DNA of 63,986 nucleotides, counting the filler, from Sanchytrium tribonematis (taxonomy: Eukaryota), in assembly GCA_018985235.1 (NCBI GenBank). It is 9 parts of 9 records of this genome, joined end to end, with 100 filler letters (N's around TTAATTAATTAA, not from the genome) between each part and the next. Parts side by side here need not be neighbours in the genome. Positions count along the whole stretch, not along the records: positions 1 to 7,230 come from JADGIG010000453.1; positions 7,331 to 14,555 come from JADGIG010000454.1; positions 14,656 to 21,876 come from JADGIG010000455.1; positions 21,977 to 29,192 come from JADGIG010000456.1; positions 29,293 to 36,495 come from JADGIG010000457.1; positions 36,596 to 43,793 come from JADGIG010000458.1; positions 43,894 to 51,071 come from JADGIG010000459.1; 2 more parts are not named here. One strand, 5' to 3'. Of this stretch, positions 1 to 63,986 are shown in pieces (the first letter of the stretch is position 1; the number at the start of each line of letters is the position of its first letter). Below the pieces are notes generated by a model, which saw only the letters and a list, made by a program, of their open reading frames with translations, ran no database searches and was not told where the DNA came from. Made by a program: the position numbers and the translations under genes.

Positions 1-107
1 AAAAGCCATATTTTGAAGAAAAGAGAAAAGAAGAGAAGCATGACAAATTCGGAAAATCGTTGAAAAAACGGTTTTCTAAATTTTTGGGGAAATAAATTGC
101 ATTGTGT

Positions 108-917
108 TTACAGTTCATCTTTACTTTCTGATTTTGGCGCTGATTTCGATGTCCCTTTATATTTTGTCAACCACTTTTTCAAATCGTCATACTTTTTCAA
201 ATCGCCGTCATATTTAGCAACTTTTAGATCTCGCTTTTGAATCACCAACTGACTAGGAATCACGACAAGACCTTTGCCAAATTCACCTATTAAAGTTTTG
301 TCGCAACTAACGGCAAAGTCTATTCTTTTGGTGAATTCTAATGACAAACATTTCAACGTTGAGGTTACCTTACAATTCTCATTCAACAATATAGCTTTTG
401 ACAAAGTGCTGTTTTTTTCCGAAAAAAACTCATTCAGCTCAGTAAGCAGCCACTTCTTGTCATTTATCAAATCAGGCTTAACTTCAGAATATACTCGCTT
501 GACATTATCACTCAAATGGGAAGTGATAAACTTTGTCAGAGCATCTGTGGATCTCTCTCCATTATAGTCCACGCTGATTCGCTTTTTCTTGTTTTCTTTG
601 TAAATCGTCTTCCAAATTTTGAGCGTAGGAAACCCTTGTACTCCAAATTGACCGCAAATACTTTTATGCTCGTCGCAATCAATAGCTGCGAGTTTAATAC
701 ACTTTGAATTTCTCGCTACCGTTTCATATGTAGGCTTCAAGTTCTTACAATGTCCACACCTAAAAATTAACAAACGTTACCATGGAGCGTAAAATTCCAT
801 TAGAACTGGCACTGGAGATTTTTTAATTAATTTATCAATATTCGCAGGATTGACCTTGAGTACTGGGCTTCCAGGGTCATACATTGAAAAAACAATGAAG
901 AGGTTCAACAAAATCAT
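108..917 (-). CDS. Protein disulfide isomerase family (Mpd1/PDIA6-like), two exons
   Basis: ATG at 917 gives MILLNLFIVFSMYDPGSPV...EFYAP. Removing the 21-nt intron 760-780 restores the WCGHC active site. GFPTLK thioredoxin motif and C-terminal KDEL. Confidence 0.9.
760..780 (-). other. 21-nt spliceosomal intron
   Basis: GTAACGTTTGTTAATTTTTAG. Splicing gives APW-CGHC; the unspliced frame hits TAA immediately. Confidence 0.9.
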
Positions 918-942
918 GTTTAAAAAATTAATAAAATCTCCT

Positions 943-3698
943 TTATTGTAAGATTTCTAACATAAATGTTTTAAACATGTCAAAGTACCCAATTTCTTGT
1001 GATTTCATTTGAACTAAAACTTTTCCATCTTTTACTTGCAGTGAAGCTGTAATGAATGCATCGGTATAAGTCTGTAACAAAGCATTTACAACCTAAATGA
1101 GTGAAAATATACATTGTTTTTGACAAAAGTTGCCAACTGTGTAGCCGCTAATATCTCTTGTAGTTTTTGGATAGAATGTTTACAAGGCTCCTCAAACTGA
1201 ACAGTTTGCAAAGCAGTGTTTTTCACAATTTCATCCCACAATTTTTCAGCTTGCAGTTGAGGCTCAAATGTTGCAACGGTGAAAGGAACTTTACTCTCAC
1301 CGAAATATACCCCAAGATTGTTCTTAATTGCAATCTGAACAGAGGGAAACGGCTGAGTAGGTTGGTACATGCTTTCTGGATGAAATGTCAAGGGTAAATC
1401 TACAGTTGCAGATTGCTGTGGTTGTACTTGGTTGATATCTAATAAGGCAGCAGGAACGATTCCGAAGCTGTTCTTATTAAATTGAATCGCAAAGTCAGAA
1501 AATGCTTGATTACTAGAATTTTTAAATTGCAATCTTAAATAAACACTGTCGTTATTCCTATGATATTTATAAGCAACTCCCATTCCGTTGGCACCATTTT
1601 CAGAAATGAGAGGCTTCAATGTTAGTTGCTGATCTAGAACCTTTAATGAAGAGCGCCTTCCAGCATTTTGAACAGGGGATGTACTAGGCGAGAGGATTTC
1701 AGATGCGACTGGCCCAGGCCCAAAAGATTCTAAAAGATCTAAAACTCCGCCAGAAGCCGCTTTTTGAGAGTCAGATGGTGGTGGTAAATCTAGATCCAAT
1801 AAATTTTGATCATTGTCATCGTCAAATTGTGTTGATATTTGACGGATGGGTGCTGCATCATTGGCCAAAAATTCAGTTTTTCTCACGTGAAACAAAGACA
1901 CTAGTGTTGACAGCTCCATAATAATATCTTTTAAAAATATAGGATCAACTTTCCATTGCTCAGCGGTTTCATCAATTTTATCTTTCTTTGTCCAAACTAT
2001 CTCGCGAGTTTTCTCCGGGTTGACGCTGAGAAGTCTCCAGTAAATAAAAGCCCTATCTCTTATATCAGGGTGTTGACATTTTTCTGTTGCAGATTCAAGG
2101 ACAGTTTGAAGGAATCCCTGAATTTTTGGATCATTAGGACGCTTCAGAAAACACTTTACTATGGCAACCAAGATAGCCAATTGCACAGATGCATTTGGCT
2201 CCTCTACAAATCCAGATAGCAAATTTTCCAATACATCATATATGCCATTCACAAATCCAGGAAACTCTCCAATGAGCCATACAACTGCTTCTTTTCCACT
2301 TAAGCCATCAGTCTGTCTTAAATATGGTGCTATGAATTCGACGCTTTTATCAAACTGGCCGGGGTATTTTCTGATGATATTTCTCAATGCTTTGATTGAA
2401 TCTGAGCAAACATAATCAATTTTAGTTTTCAGTAATTCTAATAAAGCATTAACGCACCTTTCGGAAGTATTTGGAAATTTCAAAGCAATACACTCAAAGC
2501 TATAAATGGCTTCTCCTACAAATTCAATATCGACTTCGCTTGCATATTCTTTTAATTCTGTTAAAACACTCTCGATACTCTCATCATTAGCTAGCTTTCG
2601 TAACAAAGAAAGTTTTTCTAATTTGACATACGGAGGATCGTTGTACTTGACAAAAAAGGGCCTCAAGTCCCCGTTTAATAGTGTGGGGAATTGCTCAACA
2701 ATAACGTGCATATTTCTTAAAAATGAAAAAATAAGTTCTGGGACATTTGTTGATAACAATGTAACTAAAGGCCCTTTTAATTTTTTCAGCATATTGTCGG
2801 TAAATTCTTTCTGAGATGTATCCTTTTGCAAGAACAAAAGTGAAATTATAATAAGTCTTATCGCTGTAAGAACCACTGAAGGATTTTGATGCTGCAATCG
2901 AGCAGAGACTTTTTCACTAATTATTGTGGCCTCCTCAGTATTAGCGATTGTGTGGTAATCGCACAAACTCTCCATTATAACAATTTGACCCCATTCAGTA
3001 CATTCATTTAAAGCATTCAGTAATTTTGACAAAGCCTGGGAATTGATATTTAAATTGACAACTTCAATATTTTTGGCTTTGCTCTTACTTCTCATTTCAT
3101 GCAAAGAGGCAATTGCGTTTGCAATTACCATTGGATTCTCATCTTGCAACAAATTTTCAACTGTTTCCACGAACCCAAACTCTACACATTGGGATGGTGA
3201 TAAATCATACATTTTTGCAACACACATTGCTGCCGTTTTTCTTACATATGGGTCAGGGTCTTGTAGTCCCTTTCTAAGTGGCTCGAATAGGTAGTCTACA
3301 ATCTTCTCAGACCGTAAGCAGCCCATAGTTCGTATAGCCAGTGCCCGAATTAGAGGATTTAGATCTTCTGCATCTTTAACAAAGGTATTGACAGCCAAAA
3401 TTACAAGCTCAGGTTGCGTTTTGGCATAATTCATTAAATATAAATAAACCAACTTCTTCAATTCTAGGTCGTCAGTCTGCATACATTTTAATACGTCGGC
3501 AAAGAGCTCTGATACATTTTTGCCAACTGTCATTGATGCAATAACTCTTTTTACAGCTTCCTTACGAATACTCTTATATTCCGAATTCAAGTCGTTTTTC
3601 AATTCAAAGTTCTCACCTTTTTTGCTCTTGAAATATTTTTGGTTTTTATTAAAGTATCGGTCCACCGCGCCTTCAATTGATGAAGCGAAATTTGACAT
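943..3698 (-). CDS. AP-1/AP-2 adaptor complex beta subunit (beta-adaptin), two exons
   Basis: ELKKLVYLYLMNYAK, NPLIRALAIRTMGCL, DIRDRAFIYWRLLS and an appendage domain. Removing intron 1093-1112 extends the ORF (VVNALLQTY...LEILQ*) to a stop at 943. Confidence 0.93.
1093..1112 (-). other. 20-nt spliceosomal intron
   Basis: GTATATTTTCACTCATTTAG. Removal adds 49 in-frame codons ending CAA TAA AG. Confidence 0.8.
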
Positions 3699-3838
3699 GT
3701 TTCAATTCGGAACTCCTTCTAATTTATGTCGAGTAAACCTTAATATCTAAAACACTGACAAGATAAATTGCGTTTTTAATCTCTGTATAGTATCACTAGA
3801 TTTGGAAAGACAGACCTATTCTTGAAACATTTTACAAG

Positions 3839-6800
3839 ATGGAAAAAGAAAACCCAGAACTAGATAACAATTATGCTATCGGAGATCTGCTTGGTAAAGG
3901 AGCATTTGGAAGTGTTTATAAAGGCCTTAACTTGTCAACAGGAGAAATAGTTGCTATTAAACAAATAAGATTAACCAATACACCGAAAGCTCAACTGAAT
4001 TCAATGATGATGGAAATAGACTTGTTGAAAAAATTAAATCATAAGCACATTGTACGATATATCGGTTTCTTCAAAACGAAAGAGCACTTGAATATTCTGA
4101 TTGAATTCTGTGAATCAGGATCGTTGATACATCTACTCAAAAAGTTTGGACATTTTACTGAAAAGCTTGTAGGTATGTATACCTCGCAGGTTCTTGAGGG
4201 TTTAAAGTACTTACATGATCAAGGTGTTATACACAGAGATATTAAGGCTGCAAATTTATTAACCGATAAACAAGGGGTTGTCAAGTTAGCTGATTTTGGT
4301 ATTGCGTCAACCACTAATGGTGATCAAGAAGTAGCTGGGTCACCCTATTGGATGGCACCCGAAATTGTTGAATTAAACGGTGCGACAACTGCAAGTGATA
4401 TTTGGAGCTTGGGTTCTACTGTGATTGAGCTGCTGACTGGTAATCCGCCTTACATAGAACATTCTGCAATGTCTGCATTATTTCGTATAGTTCAAGATGA
4501 TTGCCCACCATTGCCACCACAAGCTTCGGAGATTGTTAAGGACTTCTTACAGCAATGTTTCCAGAAAGATCCAAACTTGAGAGTCACTGCACAAAAACTT
4601 ATGAAGCATCCTTGGATGGTACAATCAAGAAGAAAAGACCTAGATATCACTCCAGTCGTGCCAAAAAACATCATTCCTTCAATTTCAAAGTTGGAGAAAC
4701 GAATCAGCACTGGAAATGATCTCAAAATTAATTCCTCATTGTCAAAATACTCTGAGGAAGTTGAAGATAATTGGGCTAACAATTTTGAAATTAATTTGGC
4801 TATCTCTATCGGAAACGACAACACGCATCTTAAATCCAATCCGATTGAAGAAGATTACGATGATTTTTTTGACCAAAAACCAAGCAATATTAAACCAGCA
4901 ATTCGAAAGATGACATTACCTGGCTTACCAATATCTAATGAAGGAACAAAAAAAATCGAGATGCAGAAATTTATAGAACAAAATGAATTGGACGACTTTT
5001 TTGAAGAGAACTCAACTCCGAATGAAATTGCTCTCAATTCTCCTGAATTTGACGTTGACAAATGGGAAGAAAGTGTAGATGAACAAGCCGAAAGTGGTGG
5101 ACTTGAATTGACAAAATCAATTAAACAAGTGGTTGGTCGAAGAAAGCAAAAAAGGCATGTGAACTCACTTTTTAAGCAATCAAATTCTTTTGCGAGTGAA
5201 AGGCCTCTAAGTGGACTCGATAGCTTTACAGAGAATGAAACAGACGATTTCAGTGACATCGTCAGCCCAAAATTGACAAACTCTTCATTGAGGCTAAAAC
5301 AAGCTATTTCGTTTGATGACGAGGAAGAAGAAGACCCATTTCTGATAAGCGATAATGAAGAGAATCAAGATTTTAGTGACTATGCATTAAAAGACATAAA
5401 GGCAAAAAACTTGTCTGAACTCATGAAGAGTCTTGACAGATTACTTCCAGGGGTTGAAATTTCTGAAGTCCATGTCGCTTCTAAAAACGTTCTTGACCTT
5501 ATCACGCTCGATCCAGAACTAAAGAAAACGGTTGTAGGTTATCACGGCATGATACCAATTATAGAGCTACTAAGTTCGTCAATTGAAAATGAATCCATTG
5601 AAACTCTATTGAAAGTTATAAATTCAATTGCAGTAGAGAGTCCTGATATATTAGAGAATATCTGTCTAGTAGGTGCAATTCCAATAGTCTTAAAGTTCAG
5701 CTCAAACGATTATCCTTCCTGTTTACTAAAAGAGGTGGCAAAATTCATCAACTTGCTTAACCTGACAAAGCCAACCCTTCAAATGTTTGTTATAAGTAAT
5801 GGTTTTAAGGTTTTAATAACAATGCTTCAAATCAAAGAAGATCATGAAATTATATTTATAGCGATAGACGCCATTAGAAATATTTTCGATTTACCAATGA
5901 AATCGATAAAAAATGATTTATGTAGAATGTTTATAAAATACCAAATCTTGACTCTGTTAATTGACTCTCTATATTTTACCATCAGGTTTCGAGGAAGCGA
6001 ATCTGTAGAATACAGTCAAAAAATTCTAAATATATTTGTTTTATTTTCACAGTCTGACATTACAGTCAAAAGATCATTTTCAGATCCGAAAATTATTCAT
6101 GGTAATACAACCTCATCTAGAGCTTTTAAAATCAATGGATTATGTCCCTGCTCATCTTCAAGTGACTATTTTGAAAGTCATTAAGAATTTATCAATGGAC
6201 AGTAATAATTTGGATAATCTAGAGAAATCTGGGTGCATAGAAAAACTATGTAAATTAATTTCCATTGAAAATGGCCCATATATCACTGAAATTAAAAACC
6301 AGTGCTTAAACGCATTGTTCTACCTATGTAGAATTAACAAACGGAGGCAAGAGTACGCATGCCAATATTCTTTGAAGTCTTTATTAGATGCCGCAAAAGC
6401 AAATTCCACATTCAAGCAGTTTGCTTTACCAATTCTCTCTGAATTTCCCACAAATAGGTTTTGCAAGAAGTATCTTAATAATGAATATACTGTCAAAAGA
6501 TATATGGAATTTCTTGAAGATTCAAATTGGGTGGTCAATATTTTAGAAGCTATTGTAAGTTGGTGCAATGAGGATCTATACATATTAGAAGAACCTTTGA
6601 TTAAAAGTATTGGTAGAATTGCAAATGCTCTCGTTTCCACAAGAGGTCAATATTTTGTTGGGCTTCTGGATTCAATTCTGAAGCTTTGTCAAATAAGCGA
6701 GAAAATTTCGAATGAAATTTCGAAAAGTTCAGAAATGATACGGATTTTACTTGAAAAAGTCATTACCCAAAAAAAACCTATTGCCAGAGTAAAAATTTTG

Positions 6801-6947
6801 AAAATTGTGGCAGAACTAGCACAACCAAGATTTAATGCTTCAATTTCCACATCCCAATTAGAAAGATTAGAGCAATTGGGGAGAAATGATAGCGCAGTGC
6901 TTGTCAAAGAGCTCTGTCATCAAATTATCGAAAATAAAGCCGTTTGA
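3839..6947 (+). CDS. STE-family kinase, Cdc15/S. pombe Cdc7/SepH-like, with C-terminal ARM-like repeats; two exons
   Basis: GKGAFG, HRDIKAAN, DFG, GSPYWMAPE, SALFRIVQD. ORFs 3839-6184 and 6036-6947 are joined in frame by intron 6102-6120 (KIIH-E-LLKSM). Confidence 0.85.
6102..6120 (+). other. 19-nt spliceosomal intron
   Basis: GTAATACAACCTCATCTAG, phase 1; it joins the two overlapping ORFs. Confidence 0.85.
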
Positions 6948-6997
6948 ATTTGAAAATAATCGGGCATTTAATATAAATTATTTTTTTAGGCACAATT

Positions 6998-7230
6998 ATG
7001 CGAAACATGAAGTCCCTGTTTTTCAAGCATTTTGGATCTCCGAAATCAGTTATATCTTACGGCAATGTGGCGAAGCCAAAAATTGATGACGACGAACTGC
7101 TAATTAAAATGATTGCTTCCCCTATTAATCCGTCCGATGTCAATTCAATTGAAGGTGTTTATCCTTCAAAACCATTGCAGATTAATGATCAATACTTTCC
7201 TGGAAACGAGGGGTGTGGTGAAGTAGTAGA
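6998..7230 (+). CDS. ETR1: Mitochondrial trans-2-enoyl thioester reductase (MECR/Etr1), 5' part, cut by contig end
   Basis: ASPINPSDVNSIEGVYP...PGNEGCGEV, the N-terminal motifs of this medium-chain reductase family. Confidence 0.8.
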
Positions 7231-7330
7231 NNNNNNNNNNNNNNNNNNNNNNNNNNNNNNNNNNNNNNNNNNNNTTAATTAATTAANNNNNNNNNNNNNN
7301 NNNNNNNNNNNNNNNNNNNNNNNNNNNNNN
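7231..7330. other. Artificial contig spacer
   Basis: 44 N + TTAATTAATTAA (stops in all frames) + 44 N; identical at eight positions. Confidence 0.97.
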
Positions 7331-7362
7331 CAATATTCGTAAAAGCACTACAATAATTCAAA

Positions 7363-8125
7363 TCAGCTGCCATTTTGAAATGATTTCTTGTGGATGGTGG
7401 GTGCTAAAGTGAATAAATCAACGCATTTACCATAATTGGAACCAGATAAACGATGGAATGAATGGTCAATATTGCTAATTCTAATGATTTGAGATATTTG
7501 GGATAGGGGTTCTTGACAGGCATCTTTGGCATTGTAACCTGCTGACATGATGATGAGGATATTTAATTGAATGGCTTGTTGGATTAATTGGGTTAATTTG
7601 GGAGATGCTACATATTTATCAAAATGAATATGGGATGGAAATAATGGCTGATTTTACATGTTTTGATTTGACATCATGGATAATGTCATTGAATGCTTTA
7701 ATATATTTGGATTCATAATATTTGGCAGTAGAATGTTTGTATTTGTTGCTAAATACCATTTTAAATGTGCTTGTTTTGAGAGATGGAATGGTGATTTGGA
7801 CAATATTGCTATTTTTAGCAACTTGTTTTAATAATTGGAGAGATAAGAAATCAGAGTACTTTTTAGTGAATTTTTTGACGCCTAATGATTTCATTTCTTT
7901 GGTTAATTGGGATTCTTGAGTGTTTTTCATGGCAGATGCATCTATCGTCCCAATATTGTATATAGTAACATTTAAACCTGCTTCTGCTGGATAAATGTAT
8001 TCTTTAGATACATTTTTAGAGCGGTGACTGATATAGCCTAGTAATTTGTTGGATGTGTGATCTGTGATTAATTTGTGTTTAATGGACATTGGAGGATGTA
8101 ATGCAAATACAATAGATAATAACAT
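7363..8125 (-). pseudogene. Degenerate, frameshifted subtilisin/proteinase K-like (S8) homologue
   Basis: YIYPAEAGLNVTIYNIGT (Gly at the catalytic Asp position), VAKNSNIV, SAGYNAKDAC, SNYGKCVDLF. One extra base at TTT TGA (~7619-7624) separates the two ORFs; no GTSMA motif. Confidence 0.65.
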
Positions 8126-8253
8126 GTTGATATGGCATCTATTTCAATTTAAATGACAAACGAGGTACAAAATGGGACACAAATGATGTTGTAATCCAAT
8201 TGACAAATGAAATGCAACCAATTCAATCACAAATAAACACCATCAATCACTAT

Positions 8254-9207
8254 TTATTTTAACATGTTTAATAATTCATGAGCACCTTGACTGGGCATTA
8301 ATTGATTATCCATGACTCTGTTTTCAATTTCAGTGATTTTATCACTTTTACCCAAATCTGTCAATTCTTGTTGAATCAAATCTTGTGCGATTCTCCACAT
8401 CCATTGTTTACGTTGTCTTCTTCTCTTTCTTTCTAAATATCCATTTTTAGTAGATTGCTGTATAAACTCATTAATAGTAGAAATCACCAATTCCATATTA
8501 AATCCAGTATGCGCACTGGCACGCAAGACAGGTGGTTTCCAATGACCATGTCGTAAATATTTCAATGCACTGGTGTATTCAGATTGAGCTTCTTTGGCAG
8601 CTCGCTCCAAATGGCCATCTGATTTATTAATAATGACTAAATCAGCCATTTCTACAATTCCCTTTTTAATACCCTGTAATTCATCACCACCTGCTGGAGG
8701 ACATAATAATATAAAAATATCTACCATTTCTGCCACCATATGTTCACTTTGACCCACTCCAACTGTTTCTATGAATATTCTATCAAATTTGGCATATTCG
8801 CATAATTTAATCACAGATTGGGTACTCTTGGCTACTCCACCTAGCATTTGTTTATTTGGTGATGGTCTAATAAAACATTTCGGATGATTACTCAAATGCA
8901 TCATTCTCGTTTTATCTCCCAAAATTGACCCTCCACTTACATGACTCGATGGATCAATGGCCAATACTGCTAATTGATGTGATTTCACCAATTCTAATCC
9001 AATTCGCTCTATAAAACTAGATTTTCCAACACCTGGTGATCCAGACCATCCAATTTTAATTTGTGGCGCACATTTGATGTCATTCATCAAGATATTTGCC
9101 ATTTTTTGATCTTGTAGTTGACTAGATTCTATTAATGTGATTGATTTAGATAATGCAACTCGACTAGTGGGTATATTTTGAATCAATTTAGAGATTTGTG
9201 AATTCAT
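8254..9207 (-). CDS. MMAA: Methylmalonyl-CoA mutase-associated GTPase (MeaB/MMAA)
   Basis: GSPGVGKS P-loop, LAIDPSS...GGSILGDKTRM, ETVGVGQSE, GDELQGIKKGIVE, NKSD. Confidence 0.93.
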   Translation of the reverse strand: MNSQISKLIQNIPTSRVALSKSITLIESSQLQDQKMANILMNDIKCAPQIKIGWSGSPGVGKSSFIERIGLELVKSHQLAVLAIDPSSHVSGGSILGDKTRMMHLSNHPKCFIRPSPNKQMLGGVAKSTQSVIKLCEYAKFDRIFIETVGVGQSEHMVAEMVDIFILLCPPAGGDELQGIKKGIVEMADLVIINKSDGHLERAAKEAQSEYTSALKYLRHGHWKPPVLRASAHTGFNMELVISTINEFIQQSTKNGYLERKRRRQRKQWMWRIAQDLIQQELTDLGKSDKITEIENRVMDNQLMPSQGAHELLNMLK

Positions 9208-9250
9208 GGAGTGTCTTGAAAAATATTGCAAATTTGAAAATTAAAATTAT

Positions 9251-9958
9251 TTATTTTGAGAATGGAATACCACAAAACCGGATTATTTGGCTCACTTCGT
9301 CCAAAGTTCTTGTTAGAGCATATGATTTTTGATGAATGTTGCTGCGTTTGCTGAGTAGAAGCTCAATTGTTTTGCTTATTTTCGAATGAAGCATATGTTT
9401 TTCTGACTCACATATGCTACTTTTTTTTATTGCTTCTAAAGCTGCTATATATTGTTCAACATAAGCTGGGATCTCCCTCAGATGTTTGACATGGCCAATA
9501 ATGCTCTGTAAGTCTTCATTGTCAGATGAACCTGTTCGTAACTCACCCAAATGAGCTTTAATAAATGATCTTATATTAGAAACATGTTTTTCCGGCTCAT
9601 TCTCCAATAAAAATAACCGCCATTCTGCACCAATTTCGAGTTGTCGAAGAAATGGTACTAATTTATAACTTTCTTCTTTTAATAAATTCAATTTCTCAAT
9701 AAGTGAATTGGATTCGTCTTGATACATTTGATCAGCAGCTGCTTTTATTAGTGATTGAGGTTGTCTTTGTGATTGAGCGAGCATACTATATAAAGGCTTT
9801 AAACCATTAGGTGATGTATTGGTATTTGCGGCCACTGATGATGAACGAGTAGCCATTAGTGATGGAAATGCATCAGCACCTGTTAGTAAAGCACCAGCAA
9901 TAGCAATACCTTCATAAACTCTTTTCATTGGAATTCCAAAAATCAATGCAAAAATCAT
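9251..9958 (-). CDS. Putative secreted helical protein, unknown function
   Basis: Short hydrophobic N-terminus MIFALIFG, then a second hydrophobic segment ending GADA; stop lies within AATAAA. Confidence 0.6.
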   Translation of the reverse strand: MIFALIFGIPMKRVYEGIAIAGALLTGADAFPSLMATRSSSVAANTNTSPNGLKPLYSMLAQSQRQPQSLIKAAADQMYQDESNSLIEKLNLLKEESYKLVPFLRQLEIGAEWRLFLLENEPEKHVSNIRSFIKAHLGELRTGSSDNEDLQSIIGHVKHLREIPAYVEQYIAALEAIKKSSICESEKHMLHSKISKTIELLLSKRSNIHQKSYALTRTLDEVSQIIRFCGIPFSK

Positions 9959-9988
9959 GTTTCCTCCCCCTCTCCTTTAACCATTTAT

Positions 9989-10290
9989 TCATTTTAAATT
10001 CATCAAATAATCTCCAAATATGCCATGAATCAATTTCAATATGTCAATTGCTTTCTTTCTTTTCTCTAACAACGCAATAGAATCATTATCCAAAAGTAAC
10101 AAAGTATCCAAAATAAGTTGTTTCAAATTCTGTGCTTCTGCCACAGTCATATTTTCAATTTGCCACACTGGATGAGACCCATAAATCAGATCGAAAGCAT
10201 CATTTAATGCAATATAAAATGGAGTTATATTCAAATCCTTTAAATAATTAGCTAAATGCCCATGTATTTCAATTATTGTTATACAACCAT
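9989..10290 (-). pseudogene. ATG-less fragment paralogous to the C-terminus of 10291-11151
   Basis: HPVWQIENMTVAEAQNLKQLILD resembles HPEAWENSGISVEEALSLQSEILD; no in-frame ATG before the upstream stop. Confidence 0.45.
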
Positions 10291-11151
10291 TTATTTAATC
10301 ATCCATGAGCTCGATCCAAAATATTTTGTGTAATTCTTAAGTACCTGTGCCATTTTAAACAACACTAGTGCAAACTTGTTTGTGTTGATATTGAATAATT
10401 CAAAACTCACATCTAAAATTTCACTTTGAAGTGACAATGCTTCTTCTACACTAATGCCAGAATTTTCCCACGCTTCAGGGTGAATATAAGGGATTAATTC
10501 ATTCAACATTTCCCCAAATTTAGTAGTAATCTTTTCTGCGGTTAATTTTGAGAATGTATTCATGAAGCTTATCAATTCTATTTTTCTTGATAAATCAGAA
10601 TCAATGTATGGAGCACCAAAGTACTTACTTACAAATGAGTCAATTTCTTTTTGAGTTGTGGGATTATCAATACCAGAGTTTAGCAAGTGACGTGATGTGA
10701 TAGAAATCTGTCTCATTGCTCTGTCAAATCTATTCTGATTTTCCAGTGAAATGACTAACGTGGAATGTGCTGCTTGTTTGGGGATTAAAGTAGCAGGAGG
10801 GATTCTAATAGAATCTCCAAATGCATTAGTTGGGTAATTTTGTGTGTCTTTTCTAGAATCCTGTGTTGGCGTATGATCTGGCGCTTTATTTGATCTATCG
10901 AGTGGCTCAACTAGCGCAGCAAAGTTGACAGCGCCATTTACAACTTGCTGATGAGGTTCCGTGGGCGACTTTACTGTGTTCGGAAATGACACTACTGCTG
11001 ATGTGCCCACAGCAGTTGAGCCACGTCCTGCTGGTAGTTTTGACGGTGGATTCCATGCATCAGCAGGTCCCATCGCTGCCAATGCAGCTAATCCTAATGC
11101 TGCCAATCTTCCTTTTCTTACTGGCAAACTGTAAAGTACTGTCAACAACAT
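10291..11151 (-). CDS. Putative secreted protein, unknown function
   Basis: MLLTVLYS-LP, then a second hydrophobic segment ending PADA, a low-complexity linker and a helical C-terminus. Confidence 0.6.
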   Translation of the reverse strand: MLLTVLYSLPVRKGRLAALGLAALAAMGPADAWNPPSKLPAGRGSTAVGTSAVVSFPNTVKSPTEPHQQVVNGAVNFAALVEPLDRSNKAPDHTPTQDSRKDTQNYPTNAFGDSIRIPPATLIPKQAAHSTLVISLENQNRFDRAMRQISITSRHLLNSGIDNPTTQKEIDSFVSKYFGAPYIDSDLSRKIELISFMNTFSKLTAEKITTKFGEMLNELIPYIHPEAWENSGISVEEALSLQSEILDVSFELFNINTNKFALVLFKMAQVLKNYTKYFGSSSWMIK

Positions 11152-11259
11152 TTGATTTGGGGGAATCTCAGGTGATTCTCCTGTGCTCCAATGTATTTTT
11201 CAAATGATGTCATTTACAAATCAGGTGTGACCATGTGATATCATGTGATTTATTAAGTG

Positions 11260-12273
11260 TCACGTGAATTTTTTAAAACAATATCCATTGCAACAGGATC
11301 GATATTCTACTAAAATGGGACATTTCTTGCCATTTAAAGTGGGTTTTATAGTAATATGGCGGGTTCTAGATTGTTTGTGATGGGTACATTGACTCCAATT
11401 GGACCATGAAGATACTTTACAATCTATTGGCTTCACAGGTGGCTTACTAGGTGGCTTACTAGGTGGTTTCACAGGTGCTTTACATGTCTCAAATTGTTCT
11501 AATGGACCACATGCATCTACTTTACCAATAGGTGCTTTAATAATTTGTCTGCGTCTAAATCGTTGTTGATTTAAACAATTGGACCATGAACCCCATTCAC
11601 TCAATTCACATTCATGACATGGCTGTTCTTTCTTTAATTCATTACATACGCTACCATCTCCAATGGGCTGTTGAATGATTTGGCGTGTGGCAAATTGGCG
11701 ATGATTGGCGCATTTAGACCAATCAGAATATTCGCCAACTTGACAATTTCGATTCACTTGATTCAATTCACAACATTCTAAATGATGTCGTCTACAGCCT
11801 CTACCTGTACAATCAATACCACGCGCAACATGACCCAATGGACACTTTTGAAATGTCGTGTCTTTATTAATTTCCTCTGTCCAAAAACACTTGCCAATAG
11901 ACGGGGATCCATTTGGACTTGATAATTTATCACAATACACGCCAAATTGATGACAATCCCATCCCTGACATTTCACACCAGTCACAATTCGATCTTGTTC
12001 ACATGAAATACGCTTTTTACATTGAAATATTGAGAATTTAGGGCAATTCATTTCATGATACGTGATGGTACCTTGTTTTTGATAAGCAATGGTGGATTCT
12101 GTGTCATCTACCATGCGTTGACATGCAATTTGGTATGATTTACAATCATCTTGACACACCAATGCTTTGAATAAATGTTCTGATTCGCACATTGCAATGG
12201 GTTTTGTATTTAATAAATCATCCATATCAGATTCATACGCTAATTTGGCAAACAAAACATTTAATATCAACAT
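11260..12273 (-). CDS. Secreted Cys-rich protein with three spondin-type thrombospondin-1 repeats
   Basis: Three CxxxxW/YxxWSxC...RxRxI...PxxxxxxC...C units, a KPPS/KPPV linker and an N-terminal Cys-rich region. Confidence 0.8.
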   Translation of the reverse strand: MLILNVLFAKLAYESDMDDLLNTKPIAMCESEHLFKALVCQDDCKSYQIACQRMVDDTESTIAYQKQGTITYHEMNCPKFSIFQCKKRISCEQDRIVTGVKCQGWDCHQFGVYCDKLSSPNGSPSIGKCFWTEEINKDTTFQKCPLGHVARGIDCTGRGCRRHHLECCELNQVNRNCQVGEYSDWSKCANHRQFATRQIIQQPIGDGSVCNELKKEQPCHECELSEWGSWSNCLNQQRFRRRQIIKAPIGKVDACGPLEQFETCKAPVKPPSKPPSKPPVKPIDCKVSSWSNWSQCTHHKQSRTRHITIKPTLNGKKCPILVEYRSCCNGYCFKKFT

Positions 12274-12402
12274 ATTTAGATATCTATTGAGGACCTATTT
12301 AAATAAAACAATGACGTGATGTATGGCAAAATGGACCAATTGAATCACATTTTAATGAAATGGCAAATGAAATTGGCAATCTAATGGCAAATGCAACTTG
12401 AT

Positions 12403-12495
12403 TTATTCAATTCTATTTAGAGGTTCCAACATTTCTATATCCATGATAATATCCTCTAATGCTTGATGGAATGGATAGACAGTCATACAATTCAT
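12403..12495 (-). CDS. 30-aa micropeptide (paralogue of 12684-12809)
   Basis: MNCMTVYPFHQALEDIIMDIEMLEPLNRIE*; stop inside AATAAA; CCAATCA about 50 nt upstream. Confidence 0.55.
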   Translation of the reverse strand: MNCMTVYPFHQALEDIIMDIEMLEPLNRIE

Positions 12496-12683
12496 GATAT
12501 CAATAGAGATGGGATCTATTTATTAGTTTGTACGAATGATTGATTGGTGTGATGCAAGGATGCAAACTCATTGATTGCCTTGTAGCGTGATTAATTGCTT
12601 GAACTCTGTCAATTGAAATGGAGTAAAACGAAAGCATTCACACGTCGGACAAATGTCTCTTAAAGATCCCAATCTCATTTATT

Positions 12684-12809
12684 TCAAAACATGTTGTATT
12701 TTGTGCTTTTACTTCTCTTCATCTCTTTTTGTTCTTTATTCAACATTTTAATATCCCATATCATTTCATTTAATATTTGATGTACTGGATATCCCATAAT
12801 CTCACTCAT
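12684..12809 (-). CDS. 41-aa micropeptide (paralogue of 12403-12495)
   Basis: MSEIMGYPVHQILNEMIWDIKMLNKEQKEMKRSKSTKYNMF*; AATAAA follows the stop; CCAATCA about 60 nt upstream. Confidence 0.55.
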   Translation of the reverse strand: MSEIMGYPVHQILNEMIWDIKMLNKEQKEMKRSKSTKYNMF

Positions 12810-12909
12810 TTGATCATCAAATCACTCTGCTTCTATTTGTAATAAATGCGGATCCTTGGAATTGATTTGATTGGTTTTAAAGCTCTGTAAAATCTAAAAC
12901 ACAGACACA

Positions 12910-13696
12910 TTACTCCAATGGGATGCATCTAAATTCCAATGTTGTTCTTTCTGTTGGATCATCATTAAGTTTTATGGCCCCATGTGCTATTTGAGATGAT
13001 TTGAAAAATAAGACACTTCCTGATGGCATATCCTTGTAATAATACGCATTATATGCACCACCAGCAAGTAATCTATGATCATTTTGAACAGGTTCACTCA
13101 GTTGCTTCTTATTGTTCAAAATGAAACCCAGAGGGTAGTTTTTAACTGGATGATGGCTTAAATTGATCCATACATTAAATAATTGATTTTTAGCAAATGC
13201 TGCTTCATAATTATGCTTTTCATCATCAAATCCATGTCTACGATACTGGCGATCTATTACTCTCATATCTGTATGGAAGAAAATAGTGGCTTTTTTTGAT
13301 TTGGGTCTATATTTCGCATCCATACACTTCACTTTTATTTTAAATAATGTTTTGTACCATATATCTGCCATAATATATAATTTTGTGTCTGTGGCAAGAA
13401 GTTGATAGTCATGCAAACGGTGCCTATCTTTTATTGTAAATGATATCTGAATTTTCAAGATTTGATTTAATCTCTGATACTTGTGAATCACTTAATAAGC
13501 CGATTCTTGCCTCTACATCATGTTTCTGCAATGTTAACGCATTCATTTCGCATTGAAATAGTTGTAAATGGTATTGTATTTTTTGTTTATCGTATGACCT
13601 GTTATATTCGTGAGTTAATTGATCAGTCTTTACACATTTGGATGGTTCTTTGTGTGGTAAAAACGATAAAAAAGCAGCAAATGATCCAAATTTCAT
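12910..13696 (-). CDS. CmcJ/NvfI/AsaB-like putative oxygenase with one apparent frameshift
   Basis: FFHTD, FNVWINL..PVKNYPLG, YYYKDMP..VLFFK, HGAI, RTTLEFR. ORFs 13424-13696 and 12910-13491 join if one A is removed from AATAAAAGAT (~13430). Confidence 0.6.
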
Positions 13697-13795
13697 TTGT
13701 TTTGAAAGGGGTCATTTTGTGCTGCTAAATGTCTAGAAATAGCCAATCAGTTACATTTGTTGTGAAAATTTATTCGTCAATAGACTGACAAAACT

Positions 13796-14455
13796 ATGAT
13801 TCATCTACACAACTCACATCTTTTGAGCTCAAGGCACGCCAACCTTCTCCCTAAAACAAATAATCAATCCATGAAATTCTATCAAGGCAATTGGAATATT
13901 TATCTCATTATTGCATCTATCATATCACTGGCATTTGTACTCGTATTAGGGACTATAAAATGGATAGGATATACTGATATTAAACCATCTAGTGGAATCC
14001 ATTTCATAGCAGTCACGATTACAGTAATTTGCTGCATTTGGAATTTATTACATACACCAAGTCATGGTCCGACATATAAACAAATACATAGATATGTAGG
14101 AAGATGTGCCATGATATTTGGATATATTGGGGCAATTTCTGGATTTATAGTGGTATGGCATGATAAATATGGTCAATTAGATAGTGGATTCTCTATAGGG
14201 ATAAGTATTGGTGGCGCATTACAATTAATTTCACAGACGATGGGCTATATAGCCATTAAACGGAATAAAATTAAGCAGCATTCTAGATGGATGATTTTCT
14301 TCTTTTTTGGAGGATGCTTGATACCGGCATTTATGAGACTAGATCAGATGGTAAATAGTCATTTTGGAGCATCATGGCCTATGTATTGTTGGATATTCCC
14401 ATTAATATTGGGTGGATTGGCTGTTAGAGCATTTCAGAATAAATCATTTTATTGA
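13796..14455 (+). CDS. Multi-pass membrane protein, DUF2306-like
   Basis: About six hydrophobic segments; HRYVGR and AIKRNKIKQHSRWM motifs. Confidence 0.6.
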   Translation: MIHLHNSHLLSSRHANLLPKTNNQSMKFYQGNWNIYLIIASIISLAFVLVLGTIKWIGYTDIKPSSGIHFIAVTITVICCIWNLLHTPSHGPTYKQIHRYVGRCAMIFGYIGAISGFIVVWHDKYGQLDSGFSIGISIGGALQLISQTMGYIAIKRNKIKQHSRWMIFFFFGGCLIPAFMRLDQMVNSHFGASWPMYCWIFPLILGGLAVRAFQNKSFY

Positions 14456-14555
14456 CAATTTTATTGATTTATGCCACAAATACTTCTGATTTACGACCAA
14501 CATACCAATTTTTAATCTTTTTAGATGCTTTAACATGCTTATAAAATACGATAGT

Positions 14556-14655
14556 NNNNNNNNNNNNNNNNNNNNNNNNNNNNNNNNNNNNNNNNNNNNT
14601 TAATTAATTAANNNNNNNNNNNNNNNNNNNNNNNNNNNNNNNNNNNNNNNNNNNN
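14556..14655. other. Artificial contig spacer
   Basis: N44-TTAATTAATTAA-N44. Confidence 0.97.
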
Positions 14656-14706
14656 AGATTTGCCATTACGGGTATTTCCAATGGCGTGCAAATTCTTAAA
14701 AAAAGG

Positions 14707-16062
14707 TCATTCACCCAAACCTTTTAATTGTCTGCAAATTTCCTTAAGTAAGCCGGTTGACTCTCCAGGATTGCCTTCATCATCCACTAATTCAACCAGA
14801 CCAACAACATCTGGCAATTTTAATTTAGATGCAATTTGTTGCACAATATCACGGACTTGTTTTTCTTTGCTTAATTCTAGATTCAAAACATTGTAGCTGG
14901 CAACCCGAAATCCTTGCTTCAGTTTTTCAAGACTTTCTTGCCTATAATCAGAAGATCTTTTCAATGAAACAGAACCATCGACATAAAGGCCATATGAACC
15001 TCGCTCGTAAATGATAGTTCCGTAGATATCCTTTAGTTCATCACCTACACTAAATTTACCTAAACTACCCCGTTTTGTTCCTTTTCTGTAAACTTGGATT
15101 TGTTCCGGCTGAACATCAAATAAACCATTATCCTGCTTGACTATAGTCAAGGATCCTTGAGAATTGATATTTGTAGCCATACCTTTGCCGTAGACGTGAA
15201 TGCCATCATATTTAAATGCTTGACTCACCACTGGGTTTTCTAGTCTGACGTACATTCCTTCCAAAGATTCCCAGTAGTCCATTCCTTTTCTAAGTTCGAG
15301 GAGAATAGGCATTTGGGTTTGATAAATGTTGATTTGCTGTTGTGCATTTGTGAATGGATCTGCAACATAAGCAACATCTTTAGGCATACTTTCAGTAAAT
15401 GCATTTGTGATCATGATCTTACTTTTATCATTTCCCAATACATTAAACTGATGCATATTGACAATAGTCATTGTAAGTCCTGATCGTTCTGAATCAAAAT
15501 AGTGGGCAATATACTTTTCAAATACATAACCTTGGACTCGAACAAGGTCTCCTTTGCGCACCACAGCTGTGGGTGCATTTATAAAGATACCTGCAGACAT
15601 TCCTCTAACCTGATGTAGGTTACTATAAGATGAAGGATCTGCTTGGATAAAAAATCCCTTCCAATTGGCCAACTTTGTGACTTGAGAAACATAGCCATCA
15701 ACTTGGACAAATTGATCTTGGTTTCGATAAAATGGAGACTTGTGTGTAATTCCTTGTAGCTCCATGATACTGCGAGCTTGGTATTTACCACCATCGGTCA
15801 GCCTTGGTTGTTTTGGAGCAGGCTGCACCTCCTCGTCTCCAGATTCTCCCTCGCTCAATGCAGCTATTGTCCTCTTCTTCCCAGACAACTTAGCTGGCTT
15901 AGTCTCTTCGTCTCCAGATTCTGATTCACTCAATAAGACTCTTGCTCGTTTCTTACCAGACGACCGACCTGGTCTAACCGATTGACTTGATTCTAAAGGA
16001 TCGTAATCAGAGTCGGATGACAGATCTATGACTGCAAATAACAACAATGCAACAAACAACAT
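14707..16062 (-). CDS. Secreted bacterial-type nuclease homologue: OB folds plus the start of an endonuclease/exonuclease/phosphatase (EEP) domain; C-terminally truncated
   Basis: IMELQG..HKSP, GFFIQ, SAGIFI, GDLVRVQGYVFE, YWESLEGMYV, VASYNVLNL, PDVVGLVE. The ORF stops about 50 nt before the contig end, before the EEP domain is complete. Confidence 0.75.
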   Translation of the reverse strand: MLFVALLLFAVIDLSSDSDYDPLESSQSVRPGRSSGKKRARVLLSESESGDEETKPAKLSGKKRTIAALSEGESGDEEVQPAPKQPRLTDGGKYQARSIMELQGITHKSPFYRNQDQFVQVDGYVSQVTKLANWKGFFIQADPSSYSNLHQVRGMSAGIFINAPTAVVRKGDLVRVQGYVFEKYIAHYFDSERSGLTMTIVNMHQFNVLGNDKSKIMITNAFTESMPKDVAYVADPFTNAQQQINIYQTQMPILLELRKGMDYWESLEGMYVRLENPVVSQAFKYDGIHVYGKGMATNINSQGSLTIVKQDNGLFDVQPEQIQVYRKGTKRGSLGKFSVGDELKDIYGTIIYERGSYGLYVDGSVSLKRSSDYRQESLEKLKQGFRVASYNVLNLELSKEKQVRDIVQQIASKLKLPDVVGLVELVDDEGNPGESTGLLKEICRQLKGLGE

Positions 16063-16876
16063 TTTTTAAAATACTAATCAGAGAGTCATTTTATACTCTG
16101 TATTCGTAATGGGTATCCAATGGGCAAAGAAATGATTATCCACGTGAATTATATTCTGACGAAAAGTGGTAACATTAACACATCTGAGATTCTCAAACTC
16201 ATTTGATTTGCTGGATAAAAAATATTGGTTGTATTATGGTGTGCTATGACATCAATGGTGTGATTCAGATGGCTGAAAGATGATCATTGAATTTCAGCAT
16301 CATTGGGAACACGCTCTGTGAATGTTTTGAAAACGAACGCCTTTAAATTTAAAACTTGTCAAGAAATTTTCAAGCCAGTGTACCCGTTCATACAGAGATT
16401 TACAACGTGAAAACTAGACTAGGGTGATTTCAAGTCAATTAAGTAGACGATATAATTTTAATCAAGCAAATGATTTCAAGTTGTTTTACTAGAAAAATAA
16501 CGTTGAAGTCTTGTCTTTTGTTGAGATCCCTTGGCAAGTACTTTTCTACCATCTGCTTTAAGGTTTACGTTGAAACAAAAGAGTTTCAATCACTGTAGTG
16601 TCACTTTCTAATAGTTTATATTGATTTCATTGGTACAGATATAATCACTCACCACTAATCGAGTCGTTTCAGAGTGTTGTAAATACTTTCATTCTTCTTT
16701 TCCAACAAGAAGATCTCTGCACAATGATAATAAATGATTCGTGAAGCATTGATTTTATTTCAAGTTCTAGACAAGATCCAAAGTTGTTCTCCCTTAAAAG
16801 CATTTCTTTCAAGTCAGTTTTAAGTAGGGATTCAAAAATTGAAAAAAGTGTATAAGAACTAAAAGACAAAGAGACA

Positions 16877-18703
16877 TTGATACTAAAGGCTTTTAATATT
16901 GAAAATCTTATTGAATTAGAATGGATCAAAGAAGGAATTGAGTTGAAAATTGAAAATATCGGATTTAAGCAATTAAGAGACGTTCTAATGGATGCTTGTC
17001 ATTCTGCATCAAAAGGAGATATTACTTATGATACTTCTAGATATGAGTTGATTTACCCAGATTTGATGCCATCTTGTTTTGTCAAGATAGATAATATCAA
17101 GGATTACTGTGTAGGTTTCAAGACCATCAAGTTATACAAGGGTGCAATTAATAGCTCTATCCATCTCAAATGCCACATATGCTCACCTGAGAACCTTACA
17201 GCTTTACGTTCTGCTGTAAAAGACAAAGGCCACATTGTGAATGCAAAAATTGTTCAAGCACACTCTCATTTTGGTGAATCCAATATTTCGTTCCCAAGAT
17301 TGCCACACATCAACGTAAATGAGACATCGACTTTAGTAGAGGGTCTTCATTATGCAGATTTTTCAGATCCTGATTTATATTTGAAGTACGTGCAAGAATT
17401 GGCTGAATCATTTGTAAAAGAGTTAAACAAGAGTTCTTTACATCTAATCCGTTTAAATGTGGAGAGATTCTACGATTCGATTTATACACATGCATGGACT
17501 TGGCTAACCACGAGCAAAGTTTTTCAAAATTTTTTAAAAAAAGAACGGCCAAATTTATTTGAGCAATCTTTTGCCGCCCTAAAAGCAGGAGTAAACTACG
17601 GAATTGTGTGTGGACCAATGGTTACCCATGACTTAGCAGAAGATTTTCTTGTTTTTATTACCAAGGAGATTCTTTCCAGCTTTAAATTGGTCGAACCTTT
17701 ACAAGAGATCAAAATAATTAGAAGACTAGACACATTTAATATACAGACTTCTTGTGATGCCTCAATTGTACGCAATGTAGTAGAAGATGTATTGGATGAG
17801 TTCAATTTAAGTCTTCGTCGACAAAGAAACGCACCAGATAACAAGGTCCAATTGAAGGAATACTTGAACTGTAGTGAGATCGAGAAATACAGTCCTGGAT
17901 TTATTGACGAATATGATTCTGATCTTGTGGCCTTATTAATGTACAAGAAAGCCAGAGAATCCAACTACAACAAAGAGGATGTTGAATTTGTTGTAGATAT
18001 CATAGCGAGGGTGGCTGAAATCATCCCGATTGTATGCGAAATACTAGTTGATGATTATCAATCCTTTAAATATGCCAAAGTTCGTCCAAATATGGATTTG
18101 CTATTATTAAGGCTGTTACAACGATATATCCAGATTGATTGTAATTCATTGCAGTATATGCATCTAATATGGGCAGCAATGTGTTGTGACATTCATAAAG
18201 ACGACAAATTGTTTAAAAAATCGCCGAATAAGATGCCAAGTCTTCTACTGCATGATATAATGACTAAAACAAGAAACGAGAAGATAACTGATATATCTAC
18301 ACTAGACTTGATGTATAAGAAGGATCTGAATGAGTTTTATACTAGCCAATTATGTAATATTATGCTTCACTCATTAAAGCTGCATAGATTGTTAAAAGTA
18401 GCTGTTATTGGAAGTAAAAACGCTGAATTGTTTGCAGATCACTTTCAAAAAGCAGCCAAATGTACAGTTGATGTATTGGAAGCATCAAGAGATATTAAAA
18501 AGTATGATTATGTGATTAAACAAACAGATGGTGCATCATTTACCAGAAATAAAGATGGAATCTTTGTTGACTTTAATAAATGGAAAGAGGCTGTGGAATT
18601 GAAGACATTTCAAGAGTTTATAAAAGAGCTACGAGGTACTTGTTATCGAGGAATCTTATGCAAATGGCAAATCAGCAATACATCCCATCCATCCGCTGTT
18701 TAG
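16877..18703 (+). CDS. Abi/DRT-type (SIYTH class) reverse-transcriptase-like protein with altered catalytic motifs; first ATG at 16988
   Basis: LNVERFYDSIYTHAWTW, YGIVCGPMVTHDLAEDFL, RRLDTF at the YxDD position, then a helical region containing YMHLIWAA. Confidence 0.72.
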   Translation: MILKAFNIENLIELEWIKEGIELKIENIGFKQLRDVLMDACHSASKGDITYDTSRYELIYPDLMPSCFVKIDNIKDYCVGFKTIKLYKGAINSSIHLKCHICSPENLTALRSAVKDKGHIVNAKIVQAHSHFGESNISFPRLPHINVNETSTLVEGLHYADFSDPDLYLKYVQELAESFVKELNKSSLHLIRLNVERFYDSIYTHAWTWLTTSKVFQNFLKKERPNLFEQSFAALKAGVNYGIVCGPMVTHDLAEDFLVFITKEILSSFKLVEPLQEIKIIRRLDTFNIQTSCDASIVRNVVEDVLDEFNLSLRRQRNAPDNKVQLKEYLNCSEIEKYSPGFIDEYDSDLVALLMYKKARESNYNKEDVEFVVDIIARVAEIIPIVCEILVDDYQSFKYAKVRPNMDLLLLRLLQRYIQIDCNSLQYMHLIWAAMCCDIHKDDKLFKKSPNKMPSLLLHDIMTKTRNEKITDISTLDLMYKKDLNEFYTSQLCNIMLHSLKLHRLLKVAVIGSKNAELFADHFQKAAKCTVDVLEASRDIKKYDYVIKQTDGASFTRNKDGIFVDFNKWKEAVELKTFQEFIKELRGTCYRGILCKWQISNTSHPSAV

Positions 18704-18763
18704 ATTTTGACTATTAGACATCAAGTTTGGTGAGAAAGGATTTTTACTCAGGACACGATTTTA

Positions 18764-20449
18764 TTAAATTTCAACAATTTCAATTTCCTTCTGCAGTTTT
18801 ATACTTGACTTCAGCTCTTCAAAGTTATTGTTGGTTTTTGTGCCTTTGATATTATAGAAATAATAGTTTTTTGGATCTTCTTTCGTTGGTGGTTTGCTAA
18901 AAGCATCTGTTACATCTCGATTACTTACAATAATCACTAAGGAACTGTGATTTTTTTTCAAATGTTCAATAGCCACCCTTTTAGCATCATTTAATTTCTC
19001 ATGCCAAACCAAACGACATTTCAAATTTTCAAATAAAGCATATTTCTGATTCATATCCATATCCAAATCTGTAAACACATGTACCTCACACATCATTGTC
19101 AAATCACTGTTTTTAATCAATTGCGTAGAAACATACTCAATTTCCTTAGTACTAGCTACTTTCATTTCAATCTTAATGATATTTTGTTTTCTCTTTGCAT
19201 ATAATTGTCTTGTATATTCAGATAACTGAAATATGGCTTTTTTATCAAACATTTTCGTATCAATATCCATGATAGTACACATCCAACAAATAGATAAATA
19301 CTGGATACTTTGAGAACTTGCTTTTGTAAATGCTTTGGCTAATGCTTTACCAAATGCAATGCAATCAGATCCTGCACAATAATCAGTTAATAAACCTGAT
19401 ATAATTTGTGGCAATATTTCACAAGATTGAAGAATATGTTGGACCATTATTTGAATAGAATGATTGTCATAAGATTTCCTATAAATTTGAAACTGTGCTA
19501 GTTTGATCAAATGAGCATCAAATGATTTTAAATATTGTTTTGTCGTGATATTCTCTAATTTCTTATCATAATCTGAAATAAATTCAAGACAACTTGGATT
19601 TACATCTTTAATTTTACCATGATTGATCATTAATCTATACTCATTCAATACAACATCTAAAGTTTCTAAAATATCATCTTTTTCAACAGAATCAGGATAC
19701 ATGATTACGATATTATCCATCATTCGACATATTTCTATTGACTGACCATGATTTTCTGGATCACAATGGTTTTGTCGTAATGCATTTAATAGGGGTCCAT
19801 CCATCAATTCAAAGAATAATTCAGCAATATCATGAGTGACTAGGGCGCCACAGGATAATCCATATGTCTCATTTCCTTTAAGTTGCCTTATATGCTTCTC
19901 AAATCCATCTAAAAGTCGTTCTTTTTGTAAATCTTTTCCACTTAATGTCCAAATAATAGCATGCGTATAAACAGACGGATAAAACGATTTGATATTGACG
20001 TATAATCTTTTACAAGATTTCTCACAATCTGGTTCCAAGTAAATTCCAGATCGGATGCCTTTTAACATAATTATTAGATTTTCTAAATATTTTGGAGAAG
20101 AAGCATCCATTGGAGTCATTGATTTTAACAATTTAGAATATTGAGCGTCTGCAACATAGTGTTCTGGTATTCTTGGAAACCTTTCTATTTGTGGGATTTT
20201 TTTTAAATGTCGAGCAATCCTGTTGTAATGACTCTTGAATGAATTGATCAAGTTTTGTAAATTTTTTGGACTTAATATCGTGCAATATAAAAACTCATGA
20301 TCACTCCAATTATCTTTGAATAGCCTTATTGTCATAAAATCATCCATTTCATGCATGTCCTCTGTCAAATTTGGTTGAAACAAAGAAGGCATGCTATCTG
20401 GAAGACTTGAATCAAATTGTTGAACATTTTTTTGGCCATTACTAGTCAC
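18764..20449 (-). CDS. Second Abi/DRT-type reverse-transcriptase-like protein, a divergent paralogue convergent with the first; start uncertain
   Basis: VNIKSFYPSVYTHAIIW, GNETYGLSCGALVTHDIAELFFELMD, RMMDNI at the YxDD position, YLSICWMC in the helical region. Confidence 0.72.
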   Translation of the reverse strand: MTSNGQKNVQQFDSSLPDSMPSLFQPNLTEDMHEMDDFMTIRLFKDNWSDHEFLYCTILSPKNLQNLINSFKSHYNRIARHLKKIPQIERFPRIPEHYVADAQYSKLLKSMTPMDASSPKYLENLIIMLKGIRSGIYLEPDCEKSCKRLYVNIKSFYPSVYTHAIIWTLSGKDLQKERLLDGFEKHIRQLKGNETYGLSCGALVTHDIAELFFELMDGPLLNALRQNHCDPENHGQSIEICRMMDNIVIMYPDSVEKDDILETLDVVLNEYRLMINHGKIKDVNPSCLEFISDYDKKLENITTKQYLKSFDAHLIKLAQFQIYRKSYDNHSIQIMVQHILQSCEILPQIISGLLTDYCAGSDCIAFGKALAKAFTKASSQSIQYLSICWMCTIMDIDTKMFDKKAIFQLSEYTRQLYAKRKQNIIKIEMKVASTKEIEYVSTQLIKNSDLTMMCEVHVFTDLDMDMNQKYALFENLKCRLVWHEKLNDAKRVAIEHLKKNHSSLVIIVSNRDVTDAFSKPPTKEDPKNYYFYNIKGTKTNNNFEELKSSIKLQKEIEIVEI

Positions 20450-20824
20450 TCGACTTAAGAGAATATCTATACAAGATTCAATTCACTTTCTATTTTACTT
20501 ATAGCCTGAAGAATACCTTTTTTAGCAGAATCTAGGGCATTATCATAAGCAAAATCTTGTTTTGAAGTAAAGGCTTCGACATGTTTTATCTATTTTGGAG
20601 TTCAAATTAGAAATTTTCAAAGTCGCTCTAATTTAAGCCTTGTTGATAATATAGAAGTAATCAATTAATTTTGTTTGCAATTATCCCATTGGCAGCACTG
20701 AGTAATTAAAAGCGTGAAAACCCAAACTTTTAAAATGCAAAAAGGAAATTAAAGGAAATGCTTGGACCAATCAGGAAATTCTTCAAGCGGTTAAATCAAA
20801 ACATTGCACCAATCTCCAAATTGA

Positions 20825-21876
20825 ATGATTTCTGCAGAGAATTTCAGATTACGAGGAAACGAAGCCTTTAATGACGGTAATTTTGACTTGGCTATTAGAA
20901 TATACTCTGATGGGATCGAAAAATTTCCTTCAGACTGTAGATTAAGGCTTAATCGAATGGCTTCGTTTATGAGACTTCGTTTATACGGACTAGCAGTGAA
21001 TGATGGCGACGATTTATTAGAAATTGAACCTAGAAATGAAAAAGCCATAATTAGGGTAATCAAATGCTTTTATTTTTTAAGGGAATATGACATTTGTAAA
21101 AATTTGATTGAAAATCATAGACCGATTTTGATAAGAAACATTGAAGAAATCAATTCTATAATGATCCAGATTCCTATGCGTCTTAAAGAAGCCGAAGGTG
21201 ATTACAATTTTACCAGAATGTTTGCAGCAAGTCAAACTGATATATACCTAGAAAATCATCTTTTTGAGGGCCCTATTGAAATGAGAGATACTTCAAATGG
21301 TCTTGGCATCTTTGTAACTCAAAATATACCTTTTGGTACTTTGATTATGGCAGACAAAGCATTGGCATACTCTGAAAATAATGACATAATGCCACTTTTG
21401 GATAGTGCAATATTAGCCAGTACTGATACCGCAATCAGACAAAGAATGAATCTTCTTCGCAATCCGGGTGAAGACATCCACTTTACTGATGACATCCTCA
21501 ACATTGTTGGTAAATATGAACGTTCTTGTAATGAGTATCAAATTAATAGCTCTGCTTTATATGGGAAAGTCAGTCTTATAAATCATTCCTGTATTCCTAA
21601 TACAGTCTCGTTTTGTATAGGCGATTTTATATTCATCAGAGCGGGAAAAGATTTGAAAGCGGATGAAGAACTTTACATATCTTACATTAGTCCACTTGCA
21701 CCATACTGGTATCGAAAACAGGTACTAGGGTCATTAGGAGTCAATTGCCGGTGTAAGCTGTGTGTTTTTGATTCCAAGTTATCAAAATTGCTGCCTGAAA
21801 TCGAAATAATTAGGGACAAGACCTCATCATATAACAAGAAGCTTTTGCTTGACTACATTCCCAAAATGGAGTCTTT
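20825..21876 (+). CDS. TPR + SET domain protein (SMYD-like), 3' end cut by contig end
   Basis: RGNEAFNDGNFDLAIRIYSDGI TPR; GLGIFVTQNIPFGT, INHSCIPN, EELYISY and post-SET CRCKLC. Confidence 0.85.
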
Positions 21877-21976
21877 NNNNNNNNNNNNNNNNNNNNNNNN
21901 NNNNNNNNNNNNNNNNNNNNTTAATTAATTAANNNNNNNNNNNNNNNNNNNNNNNNNNNNNNNNNNNNNNNNNNNN
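21877..21976. other. Artificial contig spacer
   Basis: N44-TTAATTAATTAA-N44. Confidence 0.97.
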
Positions 21977-22883
21977 AGATCAAGCACCCGTATTAAAAGC
22001 AGTGTTTGGCAGAAAATACAAAAATAGACCAATACATTGTAATATCTGTAATAATCATCACGATTATGTGAATCAATTGTATAAATGCTACAGAAATTGC
22101 TTTCGAAATCCACCTGAACCGCTTTGCTCAAAAACAACAAATTTGCAAACTGTTTCACTCCCTGAATCATGGAATTTGCCGTTGGAAAATTATCAAAATG
22201 CACTGACTAGTGAAGACACACACGTGTACTGTGATGCATCATATCATGAGCATCCAACCACCCAATCCACAGCAGGCATTGTCGTATTAACAAACTCAAT
22301 TCAAATTATCAAATCCTACAAATTAGAGAAATTAGCAATAGATGATTCAACCAGAGCTGAAATTGGCTCATTGTGTTGTGCATTAAAAGAAATACAAGCA
22401 ATTCCCAGTATATTAGGAAAGAATATAACATTTTACAGTGATAATACTGCAGCCATTGATGCATTAGAATATGCTCAAAACGATGATATCCCACTCTATA
22501 ATATTTATTGTTGTGATTTAATTGCACAGATCTATCATTTATTGACACCGAATATCTCATTTGAATATACGAAAGCACATGATGAGCAAAATAGAGAAAG
22601 TATAAATCATGCCGCTGATTATTTGACGCATTTCCATAGACAATCACCATTTGCGCCGTTACAATTGACGATTGCAGATACATCCAAGAAATTAAGAAAG
22701 AGAAAAGCAAAAAATGATGTGTTGCGACTGCAACATGTGAAAGAATCCAATCTAACAAAGTATCGCAAAATTCGTATTTTAGATGGTATACATGAAAAAT
22801 GTAGAATTACTGCTGCTCCTACCTAGTGTAGATAGCTTACATGAGCCAAATTCGTCTCAATAAATCATTAAAAAAAAAAAAAA
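21977..22883 (+). mobile_element. 3' end of a non-LTR retrotransposon (LINE) with C-terminal RNase H and poly(A) tail
   Basis: CNIC...C remnant, then VYCDAS, STRAE, YSDN, KAH...NHAAD; stop at 22826, AATAAA at 22859, A14 at 22870-22883. Confidence 0.7.
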
Positions 22884-22914
22884 GAAGCAACAAACATTGT
22901 TTAAGAATCGTAAA

Positions 22915-23398
22915 ATGATTATAATGACATTAAGTGGATTATTGGCATTGGGTGGATATATTAAATTCACAATGACACCTCTAAAAGAAGTAACGACAGA
23001 ACAAGCATTCCATGATGCAATCAAGGAACAAGGGAATTGTCAATTTCAATTGAATCTAGAGTCCTCATCAAACAGATTATCAATGTTATTATCAAAAGTC
23101 ACCACTAGGTCGATTTGGACATCCTGTCATTAGATGTGAGTATGGGGAATTAGTGATTCCTTATACTGGCAAGTGTATTGAATTTCCAACAGAATTGAAT
23201 CAGAAATGTCAAAAAATACTATCAGATTGTTGGATTGAGCAACATGGTAAAAAAAATGCTGCTGATTGTGCTTTATTAGATGCTCAAATTTGTAAGTTGA
23301 AAGAACAATTGGATCAAAAAACAATTTTGATTTATCAATGGCTGATTTATGGTACAATTGGTTCATTTTTGTTGTTAAAATTACTTTCGTCATTATGA
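22915..23398 (+). CDS. Small protein with two TM segments and a Cys-rich loop; one apparent frameshift near 23060-23075
   Basis: The N-terminal TM ORF overlaps an open second frame (DYQCYYQKSPLGRFG...LLLKLLSSL*). Confidence 0.4.
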
Positions 23399-23422
23399 AA
23401 TTTAAATAAATGTGGTTTTATT

Positions 23423-23848
23423 TCAAATGCAACCTGCTACGCTTGATGAACTCAATCTGGAAGCACATTGTGGATCTGATCTATATTCTTCTGATTGACA
23501 TGTCCCAACCAAGTTTCCACCAGATTGAACTTGATCTAAAATGCAATAAGGAATAGATTGTTGGCAATTTAAATATTGCTTATTGATATAGCCACATCTT
23601 TGGCCATAAGTGGGGTCTGATTGAGGCTGATTGTTAGATGGAAATGGGCATGCGACACTGGATTGTGTAAATAATGGACGACATTGTCCTTTAAATGCAG
23701 AAAATTGCGCGCAAATGCCTGATGAATTACACACTTCATCTTCACTACACATTTGAATTCCATAGGATGTAAAACCACATGTTGTAGTAGTTGTGGATAA
23801 TGAAAATGTTTGTAGAAGAAAGTGGATCATTTTTGAAAATTGGGGCAT
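23423..23848 (-). CDS. Secreted protein with two hevein/CBM18-like Cys repeats
   Basis: CG...C...CNSSGIC...CRP...C and a second CG...C...YC...GTC unit; likely start MIHFLL. Confidence 0.65.
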   Translation of the reverse strand: MPQFSKMIHFLLQTFSLSTTTTTCGFTSYGIQMCSEDEVCNSSGICAQFSAFKGQCRPLFTQSSVACPFPSNNQPQSDPTYGQRCGYINKQYLNCQQSIPYCILDQVQSGGNLVGTCQSEEYRSDPQCASRLSSSSVAGCI

Positions 23849-24045
23849 TGGATTTTAAATCGAGTCCGAATTTCTGAGAATGTCACTGATTGGATGATTT
23901 AAGATTAAAATATGCTGTGATTGGAGAATGAAATTGACACAGACTTGCTGAACGGGTTCTTGTGCACGGTAGTCAAGCACCTAGAAGCTATTGATTAGAT
24001 ATCACATCAATTCAAATCAACAAGATTGTAAAATTGAATTTATTT

Positions 24046-24546
24046 TTAACATTTCCCATTTTTGCTATATTTTGTTTTACAAACATACCATTTGGAATCG
24101 TAGTTAGCCTGACAAAGACCCTGATTTTTTGTATCTGATTTTCTATCCACAGTACAATATGGATACTTTTCAGTCTCACATGTTTTGGTGAAATTGTGAT
24201 TCCATGCTTTAAATTCCCCACATGTTTTATCATAGCATGTACCAGTCGCACTAAAATCTGGTTGACATGCTCCATTTAATAATGTATCATAATTGCAAAG
24301 ACCTTCATTGTTGCAATATTTCCCAATTGAGCACGTGATTGTCTTTTTACCAATCACTCCACATTTATCAACGCAGCCACTTCCAAAACTGTATTTTGGT
24401 TGACAAGTAGCCAAATGGGCATCTGAATTGCCACATTCACCAGATGAACTACAATATTTGTAATCCGGCGTGCACTTTTTATATTTTCCATTTTTACCAC
24501 AACTAGGCAATTTTGCAAATAATAATGAAATGAGAATGTAGATCAT
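24046..24546 (-). CDS. Secreted protein with three hevein/CBM18-like Cys repeats
   Basis: CGKNG..KC..YCSSSGECG...CQP...C pattern repeated three times. Confidence 0.7.
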   Translation of the reverse strand: MIYILISLLFAKLPSCGKNGKYKKCTPDYKYCSSSGECGNSDAHLATCQPKYSFGSGCVDKCGVIGKKTITCSIGKYCNNEGLCNYDTLLNGACQPDFSATGTCYDKTCGEFKAWNHNFTKTCETEKYPYCTVDRKSDTKNQGLCQANYDSKWYVCKTKYSKNGKC

Positions 24547-24820
24547 GTGAGATTTGGATGTGATCTTGTTAAATAGTGATTTGTTAATTATTAGAAGATT
24601 TGATTGGTTACAAACACCGTGCCAAGATGCTGTGATTGGGGCAATCTAACAAGCAGTTCTTGCTGTTAAATAGATGGGGGAGTATTGATCATCGGGGCTT
24701 GGGATTTGTGAAATTGAAAAAGATTGAAATGAGCTGAGAAAACACGTGTCATGACCAATTAAATAAATGTAATTTATTTCAAACTATGAAGCATCAGAAA
24801 TATTTGAGCATAAATCTGAA

Positions 24821-25312
24821 TTACTGTATTGTTGATTGCCTATTTTCAGGTACAATGTCCTTGTATGTTCCATAATAAGATGCGCCCTTTTCTGCTGGGA
24901 TACAATGAGGTTTAACAAGAGGACAGCTCTCAGTGGACCCTAATTCATCATAAGGACCACATGATAGTGAATAACCACATTCACTATCTGGTCCACTTAG
25001 ATCCGCATCGCAACCTGAAATCCCACTTGATCCACAAGCACCTGCACTGCAAATTCGATCACCTGAACAGAATCTTTTGATTCCATCTTTATCACCACAT
25101 GTGTCATTGTCTTGACATGATGATGTACTTGCGCGTGGTTGACAATATCTGCTAAACCAGTCACTGGTTCTGCAATAACCCCAAATGCTACAATATCCGT
25201 CTGCACAAATGGCATTGTTGTTTTGCCACCCACATCGTTCTCCTTCGTTGACATATTCCAATTCTTCTGCTTTCCTTCTTGCAAATAACATTGCGATGAA
25301 AATCATTGCCAT
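24821..25312 (-). CDS. Secreted protein with hevein/CBM18-like repeats; last repeat degenerate
   Basis: CGWQNNNAICADGYCSIWGYC...YCQP...C keeps the SxWGY chitin-binding motif. Confidence 0.7.
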   Translation of the reverse strand: MAMIFIAMLFARRKAEELEYVNEGERCGWQNNNAICADGYCSIWGYCRTSDWFSRYCQPRASTSSCQDNDTCGDKDGIKRFCSGDRICSAGACGSSGISGCDADLSGPDSECGYSLSCGPYDELGSTESCPLVKPHCIPAEKGASYYGTYKDIVPENRQSTIQ

Positions 25313-25509
25313 TTAAAAGGGGATCTGTCATTAAATAGTCCAGTAACGATGATCATTGAGTGCAAGCACGGTGCAGTTATTCTGTAAATGGCGGAATAAA
25401 TTAAAGCAAGCCTTGCCAATAAATGGATTTGAAAGCGCGATTTGATCAGATGATCAGGAAAATAGGATAGTGGGCATTTGTAATCTAGCTGCTTTTGCCG
25501 CAAGTAAAG

Positions 25510-26200
25510 TTTTTTTTTGTTAAAAAGAACAAGGTTCTTTGGGTGGAGATGAAATCAAGTTTTTTGGCGCAGTAGATCTGTACGATGTTGTATAGTATGA
25601 GAAAATGATTGGATCTCAGTTAAAATATAAATAAATTGCTCAAATGCTTCCGTTTTGTTGTAAAAAAGAATGAAATCAAGCCATTCTAATTCAGTCCATT
25701 TGAATTGGTCTATTCTTAGAAGCTGACTGATTTCGGTTTTCTTTAAATGTGTAACCAATTGTAATGGCACTAGTCATAAAAGATCTAGACTAACTTTACA
25801 AAGCGAGTCCACATAATTATTTAGGATGTTATTTGAGTGTGCTTTAACAAAATGGAAATCTATTTGGGGTGAGTTTATATTATTGGTGATCCATTGACAT
25901 TGTGAAATCAGATCCGATGCAGAAATATGCTCAAATTTGGCTGATCTGGAAATAAAGTTTTTGATATTTGTAATTGCATTTTGTGAATCCGTTTTAATTA
26001 TGATACGTTCAATGTTTGGTAATTTAGATTTAACGTGGTTTAAAGTCGCTATTATAATTGCAATTTCTGATCGCGTGCTATTATTTATCACAAGGGGTGT
26101 TAGGTCCAAGCGGAGATTTTCAAACAAATTAGGGAGATTTGGATGAATTATTTGATTGCATTTGGGACAAGGAATTTTTGTTTCATGATTATGTGGAATA
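25510..26200 (-). mobile_element. Degenerate LINE RNase H remnant
   Basis: NSTRSE, KTDS, VKAH..N..NNYVD; the first acidic motif is missing; in-frame stop at 25774; upstream CPKC; possible A-tract at 25510-25518. Confidence 0.55.
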
Positions 26201-26401
26201 CGCTTTAGTAAGATATCTTGGAATGAATGTGTTGAGTTAACTATCTGCTTTTCCGATACAGGTTTTAAAGAAATTTATTAGTTTTAAATTGGTATTTGAT
26301 ATCTGGCTGAAATTGAATCAGATGTGGTGTATCTGCGACAGTTGATTTGTGGTTGAGGAATTTATTATCTTATTCATCGAAAGCGCAAAGTAAAAGGTGA
26401 A

Positions 26402-28362
26402 ATGGTTTTATATTCTGCTCACTGGATTTCAAATTGTCTATCTTCTGTGAGAGAACTTTACATTCAAAATTTATTAAGAGATCCGTCTAATATTGATTTA
26501 GATGTCAAAACTATAAATATAAGAACTGCCAATATAAAGCAGGCACTTGAAAGTCACAATCTTAAAAGGGTAATTGATGATAAGAAAAATTATAAATCTA
26601 AAGATGATTTCTTATTTGATGAGTCATATAATCATAGTGAACACTTATCTATTATAAAATATTGTTGGAATCATTTCAAATATCCATCAGTTGGTCTAAA
26701 TATCTTGCTGATCATTTACTTGCCCATGCTGGTTTACATCGTGGGGATGAAAGAAGGGAATTCAAATTGAGTAATTGTCGTATTTTGGATACTAAAATTG
26801 ATAATTTGGATGTAAAAGCTCTGATTATAGTCATTGAGCGGTCAAAAACAAATAATTACAAAAGAATTGAACATTCAAGTTTTATTCGCCATATGAATCC
26901 AATCGAATGCCCTGTTGGCGCCATGGCGCTGTTTCTTTTTTTTAGATTTAATTTCACAGACGAAAACTTCCCCAATGTTCATGTCAAGCAAGATTGGTAC
27001 GATATTTTTCTTTTGTTTGGTGATAAAGGCATTAAATCTAAGCTAGATTATTCATCACATTTAAAAACTGTAACAAAAATCCTGAAAGAATGTAATATTG
27101 ATAGTGGGAAATGCAAAACTCATTTGCAGAGGAAATCAGGTGTTAGAATGCTTGATGAAATGAATTGCAGGGAAGACCATGTTGATAGACTGGGTGGATG
27201 GAAACACGATAAGAAGACCACCAGCTATTTACTAAATATTGCTACTGAAGCTATGAAATTAATGAGTGGAGGAAGTAAAATTCAAGGCAGTTATCAAATT
27301 TATAGAGACGCATTCATCCCATCACTTAATTTGCAACAATTGGTCTTCCCTGGCGCATTCAAATATGATTTGTCGGATCCAATGCTAGAAAAGACTGCTG
27401 TAAATTTCATAAACTTGATGAAATATTTAGCAATAGTAGTACTTCAGGATGCAGCAATACTTATAAATAATGAGGATATTAAGTCACATGCAATTTTTAA
27501 ATGTGATTTATTCAGATCAAACGAATTTATCGAGTTTTCAAAATTGGTAAATGACCATCATAGAACAATGAGTAGCCGCCCACTGAATGAAGTAAGCACA
27601 TTAGCAGAGGTATCACCTGATATCTGTCAAATGCTGTCTAGCCAGCATCATTATTTTAGCAGGATTTTATCAGAACAGGCAGAATTAAAAAATCAAATAT
27701 TTCAATTAAATCAGCAACTGCATCAGTTTTACTCATTTCAGATATGTCAACCTATTTTAGCATCGTTTGTTAATCCCCAAATGTCTATCAATCATCAAAA
27801 TTACCACCCAAATACACCAAATTATTCCCCTCAAATTAATCCCAAATTTGTCTCCATTCAGTCAAGTAACCTTTCTACTGTGTCATCTCTGCGTAATTAT
27901 GTAAGACAAGCATCCTATCAGTCAACTTCTAGCCAAAAGTCATCACCAGATTCTGCAATTAGCAACATAAACCAATCTCATTTGGAAGAAGAAAAACACG
28001 CATATAGACTCAATAACGAGACCAAATGTCTCAAAAAGCTATGTGTGGAATACTATGATGGTACCCTACAATGCCCTGCATATAGTTCCTTAGAGAAACA
28101 ATTTAAATCTGAATGGCGGCGAGGTTCTAATAGTTCTGACTCTGCTAAAAATAGACAATTTTGGAAGGGAAGATTAGATTGCATCAAAGAAATAGAACGT
28201 CTAGAAGTATCTACTGGTCTATCTCGACATGCTGTGGTTGAAATGATAGTCAAATTTAAAGACGGTATTGAAATTGCTAAAAAATCAGCAACTATCCCAT
28301 GGCTCATTAAATATATGAAAAATAACAAAGATAAAAGCACTAGGACCTATGGATTTGCTTAA
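26402..28362 (+). mobile_element. Crypton-type tyrosine recombinase (Ndc10-II-like plus GCR1_C domains); 5'-truncated with one frameshift
   Basis: LHRGDE, RHMNPIECPVGAMALFLFFRF, KTHLQR, RLGGW, SYL; C-terminal EYYDG...LEKQFKSEWR. The two ORFs join by one missing A at ~26700 (VGL-KYLADH). Confidence 0.8.
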
Positions 28363-28823
28363 TAAATGATATTTACTTCAAAGTAGCCCTAATCTTAAGT
28401 TACCTGCTTATTTTCATGTCATTTGAATGTAACATTGAGAATTGGATAATGATTTTGATCATTACATTCAATTTGATGGTTTACCTTTGATATATATTGA
28501 GAATAAACGTCAATAAATGGTTAGAAGGAGTGTGATTAGGGTCAATTTTAGAAAATAAAATCTGTGATTGGGGGCAAGTTAGAAAAATAAAATGTGTGAA
28601 ATTGAAATGTGATTATGTGATTTGGGTCTTTTTACTGGAAAGAAATGCCCATCTATTATAATAATTGGTGTAATAAAATAGTATGTAAAGTGATCTAGAA
28701 TTTATATGTGATGATACACTGGTCATGCTCTTGATTATTTTATTAATCGTAGAGTCAATTTTGTTTGCTAGGTAATGAACAGGTTTATAGAAAGTTGTCC
28801 TAAAAATCATTTCATTTAAAATA

Positions 28824-29192
28824 TTAATTTATTGAGATTAAAGGGCTTTGTGGACTCATTGGCAATTGAATGCGATTACTACAATAAATAATACGCTTGT
28901 AAATACGCTCTAAATATTGTTTATCAATAAAAACAGAATAATCTAATATTTTCAATAATCTCTTTTCATATTTAATTAATGTAGTAGGCTGTATTTGAAG
29001 TAATCTGGCTAAATCTTTAGTGGTCACATACTCATCTTGATCTACTTTATATGCCAAAATCAAACATGCACAAAATTGGATATATTGATTTTGAGATGGC
29101 ATTAATTCATAGTAATAAATAGCAGATAAGATGCTATGTAGTGGGATTCTGAGTATTCTTTGGGTATAAAGGATATATTTGATTTCCTTATT
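28824..29192 (-). CDS. Pho85/Pho80-type cyclin, 5' end cut by contig end
   Basis: CLILAYKVDQD...LIKYEKRLLKILDYSV; the frame is open to the contig edge. Confidence 0.7.
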   Translation of the reverse strand, partial: NKEIKYILYTQRILRIPLHSILSAIYYYELMPSQNQYIQFCACLILAYKVDQDEYVTTKDLARLLQIQPTTLIKYEKRLLKILDYSVFIDKQYLERIYKRIIYCSNRIQLPMSPQSPLISIN

Positions 29193-29292
29193 NNNNNNNN
29201 NNNNNNNNNNNNNNNNNNNNNNNNNNNNNNNNNNNNTTAATTAATTAANNNNNNNNNNNNNNNNNNNNNNNNNNNNNNNNNNNNNNNNNNNN
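29193..29292. other. Artificial contig spacer
   Basis: N44-TTAATTAATTAA-N44. Confidence 0.97.
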
Positions 29293-29479
29293 TCTGACCA
29301 AACATTGGTGATTTGAATCCGAATGAAAAGGCTAAATTTGATGCCACTTCATTTATACTCTTGCGTAAATAATAATCAGAAGCTAAACCCCCAAAAATAC
29401 TTAAAATCCCTAAACCATTTACTACATTGCTTGTATTAAGCGGTAATGCCATGACTACAGTCAAAAATGGCACAATCAT
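29293..29479 (-). CDS. Putative secreted protein, 5' fragment
   Basis: MIVPFLTVVMA-LP start of the same short-signal type; runs into the spacer. Confidence 0.4.
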
Positions 29480-29868
29480 TTCACGGAGACGGGCGATGTT
29501 TTTACTCAGAAATGACATGGGGATATTGTACGACCACGTTGCAAGACATGATTGGTGTTTCCAAAACAGCGTGATACTAGACATTTTAGTAGATTTATAT
29601 TTATTCAACATTAAATGTGACGCGTTTGTCATTTGATCCACAATAGTAAAACCCAAAACATCTGATTGTCAATGTGATGACGCATTAACTCTTCTTCCTT
29701 TATAATCAAATGCTAATAGTTTAACAGATCCAATTGGGAAACTAATTCCCATTTTAATTTAAAATCAATTATTCAACAGGCTTATTAAATGCAGGTGATT
29801 GCGCATATTCACAATCTGCCAATTAATAAAAATTTGGAATTTTAGGGAGATGTTCTGAAACATCATAA

Positions 29869-30813
29869 ATGTCTTTAAATATCAAACTAAATCAGCCTGT
29901 TATTAACCCAGGTGACACCATCAAAGGTGTCTGTATCATAAATTTAAATGAAAAATGTAAAGACATTCTGATTGAATTTGAAGGACGTGAAAAAACACGA
30001 TGGAAAACTGGAGGTGGTAAAAACACTCAAATCCATCAACAAGCCATCCAACTTGTCAATGAGTCTGTATCCATATTAGATGAATCTCTCAAGAATCAAA
30101 AAATCACCCATCATGAAATCCCATTTGAAATATCAACTGGTGATTTATTAGGGTCTTTTCACAGCAATGTGGGTCAGATCACATACACCATCACCTTAAA
30201 AGCCATCAAGACACTCATTAATAAGGATTTCACTTGTCCTATCCAAATAAATCATCAATTGCCCATTTTTAACCCACAAATAATAGCCACCAATTTTCAA
30301 AAAAAGGTATTTAATTGGTTTAAACCCAAACAAATCATTGATTTCACTGTAGAAATACCCAATATGATGCTACCTGGTCAATCCATCCCTGTTAAATTAA
30401 ATATTTCAAATCAATCCAAAAAATCCATTCGAAAAATGAAAATTAATCTAGTGAATCATCTACACTTTAAAGCACATAGAAGAACAAGAAATAAAGTACA
30501 TGTCATATCCAGTATAGACCCACAAATTAATCTGGCTCCATTTACATCGGATGTCATTTCCACTAAAATCGACATTCCCACAAATTTACAGCCAACTTTA
30601 ATGGGACAGATCATACAAAGTACATATGGCATTCAGATTATCACACACTATCCAGGAATGACTAGTCAATCATCACATATAGCATTCTTCACATTGGGAT
30701 CAGAAATTAGTGAAAAACCCAAATTACCAAATTCATGCAAAATTACTCCATTAAAATTCATTCAGTCTCTTGAAAATAATAATATTGTCAATGACATTGC
30801 GCAAAGATTATAA
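29869..30813 (+). CDS. Alpha-arrestin (Arrestin_N + Arrestin_C)
   Basis: PGDTIKG, FEGREKTRW, HEIPFE, GSF...GQITY, PGQSIPVKLNISNQS, LQPT..GQIIQSTY. Confidence 0.85.
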   Translation: MSLNIKLNQPVINPGDTIKGVCIINLNEKCKDILIEFEGREKTRWKTGGGKNTQIHQQAIQLVNESVSILDESLKNQKITHHEIPFEISTGDLLGSFHSNVGQITYTITLKAIKTLINKDFTCPIQINHQLPIFNPQIIATNFQKKVFNWFKPKQIIDFTVEIPNMMLPGQSIPVKLNISNQSKKSIRKMKINLVNHLHFKAHRRTRNKVHVISSIDPQINLAPFTSDVISTKIDIPTNLQPTLMGQIIQSTYGIQIITHYPGMTSQSSHIAFFTLGSEISEKPKLPNSCKITPLKFIQSLENNNIVNDIAQRL

Positions 30814-30818
30814 TAAAT

Positions 30819-31622
30819 TTATTCTACTAAAATTGGAATACTTATTTTGGATCCATTCATTACAAATTCAATAAAATGGTCTACGCCTGCAAATTCATGG
30901 TATGTATCTGGTATTAATTCATATTTACCCCATTTCAATTGTTTATTTTTATACAAAATGCCCTCTTTTGCAATAATTGTGAATTCACATTGATTTTTAA
31001 TCATTTTAGTCATTTGACATAATATCTTATTTTTACGCTTTAATCTGCCTTGTTTTTCATAATGAAATCCTTGTATACAATTTACTTGTAATTTGAATGA
31101 ACTTGGACCATTTATTTTGATATTAATGATATTTAAAATTCTAGAATCCAGGTAAATTTCTAATTGGTTTTCAAAATATTCAAATGGTTGTTTAAATAAA
31201 TTGATTTTATTGGGATCTTGGTAATGTAATTTTACAATTTCATGACATGTGAATGAATTGAAGATTAATGTGGATGTTTTGAGTTCTGCTTTGATGGCAA
31301 ATATTAAATTGAAATATTTGGTGGATATGGAAGAATAATTGGGAGTGGTAAAGACATAATCATATGAATGGGATCCACTCATATATTGGCCATCACCTAG
31401 TTGATATTGGGGCAATTTCATGGATTGCCATAATATTTGAGTTTCTAAGATTTGGGAAGATTCAATTGGAGGTTTTTGATTGATCGTGTAATGGCATTCT
31501 AAATGGACTAGTAATTGACGTGCATGTGTTCTTGGGGCGTATGTGATATTTAATGTGCCTGTTAATGGTGTTTGAATATCCAAAGATAAAATGGAATATT
31601 CTTCAGACATGGAGAAACGCAA
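30819..31622 (-). CDS. Divergent arrestin-N-like protein
   Basis: LTGTLNI, GSHSYDYVF, IFAIKAEL beta-sandwich pattern; convergent with the arrestin, 5 nt apart. Confidence 0.5.
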   Translation of the reverse strand: MRFSMSEEYSILSLDIQTPLTGTLNITYAPRTHARQLLVHLECHYTINQKPPIESSQILETQILWQSMKLPQYQLGDGQYMSGSHSYDYVFTTPNYSSISTKYFNLIFAIKAELKTSTLIFNSFTCHEIVKLHYQDPNKINLFKQPFEYFENQLEIYLDSRILNIINIKINGPSSFKLQVNCIQGFHYEKQGRLKRKNKILCQMTKMIKNQCEFTIIAKEGILYKNKQLKWGKYELIPDTYHEFAGVDHFIEFVMNGSKISIPILVE

Positions 31623-31628
31623 TCAAAA

Positions 31629-32084
31629 TTAAAAAAGTAAATGAAAATATATTGAAAAGATACTTAATGAAGCAATCGAGCCACTTGATGCATCTGGACT
31701 GGTGGAATTACCTGAACTAGAATTGGTAGGTGCTCTGTCAATGACTGTGGTGCTATGTTTCATGGCACAATCGATGACTTTTTTGACTTGGCAGTCAGAA
31801 TCTGAGCAACTCTTTTTGCTTTCATCAATGCAATTCTTTAAATCGGACTTATCAGCATCTGAATCCGCTGGTACTTTGATCTTACTCGTATCTCTGGTTA
31901 GACTATCTCCAACGCAATAAAATAATCCATCTCTTTGACATTTGGATTCATCTGATTGTGTTTTACATGAAATGGTTTGTTGAATGACACAGTTTCCAAA
32001 ATCATCCATGGTAGACGGACCCATGACTGCTGGATTTGAATCTGCTGGTGAAGCCAAAATTGTAAATGGAACCAAAAAAATCAT
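31629..32084 (-). CDS. Small secreted Cys-rich protein, likely GPI-anchored
   Basis: Short signal, two C..C..C..C helical repeats, Ser-rich linker and hydrophobic C-terminus. Confidence 0.65.
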   Translation of the reverse strand: MIFLVPFTILASPADSNPAVMGPSTMDDFGNCVIQQTISCKTQSDESKCQRDGLFYCVGDSLTRDTSKIKVPADSDADKSDLKNCIDESKKSCSDSDCQVKKVIDCAMKHSTTVIDRAPTNSSSGNSTSPDASSGSIASLSIFSIYFHLLF

Positions 32085-32308
32085 TTGTTGTGAGGGGACT
32101 TGTGTAATCTGACTTTATAACTCGAAGAGCCAATCACGCTGCCCAAAAAACAGGCAAGTTATTAGTTTGAGGCACCTGTATGGACTCAATTTTAATTAAC
32201 AGAAACTTGAATTAACAATTTAATTTGTCGAAAAGGGACTTTGGGATCTATTTTTCAATAATATCGCACGTTGGAAGTCTCAAGTCAATGCAATTATCAA
32301 TCAATCAT

Positions 32309-33469
32309 TTATTCCTTGTTAATCACAATGGCAGTTGCTGCGCCCCCTCCGTTGCAAATGCTGGCAACTCCAAATCCATTTTTCATTCCGTGGACAAGTG
32401 TAGTGAGAATCCTAGCACCAGAAGCACCTATTGGATGTCCCAAACTCACTGCTCCTCCTAAAGGATTCACTTTATTCAAATCAATTTTCATTTTTTGGGC
32501 ATTTGCCAAAACCACGCAACTGAATGCCTCGTTTATTTCCCAATGATTGACATCATTTACAGAGATATTAGCACGTTTTAATGCAATCGGAGTGGCTACA
32601 GATGGCGCAATTGGGAAATCAATGGGTTTTACAGCCCCATCAGAATATCCCACAATTTCTGCCAATGGCTTTAATTGATGGGTTTTAACAAAAGATTCGG
32701 ATGCTAATATCAATGCTGCTGCACCGTCATTCAATTTGGAGGCATTTGCTGCAGTAATCGTGCCATTTTAAATAAATGCAGATTTTAAAGAATCCATTTT
32801 ATCAGGTCTAAAATTGGATATTTCTTCATCTTCAGTGATTTTGGAGGTTCCTTTTCTACTATTAATCTCTACTGGTGCTATTTCTGCCTCAAATTTGTGA
32901 TTTTTGGTGGCTGAAATGGATTTTTGGTAACTTTGTTTTGCATAATCATCCTGGTCTTTTCTGCTGATTTGCATTTCTTTAGAGATATTCTCTCCACAAA
33001 TACCCATGTGATGGTGATCAAATGCGTCTGTTAATCCATCTTCTAAAACCCCATCTATTATTTTATTTTGATTTCCGTAATTTAATTGTCGTGGGATATA
33101 AAATGGCACATTGGACATGGATTCCATTCCACCAACTAAAACAACTTGTCGGATGCCCAACTGAATCTGCTGGGCGCCAAGGGTGACTGATTTCAAGCCA
33201 GAAGCGCAGACTTTATTGATTGTCGTTGCTTCTGTTGATGCAGGACATTTGGATTTCAACACAACTTGTCTGGCTGGTGCTTGTTTGTTGTTTGCGGTCA
33301 AAACATTCCCAAAATAGCAATCTTGGATTTCATTTGGGGATATTTTAGCAGAATCAATGGCTGATGTAGCAGCAATCGTACCTAATTCGACTGCTGATTT
33401 GGATGATAATTTGCCTTGAAAGCTGCCAATTGGAGTTCGTTTAGCGGATAATATAAAAACACGCTGCAT
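32309..33469 (-). CDS. Acetyl-CoA acetyltransferase (thiolase II, ERG10/ACAT1-like) with an in-frame TAA at 32768-32770
   Basis: RTPIGSF, INKVCASG, GGMESMSN, LKSAFI*NGTITAANAS, EINEAF, GHPIGASG, CNGGG; both halves are in the same frame. Confidence 0.88.
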
Positions 33470-33512
33470 TTTCAATTTGTGTTTGAAAAAATATCAAAAA
33501 ATCATTATTTTA

Positions 33513-34736
33513 TTAAAAATGCTTCTTAATATACAAATAGACACCCACATGCTCATTCACTTGTGCATTTTCAAGCATCGTCTGTAAATTATATGGATAT
33601 TTGTGCAAATGCAGCCATTTGATCGTCTCTAAATCAGAAAATAAAGCAGCTTGCTCAAATGAAAATGTGTTTTTTTCACATTTGTCATTCAAATATTCAA
33701 GAATATCTAGATTATTGTGAATGACGGCACTCGCAAATGAGTATTTGTCAATTGGGCAGTTGTTTTGATACAAAAATTGCATTTCTTTCAAATCTCTACG
33801 CTCCACTGCTTTCTTAAAGGTCCCTTTTGAAAACGGACAGCCATTTGCAAGTAAATATTCCATCATTTCCAAATTAGTTGCATTTTTAAAAGTGTCTTTT
33901 GTAAATTCAAATCCCTCTGCCAATAAATACTCCACCATTTCTATACTAGACTGCACTGCATATTCCATCACATTTTCAGATATTTCACAGCCATGTTGCT
34001 TCAAACATTTGATAAAACAAATTTTGCCGCATTTTACGCCCTTGTTGAAAACAGAGGCATCAAATGGACATTCGAGGTATTTGAGGTATTTGCAATGAAA
34101 TATATTGCCATATTCCACAGCCATTTCTAATGAAAATGGACTGAGGGGACATTTATTCAAATGCAAAAATTGCATCATTTCTAAATTTGCATTTTTAGCT
34201 GCTAATCCCATCGTTTCTTCGGTAAATGGATAATCTAATTTGTTCATAATGAGCTGCACTTTGTTAATATCATTGCTTTCTACTGCCACATTCAATAAAT
34301 TGAGCTTTTTGCACGTAATTACTCGAATCGGATGAAAGTGTGATAAAATGAAATCTAAGCATTCGATGGATCCCCTTTTGATACTCATAACTAGGGTAGC
34401 AAATTCTACCTCATATCCATTCGAATGAAGTAATTTTAAGCATCTTAAATGGTTTGAAAACATAAATGTGGGCAAAGACTGATTTGTAAACTCGTGGGAG
34501 TGGATTAATGCTTGTAAAATGGGATATAGATCATTATAGAATAGCTGATGACGATTGTAAATATCGTGGATGGCGTCAAATGCCGATAATTTTATATATT
34601 CACAAACATTGTTTTCTTTGAAATAATCGACAGAAAGATGCTGAATCACTGAAAAGGAGCATTTGAGGACTACAGCCGTCAATACGTCATTCAAATAAAG
34701 AGCTGCTTCATCTCGCAGTTCGATTGGGAAATGCAT
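33513..34736 (-). CDS. Degenerate ankyrin-repeat protein
   Basis: Repeated AA.N.NLEMMQFLHxNxCP units of about 23 aa. Confidence 0.75.
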   Translation of the reverse strand: MHFPIELRDEAALYLNDVLTAVVLKCSFSVIQHLSVDYFKENNVCEYIKLSAFDAIHDIYNRHQLFYNDLYPILQALIHSHEFTNQSLPTFMFSNHLRCLKLLHSNGYEVEFATLVMSIKRGSIECLDFILSHFHPIRVITCKKLNLLNVAVESNDINKVQLIMNKLDYPFTEETMGLAAKNANLEMMQFLHLNKCPLSPFSLEMAVEYGNIFHCKYLKYLECPFDASVFNKGVKCGKICFIKCLKQHGCEISENVMEYAVQSSIEMVEYLLAEGFEFTKDTFKNATNLEMMEYLLANGCPFSKGTFKKAVERRDLKEMQFLYQNNCPIDKYSFASAVIHNNLDILEYLNDKCEKNTFSFEQAALFSDLETIKWLHLHKYPYNLQTMLENAQVNEHVGVYLYIKKHF

Positions 34737-34979
34737 TTTTAAGTTTCAACTCCATGCAAGAGAATCCCGTTGAAATCCAAAAGCGCATTTTGTTCGTTCG
34801 TATAAACTTATTTAATAAATATGATTATTGGCAAGAGGATCGACCATTTTTGATAATTAAAAATTAGATCGACTCAGAATGCTCCTTTTTAACCCTCTTT
34901 TTTCCCTTTTTGGAAAGATCACGTGGACTAAAAACACCCACGGTGGGTATAAAAGAGGGACCCTCCCCAAAAATCAATT

Positions 34980-35969
34980 ATGAATAGTTTGATGTTGTTG
35001 ATGACTTTTGTCTCTGCCGATTTGATGTTAGATTTGGTCAATTCCCAAAGAAAAGCAGCAAATGTAGGTTTATTAACTTTAGATACAATCTGTATCGCTG
35101 GTGCCAAACAAGAGACATTGGATCAGTCCACTCATTTGTTTATGGGCCATGTCGGATCTGATGGTTCCACAGTTGGTGACAGAATGACCAAATTGGGATT
35201 CAAATGGGATGCCGTTGCAGAGAATGTTGCAGTAGGTCAAAATTCCGTTGAAGAAGTCATGGCAGCATGGATGAACTCGGAGGGACATCGTGCTAACATT
35301 TTAAACCCTAGATATACTAGATTTGGATACTATGAAGCAAAAGGAAGTGACGGAAGAAATTATTGGACACAAACATTCGCACATGAAGCAAGCGGATTCA
35401 AATCCAGTGACGTCAACTCACCAGCACCTATCCCACAGCAAGTGCAAGAGCAAAAGGTTGCAATTTCTGCTCCAAAAGTCGCCCCAGTCGCAACACAGCC
35501 AACTCCTCAAAAAGACGAAAAGACGCAAAATGCGCCTGCTCCTACAAAAGCAACCGAGACCAAACAAGCACCAATTGAAGCCAAACCACAAACATCACAA
35601 GCACCAGAAGCATCCGAAGCACCTAAAGCACCACAAACACCAGAAATTATCACTGAATACGAATCGTATCAGCAAATTTTGGACGGATTCAAACAAATGC
35701 AAATCCCTAAATTGTCATTGAACCAATTGCCTCAGGAGATCCAAAATATAGCAGGTAATCAACACCAGTACTGTGACCAAGTACTAGAGCACTTGAAAGG
35801 TACAGTAAAAGCAGCAGATTTGAGTTCCCATTATTCTCAGGGACATCCTGCTTTGCAACATTTAGATAAATATTCAGAAGCATCTTATGCAGAGTACACT
35901 AGTGACGAGGGATCTTTCGCAAGCAAATTAAGCATCCCATTGTTTTCTCTTTTGATTTTAATGCAATAA
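34980..35969 (+). CDS. CAP/SCP (PR-1-like) domain protein with a P/Q/T-rich stalk and probable GPI signal
   Basis: HVGSDGS..GDRM, AENVA, WMNSEGHRANIL, YWTQTF; hydrophobic C-terminus; TATAAAAG about 30 nt upstream. Confidence 0.85.
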   Translation: MNSLMLLMTFVSADLMLDLVNSQRKAANVGLLTLDTICIAGAKQETLDQSTHLFMGHVGSDGSTVGDRMTKLGFKWDAVAENVAVGQNSVEEVMAAWMNSEGHRANILNPRYTRFGYYEAKGSDGRNYWTQTFAHEASGFKSSDVNSPAPIPQQVQEQKVAISAPKVAPVATQPTPQKDEKTQNAPAPTKATETKQAPIEAKPQTSQAPEASEAPKAPQTPEIITEYESYQQILDGFKQMQIPKLSLNQLPQEIQNIAGNQHQYCDQVLEHLKGTVKAADLSSHYSQGHPALQHLDKYSEASYAEYTSDEGSFASKLSIPLFSLLILMQ

Positions 35970-35978
35970 AATAGTTTA

Positions 35979-36495
35979 TTAGACATACATTGAATTTGAA
36001 TTCCCTCCTTGAAATGGAAAATCCGGTAATATTTTCAGACTTTTATAGTGATTATAAGACTCCATAGGTAATCTGAATCTATCAATTGGCAAATTGGCAG
36101 TATGATTTGAGACATAAGAGCAGAAAACCTTGCAGGTAATCTTTTTAAATTTGCAAATATTGTAAAATGCAGCAGAGATGCCAGATATATATAATGGCGC
36201 TAATAATGTACTTTTTTCCGTATCAGAAAGTACTTTTAATCCATCTCCTTCCACATTTAATCCACTTTCACTCGTTAAAATCAAAACCCTCTTTGGATTA
36301 CCCTTTAAAACCATTTCAGCTACCTCGTTTGCATTCTCAGTGTCTCTAAATGTCATTATTTCATACTTTTGATCATCAAATGTCAGTCAATTCCCACGTT
36401 GATGCACCAAATTGGCTAAAAATGGATTCCCATTATTTGATCCAACTACCAGCACATCACAATTAGCACAAGGTTTCTGGTCAATTTCTATTGCT
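35979..36495 (-). CDS. Probable proteasome assembly chaperone 1 (PAC1/PSMG1-like); 5' cut, with an in-frame TGA at 36387-36389
   Basis: LLAPLYISGISAAF...C..CSY and a C-terminal HbYX-like MYV; the frame continues upstream of the TGA to the contig end. Confidence 0.5.
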
Positions 36496-36595
36496 NNNNN
36501 NNNNNNNNNNNNNNNNNNNNNNNNNNNNNNNNNNNNNNNTTAATTAATTAANNNNNNNNNNNNNNNNNNNNNNNNNNNNNNNNNNNNNNNNNNNN
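36496..36595. other. Artificial contig spacer
   Basis: N44-TTAATTAATTAA-N44. Confidence 0.97.
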
Positions 36596-37338
36596 CAATT
36601 ATTAGTCCTAGATAAGGGGATGTGTGGCTCGAAATCATCGTATAAGACTGAAGTAAGGTATAAATTGAATTCTTTCCAGGATTTCCCTATATAAAGGCAT
36701 CCCCAAGACGAAGGGAACTGATATAGATACATTTCATTTGGAACAATTAGCGAGTCCCCACTAACTTCGCTAAATGTAGGATTATATAGACTTATTCCAG
36801 CCAAGGCGTCGTTTTGGCCGTACGAATGAAGAGCATCTAAAACCCATTTGAAAAAGTACTGGCTTACTTCTATATCGTCTTCAAGGAAAATCGCAGCGTC
36901 CTGATCATTGCTCGGAAACCAACTCTCTGCTACGGCCTTCATGAGCCCTCCCTTTTCTATTCTCTTTTGCACCGATTTAAAACCTTGATCCCATTTAAAT
37001 TCATTTACGAGGTCCAGAGTAATTCTATCAGCATCGCTGTCCAAACTAAACTTGATATTAACACTCTTGTTATAATATTCAGCAACAGAAATACTTTCTA
37101 ACAATCTCTTCAAAGAGTCTGGCCTGTTGTTTGTAATAACATTCAAAGTAATGATATATTCATTATTATTCATATCTTTTTTCAAGATTTTGGCAGAATT
37201 ATGGTAAAATTTAATGTCATCGAATTGAAATTCTTTAAATGCTTTCAAATGATGGTCGTCTAAATCTATAACAATTTTAAACATAAGCAGTATTGACATC
37301 AGAAGAATAACGAATTTTATTTCTGCATTTAAACACAT
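36596..37338 (-). CDS. Type II membrane GT-A fold glycosyltransferase (GT2-like), 3' cut
   Basis: N-terminal TM; NRPDSLKRLL, GGLMKAVAESW, FLEDDIEVS, YQFPSSWG. Confidence 0.75.
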
Positions 37339-37436
37339 TATTTTATACGTTACAGCTCGTGCGAACCATTTTTTGGTTTCTTCGAATTAGAAAAAAGACG
37401 TATTAATCATACATCATAAATTTATTGGAAACAATT

Positions 37437-38033
37437 TCAATCTGTAAAAAAATACGTAGAATATTCGGCCTTCAATTTATCGATCGAATCTCTCATTTTC
37501 TTCACCTGATCAGTGTTGTGCACAATTAATTTTGAGAATAGCCGATGTGCCAATTCGACAAATTGAATATCTTTTGGATCTTTTGAATAGCCATCACAGT
37601 TCATCAAAAGTTCATCTGCATAAGGTTTCATGGACCTATCATCGGTCAAAACCACCTCTGTTTCGTCCAGATACTTTTCAATTGCCATTACCCTTTCTAC
37701 AACATCTACAATCTTCATTTTGGAATCCGGCTTTTTATAGCTTACCATATATCCTTCTGTAAGTTCCTCAAACTTTAATTTTAATTGATTGTAGCTTGTG
37801 ATTTGATACTCGCCGGCAATTTCGCTTAAATCTTTCGCACTGTCCATCTTTTCTAACGATTTCGAAGGAACATGTGATTCACAGGAAGGGCATTTATAAG
37901 CAATTACTTCATCCTCATTAAGAAAATTAGCACCCACACATTCTGAATGTTGCCATAACTGACATGAGCAACATTGAATTAAATTGCCATCATTATTTTC
38001 ATTGCAAATACAAATGATATCCGATGTCCCCAT
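37437..38033 (-). CDS. PHD finger protein
   Basis: CIC...IQCCSCQLWQHSECV...YKCPSC. Confidence 0.8.
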   Translation of the reverse strand: MGTSDIICICNENNDGNLIQCCSCQLWQHSECVGANFLNEDEVIAYKCPSCESHVPSKSLEKMDSAKDLSEIAGEYQITSYNQLKLKFEELTEGYMVSYKKPDSKMKIVDVVERVMAIEKYLDETEVVLTDDRSMKPYADELLMNCDGYSKDPKDIQFVELAHRLFSKLIVHNTDQVKKMRDSIDKLKAEYSTYFFTD

Positions 38034-38237
38034 GTTTCACAATTATCTGGCATAAAATTGAAGTTATACAAGTTAATTTATAAAAACTTTTGAAAAATAT
38101 GTTGGTGCTATTTTTCAAATTTTTTAAAATAGGTTAGAAATTTTGTATTTGATCACCATGAATTGAACAAATCATTTTGATTGGCAACTAGAAATCAATT
38201 TATTTTTGCGACTCCCTCCTTCCAAATTCAAAATTTT

Positions 38238-39152
38238 ATGAGCAATTCGAATAGTAGCTCAGATCAAACCCTTCAACGTAAACCAAGTTTTAAGAATCTG
38301 CTTGGTAAGCTTTTTCATAAGAATGCCTCTTGCAAGAATCTTTCGATTCATAAATCATTAGGGAGTGGTGCGACTGCTACAGTTCATTTGGCGGATGGTG
38401 CAACTTGCAAATACGCTTTAAAGCAGTTCAAGAATGCTGATAGTAAAGAAGCTATTAAAGCCTTGACAGCTGAATTTTGTATTTCTTCTTCATTAAATCA
38501 TCCACATATCGTGAAGGTTGTTGACTTAGTGTTCGATCATGGCTGGTGGATGATTTTAGAATACTGTAATGGCGGAGATTTGTTTTCTGTTGTCCAAGAA
38601 GGCCTTAGCTCCTCTGAAGTCAATGAATATTTTTACCAGCTAATGGACGGAATCACATATTTACACTCTGTTGGTGTAGCTCACAGAGATATAAAGCCAG
38701 AAAACATATTACTTTCTGAAGACAAGACACTTAAAATTTGTGATTTTGGCGCCGCTGTTGTCTTCAAATCGGTTTTTGATCCCGAGGAGCATCTGGCTGA
38801 AGGTTTACACGGAAGTGAACCATATATGGCCCCCGAACAATGGACTCAAAAGAGCTACAGAGCTTGTCCAGTTGATCTTTGGATGTGTGGCATTGTTTAT
38901 TGTGTCATGCTAAGAAAGAGGGTTCTTTGGCGCAGAGCAGACGCGGAAGACGACAACTACAAGGAATACGTTATAGAGAAGCGTAATTGGGCTGATTTTT
39001 CTCAGCTTACTGATACCGCCTTGGAGTTGGTGCTCTTGTTGCTTGATTTAGATCCTTCTAAAAGGATATCTGCTACCGCCACTATCCAATATTTAAAGGA
39101 TCACCAGCTTGTCCAGTCACTTAATAATATCTCAATAAACTCAAGCAACTAA
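38238..39152 (+). CDS. HAL/NPR-family Ser/Thr kinase (Sat4/Hrk1-like)
   Basis: GSGA, LTAEFCISSSLNHPHIV, GVAHRDIKPEN, DFG, GSEPYMAPE. Confidence 0.85.
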   Translation: MSNSNSSSDQTLQRKPSFKNLLGKLFHKNASCKNLSIHKSLGSGATATVHLADGATCKYALKQFKNADSKEAIKALTAEFCISSSLNHPHIVKVVDLVFDHGWWMILEYCNGGDLFSVVQEGLSSSEVNEYFYQLMDGITYLHSVGVAHRDIKPENILLSEDKTLKICDFGAAVVFKSVFDPEEHLAEGLHGSEPYMAPEQWTQKSYRACPVDLWMCGIVYCVMLRKRVLWRRADAEDDNYKEYVIEKRNWADFSQLTDTALELVLLLLDLDPSKRISATATIQYLKDHQLVQSLNNISINSSN

Positions 39153-39181
39153 TGTAATTTTATCAAATTTGGTTTGAGGGG

Positions 39182-40168
39182 ATGAAAAAATGGAAAGTTT
39201 CTTGCCCATTAAAAGTGATTTTATTGGGAGAGCACAGCGTGTTGTATAAAAAGCGTGCAATTACCATGGCGATTAATTTACATCTAAAAGCAGCAATAGA
39301 ATTGTCGCCTACCACTAAAATTGTATTCAACGAGGAAACGTTTTTTGAAGGTCCTAGGAAAAACAATTTAGTTGACTTAAATATTGAATTCTCAAAAAAA
39401 GAAGATCACGGCAATGTTGTAACTTCGGGTATATTACAAGTTATTCAATCACTTAATATCGGTTGTTCAATTATAATTAATTCTGAAATACCATTGGGTT
39501 GCGGACTAGGAACATCCGCTGCCGCTTCGATTTGTGTTGCGCTTGGCTGCCTTACTGCCTCCAATTTTTCTAATAATTTGGGAATGAATGAACTAGAAAT
39601 CTTTGAGCGGTCCTACGAAATAGCTCAGAAACTTGACTATTTTATTCATGGAAAAAGTAGTGGTGTGGACGTGTTGACATGCTTTAAAGGTGGAATATTG
39701 TATTACGACAATAGATCTAATTCTAAATTATTAAATTGCAAACCAATTAAATTAAATTTGCCAGAGCTTCATATAATTTACAGCAAAATTCCAAAAGATA
39801 CCTCGAAAATGGTTGAGCGCGTTGCTGTCCAATATGAGAAATATCCGCAAACAATAGATTCAATAATGCACACGATAGATGGTCTTATAAGCCATTGTTT
39901 AGAGAATGGTTTAGAAAATCCAACTATATTTTATTGCCAAAAAATGCTGTCAAGCCTTAATGTCTCTCATCCAAAGCTGGACTGTGGCTTGAGGCTTCTC
40001 GAAAAGCATTCACTGTTTGGCAAAATAACCGGTGCTGGTGGAGGAGGTTGCCTGATCTCGTTTGGTACCATGTCTAATGAACTTCGACAGGATTTGATCT
40101 TGAATGATTTTCAAGTTTACAACATATGTGAATCACCAAAAGGTGTACAAATAATACAAGAGCTTTAA
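39182..40168 (+). CDS. ERG12: Mevalonate kinase
   Basis: KVILLGEHSVLY, PLGCGLGTSAA, IHGKSSGVD, KITGAGGGGC. Confidence 0.88.
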   Translation: MKKWKVSCPLKVILLGEHSVLYKKRAITMAINLHLKAAIELSPTTKIVFNEETFFEGPRKNNLVDLNIEFSKKEDHGNVVTSGILQVIQSLNIGCSIIINSEIPLGCGLGTSAAASICVALGCLTASNFSNNLGMNELEIFERSYEIAQKLDYFIHGKSSGVDVLTCFKGGILYYDNRSNSKLLNCKPIKLNLPELHIIYSKIPKDTSKMVERVAVQYEKYPQTIDSIMHTIDGLISHCLENGLENPTIFYCQKMLSSLNVSHPKLDCGLRLLEKHSLFGKITGAGGGGCLISFGTMSNELRQDLILNDFQVYNICESPKGVQIIQEL

Positions 40169-40169
40169 T

Positions 40170-41552
40170 TTATTTAATAAAATCGGATATTGTGAGAATT
40201 TTAGTGGTAGATGCAGATTTAGATTCCTTAAACTGCTTCAACATTTCGAGTCTCTTCAATGAATGTACTTGCACCGGTTTTGCTTTCCACTCTGCGGGCA
40301 TCTGTTTTACTGATTTAAGACGGCTTCTTTTAACTACCATACCATTTCCTATTTGCAGGTAGGTCAGATCAGAAATTGGTGGCTCCTCAAAAACCACAAT
40401 TTGAGGTATCAGATCATCTACTTCGGCTTCAGATATTTGAGAAGGAGTTATGGAAGCGGGATTCAGTCTTGGTGCTACAATTGGACTGTTAGCGTTAGAA
40501 CCTTTCCTACTATACGGGTGAAGCTTCGGAGATTGTTTCTTGCGTTTTGGCTCCTCCATAGCGCCACTATTTGTTGGTTTCTTCTTTGGAGGTCTACCTC
40601 TTTTCCTTTTGACATTCGGCTCGACAGGTGAAACTGATAAAGCTGGTTGATCTCCCCGGACCGGGACGACGTCTAATTTTTGATTTCGCAATAATTTGTG
40701 GTACAAAATACAATGTCTAAATTCGGAATATTTACATGAAGCACACGTCAGAATAACTCCAGATTTAGACGCGGGCTTGCAACCACTTAAAAATTCCTGA
40801 AAAGTCCAATTGGCTACATTTTCTAACTCTTTATCAGTATATTGCAAAATTAACTCTTCTTTTGCTTTAATTTTGTCAATGGCAAAAAAAGAGAACTTGT
40901 CCTCGATTTTCTGCAAGTTTAAATTACCTTGACATCCTTTTCGAAATATGTATGATTCCTTTCTGAGATCAAGACCCTCAGAATTATATGCTGCTGTTGT
41001 TGGCGCAAAATAGGGTATCGAATCTATTTTGATTTCATCAGTGGAGTGAAAACAGGGGCTCGAACTGGTTTTTGTGGTATAAATAATAGAATGATTTTCG
41101 TAATTTTTTTCCGCCAACATAACTTCTTGCCAACTTGTTTGACCTGGCAGTGTGAGATAGAGCTCATTACCCAATCTATCATAAGGCTTGAACTTCATGT
41201 GGCTTAAAATAGGTGCTTTTTTTAACTTGGGTTTCGGATGAATCAAATACGCTGCGTTATCTAATGGGACGGCCAACGATTTCGGCTTTTCGCCGACATA
41301 AATTCCACTTTTATATTCTTCTACAATCCTTTCGAACCAGTTAATAAAACTCTCTTCATCTATTAATTCAGTGTCGTCGTCTGAAGTGTCTTTACATGAT
41401 ATACAGTAGAAATGTTCTGGAACTGCTGCAGGATTGATTTTGTAACATTTTGCGTGCGCCCATAACAAGCACCTTTCACACTGTATAGTAAATCCGTCAT
41501 CTTTTTTGATCCCACAAAGGCAATTAATTGAAAAATCCTCGACAGCCTCCAT
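40170..41552 (-). CDS. Set3-like protein: PHD, degenerate SET domain and AT-hook
   Basis: CLCG..DDGFTIQCERCLLWAH..C; FRKGCQGN...IKAKEELILQY; KRKRGRPPKK. Confidence 0.7.
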   Translation of the reverse strand: MEAVEDFSINCLCGIKKDDGFTIQCERCLLWAHAKCYKINPAAVPEHFYCISCKDTSDDDTELIDEESFINWFERIVEEYKSGIYVGEKPKSLAVPLDNAAYLIHPKPKLKKAPILSHMKFKPYDRLGNELYLTLPGQTSWQEVMLAEKNYENHSIIYTTKTSSSPCFHSTDEIKIDSIPYFAPTTAAYNSEGLDLRKESYIFRKGCQGNLNLQKIEDKFSFFAIDKIKAKEELILQYTDKELENVANWTFQEFLSGCKPASKSGVILTCASCKYSEFRHCILYHKLLRNQKLDVVPVRGDQPALSVSPVEPNVKRKRGRPPKKKPTNSGAMEEPKRKKQSPKLHPYSRKGSNANSPIVAPRLNPASITPSQISEAEVDDLIPQIVVFEEPPISDLTYLQIGNGMVVKRSRLKSVKQMPAEWKAKPVQVHSLKRLEMLKQFKESKSASTTKILTISDFIK

Positions 41553-41695
41553 TTCAAATTACGTAGTTTCACATAGATCTCCACGCTTCTAAAAGACCAC
41601 AATTATCTTTATCATTTGCTACTTATAAACATTACTACAGCGGCGTAAACAAAATGTGACGGCAAAAGAAAATCCAATGGATTTAAGTTGAAACA

Positions 41696-42589
41696 ATGAA
41701 CTTTTCTTCAATTTTTCATAATTCGAAATACTATTACAACGGAATGGAATTTATATCCAAAGACAATGCCATAGTATTGCTTCAACAATCTGGATTGAGT
41801 ACCGAGATTTTGGGCAACATCTGGCATTCATGTAAACAAACTCAATTTGCAGATTTGACAGAGCAGGAATTTACATCAATGATGAGTATGGCCCAACAGC
41901 ATTTAAACATAACTTCATATAATTGGAATATATCACAAACAAAGAAGAAAGATTATGCTAAAGAGATACTTTCCATAGGAACTTATCAAAAATGCGTGCG
42001 TAAATTTGATGTTCAGTCATTTATAAGGACAAATTTCAAGCAGTTTCCACTGCAATATTTTGATATAGTATATAATATGATAGATATAAATCAAGTAGAA
42101 AACTTGACGACAGATCAATTCAATGTTTTGCGGCATGTTATAGATGAATATAGACAAGGCATACCAATTCCAAATACAATTCCGCTGAACATTCTTGGTA
42201 GTGTCTCCACCATTCCTGTTGATATGTTGACTAGAAGCGGATCTAAAGAATTCAATGGTTCAATGAGAGCTGAAGAATATTTAAATCGGATACAAACAAG
42301 TTCTTCAGTTGAAACAAGCAGTGAAGTTTTGAACAGCGAGCCGACTGGTGATTTGGAAGTTGACTTGAAAAACATCAAACAATCTGTTCTGAATAAGCTG
42401 AGTTTACCTGAAGAACTTAAAAGTATCGAATTTGATGGCAAAATGACTTATCTTTTACTGTTGAATGAGATGCTGGAAATTCACAGCAGTCTTACTGACC
42501 CTGAACTTGAAGATTTTATCAGCAAGAAAGAGAATCGAATCGAAGAATTAAAAAAATTAATTGAAAATGAAAAGCTGACTATGTTATAA
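41696..42589 (+). CDS. EH-domain endocytic protein (End3-like)
   Basis: LQQSGLSTEILGNIW...LTEQEF; a second EH with IDIN...LT.DQF...GIPIP.TIP; coiled-coil tail. Confidence 0.65.
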   Translation: MNFSSIFHNSKYYYNGMEFISKDNAIVLLQQSGLSTEILGNIWHSCKQTQFADLTEQEFTSMMSMAQQHLNITSYNWNISQTKKKDYAKEILSIGTYQKCVRKFDVQSFIRTNFKQFPLQYFDIVYNMIDINQVENLTTDQFNVLRHVIDEYRQGIPIPNTIPLNILGSVSTIPVDMLTRSGSKEFNGSMRAEEYLNRIQTSSSVETSSEVLNSEPTGDLEVDLKNIKQSVLNKLSLPEELKSIEFDGKMTYLLLLNEMLEIHSSLTDPELEDFISKKENRIEELKKLIENEKLTML

Positions 42590-42633
42590 TAAATTATTGT
42601 TTACATTATTTAATCTTTTCTAAAGAGCTCTGA

Positions 42634-43793
42634 CTATGGACGTATACTTCTTCCAGCATTTGCTCGATCCACTATGAAATTGTATGTTCTTTTCCAAATC
42701 AGATTTGTTACTCGTTGCAATTCATGGGAGAAGAACACAGGTAAATTCAGATTACTGACGTTTAAAGACTCACTCATCTTAGCCAGATCATTCAGGTGAT
42801 GTTGCAACAATGAATAGCAGGATTCCACATTAATTTCCAATAACCTTGTGGAGTTATTATACTGGAATATTTCTTCAACAAAGGCAGAAACGACAGTAGG
42901 ATTGATTCTAGGATTTATTCCAAAATCTAGGGTTTTTAGTGGACCAATTATCGGAATAGAATTGGAAAGATCACAGTCTCTTAATGATAAATCTGCCAAA
43001 TTTGGAAAGTAAAGCCTATCTACAATGATATTATCTAATTTACAATTCTTAATCTGAATTGTATGTAAATTTAATCCGGAAAGACCATATAAGTAATCCC
43101 AAATGAAGCCACTTCCGTCAATAAAAACTGATCTTAATTTCGGAAAGCTGAGTTGCAAGTCGCTGTAAAATACGTCAGCATCCGAAAGAATGGTGTTGCT
43201 CAAAGCCAACACATCCACATCAAAATGATTGCATGTAGATGGATCCAAAAGGCAGTCTTGCAAGATTAATTGACGAACATCAAAAACATAGCGTAAAAAA
43301 TCAAGATTCGTCTCCACGGCAGAAACACATTTCGCACTTATCAATATTTGGTCATCGGGTATATAAAGTTGACAATGCTTGAGATCTAAAATATCCAAAG
43401 ATTTCTCATTTAAACCTTTAATATCAAACTGTAGAGCTTGCAAGAAGATTGATTTTAAATTTTTTGCATTTTCAAGCAGCTTAGTCAAGACATTGAATGG
43501 TATGTCACAATGAATCAAAACCAGACCTGTCAGCCAAATTAGATGGTTGCTTCCATTTAAAGGGCACTTTATAAGGCAAAATTCTCTTATATGGCTGCGA
43601 TGTTTTAAAGGGATTTGTATTTGTTTTTCTGTTTTTTTAACACATCGAACACTGTGATAAAACATACCATCATTCAAAATTTGCCTCAAATCCTTGCAGC
43701 ACTTTCTTAAATTTGCCAAATCTCCAAGCGTCAAGTACTTGCAAATCAAAAACCAACAATCAGCATTGATAATTTTGGTCGGGTTTGTGATAT
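42634..43793 (-). CDS. F-box/LRR protein, 5' cut
   Basis: ICKYLTLGDLANLRKCCKDL F-box followed by LxxLxL repeats. Confidence 0.7.
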
Positions 43794-43893
43794 NNNNNNN
43801 NNNNNNNNNNNNNNNNNNNNNNNNNNNNNNNNNNNNNTTAATTAATTAANNNNNNNNNNNNNNNNNNNNNNNNNNNNNNNNNNNNNNNNNNNN
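43794..43893. other. Artificial contig spacer
   Basis: N44-TTAATTAATTAA-N44. Confidence 0.97.
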
Positions 43894-44298
43894 AATAATA
43901 GCCATAGAGCAATTAATCGTAATGACCTGGGCCATAATCTAATGTCTTGTCAAAACATTACTTTGGAGAGTCCAGCTTGTAAGCCCAAAGCTATTGAAAA
44001 CACCGATGTACTAGTTGTTTATGCATTCAAAAATATGAAAAATTATTCCCTTCGAGTAAAAAAGCAGTACAAATTTAATTATCTGATTTATGTGAGTGAT
44101 TATTACGACTCAAAATTTAATCATTTTCTAAACAACATATTTACACCACTTCATGAAGCACCACCAAAAAATATTGACAACAACTATTACAAAAGCATTT
44201 ATAAATCCCTTCAAGTTAATTTAAGACCGAAGCACTACTTTTTAACCTTGAAATGTTTTCGCAGACTTGACAAATCTGTGCACGAAGATAAAATTTAG
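43894..44298 (+). CDS. Unknown protein, probable 3' fragment
   Basis: Open frame near the contig start, ending in TAG followed by AATAAA. Confidence 0.35.
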   Translation, partial: NNSHRAINRNDLGHNLMSCQNITLESPACKPKAIENTDVLVVYAFKNMKNYSLRVKKQYKFNYLIYVSDYYDSKFNHFLNNIFTPLHEAPPKNIDNNYYKSIYKSLQVNLRPKHYFLTLKCFRRLDKSVHEDKI

Positions 44299-44307
44299 CA
44301 AATAAAT

Positions 44308-45168
44308 TTATTTTAGGCTGTATTTAACAACAGTTCCTTCCTCAGAGGCGCAAACAGCTATTCCATTTTCAATATTTATACCACGGATCACTTCTAAATG
44401 AGCTGTTGTCGCCATTTTAATGGGCAAAAGAGAATCTTCTTGTATAGCAAAAATTCCTACAAAATATTCTTCATTGAATTCTAAACAGCAATAAAGATTG
44501 TCTCCATCAAAATCTATTATAGAGTGGAAACAATAATCATTAAATTTGTAGCTGGAAAGGGAACCAAAGTCGATACATTTTTCACCTTGCAAATTCCAGA
44601 TAGAAAATTGATTCATATCTGTTACCACATACAAATAGTTCCCAAATATTTTTGCGTACTGAATTGATACTTCTACATTACAAGTAATAAATTCAGATAA
44701 ATGCTCATCTATTGTATCTTCATCAAATCCCTGAAATTGCAGCAACTCTTCAATCTGCATTATATTAATTGTTCCATCGGTGGATGCACTAGTTAAGATA
44801 TTATTAGACATGCTTAAGTGGGAAATATCATTTCCATGCAAATAAAAAGATATAATTTCTTTGAGATTGTGAAATATTTTAAGCATGCCCATTTCATATC
44901 CCACTATAATGTAATCCAAATAATGACAAACACAAATCATTTTGCTACTTTCAATTATCGGACTGAGAGTATCTTCTAATGCGTAAATAATTGAATTAGA
45001 TATTAAAATTTTACCACTCCAATCAATAATTTCAGCTACTTGAGAGTGAATTATGTTGAGATCAAAATCCAAGAGAGTCAAACGATCTCCAATAAGAAGA
45101 TATCCCAAGTCTACTCGCTGTATTCCACGAATAAACTGTGAAGTAGAAACACAATTGCGAATCTCCAT
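44308..45168 (-). CDS. WD40-repeat protein (possibly WDR89-like)
   Basis: HGNDISHL...LTSASTDGTINI, FSIWN, HLEVIRGI...ASEEGTV. Confidence 0.65.
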   Translation of the reverse strand: MEIRNCVSTSQFIRGIQRVDLGYLLIGDRLTLLDFDLNIIHSQVAEIIDWSGKILISNSIIYALEDTLSPIIESSKMICVCHYLDYIIVGYEMGMLKIFHNLKEIISFYLHGNDISHLSMSNNILTSASTDGTINIMQIEELLQFQGFDEDTIDEHLSEFITCNVEVSIQYAKIFGNYLYVVTDMNQFSIWNLQGEKCIDFGSLSSYKFNDYCFHSIIDFDGDNLYCCLEFNEEYFVGIFAIQEDSLLPIKMATTAHLEVIRGINIENGIAVCASEEGTVVKYSLK

Positions 45169-45183
45169 GTGTAAGTCCCTTAT

Positions 45184-47509
45184 TTATTTGTGAATTGTCG
45201 CAACTAATTTGTCAATATCAGCATCCGAATCAAACGAAAGGGAAGTGAAAATATCCATAGTCCTTTCGATCTTGTCAGTATTTTGACAAATATCTAATTT
45301 GATACTAGTCTTATTTTTTAAGGCATCAAAAAATAATTTTGCCTTTTCAAGAAATAAAGTTGGCATCTCAGCATTTGCAGCACATTCTATTCCATAAGAG
45401 CCGTCAGCAAATCCACTCTCCAGCTCATACATGTAAGTTAATGTACCGTCTTCGTGCTTCAAAGTTGACATTTTATAAAATGTAATATTTAAATTTTTCA
45501 GAAACTTGTGTGCTTCAAGATGATGCGTGATAGCAAACACAAGAGACACTTCCGATCGGTCTTGCAAGTATTTCAAAGTGCTACTAAGCAAGCCAATACC
45601 ATCCTGATTTCTCGTGCCTTTTCCAAATTCATCCATAAGCAGAAGAGAATCTTTTGAATTTTTAATCGCATAGCTTATCTGCTGCAAATCAATCATAAAG
45701 CTAGACTTTTGCCGAGAAATTGTTTCAACGCTTTTGATTCTTGTCAAGATACGTTTAAATATCCCAATTGTACAAGTATCGCAAGGAACGAAGCTCCCTG
45801 CCTGTGCCATTACGGCAAGCATCCCAATTTGCTTTAGTAAAATTGACTTTCCACTATTATTTGGCCCAGTTATCAGAAAACATGCATGTGAGTCCTTAGT
45901 CGAGAATTTGTTTTTCACGAATTGATGGAGACACATTTCTTGAAGAATATGCCTGCCTCCGGTGAAAGATATTTCTGGATCCTCAACAATTTCTGGCTTA
46001 GTTAAATTGTATCGCTTTGCGGATTCCGTCAAACTAACCAGCGCATCAATTATACCGCAACATTTTTCTGCCTTAAACAGTAATGTTTGAAATTCTCTCA
46101 CAAATTTAATTAATTCGTAAAGAAATTCAATTTCTTTTTCAACTAGCATCTTTTGAATATCCCCAATTTCATTATCCATACTTAACATCAATTCATTCTT
46201 AAAATATAGTTTATGTTCCGATTTAAATTGAAATTCCCATTCTGCTTTTTCCAAAATCTCTTCGTCTGGTGCAACGTCATTTTCAAAGCTAAGGCAAGTC
46301 AGAAACCCAACTTGCGGCAAATATATAACATTGAGTGTCTCTGCTGTGGGATACATCTCACTCAAGGAAACTGTTGATAAAATCTTCTCGCTTGCATTAG
46401 TCAAATCTGAAGAGATGAAATCGTACTTTTTCCTTAAGTAGTCTAACTCGTCATCCAGACCAAGTTTTAGGCTTATTCGGCCTTCCAACTCACTCTTATC
46501 AAAATCTACAACCTGCTTTATCGTGGCACAAATTTCTCTAAGAGATTGGAGATCAAATTCTTGATTTAAAAGCAACAATGAGCATTCTGGATTTCCAACA
46601 CTCATTTCACATAAAACTTGATGAATTTTAAATATATTCTCGCAAAACTATATTAATTTGTGATACATTCAACAGACATTTCCACTCATAGTGAGAAGAA
46701 CTGGGAGTTATGTCATCCATGACTTTCCGAGGGCTTTTAAAGGCCAACAACCTTAACAATCTCTTGCTCAAAGATTCATTTCTAGGCAAGAGCATCTCCT
46801 GAATAGCTTTCTGTCTATTCTCTATAATTCCAATGTCAGTACTTGGCATGCTAAACCATTGCCTCAAAGTCCTGTAGCCTATTTTCGATTTTGTAAAGTT
46901 CATAATTCCGAAAAGAGTAAGGCCTTCTTTGCTACTTTTCATGCTTTGATTTGGGTGGCTTTCAATCTCAAAAATATCCAAAGAAAGATAGGCATCTTCA
47001 TTCAATAGCATGACATCATCAACATCACTAAAAATAATTTCGGATATTTCTGCATCATGGCCTAAACTTGTCAGGTATCCCAAAACCACGTTGAAGCAGC
47101 AATAAATCAAATATTGGCCATCGGATATAATCTGGTCAATTTCAATTTCAGACTTGTTAAAATGTTTAGCAATTTGGCGTTTGCCATGTTCCGCGTTAAA
47201 CTCCATGCTTGGCCTTAATTCAAATGGAATTTGTCTCATTTCACAAATCTCCATTTCCTTGTTACTCTTTGAGTTTAACAGAATATTTGCTGGTTCATAA
47301 TATGTGACTACTCTGTCAAAACTGTCATCAGCAACACATCGATCAGCAACAATGTGAAATTCATTTTCTACCAAACAACACATTGCATAATTTTTTTGAT
47401 CAGTAAAGAAACTCATTATTTTATGAATTTTGGGTTGTTGGTCTGAAAGTTTAGCTTGAGCAGCATTTTGTGAGACTTGTGAGTATTCAGAGCTTGGCAT
47501 GAATGTCAT
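45184..47509 (-). CDS. MSH5: MutS homologue 5 (meiotic), two exons
   Basis: SKEGLTLFGIMN, YLPQVGFL, GPNNSGKS, SSFMIDLQQ, LMDEFGKGT, SYGIECA; joined by intron 46648-46666. Confidence 0.88.
46648..46666 (-). other. 19-nt spliceosomal intron
   Basis: GTATCACAAATTAATATAG; removal gives CLLN-FCENIFKIHQVLCEMSVG in frame. Confidence 0.87.
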
Positions 47510-47639
47510 TGTGTTTCATCTAATTCGTGACAATTCGTTGAGAGTGAGCAATGAGTTGAAATAAATCAAGTGGTTTGATAATAATACTTTAAAAATGATA
47601 ATGACGGAACAATGGGGTAAATAATGAACCATAATAGAT

Positions 47640-47972
47640 TTATTCGATATTTATTTTCTTGTGAAATTCTGGATTTTTGCCAATCTTCAATTGTAGCACT
47701 CCATTTTCATATTTCGCTTCAATCAAATCCTTGTTCACATCATTTGGCAATCTGTATGCCTTTTCAAGTTCTCTGTTATCATTCTTTGCATCTACATGCA
47801 ATACATCATCTTTGATTTCAATTGAGATGTCTTCCTTTCTAAATCCTGGTGCGTCCATGAAAATTTCATAATCTCCCTCGTTTTCCTTAATTTCGGTGTT
47901 TGGAGTATATCTTTTGTTGTTGAGAGTATAGAAGTTTCTTGGCTCGTAGTAATTGACTCTGCAGCAGCTCAT
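47640..47972 (-). CDS. Small heat-shock protein (Hsp20/alpha-crystallin)
   Basis: DAPGFRKEDISIE, YRLPNDV..IEAKYENGVL; ATG at 47972. Confidence 0.9.
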   Translation of the reverse strand: MSCCRVNYYEPRNFYTLNNKRYTPNTEIKENEGDYEIFMDAPGFRKEDISIEIKDDVLHVDAKNDNRELEKAYRLPNDVNKDLIEAKYENGVLQLKIGKNPEFHKKINIE

Positions 47973-47994
47973 TGTATTACAAATGAATAGCGCA

Positions 47995-48045
47995 CTTTTA
48001 TACCTAATGGAATTTTCCAGCCTTTTCTGATTGGGGTTCTCGAAT
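47995..48045 (-). promoter_or_regulatory. Hsp20 promoter: TATA box, heat-shock elements and CCAAT box
   Basis: TATAAAAG at 48002-47995; GGAATTTTCC (48009-48018) and GTTCTCGAAT (48036-48045) match inverted nGAAn repeats; CCAATCAG lies between them. Confidence 0.7.
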
Positions 48046-48145
48046 AATCGGGTTGAGTAAGGAACCAAAGTCAATGTGTGATGTGGAATCATGCCACAAA
48101 ATTACAAATTTCAGTTCAGTGTAATTTTTTCTTTGAAACGGGATC

Positions 48146-48331
48146 ATGGATTCAACTTTTACAAACAGGGAAAATGTCGAATTACTTAACAAAATATCTC
48201 AAATACTGAATACAGGATTAGACCAAGAAACTTTGGTCAAATGTATTGAACTTCTTCAAGGTGGTGCAGATCCATTTGCATTAGCAGCGGTTATGAAAGA
48301 ATTGAGACAACTCAGTGCAAAGGAGCAATAA
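48146..48331 (+). CDS. MZT1: Mitotic spindle organizing protein 1 (MOZART1)
   Basis: ISQILNTGLDQETLVKCIELLQGGADPFALAAVMKELR. Confidence 0.88.
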   Translation: MDSTFTNRENVELLNKISQILNTGLDQETLVKCIELLQGGADPFALAAVMKELRQLSAKEQ

Positions 48332-48333
48332 AT

Positions 48334-49048
48334 TTATTTACTTAATATTATTAAAAATCCTAGAATAAAATAGAACAAAAAAATGGGATACACCTTAATA
48401 AGAAGAAAATACTGCTAATAATCTTTTTTCCTGTAAACTATCAATAGACAAAAATCCGATAGAGGACCAGACTGACCAGGCAAGTGCAATCCCCACTACA
48501 ATCATTCTAATAAATATAATTTTTATAATGAAGCAAACAACAGCTGCAATTAGAAGCGGAAATAAGCAGTATCCGAGTACACAAACGGATTGTAAAATAC
48601 TGATTTTGCCACCTAATAATTTAGCATTCAAGGTAACAACAATAGAACCTAACCATACTACTGCAAAAGTGGTTGAGAAGACAAGAGGCATTTGATCTCC
48701 AGTATTTTCTGCACTTAATACAATTGCCAAAGTCAAACATAATAATAAAGGACCCCATAAATCCCAGTTTTTGAGTAAGTCTTCATCATTTGCGACTGGC
48801 ACGATCACTTTTTTCATCTTCCGCCAAACATTTTCCAAGTCCCTTTTAATAGTAACAGAGACTGGTTCATCTAAGGTATCCCAATTTTGCGTTTGAACCG
48901 GTGCTGATTGTTGCGGTCGGGGTGAATGAGCAGTTGAAGGTTGCGGTTTGGTAGGTGACTGTCTAGAGTTTGAGGATGGTATACTGCTTGCAGCGTTTAA
49001 TATTTGTAATTCCTCTGCTGTTAAATCTTGAGAGAGTGGAGTTTGCAT
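48334..49048 (-). CDS. Yip1-family protein (YIPF6/Yip4-like), two exons
   Basis: TLDEPV..TIKRDL, WDLWGPL, QSVCVLGYC; removing the intron gives LLAVYPIFLFYF. Confidence 0.88.
48394..48412 (-). other. 19-nt spliceosomal intron
   Basis: GTATTTTCTTCTTATTAAG; restores the conserved LAVYP.FLFY. Confidence 0.9.
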
Positions 49049-49080
49049 CAGATTTAATTCTCCTTGAAAAAGTATAAATT

Positions 49081-49834
49081 TTACTGAGTAGAAGCTGCCT
49101 TTTTAGCTGCTAAATCAGCTTCCTTTTGACTTTCAATATCTTTGACAGCAAGCTCTAAGTGTTCCTGTTCAACATGAGATATTTTACCATCTTTTAGCAT
49201 TACTACTTCGATATTTTGACTTCCACTTTGGACCACTTCAAGTAAACCTTTAAGGCATAAAACCAGAGCTTCTTCATCTGTCAAATCATCTTTATAAAAT
49301 TTTTCTAAATATTCTTTCACTGAGTTGGCATTTCTGCCGATTGCAGAGGCTTTCCATTCCGAGCAAACTCCCTAAATTAAATTGTTTTACACTTGGGTCG
49401 GTTTGGTATAATTTGGGATCCGTATCCTTACCAATAAACAAAGCGCTAATTCCAAATGGGCGCTTGCCCCCACTTTGAGTATACTTTTGTTGGATTTGAG
49501 CAACATGTTTGGCTAGATATTCAGTCGTTGGAGCATCATCCAAGGTCAGCCTATAACTTTGAGCTTCAACTCTGGCTTGATCAATTAATACTCTAGCATC
49601 TGCACTCAGACCAGCAAATGCACAAGCCACATGTCGGTCGATGTAAAGAATCTTCTTAATTGTTCTTGGGTTTTGCAAATTTAAAACAGATTTCTTTTCA
49701 ACAGCTAAAATTGCGATAGTTTTGGTACGAAGTCCAACAACTAAATTTCCCTTTTTCACTGCTTCATTTGCGTAGTCTACTTGAAATAACTTTCCGTCTG
49801 GACTGAAGATAGACAATGCACGATCGTAAGCCAT
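49081..49834 (-). CDS. PRE6: 20S proteasome subunit alpha-4 (PSMA7), two exons
   Basis: [30 protein letters not shown]; spliced junction reads [18 protein letters not shown]. Confidence 0.93.
49372..49390 (-). other. 19-nt spliceosomal intron
   Basis: GTAAAACAATTTAATTTAG; restores TDPSG..EWKA.AIGR. Confidence 0.92.
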
Positions 49835-49962
49835 GGAGTTTTGTAACAAAAAATATCAAGACACATAAACAAACATTCTGAAAAAAAACGATTTACTAAC
49901 CTCAATTTCGCAAATATATATTCAGTGTCATAAAAAAGCTCACATCTGAGGAAGGGTTGTAA

Positions 49963-50256
49963 TTAAATATTAGCTGCCGCGTATTTAGCTACTATTCTCT
50001 CCAATCTGTGCTCAAACAGTTCGATCTCTTTTAGTTTTTGCTTGTTTTCTTGAAGCTGCTTATACAGGCTAGCTTTATTTCCTTCTTCGATCGCATTGAT
50101 AATGGGAAAACCTTGTAATTGTGATCGCATATTCAGCTTATCTTGAGGAGTTCGTTTGTGTAAATAATATGCGTTGATATACAGACTTCCATACACCAAA
50201 GTGCAGACAGTAGTAATCATTAAATTTTTCATTGTGGATTTGTTTCCTTGTTTCAT
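49963..50256 (-). CDS. Small single-TM protein, unknown function
   Basis: One hydrophobic segment plus a coiled tail; ATG at 50256 or 50232. Confidence 0.4.
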   Translation of the reverse strand: MKQGNKSTMKNLMITTVCTLVYGSLYINAYYLHKRTPQDKLNMRSQLQGFPIINAIEEGNKASLYKQLQENKQKLKEIELFEHRLERIVAKYAAANI

Positions 50257-51071
50257 GGATACTGACCTTTTTTCTAGTTCAAATGATATAATGAATGAAA
50301 TAAATCCATCTTACAAAATTATTTCTTTTAGGTTGGAAGAGATCTTACACTCTTTTACTAAGAGTTTACTGACAAATGGAAAACTTAAAATTAATAGAAC
50401 TGTTGTAGGAACCGGAGAGCCAAGAAAATTGAGGCAAATGCTATTCGTAATCAAGCAGGTGATTCGAAGTTGTAGAGCAAATCAAACTAGCACAATACGG
50501 GACTTGTACTATATGGATGTAGAATTAATGGAATCTACAAGAATAGTGAAACAAATACTTGTTCAGATTTCCAAATGTGTCCAGATTGAGCTGAACAAGT
50601 TTCCATTCCTACCATCGCTAAAAGGACTTATCTTTGGATCATGTAGACTAGTGGTGGAAGGTCAACTTATAGACACAATTACTCAACCTGTTTTAATTCC
50701 ACATGTTCAAACAATTGATAGGTGTGATTTTTACGGCAGAAAAATGTTGTTAATTGTGGAAAAAGATGCTGTTTTCCAGAGTCTTGTACAACTGAGTCTA
50801 AGTGGCTCAATAAGTAATCTGGTTTTGATTACCGGAAAAGGATTCCCAGACGGTAATACCACTAATTTTATTCAAAAATATGGAAGATTGTTTCAAACCG
50901 TTCACTGCTTGGTAGATTTGGATCCACATGGATTATGGATTTACAAGACTTATAGTAGAGCGGTTGCCTTTAGAGTTACCCTTATGAAAATTCGAATCAA
51001 GGATTTCTGCGAGATGAACATGAATGCAAGAGATTATAAACTGCTAAGACAATTGTGCACTGATCCATTGA
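50255..51071 (+). CDS. SPO11: Meiotic transesterase Spo11, 3' cut
   Basis: TIRDLYY (catalytic Tyr), KGLIFG, LIVEKDAVF, LITGKGFPD, LVDLDPHG TOPRIM motifs. Confidence 0.9.
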
Positions 51072-51171
51072 NNNNNNNNNNNNNNNNNNNNNNNNNNNNN
51101 NNNNNNNNNNNNNNNTTAATTAATTAANNNNNNNNNNNNNNNNNNNNNNNNNNNNNNNNNNNNNNNNNNNN
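51072..51171. other. Artificial contig spacer
   Basis: N44-TTAATTAATTAA-N44. Confidence 0.97.
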
Positions 51172-51763
51172 CACTTTGATTGGCAAATTTAGTGTTGACT
51201 TCAGAGCCTTCATAATGAATGGGGCTATAAATCTGCTGCAAAAACATATCCTTGATATCTTCAAATGATTTTCCTTTTAAATGGGAACAATATCGTGTTT
51301 TAGATTTATCTGTTGTAGAGGCTAGACTAAATGAGCCAGAGCAAGAAATGTGAGTAATTTTTGAAGTCAAATGGCGAATTTCAATATTGGATGGCGCATC
51401 ATGAAACTCTCCTTGGCAAAGCAAATCGAATCCATTCTCATTCATCAAGGCAAGTAATTTTGCAAGTTTTGCACCGTCTTTGATAACCGAATTATACTTT
51501 TTCAAGACTTGCTCACCAATCGCATTCAATTTCACATCATCACTCATTCTTTCACCTTCTTGATCTTCATTCGTCTTCTCTTCATCATCAATTTCAATGT
51601 TAGTTGGTAGATCCGACCCAAACTCATTAGTTGACAGTACTTCCGTATATTTCTTCTTTGGCTGCTTTCTCAACTCAATTTTAGTAGGCAAATTGGTAAT
51701 TTTGGGCAAGATACGTTCATTTTGATCGCAGGCATCATTCAGAGTGAACTCCTCTGGTTTCAT
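51172..51763 (-). CDS. Unknown acidic protein, 3' cut; overlaps the end of the LRR gene
   Basis: About 197 open codons with no recognisable motif. Confidence 0.35.
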
Positions 51764-52583
51764 TAGTTGGCGCCGTATCGTTTAAATAAGCAAGTGGATT
51801 AAATGATAAATCACATTTAGTCAACCCTGTGGCATCCAAAATGGTCACATTGGTAATATGATTGTGTGAAACATCAAATTGAATTGGTTTTTGAATTATC
51901 AAAGGTCCCTGAAACAAGTTATATTTTAAGTACGCTTCATAATAAAGCGTGCTCAATTGAACGCATCCAGTCATAAAATTATTAGACACATCTAAATAGG
52001 TAATGGAGGTCGGAATTGAAGGTAGATTCCCGGTAATTTTGTTTCCATTTACTCTAAACATATAGGGACCCTTTGGAATTATATTGGGGATACGAGTATA
52101 TTCGCAAAGCCATCCTTGGAATAATTGGAGATGCGGAGCAACATCAAATAAATGTTCCAAACTACCATTAAATTTAGCAGCCACTAATTCCAAAGTGATC
52201 AAATTGGGAGGCAATTTTATAGGCAATTGACCGTACATCTTGTTAGAACCAAGAGTCAATTGTCTAATTGAACTGGGCAAGTCATCTGGAATCGGTCCTT
52301 TCACTGAATTAATGTAAACACTAAAAATTGTTACAGCATTTGGAATAGCTGTGCTATTAATCACTCCATTAATCTTCATAAAGTCAAAACGAATTTCCTT
52401 GACGCGCTGTGTGCTATTTGATCCAGTACAGACTACATAACCATTGACATTACAACAATCCGTGATCATTTGATTGTAAATTAATGGATCTGTTTGAGAC
52501 ATATTCAACCCTATGGCTAAATTAATCATATCTGGACAATCTCTAGAGAGTGAGTAAATACTTGGTAAAAAAACCATCAACAT
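51735..52583 (-). CDS. Secreted plant-type leucine-rich-repeat protein
   Basis: MLMVFLPSIYS signal, DCP...DCC...C cap, LxxNxxxGxlP repeats, CDLSFNPL. Confidence 0.75.
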   Translation of the reverse strand: MLMVFLPSIYSLSRDCPDMINLAIGLNMSQTDPLIYNQMITDCCNVNGYVVCTGSNSTQRVKEIRFDFMKINGVINSTAIPNAVTIFSVYINSVKGPIPDDLPSSIRQLTLGSNKMYGQLPIKLPPNLITLELVAAKFNGSLEHLFDVAPHLQLFQGWLCEYTRIPNIIPKGPYMFRVNGNKITGNLPSIPTSITYLDVSNNFMTGCVQLSTLYYEAYLKYNLFQGPLIIQKPIQFDVSHNHITNVTILDATGLTKCDLSFNPLAYLNDTAPTNETRGVHSE

Positions 52584-52766
52584 TTTAAAAATAGAGATGA
52601 AACTTGCCCTAGGTTGAACCAATTAAGTAGCCCAGACGTAGAAGAAGAAATTTTATTAAAGAAATCGATTGCCTGGAATACCAGTACAGCAATCTCTTAT
52701 ATTCAATTATCCAAGACACATTGTAGACATAAACAATGTTATTTTTAAAATGTCTCAGATTTAAAA

Positions 52767-53533
52767 TCAATATTTGCTATTCAAATACCCACTTTTATAA
52801 GGAGTATCAGATGAACCAGATATTAAACTAATGACAGAAGTGGGTACATCTACGTAATAATGTAAATTGTTATTTGGTGTGTAATTTGGGAATGCCTCGT
52901 TTGGACGTGCAACAACTTTATAATCAAATAAAGTAGGATTCTGTTGCTGTGTTCCATTCACGATATCATTTATACATTTCACTTCTGTCATATTTCGATG
53001 TGGAATTGAGCAATACGATTTACCATAACAAGTTTGACCTTGACACAATACTGTTCTCGTGTATGCGATTTGAAATAAATCATATTTGGTGTCATTCGTA
53101 GCTATTGGAATCACAATTTTGTCTACGAATCCATCAACATTGGTGAAATCCAAGTCAACCCCATTAATCATCTCTTGACGCGTGACTGTAAATAAATCTG
53201 TACACGTCGTGGTCACTGAGAATTCGAATCCAGCACCACTAGATGAGATCTTGCTGGCACAATATGATAGTGGGAAACCATCATAAATATTCCGATCTGT
53301 ATCCATTTCAAAATACAACTTAAAAATTCTGAAGCCTGAATCAGAGGTGATACCAAATGAAGTGAATTCTTAATTGAATGAATTAGACTGGTGATTTGTG
53401 GGGAATGGAATGTGTTGAAGCAAGTGGATGCTGTGAGACCCATTTGATTTTGTTGATAAGCCACTGAATTGTTGATGAAAATGTGCTGTTTTACAACGAC
53501 GTGATGTTGCATGTGTCTTACAGGTGTGATCAA
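52767..53533 (-). pseudogene. Disrupted Cys/Thr-rich extracellular-type protein fragment
   Basis: The 183-aa ORF extends upstream only through a stop or frameshift at ~53370; no clear start. Confidence 0.35.
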
Positions 53534-53568
53534 GCCATTTTAATTGATGTGTGCGAAATCTTATTACG

Positions 53569-54231
53569 TTATTTATTGGCGATACATTCATTAGCAATGA
53601 GCAAAAGTCGATTGGCGAAAGTTTGAATATTTGGATTTGAGTCGTATTTTCGATTTAATTGAGATAAAACCTCTCTTATTACTTCGATTTGATCCTTCAT
53701 AGCTGCTTTTTGATGCAAGCTACTACTTTTCACATAATCCAATCTCCTTTTAATATCAATCAGTATAACCAGAGGATCCATATTTGTGAAGATTTTAGTA
53801 ACAATTTTGACTTCTTCATTTAATTGTGTTTTTCTATTTACGTTATCAGTTCCAATATTTGGCATGTTGTCTAGACGTTTTAAAGTAGTTTTCAATTCAA
53901 TTAGTGAAACTATGTCAACGCGATCTTCAGAGACAATTCCGTGCAATTTTAATTGTATATTGTTGAGGGCCTGTGTCGCTTGTGCTTGAATCATACTGGA
54001 AGAGTTCGGGATAGAATTTGATGGTGAAGATATCGATAGTCCATTTAACAAATGAACTAGATCTTGATTTGTTACTTCTTTTTTGTATTCTGCCTTTTTT
54101 TCTTCTTCTTCTTCTTCTTTTTCTTCATAGGATGGCCTTTTGCAAGGAGCATCAACTATCGTATCATCATCCCCACTTCCTCTTTTCGTTGGAATTGCAT
54201 ACAACAAAACAGTGATTATTATGAAATGCAT
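53569..54231 (-). CDS. Putative secreted effector-like protein
   Basis: MHFIIITVLLYA-IP, then KR...KR and a poly-E tract before a helical domain. Confidence 0.6.
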   Translation of the reverse strand: MHFIIITVLLYAIPTKRGSGDDDTIVDAPCKRPSYEEKEEEEEEKKAEYKKEVTNQDLVHLLNGLSISSPSNSIPNSSSMIQAQATQALNNIQLKLHGIVSEDRVDIVSLIELKTTLKRLDNMPNIGTDNVNRKTQLNEEVKIVTKIFTNMDPLVILIDIKRRLDYVKSSSLHQKAAMKDQIEVIREVLSQLNRKYDSNPNIQTFANRLLLIANECIANK

Positions 54232-54320
54232 TTGAACTGCAAGGAGATATGCGTAATTATTTTGGTACTACAAGGAGTGATTTGTACTCTATTGTACTCT
54301 ATTGTGTCAAACAATCAAAT

Positions 54321-55070
54321 TTATTCTCTCTTCACTGCTTCCATCACAATACTAGGTGTATGTCCCTTTAATGGATCCCAATATTCATGTCCTAATTTAG
54401 AATTAGTCGGAATCGTCAATGGCACCAATTTAAAACTCATACCACATTCACGAAATGCATCCTCATGACATTTCAATGGCATATAGTAATTATAAAACTC
54501 TGCTTTGGTTTCTCCATTGGTTAAAATGACTTTTAATGGACAACCAATAGGCGCATTTTGTTTATTATCACATTCCAAATATTTGATATATCCATATTTG
54601 GCGTATCGATGTGGATCTGTATAATCTGCAATTGGATTACAATTTAATGACACAAATTTACCTTTTGATTTCAAATGCGTGGCAATGGTTTTAACGAATT
54701 TCATCAACATGGTTTCACTAGATGCATAATTTAATAAAAAAGAAGCAGTGACCATGTCGAATACACCCAATTGTAATTCAGATAGATCTGTACAGTCTCC
54801 TACATGGTACTCAATATTAGATCCATGTGATTTTGCCATTTTGATTTGTGTTTCACTTAAATCAACACCGACGTCTGTTGCACCCATTTGATGGTATAAT
54901 CTAGAGTATCTACCATCCCCACATGCTAGATCTAATACGCGCATACCCTGGATATCACCCACTTGCTTTAATAAACTGGGTTGTTCCATTTCGATGGACA
55001 TTGGTAATTCAGAGTGGACTAAGTAGTCAGTGGCAATCTCATCGTATTCTGCTTTGACTTGAATGGGCAT
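54321..55070 (-). CDS. Class I SAM-dependent methyltransferase
   Basis: VLDLACGDG, GVDLS, FDMVTASFLLNYA. Confidence 0.88.
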   Translation of the reverse strand: MPIQVKAEYDEIATDYLVHSELPMSIEMEQPSLLKQVGDIQGMRVLDLACGDGRYSRLYHQMGATDVGVDLSETQIKMAKSHGSNIEYHVGDCTDLSELQLGVFDMVTASFLLNYASSETMLMKFVKTIATHLKSKGKFVSLNCNPIADYTDPHRYAKYGYIKYLECDNKQNAPIGCPLKVILTNGETKAEFYNYYMPLKCHEDAFRECGMSFKLVPLTIPTNSKLGHEYWDPLKGHTPSIVMEAVKRE

Positions 55071-55427
55071 CGTGAAGCAGTTGATCAGGGTCAGTGTTAT
55101 TTATGATCAGATATGGCGTGTTTGACGAATCGAAGCGTGGTCACATTGTTGGATTTGATTGGAGGATCAAGAGTGACAGTCGATTCACTTCATCAGCCAT
55201 GATTGAATGGCAAATACGACAAATCGCAACATCCAACATCCAAATAAAAGATTGAATCATTTTCAATCATATTGTTAAACGTGTCTAATTTGCACATGAA
55301 AATTAAAGCGAGTTTGAAACACGCAGTCATTTGCTATTTTTACATGAAAATCATCATTCATCATCACCAAATCATACTCGCATTGGAAATCAATGAATTT
55401 AATAAAATATAGTTTATTCATTTCCAT

Positions 55428-56390
55428 TTAATGATGTCGTGCAATTACTTTATCACAAAATGCTTTAAATGTATAACCAGGTTGTAATTCAAATCCACTT
55501 TCAGGCTGCATAAAAATAGCCAATGTGTTTCGACTTAAATGGGATAAATCCGGATTAGAACTGACACAATGTGGTGTGGCTTTAATCAATCCATTAGTGA
55601 ATACTTGCAATGCTTCACCAGTTTGGAATGCCATGCAATTATTGGGAATATTCACAGATTTGATCTCACCCCTTCGTGTTTCTATCAATAATCCAGAATC
55701 ATTACTTTCTACAGGTGCCTCTCCATTGTAAAGTGGACGAGTAAGTGCTGTTAAAAATGAATTATCCAAATGCCATCCACATAAATCATCTTGAGTTTTA
55801 GATTTCTGACATGTTGGAAAATAATGCAATGCGCGTGCTTTATGGCCTCGCGAATGGGTAATGACATGATGGATCATATTGTGAGATGTACCATATTTAG
55901 AACAATACAAATCGCATTGATTTGCAATTAATTTGCCAACTTCCAACATCAAATTCGCCATTTCTTTACAAGCGACTTCTAATTCAGGTACTTCAGATGG
56001 CCATAAATTAGGATGCCAAAATGTTTTACTCATTCTCATTTCTTCTTTCGTACCAGGACAATCCATAACCGGATTAAAATAAAAGGATCCTTTTGATAAA
56101 TCTGGTTGTTTATCAGATGCCCTCAATTCTTTCCCATGCGACCATCCAATCCAATTTGCATCTGGTACTTGATATTTATCCAATACATCAATGGGTAATT
56201 GTGCCAATTTGGGGATTTCTGTTAATAATTTCAATCGCAATGCATTGTAATTTGGAATATCTTGAACGAGTAAGATTCCCAATGCATTCTCAGATCCGAG
56301 ACTATCATGGATTTGGTCTGATAGATCTACATGGTTGATTAAATCATCGTAATGGATGATGATGGCAGATTCATTTTTCGATGTTGTCAT
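55428..56390 (-). CDS. Fe(II)/2-oxoglutarate dioxygenase (IPNS-like fold)
   Basis: GWSHGKE, KGSFYFNP, PNLWP, WHLD (HxD), TPHCV, RNTLAIFMQP. Confidence 0.85.
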   Translation of the reverse strand: MTTSKNESAIIIHYDDLINHVDLSDQIHDSLGSENALGILLVQDIPNYNALRLKLLTEIPKLAQLPIDVLDKYQVPDANWIGWSHGKELRASDKQPDLSKGSFYFNPVMDCPGTKEEMRMSKTFWHPNLWPSEVPELEVACKEMANLMLEVGKLIANQCDLYCSKYGTSHNMIHHVITHSRGHKARALHYFPTCQKSKTQDDLCGWHLDNSFLTALTRPLYNGEAPVESNDSGLLIETRRGEIKSVNIPNNCMAFQTGEALQVFTNGLIKATPHCVSSNPDLSHLSRNTLAIFMQPESGFELQPGYTFKAFCDKVIARHH

Positions 56391-56428
56391 TTTGTAAGAC
56401 GGGGAGACTTGAAGATGTCAACAACCAT

Positions 56429-57175
56429 TTAAACATCATTTATTAATTTCAATAGTTTTTCACCTAGATGAATTTTTATATGTCCAGGTTCAATCTTTAA
56501 GTCTACATCTTGAACTGCTCTCACTTGTTCACGAAAATATTGCTTAATCGTTTCATCATATAGTTCAAATTGAGCATCTACAAAACCTCCCTCTTCGATT
56601 TCTACATTTGATAATATTTCATTCATGATAGATATTCTGATTGGCAACAACTCGATCTGCTTCGTAATCAATTCAGTATATTTCTGGAAACTCGAGCCGA
56701 CTCCAACTTTCACGACGCTCATAATGTATTGTTTCATTTCACTATGATCTTCTTCAACTTCTCGTTGTTCATCTACTTCTTCTTTATCTAAATGTGCTGG
56801 AAATTGATGTACCAGATCAAAAAATGGTTTGAGGTTTTGCAGTAAGTCTAACCATTTGTTTGCAAGTTGGTAAAAAAATAAATCCGTACTTAATAATGGA
56901 GATAAAATATGATCATACGGAGTTTGTTCTCGCAAATTCGAAACTATTTTCTCGCAATCCAGTTCTTCAATGTAATCTGACAGCGTCAAAACTTGATTTA
57001 ATTTGATCATTGGAGTTATAGAGGCTCGTTGATATTGATCAAGTTCGCTGTATTTCGATTTTAATGACTTGCATTGATTTAATATTGTCGCCTTCCTCTG
57101 TGAATTAGTCAATCCGTAGCTATAAGTCGGTCCTTTAGTGATCATTGGAACTGCCATTAATACTGTCATCAACAT
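56429..57175 (-). CDS. Putative secreted helical protein
   Basis: MLMTVLMA-VP short signal; helical composition. Confidence 0.55.
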   Translation of the reverse strand: MLMTVLMAVPMITKGPTYSYGLTNSQRKATILNQCKSLKSKYSELDQYQRASITPMIKLNQVLTLSDYIEELDCEKIVSNLREQTPYDHILSPLLSTDLFFYQLANKWLDLLQNLKPFFDLVHQFPAHLDKEEVDEQREVEEDHSEMKQYIMSVVKVGVGSSFQKYTELITKQIELLPIRISIMNEILSNVEIEEGGFVDAQFELYDETIKQYFREQVRAVQDVDLKIEPGHIKIHLGEKLLKLINDV

Positions 57176-57292
57176 GATTGTCGCAAGGAACTTCACATGA
57201 TGTCATTCATGACTATGAAATGAGATCAGATGACTTTTGAAATGACACCATTTTGAAACATGTTGCAACATGTGCAGAAATTAAAATAGATT

Positions 57293-58327
57293 TTATTTGG
57301 AAGTGAATTGTTTTTGCGTATCAAGTAGCTTTCTTATCCTTGCAGCTCCATTTCTTGCTAGTGCTTTTACTAGATTAAAATTAGTGTCCAATATCTTAAT
57401 TTTATTCGCGTATTGACTAATTTTAGTATCTAAGTCATTTAATAGTGCATCAATATTTCTATTATAATCTGCAACGTTATTTAAGATGACTTCAAGTTCC
57501 GGTATATCCATTTCGAGACTTTCATCTTGATGATTGCCATGTGGCAATGAGAGATATTTTTCCTTCAACTGCAGTAGAGTACTGTACTTATCATAAATTG
57601 CTTTCATGTACTCATACAGAGTTTTGTATAAATTTGTAATGGGGTTTAAAACTCCAGGAAGATTCACTCTGGAATCACTTTTCTTGTCATTCAAAACATC
57701 TATTACATTCAGCTTCTGAGATTCATCAACATCTTGCAATAGATTAATTGTTTGCAACTCTTTAAATAATATTCCATTTAATTCAGCATCTATTATTTTG
57801 GTGCCTGTTAAAACCACCTGTTCAAATCGCTCTTCGTCTTGCAATTTCAAGCAGGATTCTCTTAATTCGTAAAACAATTTAACAAATACTATTAATTTCA
57901 ATACTTGCAAGTTAATTCTTTGTTCACTCAAAGATTTTTGTAATTGTGAGAATCTACTCGAATCATCACTTCCTTCATCTTCAACTAAATATCTACCTTC
58001 GCAGCAGGATAGCTCATTTACAAAACCTTGCAAGTGTTTCATTCTCGGAAAGGCGAATATTTTATCACCATCTACATTCTTTAGAAGGCTTTCATACTTC
58101 TCAAAATGTTTTTTCATTAAAAAGCTTCCAGAATCTGTAAATTTGGCTAATGCTGAGATTTGTGAGCATTTTAACAATGTAGCTACACTGCATCTATTTG
58201 GACTTGTGGACCTGCTGCGCTCACCTTTGGGATTCTCTTTCGAAGCATGTCTTCTCTCATTACGTCCTTGTGGTTCTTGCTTACGCCCATCCATCGCCAT
58301 GATGACGATGACTGTCAAAAATAACAT
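57293..58327 (-). CDS. Putative secreted coiled-coil protein
   Basis: MLFLTVIVIMA signal, basic disordered segment, long helical body; stop within AATAAA. Confidence 0.6.
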   Translation of the reverse strand: MLFLTVIVIMAMDGRKQEPQGRNERRHASKENPKGERSRSTSPNRCSVATLLKCSQISALAKFTDSGSFLMKKHFEKYESLLKNVDGDKIFAFPRMKHLQGFVNELSCCEGRYLVEDEGSDDSSRFSQLQKSLSEQRINLQVLKLIVFVKLFYELRESCLKLQDEERFEQVVLTGTKIIDAELNGILFKELQTINLLQDVDESQKLNVIDVLNDKKSDSRVNLPGVLNPITNLYKTLYEYMKAIYDKYSTLLQLKEKYLSLPHGNHQDESLEMDIPELEVILNNVADYNRNIDALLNDLDTKISQYANKIKILDTNFNLVKALARNGAARIRKLLDTQKQFTSK

Positions 58328-58338
58328 GATTTCAAGGA

Positions 58339-58438
58339 NNNNNNNNNNNNNNNNNNNNNNNNNNNNNNNNNNNNNNNNNNNNTTAATTAATTAANNNNNN
58401 NNNNNNNNNNNNNNNNNNNNNNNNNNNNNNNNNNNNNN
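58339..58438. other. Artificial contig spacer
   Basis: N44-TTAATTAATTAA-N44. Confidence 0.97.
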
Positions 58439-58528
58439 CCCCAATCGGGGTAATTTTTCTGACATCTTTTTGAGTTGATCTGCTTCTGATGATTGGGAAC
58501 ATCACCCAATTCGGAAGCAGATACTACA
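58439..58528 (-). repeat. 3' LTR (partial)
   Basis: Begins TGTAGTATCTGC at 58528; matches 63820-63909. Confidence 0.9.
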
Positions 58529-61500
58529 TCCCCACCAGATTTTGTCATTTCGTACACACAGTTGGTTTGGTCTATAATTATATGATTTTCTTTTTTTATA
58601 ACTTTAACCTGGTTTTGGTTAAAGCGACCACCATTATCTGTTAAAATGTTTCCATATGGCAAAATCTCAATTACTTCATATGGTCCTACAAAATTCTTAT
58701 CTAATTTTGTTTCAGCGTCTTGATTTGGGACGAGAACCATATCATTAACCTTAACTGGAACTGCAGGCTTCTTTGACTCTAGTTTTTCTTTTGTAATTGT
58801 TTTGTTAATATAATTTTCAAGAGTAGCCTTGTTATTTATGTCGTTCCATCTATCCAAAAACTTATTAGTTTTGTTTAGAATCGTTTTAGATCCCCAGTCG
58901 GCTTTAAGGCCAAATAATAGTTCATATGGACTTGTTCCAATTGATCTATGAAAGGTGTATCTTAATACTGGAAGCACCTTTTTTAATGATTTAACCCAGT
59001 CGTTATCGTTCATATTAGTTCTAACAAAGTCTAGAACTGTTAAATTTAATCGCTCAACTGAACCATTTCCAGGCTTATATCCTGGTGATGTGAAATGGTG
59101 TTCAATGTTTTCTTTTTTCAAATAAGATACAAATTCTTTAGCGGTAAAATTTGTTCCATTATCAAGTATCATCATTTGTGGCCTGCCATATCTTGCTATC
59201 CACTCAGTTTGGAACTTATCAAGGGTTTCAGGTCCACTTAATCCATTTAATGGTATGACTTCACACCATCTTGTAAATAAATCTACAATGACAAGTAAAT
59301 ATGAATATTCTTGTCCATCAGTTTGAACAGTTGGTAATTTTCCAACAACATCCATAGCAACTGTATGCATAGGATAGAGTCCATAGTCCACATCCTGGAC
59401 AACTTTTTTAATGCCTCTATTGGTTCTTTTTCCAGTTTGGCATTCAATACAATTTGATATTGCTTCTACACAATCTTTTTTTAATACTGGGAACCCTCTT
59501 TCTTTTAGGTAATTAAACATCTTATCAATACCTAAATGAGACATCTCTCCATGCATTTTCCTAATTTCTTCAACAGTTATGTTTAAGCTTGTTTCTTCTT
59601 TTATAATTTCTTCATTTGGTTTTCTATTTTCTTCTTCGACTTTTGATATACTTATTTTTCTGACCATGTCTTCTAATTCAATTTCTTTATCATTATCTAT
59701 ATCTGTTTCTTGGGTGTCAGCTTTTCGTTTCTGACTTCTTGTAAATGCCATGCAAACGTCTTCTAATCTTTCATTTAGACGACTTAGTGTGTCTGCATCT
59801 TTGTTTTGTGATCCTTGAATATAGTAAATATTTAAATTAAATTCCATCAGAAACATAACCCATCTGCTAATTTTAGCACTAATTTTCATAGTTTTCAAAT
59901 AACTTAAACTTAAATGATCGGTCTTTAATACTGTGTCTGTTTTACCGTCAATATAAAATCTGAACTTTGTACATGCAAATACAATGGAGTACAATTCTTT
60001 TTCTCTTACTGGCCATCTCAATTCACTATTCTTAAGTAATCTAGATGACAATGCTATAATCTGATCATCTTGCTTTAAGATTGCAGCGACTCCATGGTCA
60101 CATGCATCTACTTCAATTGTAAAGGGTCTGCTAAAATCTGCGTGTTTAAGCAATATTGGGTTTTTAATCATGTCCTTAATCTGGTTGAATGAGTCGTTCT
60201 GTGCTTTTCCCCACAAAAATTTCTCACCTTTTCGCAACAATTTATACATTGGTTGCGCTACAATAGCAAATTTTTCGACAGAACCACGATAATAACTGGC
60301 CATGCCAATAAATCTTTGCATTTGCTTTAAATTTTGAGGTGCTGCAAAGTCCAGTAATGGTTTAACTCTATCTGGGTCTGGTTTGACGACTTCTCCGTCA
60401 AGATAAAATCCCAGATAGGTTGCATAATCGTACATAAATGTACATTTGTTACTGTATGCTTTTAGATTATACTTATCTAAAAGTTCAAACGCTATTCCTA
60501 ATAATTCTAGATGACGCTCTTGCGTATCTGAAGCGATCAAGATGTCATCTTGATATACAAATATCTCATGATTCAAGTACTCAGAAAAAACATAGTCCAT
60601 GATCTTTTGATATGTTTTTCCCGAATTCATGAGTCCAAAAGGCATATTCTTATAAACATAATACCCTACATGTGTAATAAATCCTGTTTTAATGACATCA
60701 CTCTGTTTCATAGGGATTTGCCAATAACCTTTTCTTAAATCAATTTTGGTAAAGTATTTCTTACCATGAAACTCTTTTAATAAAACATCTATCTTTGGTA
60801 ATGGGTAAGAATCTTGTTCTGAATTCTTATTTAATGCTCGATAATCTACACAAAATCTCATTTCTGTTGTATTTGCCTTAGAGACCAAGACTACCGGTGC
60901 ACTAAAAGGAGATGCTGGGCTTCTTTCAATAATTCCTAAGTCCAACATTTTCTTAATTTCTGACTCTATGATTTCTCTTTCTTTATGTGATGCATTGTAT
61001 GGTTTAAAGGCTTTTGGAGGATTATCTATTTTAATCTCATGTTCATAAGGTACTTTAGCACCAAGTTTTCCATTGAAAACATTTTTAAATAATCTTAGGA
61101 TTTTAAATATTGAGTCTCTTTTCTCCTCAGTTCCTACTTTCAGACTTTTGGGATCTAGTCCTTCATCAAAATCATCGAAAAATGGTATTTCGCCATCTAT
61201 TGCCTCATCTGTGATGACATTGATGTGATCAATCATTAAATTTTGTCTTAATGTAAATCGAATTCCCTTGTATGTTAGTTTCATATCTTTGAAACTAATG
61301 CCGTCTACTTGCATTAGAAAGTTCATGCCTAGTAATAATTGAAATTTAGACATTTTCATGACATATAAACTTACAGTCATTGTAGTATTTCCCATTTGAA
61401 TTCCTATTTGTAATTTCTTATTTGCAACCACTTTTTGGTTATTAATGGATGAAAATGCTTTGTAGCAATCTTCTAATCTATCATTAAGGTCTAGCTCATT

Positions 61501-63654
61501 CACTAATTCTTGACTAATTATACTAATTGAAGATCCTGAATCAATAAACGCATTGATAGGTCTCTCTTCAACTTGTACTGGTAACCATACCGTCTTTGGT
61601 GCCATTTCTGTCACAGCGTTTGTACCGTCAATATCCATATTCTTTTTTGGACAATTTCTAGCATAGTGTGGCCCTTCACACACATAACATCTAACATTCT
61701 TGTTGTTAGAAAATTTACTTCCGTAATTCTGAGGTTTTCTGCCTCCAAAGTTATTTCGATTCTTATTTTGTCCATAGCCATTTCCTTGCTTCCAACTAGT
61801 TTTGTTATTTCCACTGTTGCTGCTCTGATTTCCGTTGTTCTGATTTCTTGGCACTTGATAATTCCTTTTTGTTGTTTGCCATTGAGGCTTGTTATATCTT
61901 GTGTTTTTCATACTTTCTTCCTTAGCTTGTGCTATTAAAAAGGCTTGATAAAGAGTTTGTGGGGGTGGTACTTGTTCATAAAGTACGGCTTGAATTTCTG
62001 GTCTACAAGCTTTCATAAATGTTTCTATTAGAAATGAGGTAGATGGTCTCTCACTATCCCCACCATACAACACTAACCTTTCTACTAACGACTCTAAATG
62101 GTCGTACATTTCTTTGACCGTCTTATCCTTTTGACTTAGGCGATGAATCTTGCCCCATGTTTTTGTTTTTGCGTTGGGTTCTCTATATTCTTGAATAAAC
62201 TTATTTTTGATCTCTAACCAAGTTACTCCACCATGTTGAATCCATTTTAATACTTTTAATTGTAGCTTATCATCTAAATACATTGGAAAGTATTTTAACT
62301 TTAATTCATCAGTATCTAATCGATTTTGATAAGCAATAAATTCAAATCTTAGCAGGAAGTCATCGCAATCTTCCTTAGAACTATAAATTTCTAATTTATA
62401 AGGTGTTTTAGGTGGATGCAGCGTCATTTGTGGCTGCTGAAAGGTACCTCCAGTACCTTGACCAATATTCTGGCCATGCATCTGCTGTCCCATATTTGGT
62501 AATCCTTGCATTGGATGCGCATTTAATTGTTGTCCCTGACCCATTTGTTGAGTTCCTTGTAAAGGGTTTATATTGTTTGCCATTTGATTGGCAAAATTTT
62601 CGCCATTTTGAGGCCCTAGTTGCTCAGCTGCAAAACGTGATTCCATCTCATTCTCTTCGGATATGTTTGCACAACATACATCTGGTACATTTAAATCTGT
62701 TTTTGGAAAATTTTTGATTTTCTCAGTCCTGTGATTGGCAATTTTAACGTAACTCAGCCAGTTTTGGTCCGATCGGGCTGAAAATTTTTTTGACATAGGT
62801 TTTTTTTTCATCATTTTTGGGTCAATTTTTGGTCTTGGGCAGTTCAACTTATCATATACCATTCGAGGCTTGTATGATTGGCTTATTGGGTGTTGTGATT
62901 GGGTGTTATTAGGCTTATCTGGAATTTTCATTTGATTGGCAAAATGTTTATTTGATTGGCTATAAGGTTTATATAAAGGATGAGGAAGTTGATTGGCAAA
63001 CAAATAAAAATCCACATATTTATTTACCATATCCCCACCGAAAATTCCTAAAGGCAATGCCACAGTTACATCAATTGCTTGTTCAAAATATTCGTTTTCA
63101 GCTTCACTAAAAGTTAATTCACTTTGATGCAACGCCGCATAATGCATTTTCAAAAAGTGATACAAAATCATCCACGTATCCTCACTTGTGGGTCCAAATA
63201 ATTCAATAAACTGATAAAAGGCATCGCTTGCCAAAGTGCTTAACATTGCTTCCACACGGTCCGCAAATAAAGGTCCCTTTGAGCCTTGTAAAACCCAGAT
63301 TCTTTGCTGCAAACTCATTGCTTGATAAATTTCAAGTCGTCTCATATCAACTTCTTCCAACAAATCACGTGTTCGCAAACTACTAATAAATACATTTATG
63401 ACGTTTCTCATACACTGACTACACGGAACTAATCGTCTTCGTACCTCGCTACCATGTTGTAGCTGTAAGGGCTCTACCGGCAATCCTACCAAACAATTGC
63501 AACTCTCGTAGAACGCTCCTTCAGCTTCCTCTGACCACCCTGACTCGGTGTCAGATGTCTCATCAATAGTAATCACACTATTGCATTCATCAAAGTCACT
63601 TGCTTGACTTCTATCACTGTCATCGTATTCAATTAAGTCCATAAAGAAGATCAT
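58439..63654 (-). CDS. Single-ORF gag-pol polyprotein with a long N-terminal extension
   Basis: CYVCEGPHYARNC knuckle, FIDSGS protease, YQDD RT, DAC...EKE...TDH...ADTLSR RNase H, HHCC + DDE integrase, GPY motif; no stop before the contig end. Confidence 0.92.
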
Positions 63655-63657
63655 TAT

Positions 63658-63909
63658 TGTAAAGAACGTATTTATTTGGGGAAAAATCTCTTTATATAGC
63701 TAATAGAAGCTTCTAGTGTCTTCTCGTAACTTCCATCTAACCTCTGATTGGCTAAAATGGGTCTCTGTACCCGATTACAAGGTGACTGTACCATACACAG
63801 TCGATCACATGTTTTTTGTCCCCAATCGGGGTAATTTTTCTGACATCTTTTTGAGTTGATCTGCTTCTGATGATTGGGAACATCACCCAATTCGGAAGCA
63901 GATACTACA
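63658..63909 (-). repeat. 5' LTR, about 252 bp
   Basis: TGTA...TACA termini; contains CCAATCAG, TATATAAAG and AATAAA. The inner boundary is inferred from the TACA end only. Confidence 0.8.
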
Positions 63910-63986
63910 CTTGTGCTTTACCACTCTTAAAAGCAAGACATCCAAGATATTCATTAGTTGCATTTTAAGCATCTTTTGCTGTTTGG

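What the first reader, a model, noticed from the sequence alone, without database searches (positions are those of the whole stretch)
760..49390. Spliceosomal introns of only 19-21 nt with a fused branch-point/3' splice site
Seen: all six introns I can define from protein conservation or ORF joining are tiny: 760-780 (21 nt), 1093-1112 (20), 6102-6120, 46648-46666, 48394-48412 and 49372-49390 (19 each). All start GTA and end WAG. They carry YTNAT, whose A sits 6 nt from the 3' end in five introns (8 nt in the 21-mer). Five are non-3n, and the only 3n intron has an in-frame TAA, so retention would always disrupt the protein. Established: introns this short are known from chlorarachniophyte nucleomorphs and some ciliates; typical fungal introns are several times longer. 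Inference: an independently evolved minimal-intron spliceosome in a fungus-like nucleus, which default gene finders would miss.
Basis: partly seen in the sequence, partly recalled or inferred. Interest (0 to 1): 0.85.

Follow-up and report, generated by a model that had tools for sequence, protein, structure and literature searches.

The report
Tiny 19-base introns in sanchytrid fungi
Six genes of this fungus, placed by its proteins with the sanchytrid parasites of algae, are interrupted by inserts of only 19-21 bases that carry standard splice signals and are likely cut out by the spliceosome, which would make them shorter than any fungal intron I found described and would mean public protein sets for these fungi hold truncated genes.

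Summary
Confirmed, short of RNA. All six segments lie at the stated coordinates (19, 19, 19, 19, 20, 21 nt; GTA...YTNAT...WAG). For five, protein homology picks or fits exactly this excision; the YIP one rests on ORF joining. The organism is a sanchytrid fungus close to Amoeboradix gromovi. Independent test: relatives' unspliced proteins break at the same codons, and 8 of 10 read-through tails back-translate to 19-21-nt introns with the branch A at -6 (about 2-3.5% by chance each); length varies 19/20/21 at one site, which argues strongly against sequencing error or frameshifting. The MutS-gene intron sits at a position shared with distant eukaryotes, so these are likely shrunken ancestral introns. 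The published sanchytrid proteomes were predicted without any intron model; I found no report of these introns. Caveats: no RNA seen; 'fused' holds for 5 of 6; the spliceosome is not shown to be minimal. Tiny introns are known in ciliates, mikrocytids and nucleomorphs; this is a new fungal case. The scan noted 26-30-nt introns in Rozella before (unchecked), none in sanchytrids.

The parts
108..917 (-). PDI-family gene (Mpd1/PDIA6-like): exon 1 781-917, exon 2 108-759; 262 aa if spliced
   Evidence: Pfam Thioredoxin; PDB colinearity
760..780 (-). Intron, 21 nt, phase 2, splits the Trp codon before the active-site CxxC; in-frame TAA; branch-like A at -8
   Evidence: Exon 1 residue 45 aligns to residue 45 and exon 2 residue 1 to residue 47 of 3ed3 and 2dml; same one-residue gap in 9wzm and 3idv
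943..3698 (-). AP-1/AP-2 beta adaptin gene: exon 1 1113-3698, exon 2 943-1092; 911 aa if spliced
1093..1112 (-). Intron, 20 nt, phase 0, A at -6
   Evidence: Best of 94 candidates but by a small margin (117.8 vs 116.0; unspliced 111.1); four relatives break at the same place
3839..6947 (+). Cdc15/SepH-like kinase gene: exon 1 3839-6101, exon 2 6121-6947; 1029 aa if spliced
6102..6120 (+). Intron, 19 nt, phase 1, A at -6
   Evidence: Top GT-AG excision against P0244, P0247, P0248 (P0249 uninformative); relatives show 20- and 21-nt versions at this site
45184..47509 (-).
   Evidence: Pfam MutS_III and MutS_V
46648..46666 (-). Intron, 19 nt, phase 0, A at -6, at a position shared with distant eukaryotes
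   Evidence: Best of 123 GT-AG excisions, 193.2 vs 182.5 bits; best 1-nt deletion 172.1; 14 of 17 vs 7 of 93
48334..49048 (-). Yip1-family gene: exon 1 48413-49048, exon 2 48334-48393; 231 aa if spliced
48394..48412 (-). Intron, 19 nt, phase 0, A at -6, ends AAG; the least tested of the six
   Evidence: ORF joining adds a hydrophobic 19-aa C-terminus; no homology test succeeded
49081..49834 (-). Proteasome alpha-4 (PRE6) gene: exon 1 49391-49834, exon 2 49081-49371; 244 aa if spliced
   Evidence: Pfam profile 1-126 in exon 1 and 127-187 in exon 2
49372..49390 (-). Intron, 19 nt, phase 0, A at -6
   Evidence: Best of 534 candidate edits (367.0 vs 354.0 next GT-AG, 355.9 best 1-nt deletion); three relatives break at the same codon

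Best explanation
These six 19-21-base inserts sit in conserved genes of a sanchytrid fungus, carry GTA, a branch-like YTNAT and a WAG end, and are likely ancestral major-type (U2) introns that shrank to near the physical minimum and are still removed by the spliceosome. Shown: their sequence, that removal restores frame and homology, and that relatives have inserts of matching design at the same codons. Inferred mechanism: intron definition across one short stretch. U1 (then U6) reads a donor cut down to GTA; BBP/U2 read YTNAT and bulge the A at position 14-16, giving a 14-16-nt lariat loop; there is no room for a pyrimidine tract, and the AG three bases past the branch pentamer's A is taken by proximity. 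At that spacing yeast needs no Slu7, Prp18 or Prp22 for the second step (PMC3392075, passage), so selection on Slu7/Prp18 would be relaxed. A deletion bias in a compact parasite genome would push length down until donor and branch helices collide, leaving a 19-21-nt band.
For: Homology-selected boundaries in PRE6, MutS, kinase, adaptin and PDI genes. Independent test on relatives: 8 of 10 read-through tails fit a 19-21-nt GT..YTNAY.HAG intron with A at -6, null 2.2-2.5% per tail, 3.3-3.5% among tails long enough; in five tails (P0001, P0002, P0124, P0126, P0244) the bases after the inferred AG can decode to a close match of the window's exon 2. One site is 19 nt here, 20 in A. gromovi (P0246) and 21 in P0244. 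Two close MutS relatives lack the insert cleanly. Distant MutS-family ORFs that end within 45 aa of this site have Val (GTN) exactly there in 14 of 17, against 7 of 93 that continue. Core spliceosome and debranching enzyme annotated in A. gromovi. Same GTA/A(-6) design in Stentor.
Against: No RNA was seen, so splicing and the branch nucleotide are not observed. Relatives' introns are inferred from protein tails, not read as DNA; the rows are kin and cover three genes only. The YIP intron has no homology test, and the adaptin margin is 1.8 bits over a 41-nt alternative. Against P0244 a 1-nt deletion outscored the 19-nt excision (1666 vs 1650), as expected if P0244 keeps its own insert. The PDI intron has its A at -8. 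Two of ten tails do not fit 19-21 nt (P0125 stops after two codons; P0245 fits only 15 nt). Six introns on 64 kb cannot give the genome's length distribution.
Confidence: 0.88

Rival explanations
1. The introns are real but the picture is narrower than it looks: these six are the short tail of a mixed length distribution, or are poorly spliced as in microsporidia, or one or two (YIP, adaptin) use other sites.
For: Short E. cuniculi introns splice at under 20% and V. culicis at a median 25%. Adaptin margin small.
Against: All six here and all eight informative tails in relatives fall at 19-21 nt; no Pfam-supported split in the window needed a longer intron; essential genes such as PRE6 need full-length product.
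Confidence: 0.07
2. The breaks are assembly or amplification errors, or pseudogene lesions, and the splice-like motifs are chance in AT-rich DNA.
For: The motif occurs by chance (345 matches over lengths 12-60). A thiolase gene in the window has a bare in-frame TAA with no insert, so lesions or errors do occur.
Against: Whole 19-21-nt inserts, not 1-2-nt slips, give the best fit to outside homologs; separately assembled relatives break at the same codons with different insert sequences.
Confidence: 0.02
3. The inserts stay in the mRNA and are bypassed in translation by programmed frameshifting, readthrough or ribosome hopping.
For: A 1-nt shift restores the downstream frame at the 19-nt sites.
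Against: One site would need +1, +2 and 0 shifts in different relatives; the inserted peptide would land in the PDI active site and in a region with no insertion in 107 of 118 PRE6 homologs matched by the pattern; what is conserved is GT, the -6 A and AG, not a slippery site.
Confidence: 0.015
4. The inserts are cut by a non-spliceosomal nuclease/ligase route like the about-20-nt HAC1/XBP1 introns of fungi (recalled).
For: Similar length (recalled; PMC2606855 seen only as a search listing).
Against: No paired stem-loops at the junctions; folds are weak and unlike one another (-2.1 to -10.1 kcal/mol); GT-AG ends, branch motif and a shared spliceosomal position.
Confidence: 0.015

Closest known systems
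Stentor coeruleus (heterotrich ciliate) 15-16-nt introns (PMC9505925, passages)
   Same: GTA donor, AU-rich body, branch A six from the end leaving a 5-nt tail, largely complete spliceosome
   Different: Here 19-21 nt with a 14-16-nt loop rather than 10-11; a recognisable YTNAY branch motif; a compact, intron-poor fungal parasite genome
Chlorarachniophyte nucleomorph introns, 18-21 nt (PMC10245619 section 7)
   Same: Length band almost identical
   Different: Those are in a remnant endosymbiont nucleus and dense (over 800 in about 300 genes); here a main fungal nucleus with at least 6 in 51 ORFs of 100 aa or more
Mikrocytos mackini 16-17-nt introns (PMC10245619 section 7)
   Same: Parasite, narrow size band, housekeeping genes
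   Different: Mikrocytid introns are highly conserved in sequence and the spliceosome has 17-19 proteins; here the body is degenerate and many factors are retained in the relative
Microsporidian short introns, about 25 nt in Encephalitozoon cuniculi (PMC6349667, passages)
   Same: Fungal-side parasite, short GT-AG introns
   Different: Longer, mostly in ribosomal protein genes near the 5' end, poorly spliced; here 19-21 nt, mid-gene or 3', in varied genes, in a lineage sister to Blastocladiomycota (PMC8371127 abstract passage)
Fixed branch-to-AG spacing of Yarrowia lipolytica, Trichomonas and Giardia (PMC2483917, passages)
   Same: No pyrimidine tract; the 2-nt spacing of Yarrowia equals the A at -6 seen here
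   Different: Those have a strong branch consensus, and Yarrowia's introns are long; here the consensus is loose and the whole intron is tiny
Myxobolid and dicyemid introns, median 22-27 nt (PMC13644364, parts 1-2 of 3)
   Same: Parasites, donor reduced to GTa, positions conserved, U2AF kept
   Different: Animals; longer; branch A drifts with length rather than staying at -6

Membership tests
Major (U2-type) spliceosomal intron | GT...AG ends | tested here: met
   6 of 6
Major (U2-type) spliceosomal intron | Branch-point-like adenosine near the 3' end | tested here: met
   YTNAT in 6 of 6; compatible in 8 of 10 relatives' tails; sequence only
Major (U2-type) spliceosomal intron | Exact removal restores the conserved protein | tested here: met
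   5 of 6 by homology; YIP by ORF joining only
Major (U2-type) spliceosomal intron | Position shared with introns of other eukaryotes | tested here: met
   MutS gene only: 14 of 17 vs 7 of 93; the other five sites not tested this way
Major (U2-type) spliceosomal intron | Spliceosome encoded in the genome | tested here: inconclusive
   Core proteins listed for the relative A. gromovi; this genome not held; no Rfam hit in the window; snRNAs not examined
Major (U2-type) spliceosomal intron | Spliced mRNA and lariat intermediate | not testable with these tools
   No RNA run listed
Minor (U12-type) intron | Extended conserved donor and branch consensus (recalled) | tested here: not met
   Only GTA is shared at the donor; positions 4-6 vary
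Fixed branch-to-AG introns (Yarrowia/Trichomonas/Giardia type) | Constant branch-to-AG distance without pyrimidine tract | tested here: met
   A at -6 in 5 of 6 and in 8 tails; one at -8
Fixed branch-to-AG introns (Yarrowia/Trichomonas/Giardia type) | Strong, near-invariant branch consensus | tested here: not met
   TTAAT, CTCAT and CTTAT all occur
Highly reduced spliceosomes (microsporidia, mikrocytids) | Loss of most spliceosomal proteins | tested here: inconclusive
   Many factors retained in the relative; Slu7, Prp18, Yju2 not found by name and Slu7, Prp18, U1C not by recalled KO number, but Luc7 was missed by KO and found by name, so absence is weak
HAC1/XBP1-type non-spliceosomal introns | Stem-loop at each junction (recalled) | tested here: not met
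Sanchytriomycota (host lineage) | Proteins group with Amoeboradix gromovi | tested here: met
   91% (PRE6), 66% (adaptin), 68% (kinase region) to named A. gromovi proteins, far above other fungi; clade 100/100 in a 29-row tree

The most novel reading that the evidence does not exclude
Sanchytriomycota as a whole splice almost only 19-21-nt introns (possibly down to 15 nt in one relative), the shortest in Fungi, using a near-complete spliceosome that has dropped the distance-dependent second-step factors Slu7 and Prp18 because the AG always lies within a few bases of the branch point; and part of the reported gene loss in this phylum reflects genes cut up by unseen introns.
Probability: 0.3. 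Interest if true: 0.82.

Novelty: new member of a known kind. Interest (0 to 1): 0.66.

Why it matters
It adds a fungal lineage to the short list (heterotrich ciliates, mikrocytids, chlorarachniophyte nucleomorphs, some parasitic animals) that reached near-minimal introns, at lengths below the roughly 25 nt of microsporidia. Convergence on GTA plus a branch A at -6 in a fungus and in Stentor points to a structural floor set by the spliceosome. A fungus is close enough to yeast that its Prp8, Cwc25, Isy1, U2AF and snRNAs can be compared residue by residue, and a 19-nt intron can be put in a yeast reporter, which makes the minimal-lariat question testable. Practically, the sanchytrid proteomes used in phylogenomics and gene-loss studies were predicted with TransDecoder on genomic contigs and hold truncated proteins, so they need re-annotation.

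Tried and rejected
No whole genome held. RNA: no RNA holder listed for 45500-50500; not evidence either way, and no reads could be laid. Sanchytrid DNA sought with the PRE6 alignment: 54 metagenome loci, none above 76% identity and none sanchytrid-like (11 of them inspected have no intron at this site); none in viral contigs. Rfam: no hit in the window. YIP exon 2 could not be tested: no PDB match, no Pfam match to the short piece, the Atlas gave only the family. Hidden in-frame introns: alignments of adaptin (first 760 aa, 8 rows) and kinase (first 700 aa, 4 rows) showed no 6-7-residue insert with the motif (read by eye). Extra candidates 53369-53388, 12894-12913 and 18698-18717 extend ORFs but lack the full motif; 53369-53388 has no Pfam support; not counted. 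No earlier notes on this genome. PMC4435813 passages gave no intron lengths; Amphiamblys has no introns; PMC3809491 not held.
Full report
OBSERVATION. The six segments are present as described. All begin GTA and end TAG (five) or AAG (one). A YTNAT pentamer has its A at -6 in five and -8 in the 21-mer; from the 5' end the A is at 14 in five and 15 in one. The motif alone proves little: a relaxed version occurs 345 times over lengths 12-60, and 10 of 861 GT..AG stretches of 19-21 nt carry the strict form, six being the claimed ones (post hoc). The window is nine joined contigs, 29-38% GC per 2 kb, with 51 ORFs of 100 aa or more covering about 49 kb, so at least 0.12 introns per coding kb.

HOMOLOGY, GENE BY GENE. 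PRE6: of 534 candidate edits scored on a profile of 118 non-sanchytrid homologs, the 19-nt excision is best (367.0 bits; next GT-AG 354.0; best 1-nt deletion 355.9), and it gives the spacing found in 107 of 118 homologs; the other 11 missed the pattern, mostly through substitutions, one through an insertion. MutS gene: best of 123 GT-AG excisions on a 97-row profile (193.2; next 182.5; best 1-nt deletion 172.1), and colinear with two close relatives that have no insert. Kinase: top GT-AG excision among 231 candidates against P0244, P0247 and P0248, ahead of 1-nt deletions for the two outside homologs (434 vs 427; 443 vs 434) but behind one for P0244 (1650 vs 1666); P0249 lacks the region. PDI: exon 1 ends at residue 45 and exon 2 starts at residue 47 of 3ed3 and 2dml, leaving exactly the split Trp codon. 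Adaptin: best of 94 but narrowly (117.8 vs 116.0; unspliced 111.1). YIP: ORF joining only; its resemblance to the last helix of Yip4/YIPF6 proteins is my recall and untested.

WHOSE DNA. Nearest named proteins are from Amoeboradix gromovi (EukProt; 91%, 66% and 68%), a sanchytrid. The window's adaptin, the A. gromovi one and three unnamed ones form a clade at 100/100 on a long branch in a 29-row tree (rows picked from 120 hits; its place beside Blastocladiomycota is not strongly supported there). The organism is thus a sanchytrid other than A. gromovi.

INDEPENDENT TEST. Public sanchytrid proteins were called without splicing, so they read into the intron. Ten such tails were available (three PRE6, four adaptin, three kinase). 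Each starts at the same codon as in the window. Asking which lengths from 12 to 45 admit GT...YTNAY.HAG with A at -6 gave 19, 19, 21 (PRE6), 19, 19, 19 (adaptin; one of them also 13, and with 8 of 9 positions visible) and 21, 20 (kinase): 8 of 10. P0125 stops after two codons; P0245 fits only 15. Random AT-rich tails fit 19-21 in 2.2-2.5% of 20,000 trials (3.3-3.5% if long enough). In five tails the bases past the inferred AG can decode to a close match of the window's exon 2 (a best-case back-translation). P0244 is full length with a 7-residue insertion that outside homologs lack: a stop-free 21-nt version. One site at 19, 20 and 21 nt in three genomes is hard to explain by error or frameshifting. 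The rows are related and these are inferences from protein, not DNA.

ORIGIN. Among 152 MutS-family domain rows, 110 had the conserved Trp aligned. Of 17 that end within 45 residues after the site, 14 have Val exactly at the first post-junction residue, the mark of a GT donor read through; of 93 that continue, 7 do (Fisher p 3.5e-10, rows not independent). So this position is an intron in distant eukaryotes: a shrunken old intron, lost in two close relatives, not a new insertion. The other five sites were not tested this way.

MECHANISM. Shown: signals, frame restoration, conservation of design. From the literature: U2 pairing bulges the branch A and U6 takes the donor (PMC9505925, passages); Slu7, Prp18 and Prp22 are not needed for step two when branch site and 3' site are under 7 nt apart (PMC3392075, passages). 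Inferred: intron-defined splicing with a 14-16-nt loop and a 5-nt tail, AG chosen by proximity. The supplement of PMC8371127 (file 4, searched by term; cut when stored, but the second sheet begins within it, so the A. gromovi sheet seems whole) lists Prp8, SF3B1, U2AF35, U2AF65, BBP, U1-70K, Luc7, Prp16, Prp17, Prp22, Cwc25, Isy1 and Dbr1; Slu7, Prp18 and Yju2 gave no hit by name, and Slu7, Prp18 and U1C none by KO numbers I recalled. Only 3757 of 7220 proteins are annotated and Luc7 was missed by KO, so these absences are a lead only.

WHAT IS KNOWN. Introns of 15-16 nt (heterotrichs), 16-17 (mikrocytids) and 18-21 (nucleomorph) are described (PMC10245619 section 7); 22-27 nt medians in myxobolids (PMC13644364, parts 1-2); about 25 nt in E. 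cuniculi (PMC6349667, passages). Fixed branch-to-AG spacing is known from Yarrowia, Trichomonas and Giardia (PMC2483917, passages). A fungal survey's passages mention no lengths this short (PMC8476143). Unchecked notes of this scan give 26-30 nt for Rozella. For sanchytrids, searches on 'sanchytri'+'intron', 'Amoeboradix'+'intron', 'Sanchytriomycota'+'splic', 'Sanchytrium'+'genome' and short-intron phrases (most hits seen as listings only) showed no report; in the genome paper's main text 'intron' occurs only in a reference title and 'splic' not at all, and proteins were predicted with TransDecoder on contigs (section 18). Its main supplementary PDF was too large to read, and subscription journals are not searched, so a mention elsewhere is possible. 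'Shortest in fungi' holds only against what I read.

VERDICT. Real and most likely spliceosomal (0.88). It works like the tiny introns of Stentor and nucleomorphs, is a member of the major U2 class on every feature testable here, and appears to be a new, fungal instance. Interest 0.66: surprising for fungal and splicing specialists, with a direct effect on how a phylum's genomes are annotated, but convergent on a known kind and awaiting RNA.

Noticed in passing
window 32312-33469 (-), stop at 32768-32770: Thiolase gene interrupted by a single in-frame TAA with no inserted bases (Pfam positions 233 then 237); the truncated 233-aa form is in the public collection. Nonsense mutation, sequencing error or readthrough.
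   Followed up: partly
A. gromovi annotation rows 1135-1136: The branch-point-binding protein BBP/SF1 appears as two adjacent ORFs on one contig, as expected if it is itself split by an unannotated tiny intron.
   Followed up: no
P0245 (unnamed relative), kinase intron site: Its tail fits only a 15-nt intron with an in-frame stop (8 of 9 motif positions visible); it may equally be a stop inside a longer intron.
   Followed up: partly
window 53369-53388 (-): 20-nt GT-AG segment with A at -6 but C at -8 that would join a 41-aa and a 199-aa frame; possible seventh intron, no homology support.
   Followed up: partly
window 58438-63699 (-): Long uninterrupted Ty3/gypsy-type gag-pol frame (protease, RT, RNase H, integrase domains).
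   Followed up: no
window 26357-28359 (+): NDC10_II plus GCR1_C domain protein preceded by an overlapping frame in another phase; no intron motif picked up at the overlap. Possibly transposon-derived (recalled).
   Followed up: partly
window 45184-47509 and 50255-51070: MSH5-like and Spo11-like genes on one contig, suggesting a meiotic toolkit.
   Followed up: no
window 917-943: The spliced adaptin gene would end only about 25 nt before the PDI start codon: extreme compaction.
   Followed up: no
whole window: Nine contigs of about 7.2 kb in descending length, joined by N runs with a stop-codon spacer; adjacency across spacers has no meaning.
   Followed up: yes

Follow-up and report, generated by a model that had tools for sequence, protein, structure and literature searches.

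A eukaryotic family of Class 1 Abi/DRT reverse-transcriptase homologues lacking most conserved polymerase residues in Sanchytrium tribonematis

Two convergent genes of Sanchytrium tribonematis raise the question of what diverged relatives of bacterial defence reverse transcriptases (RTs) do in a eukaryote. The window analysed (63,986 nt, filler included, from assembly GCA_018985235.1) consists of contigs sorted by size, with N spacers between them at intervals of ~7.3 kb, and all of the true genomic context of the two genes is one contig (14656..21876, 7221 bp), flanked by spacer joints. Gene A (P0001; 16988-18703, plus strand) encodes 571 aa and its paralogue gene B (P0002; 18764-20392, minus strand) encodes 542 aa, both counted from the first ATG, and they lie tail to tail across a 60-nt spacer (18704..18763), as the first-pass annotation had described. 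Before the first ATG both reading frames continue open, with homology preserved, and the ORF lengths given here are first-ATG lengths. The upstream extension of gene A (16856..16987, plus strand) lacks an ATG and resembles by eye the N-terminus of the orthologue P0004, and that of gene B (20393..20482, minus strand) carries a conserved P-D-x-M-P motif before the first ATG. Gene A may start in an upstream exon or at a non-ATG codon; intron models for the true starts give many weak candidates, none of them preferred.

The pair had been placed between a secreted nuclease and a TPR-SET gene. Both neighbours are present, and neither is likely to be complete: the ExeM/NucH-like nuclease with a hydrophobic N-terminus (14707..16062, minus strand; fragment match E 4.9e-12, below the cut-off) is probably cut at the contig end, and the TPR-SET (SMYD-like) eukaryotic gene (20825..21876, plus strand) is cut by it. 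There is no evidence tying the nuclease to the A/B system. No Pfam gag, integrase, endonuclease or RNase H domain is found in A, B or the other ORFs of the contig, and no terminal repeats are found, the repeats present being short and of low identity, which bears out the claimed absence of retroelement parts. A search against Rfam gives 0 hits.

A and B share 26% identity across 398 aa (E 8e-25). The PADLOC Drt6/AbiK/AbiP2/Drt3b profiles match A at E 3e-14 and B at E 3e-19, a profile of the 11-member family described below matches Abi-P2 (2e-21) and AbiK (1.5e-18) in the PDB, and the best single-sequence PDB match is Drt3b (E 7.5e-11). VIA comparison of the predicted models with Abi-P2, DRT6 and AbiK gives Z 15-16 and rmsd 4.4-5.7 over 321-388 residues, and Foldseek matches the predicted fold of gene B to DRT4 at E 6e-11. 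These fold matches are partly circular, because bacterial DRTs dominate the alignments from which the models come. The ESM Atlas returns bacterial RT clusters only, at 0.87, and TM values of 0.38-0.41. The Class 1 signature of the fingers and palm (Y-T/S-H-x-x-x-W, G-x-x-x-G, E and R) is present in both proteins, and an alphaRep-type C-terminal helical domain is predicted in place of the thumb (helices at residues 310-462 of A, mostly with pLDDT >85). A and B are confirmed, by profile and predicted fold, as Class 1 UG/Abi (DRT) homologues with a predicted RT palm and helical domain. The homology had been claimed earlier and stands; the accompanying claim of a candidate undescribed system does not, and the pair belongs to the known Class 1 DRT family as a variant.

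The VIA alignments to Abi-P2, DRT6 and AbiK reach residue ~467-493. Gene A, whose product appears to comprise Class 1 DRT-derived RT-like fingers and palm followed by the alpha-helical domain, has an extra C-terminal alpha/beta domain (residues ~467-550, 18386..18637, plus strand) predicted with a block-mean pLDDT of 88-92, which has no match in Pfam or the PDB. A BRCT identity for this domain is unsupported: when HHalign compares it with 31 bacterial BRCT rows, which include one or more mis-extracted, the probability is 0.3% (E 0.21), close to control windows (up to 0.2%).

Every motif listed in the first-pass annotation is found in A and B, respectively FPRLP and FPRIP, FYDSIYTHAWTW and FYPSVYTHAIIW, YGIVCGPMVTHDLAE and YGLSCGALVTHDIAE, RRLDT and RMMDN, and YMHLIWAAMCCDI and YLSICWMCTIMDI; a degenerate pattern of these motifs has 2 matches in the window, which 0 of 100 shuffles equal. 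The reported replacement of the motif-A Asp by Asn and the loss of YxDD are likewise seen. In gene A, Asn157 (17456..17458, plus strand) stands at the position of the catalytic Asp of DRT4 (D149), the motif-A residue that coordinates Mg both there and in DRT3b, and motif C reads R-R-L-D-T (17720..17734, plus strand) where R-Y-x-D-D is expected. In gene B (within 18764..20392, minus strand) the counterparts are N133 and R-M-M-D-N at 223-227. The catalytic triad, formed by the motif-A Asp and YxDD, is therefore intact in neither protein.

We compared the polymerase residues, in DRT4 numbering, between 11 family members (10 for R75) and 129 bacterial Class 1 relatives. The dNTP-positioning Arg R75 is kept in 0/10 members compared to 114/129 bacterial proteins, D149 in 3/11 compared to 129/129, an aromatic residue at Y238 in 0/11 compared to 121/129, and D241 in 0/11 compared to 124/129, so that no member has an intact YxDD. 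N271 is retained in 7/11 members and K274 in 6/11, and both are lost in gene A. These losses suggest that the family is likely polymerase-dead, with DNA polymerase activity lost. Some residual catalysis is nevertheless conceivable from the alignment: D240 is kept in 11/11 members, YxDN is found in 5/129 bacterial relatives, and three members retain D149. These three (P0010, P0078 and P0161) form a subfamily with the motif-A Asp, which the earlier annotation had missed.

Three other residues, numbered as in gene B, are newly invariant: K172 (11/11 members vs 5/129 bacterial relatives), H187 (11/11 vs 2/129) and D188 (11/11 vs 0/129). H187, and its equivalent in the His214-Asp215 pair of gene A (17627..17632, plus strand), lies in the alignment where Drt3b has its base-reading Arg (R241; R253 in 9z6y). 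Of the proposed new CG..VTHD motif, the Gly and the His-Asp are family-invariant, but the Cys varies (Thr in 3/11, Asn in P0102). A conserved Tyr upstream of motif A was considered as a priming residue and rejected; it is not invariant across the family, its alignment is unreliable, and the priming Tyr125 of DRT4 is not reliably alignable.

In the RT phylogeny, A and B fall in a clade of at least 11 members with support 100/100, whose members are 18-51% identical. Three members are labelled Amoeboradix gromovi and lie on three different contigs, giving at least three divergent paralogues in that organism, and six others come from further assembly records. The duplication is old, and both A and B are closer to orthologues elsewhere than to one another. 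With the motif columns removed the clade retains an SH-aLRT support of 99, and Drt3b is its weak sister in the unconstrained tree (88). By the AU test, a grouping of the family with DRT4-like rows is not rejected (p 0.48). The full-length tree is a quick tree. Most members came from a HMMER scan, among the best 150 of 239 matches, and word-seeded protein searches found few relatives. The prokaryotic and viral collections scanned contain no family member: a GTDB pattern scan limited to TAT-ACN codons gives four matches, all by chance, and 4/4 IMG/VR viral scans give none, one match being a YVDD phage DRT. A metagenome scan gives three loci, all ordinary DRTs (L001 and L002 with HIDD, YVDD; L003 with YYDD).

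Gene B shows 16 synonymous and 17 non-synonymous differences (pN/pS 0.31, p 0.001) and no stop or indel, and is under purifying selection; with intact frames, neutral decay is not favoured. The 7 variants shown for gene A divide 4:3 (p 0.06), and the neighbouring nuclease gives 7:0, compared to the moderate constraint on gene B. The duplication, the eukaryotic setting and the selection reported here agree with the claim of a horizontally acquired, duplicated and domesticated family; the horizontal part of that claim, an origin from a bacterial Class 1 DRT, we infer.

Among named systems, DRT4 (UG15), a hexameric protein-primed polymerase with a guanosine-specific RNase, shares the RT-like plus alpha-helical architecture, the Y-x-H-x-x-x-W motif and its H160/D192 position, as His/Glu or His/Asp. 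The A/B family differs from it in lacking R75, Y238, D241 and mostly D149, in the new Lys, His and Asp, in the extra C-terminal domain and in having a eukaryotic host with several paralogues, and B scores 40.9 bits against the curated NCBIfam Drt4 cut-off of 450 bits, with no hit for A at E 0.01. The Class 1 template-independent polymerases AbiK, Abi-P2 and DRT6 are the best profile and fold matches, but they are prokaryotic and active with an intact D...YxDD, and PADLOC at 1e-60 assigns no family to 6/6 tested relatives, which score far under the families' own members. Drt3b (UG8), a protein-templated poly(dCdA) polymerase, is a weak sister in one tree and shares the position of the invariant His, whereas the A/B family has lost the catalytic residues and A and B score 29-58 bits against the NCBIfam Drt3b cut-off of 350 bits; no Drt3a (UG3) partner or ncRNA is seen on the contig, where both genes are Class 1-like. 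The rvt genes (UG37; eukaryotes, some bacteria) are likewise RT-related genes that are not mobile and persist in the chromosomes of eukaryotes (PMC9226505). They are active and protein-priming with an N-terminal coiled coil, whereas A and B match Class 1 Abi/DRT profiles. Of the claimed distinctness from telomerase, rvt and retroelement RTs, the absence of retroelement domains and repeats holds, and the separation from rvt is one of profile matches only, rvt not being among the sequences of the tree. The A/B family is eukaryotic, and Class 1 Abi/DRT proteins are regarded as a prokaryotic class; the main survey of the class dropped eukaryotic sequences before analysis (PMC9226505). Our literature searches turned up no account of proteins of this kind from sanchytrids or fungi.

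The RNase dyad of DRT4, H160/D192, has counterparts in gene A (His168 and Glu192; 17489..17563, plus strand) and gene B (H144 and E165). The His is kept in 11/11 members and an Asp or Glu in 11/11, the acid being Glu in 7/11, including A and B, and the pair is also kept in 129/129 bacterial Class 1 relatives. The first-pass annotation did not mention this pair, which would give a more specific mechanism. Because the pair is universal, including in AbiK, Abi-P2 and Drt3b, for which we found no report of RNase activity, it may be structural. Moreover, the DRT4 RNase depends on DNA synthesis, dGTP and phage SSB, and the argument for a DRT4-type RNase is weakened because a dead polymerase cannot supply the required DNA synthesis.

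We tentatively favour, at somewhat less than an even chance, a reading in which A and B are old paralogues derived from bacterial defence DRTs that have lost the polymerase and work as oligomers sensing nucleic acid or nucleotides, which switches on a DRT4-type RNase site. A sanchytrid-like fungus would have acquired a bacterial Class 1 defence RT horizontally, and DNA polymerase function would then have been lost; the proteins would assemble as trimers or hexamers, K172, H187, D188, R223 and D226 might bind a ligand in the rebuilt pocket, the bound ligand would switch on the inherited RNase site, and the role may be antiviral. It is doubtful, though worth stating, that a fungal lineage captured an antiphage DRT, deleted DNA writing, kept the RNA-cutting effector and rewired the pocket as a receptor, yielding an innate-immune RNase whose paralogues may co-assemble. 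If true, this would be a eukaryotic innate-immune RNase on a reverse-transcriptase fold. The family would also be one more example of a eukaryote domesticating a defence gene of bacteria, here in a genome that has been described as strongly reduced. Having lost the polymerase residues, a selected eukaryotic multi-paralogue family offers a separation-of-function experiment made by nature: it can test whether the universal Class 1 His/Asp pair generally acts as an RNase site, and whether the effector can work independently of DNA synthesis.

Instead, the same pocket residues, joined in one subfamily by the motif-A Asp, could form a new catalytic site for a different reaction on nucleotides, for example nucleotidyl transfer, pyrophosphorolysis or hydrolysis. 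The invariance of His-Asp, Lys, Arg and Asp over 11 proteins this divergent resembles catalytic conservation, D240 is never lost and three members keep D149; however, the dNTP-positioning Arg is gone in 10/10, the motif-A Asp is lost in 8/11 and N271/K274 are eroded, and we regard this as rather unlikely. A protein with no catalytic activity at all, serving the cell outside defence as a scaffold or by binding nucleic acid, with a purely structural His/acid pair, is unlikely in our estimate: the universality of the pair, its Asp-to-Glu change, the extra C-terminal domain and the closer orthologues of A and B elsewhere, as for stable cellular genes, agree with it, but divergent paralogues within a genome and the moderate constraint on gene B compared to the nuclease are no less compatible with conflict genes. 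That the contig is a chimera, or non-host DNA from a co-assembled bacterium, symbiont or virus, or that the genes are decaying relics, could be suspected from its length of just 7.2 kb and its chimeric-looking left end, with loose ends at 14714/14719. This is very improbable, since a single contig (19942-21876) of the DNA run X1, which may be the source of the window itself, links gene B to the eukaryotic TPR-SET gene, the paralogues occupy three A. gromovi contigs, the GTDB and IMG/VR scans show no member and the frames are intact under purifying selection. GC content also matches the window, and the codon usage of both genes is host-like, with r 0.91 for A and 0.83 for B against 18 further genes of the window, which themselves span 0.44-0.91.

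Genes A (P0001; 16988-18703, + strand) and B (P0002; 18764-20392, - strand) are ORFs of 571 and 542 aa, counted from the first ATG, and the convergent pair recognized in the first-pass annotation is borne out, with a spacer of 60 nt. A and B share 26% identity over 398 aligned aa; all the motifs listed earlier are present in both, and a pattern derived from these motifs matches the window twice vs 0 of 100 shuffles. Because the frames upstream of both first ATGs are open and homologous, these ATGs may not be the true starts. The window is gene-dense, eukaryotic, and 33% GC, and its N spacers begin at 7231, 14556, 21877, 29193, 36496, 43794, 51072, and 58339. At these joints, N runs flank a six-frame stop linker, and the contigs are ~7.3 kb and size-sorted; gene adjacency across the joints is not real. 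Since the spacers recur every ~7.3 kb, the true context of A and B is a single 7221-bp contig. The nuclease and TPR-SET genes described as their flanks are both on it, the former as a fragment and the latter cut. In the ExeM/NucH-like extracellular nuclease (14707-16062, - strand), the leader is hydrophobic and eukaryote-style, and there is also an acidic/basic repeat; the gene is possibly another bacterial acquisition.

We compared the window with a DNA sequencing run (X1) from which the window itself may derive. One X1 contig links B with the TPR-SET gene and another spans the A-B spacer; no single X1 piece covers the whole stretch. X1 shows loose ends at 14714 and 14719, within 14656-14719, and the continuation of the nuclease therefore probably differs from what the window has at the contig end; this left end may be chimeric. 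At 18667-18746, one X1 contig swaps the final codons of A and the spacer for other sequence, and at 19700-19822 there are at least two haplotypes distinct from the window. B is ~2% polymorphic, above the listed parts of A.

In GC3 and codon usage, A and B fall inside the span of 18 other genes of the window. X1 and the window differ at 92 positions, of which 40 are listed; they may reflect allelic variants or copies that are nearly identical. All 33 listed differences in B (16 synonymous, 17 non-synonymous; no stops, no indels) give a pN/pS of 0.31 (p 0.001), and the dN/dS check suggested earlier points to purifying selection on B. In the same comparison, A shows at least 7 differences (4:3, p 0.06) and the nuclease at least 7 (7:0). 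It is very probable that A and B are real, eukaryotic, selected DRT derivatives, and non-host or decaying DNA is a highly improbable explanation.

PADLOC profiles for Drt6, AbiK, AbiP2, Drt3b, and Drt4 match A and B (best E 3e-14 for A and 3e-19 for B). The proteins fall short of the curated Drt3b and Drt4 cut-offs and, on the catalytic triad, of Class 1 DRT membership. An 11-sequence family profile retrieves Abi-P2 (2e-21), AbiK, DRT6, Drt3b, and DRT4 from the PDB, with group II intron RTs ranked far below. AlphaFold2 models of A (pLDDT 84) and B (pLDDT 69) match Abi-P2, DRT6, and AbiK (Z 15-16, rmsd 4.4-5.7, 321-388 residues). These lines agree on the Abi/DRT homology first proposed; since the models were built on mostly bacterial DRT alignments, independent evidence comes from the sequence matches. 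A has an additional, well-modelled alpha/beta domain past residue ~467, to which no search run assigned a family; it was first compared by eye with the BRCT consensus.

An HMMER scan of 1.84 billion representatives (best 150 of 239 matches listed), together with other protein searches, yields at least 11 distinct family members among the matches listed, after the near-identical P0005 and the partial P0108 and P0162 were each merged with the cluster they belong to. Three members bear the label Amoeboradix gromovi and come from three separate contigs; six others are ENA records. Taken with the gene-dense, 33% GC eukaryotic window, these labels suggest a sanchytrid-like fungus as host. Sanchytrids have been described as rapidly evolving parasites of algae whose genomes are small and low in GC (PMC8371127). 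No family member was found in IMG/VR scans or in a motif-pattern scan of GTDB, whose 4 matches were all chance. An intact Class 1 DRT lies at 4680-6248 of a 178-kb IMG/VR contig, between replication and terminase genes. In the main tree (243 core columns; 11 family and 48 bacterial rows, the latter chosen among PADLOC-labelled sequences), the family is monophyletic (100/100) on a long stem, and after removal of the motif columns it remains one clade (SH-aLRT 99 on 52 rows). A pairs with P0004 and B with P0007, indicating that the duplication claimed earlier is old. Drt3b is weakly favored as the sister group (88), and an AU test does not reject a placement of the family with the DRT4-like sequences (p 0.48). 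Because the trees lack an outgroup, we infer horizontal transfer from distribution only. The available part of a UG/Abi survey states that eukaryotic sequences were taken out (PMC9226505), and that of a DRT10-telomerase preprint makes no mention of fungal Class 1 homologues (PMC12632851). Literature listings and abstract openings yielded no description of such proteins and no paper combining "sanchytrid" and "reverse transcriptase"; such sequences may be listed elsewhere.

DRT4 residues were mapped by alignment onto 11 family and 129 bacterial rows. R75, which positions dNTP in DRT4 (PMC12783706), is absent in all 10 family rows covering the region and present in 114/129 bacterial rows. Motif-A Asp is a Mg ligand in DRT4 (D149; 10.64898/2026.10.21.760695) and DRT3b (PMC13174585); it is invariant in bacteria (129/129), while the family has Asn (7), Ser (1), or Asp (3), the three retained Asp suggesting stepwise loss. 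The Y238 position is aromatic in 0/11 family vs 121/129 bacterial rows, and D241 is Thr or Asn throughout the family (bacterial Asp 124/129, Asn 5/129). D240 is kept in 11/11, N271 in 7/11, and K274 in 6/11; A lacks the last two and B has both. The active site is thus remodelled across the family, as the first-pass annotation held for A and B. Five bacterial Class 1 matches (P0023, P0054, P0100, P0113, and P0146; the first two Drt3b by PADLOC) have Y-V/I-D-N for YxDD with every other polymerase residue intact, which suggests that some may do without the second Asp. Three bacterial-type Class 1 RTs (P0066, P0080, and P0089) carry R-A/H-x-D-D as motif C and match no PADLOC family at 1e-60.

Three residues (B numbering) are newly invariant in the family: K172, H187, and D188, found in 5, 2, and 0 of the 129 bacterial rows. 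H187 aligns with the Drt3b Arg that reads the -1 base (PMC13174585), and from this alignment it likely faces the old polymerase pocket. That the rebuilt pocket performs new chemistry is rather unlikely. We tentatively favor a domesticated DRT whose DNA polymerase is likely dead: the oligomer would be retained, by analogy with AbiK, Abi-P2, and DRT4, whose oligomer states are known (PMC9508834), and the rebuilt pocket would bind a nucleotide or nucleic-acid end and would gate an inherited RNase.

The DRT4 RNase site is reported to comprise H160 and D192 and to lie at the trimer-trimer interface (10.64898/2026.10.21.760695, citing Rong et al., Science 2026). At the equivalent positions A carries His168/Glu192 and B carries His144/Glu165; in 11/11 family members, His is paired there with either Asp or Glu. 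The likeness to DRT4 extends at most to its effector half. The pair is also present in 129/129 bacterial relatives and may be structural, which favors a purely structural or binding protein, an alternative we consider unlikely. The gated RNase we prefer is weakened by this universality and by the requirement of DRT4 RNase activation for ssDNA, SSB, and dGTP (10.64898/2026.10.27.754916).

Elsewhere in the window, an ORF on the next contig (21933-22826, + strand), unlinked to A and B, has a weak RVT_3 (RNase H-like) match (E 0.043). A long ORF (26641-28362, + strand) resembles a tyrosine-recombinase (Crypton-like) transposon protein, as judged by eye. Three small cysteine-rich secreted-type proteins, chitin-binding-like by eye, lie in series at 23423-25312 (- strand).
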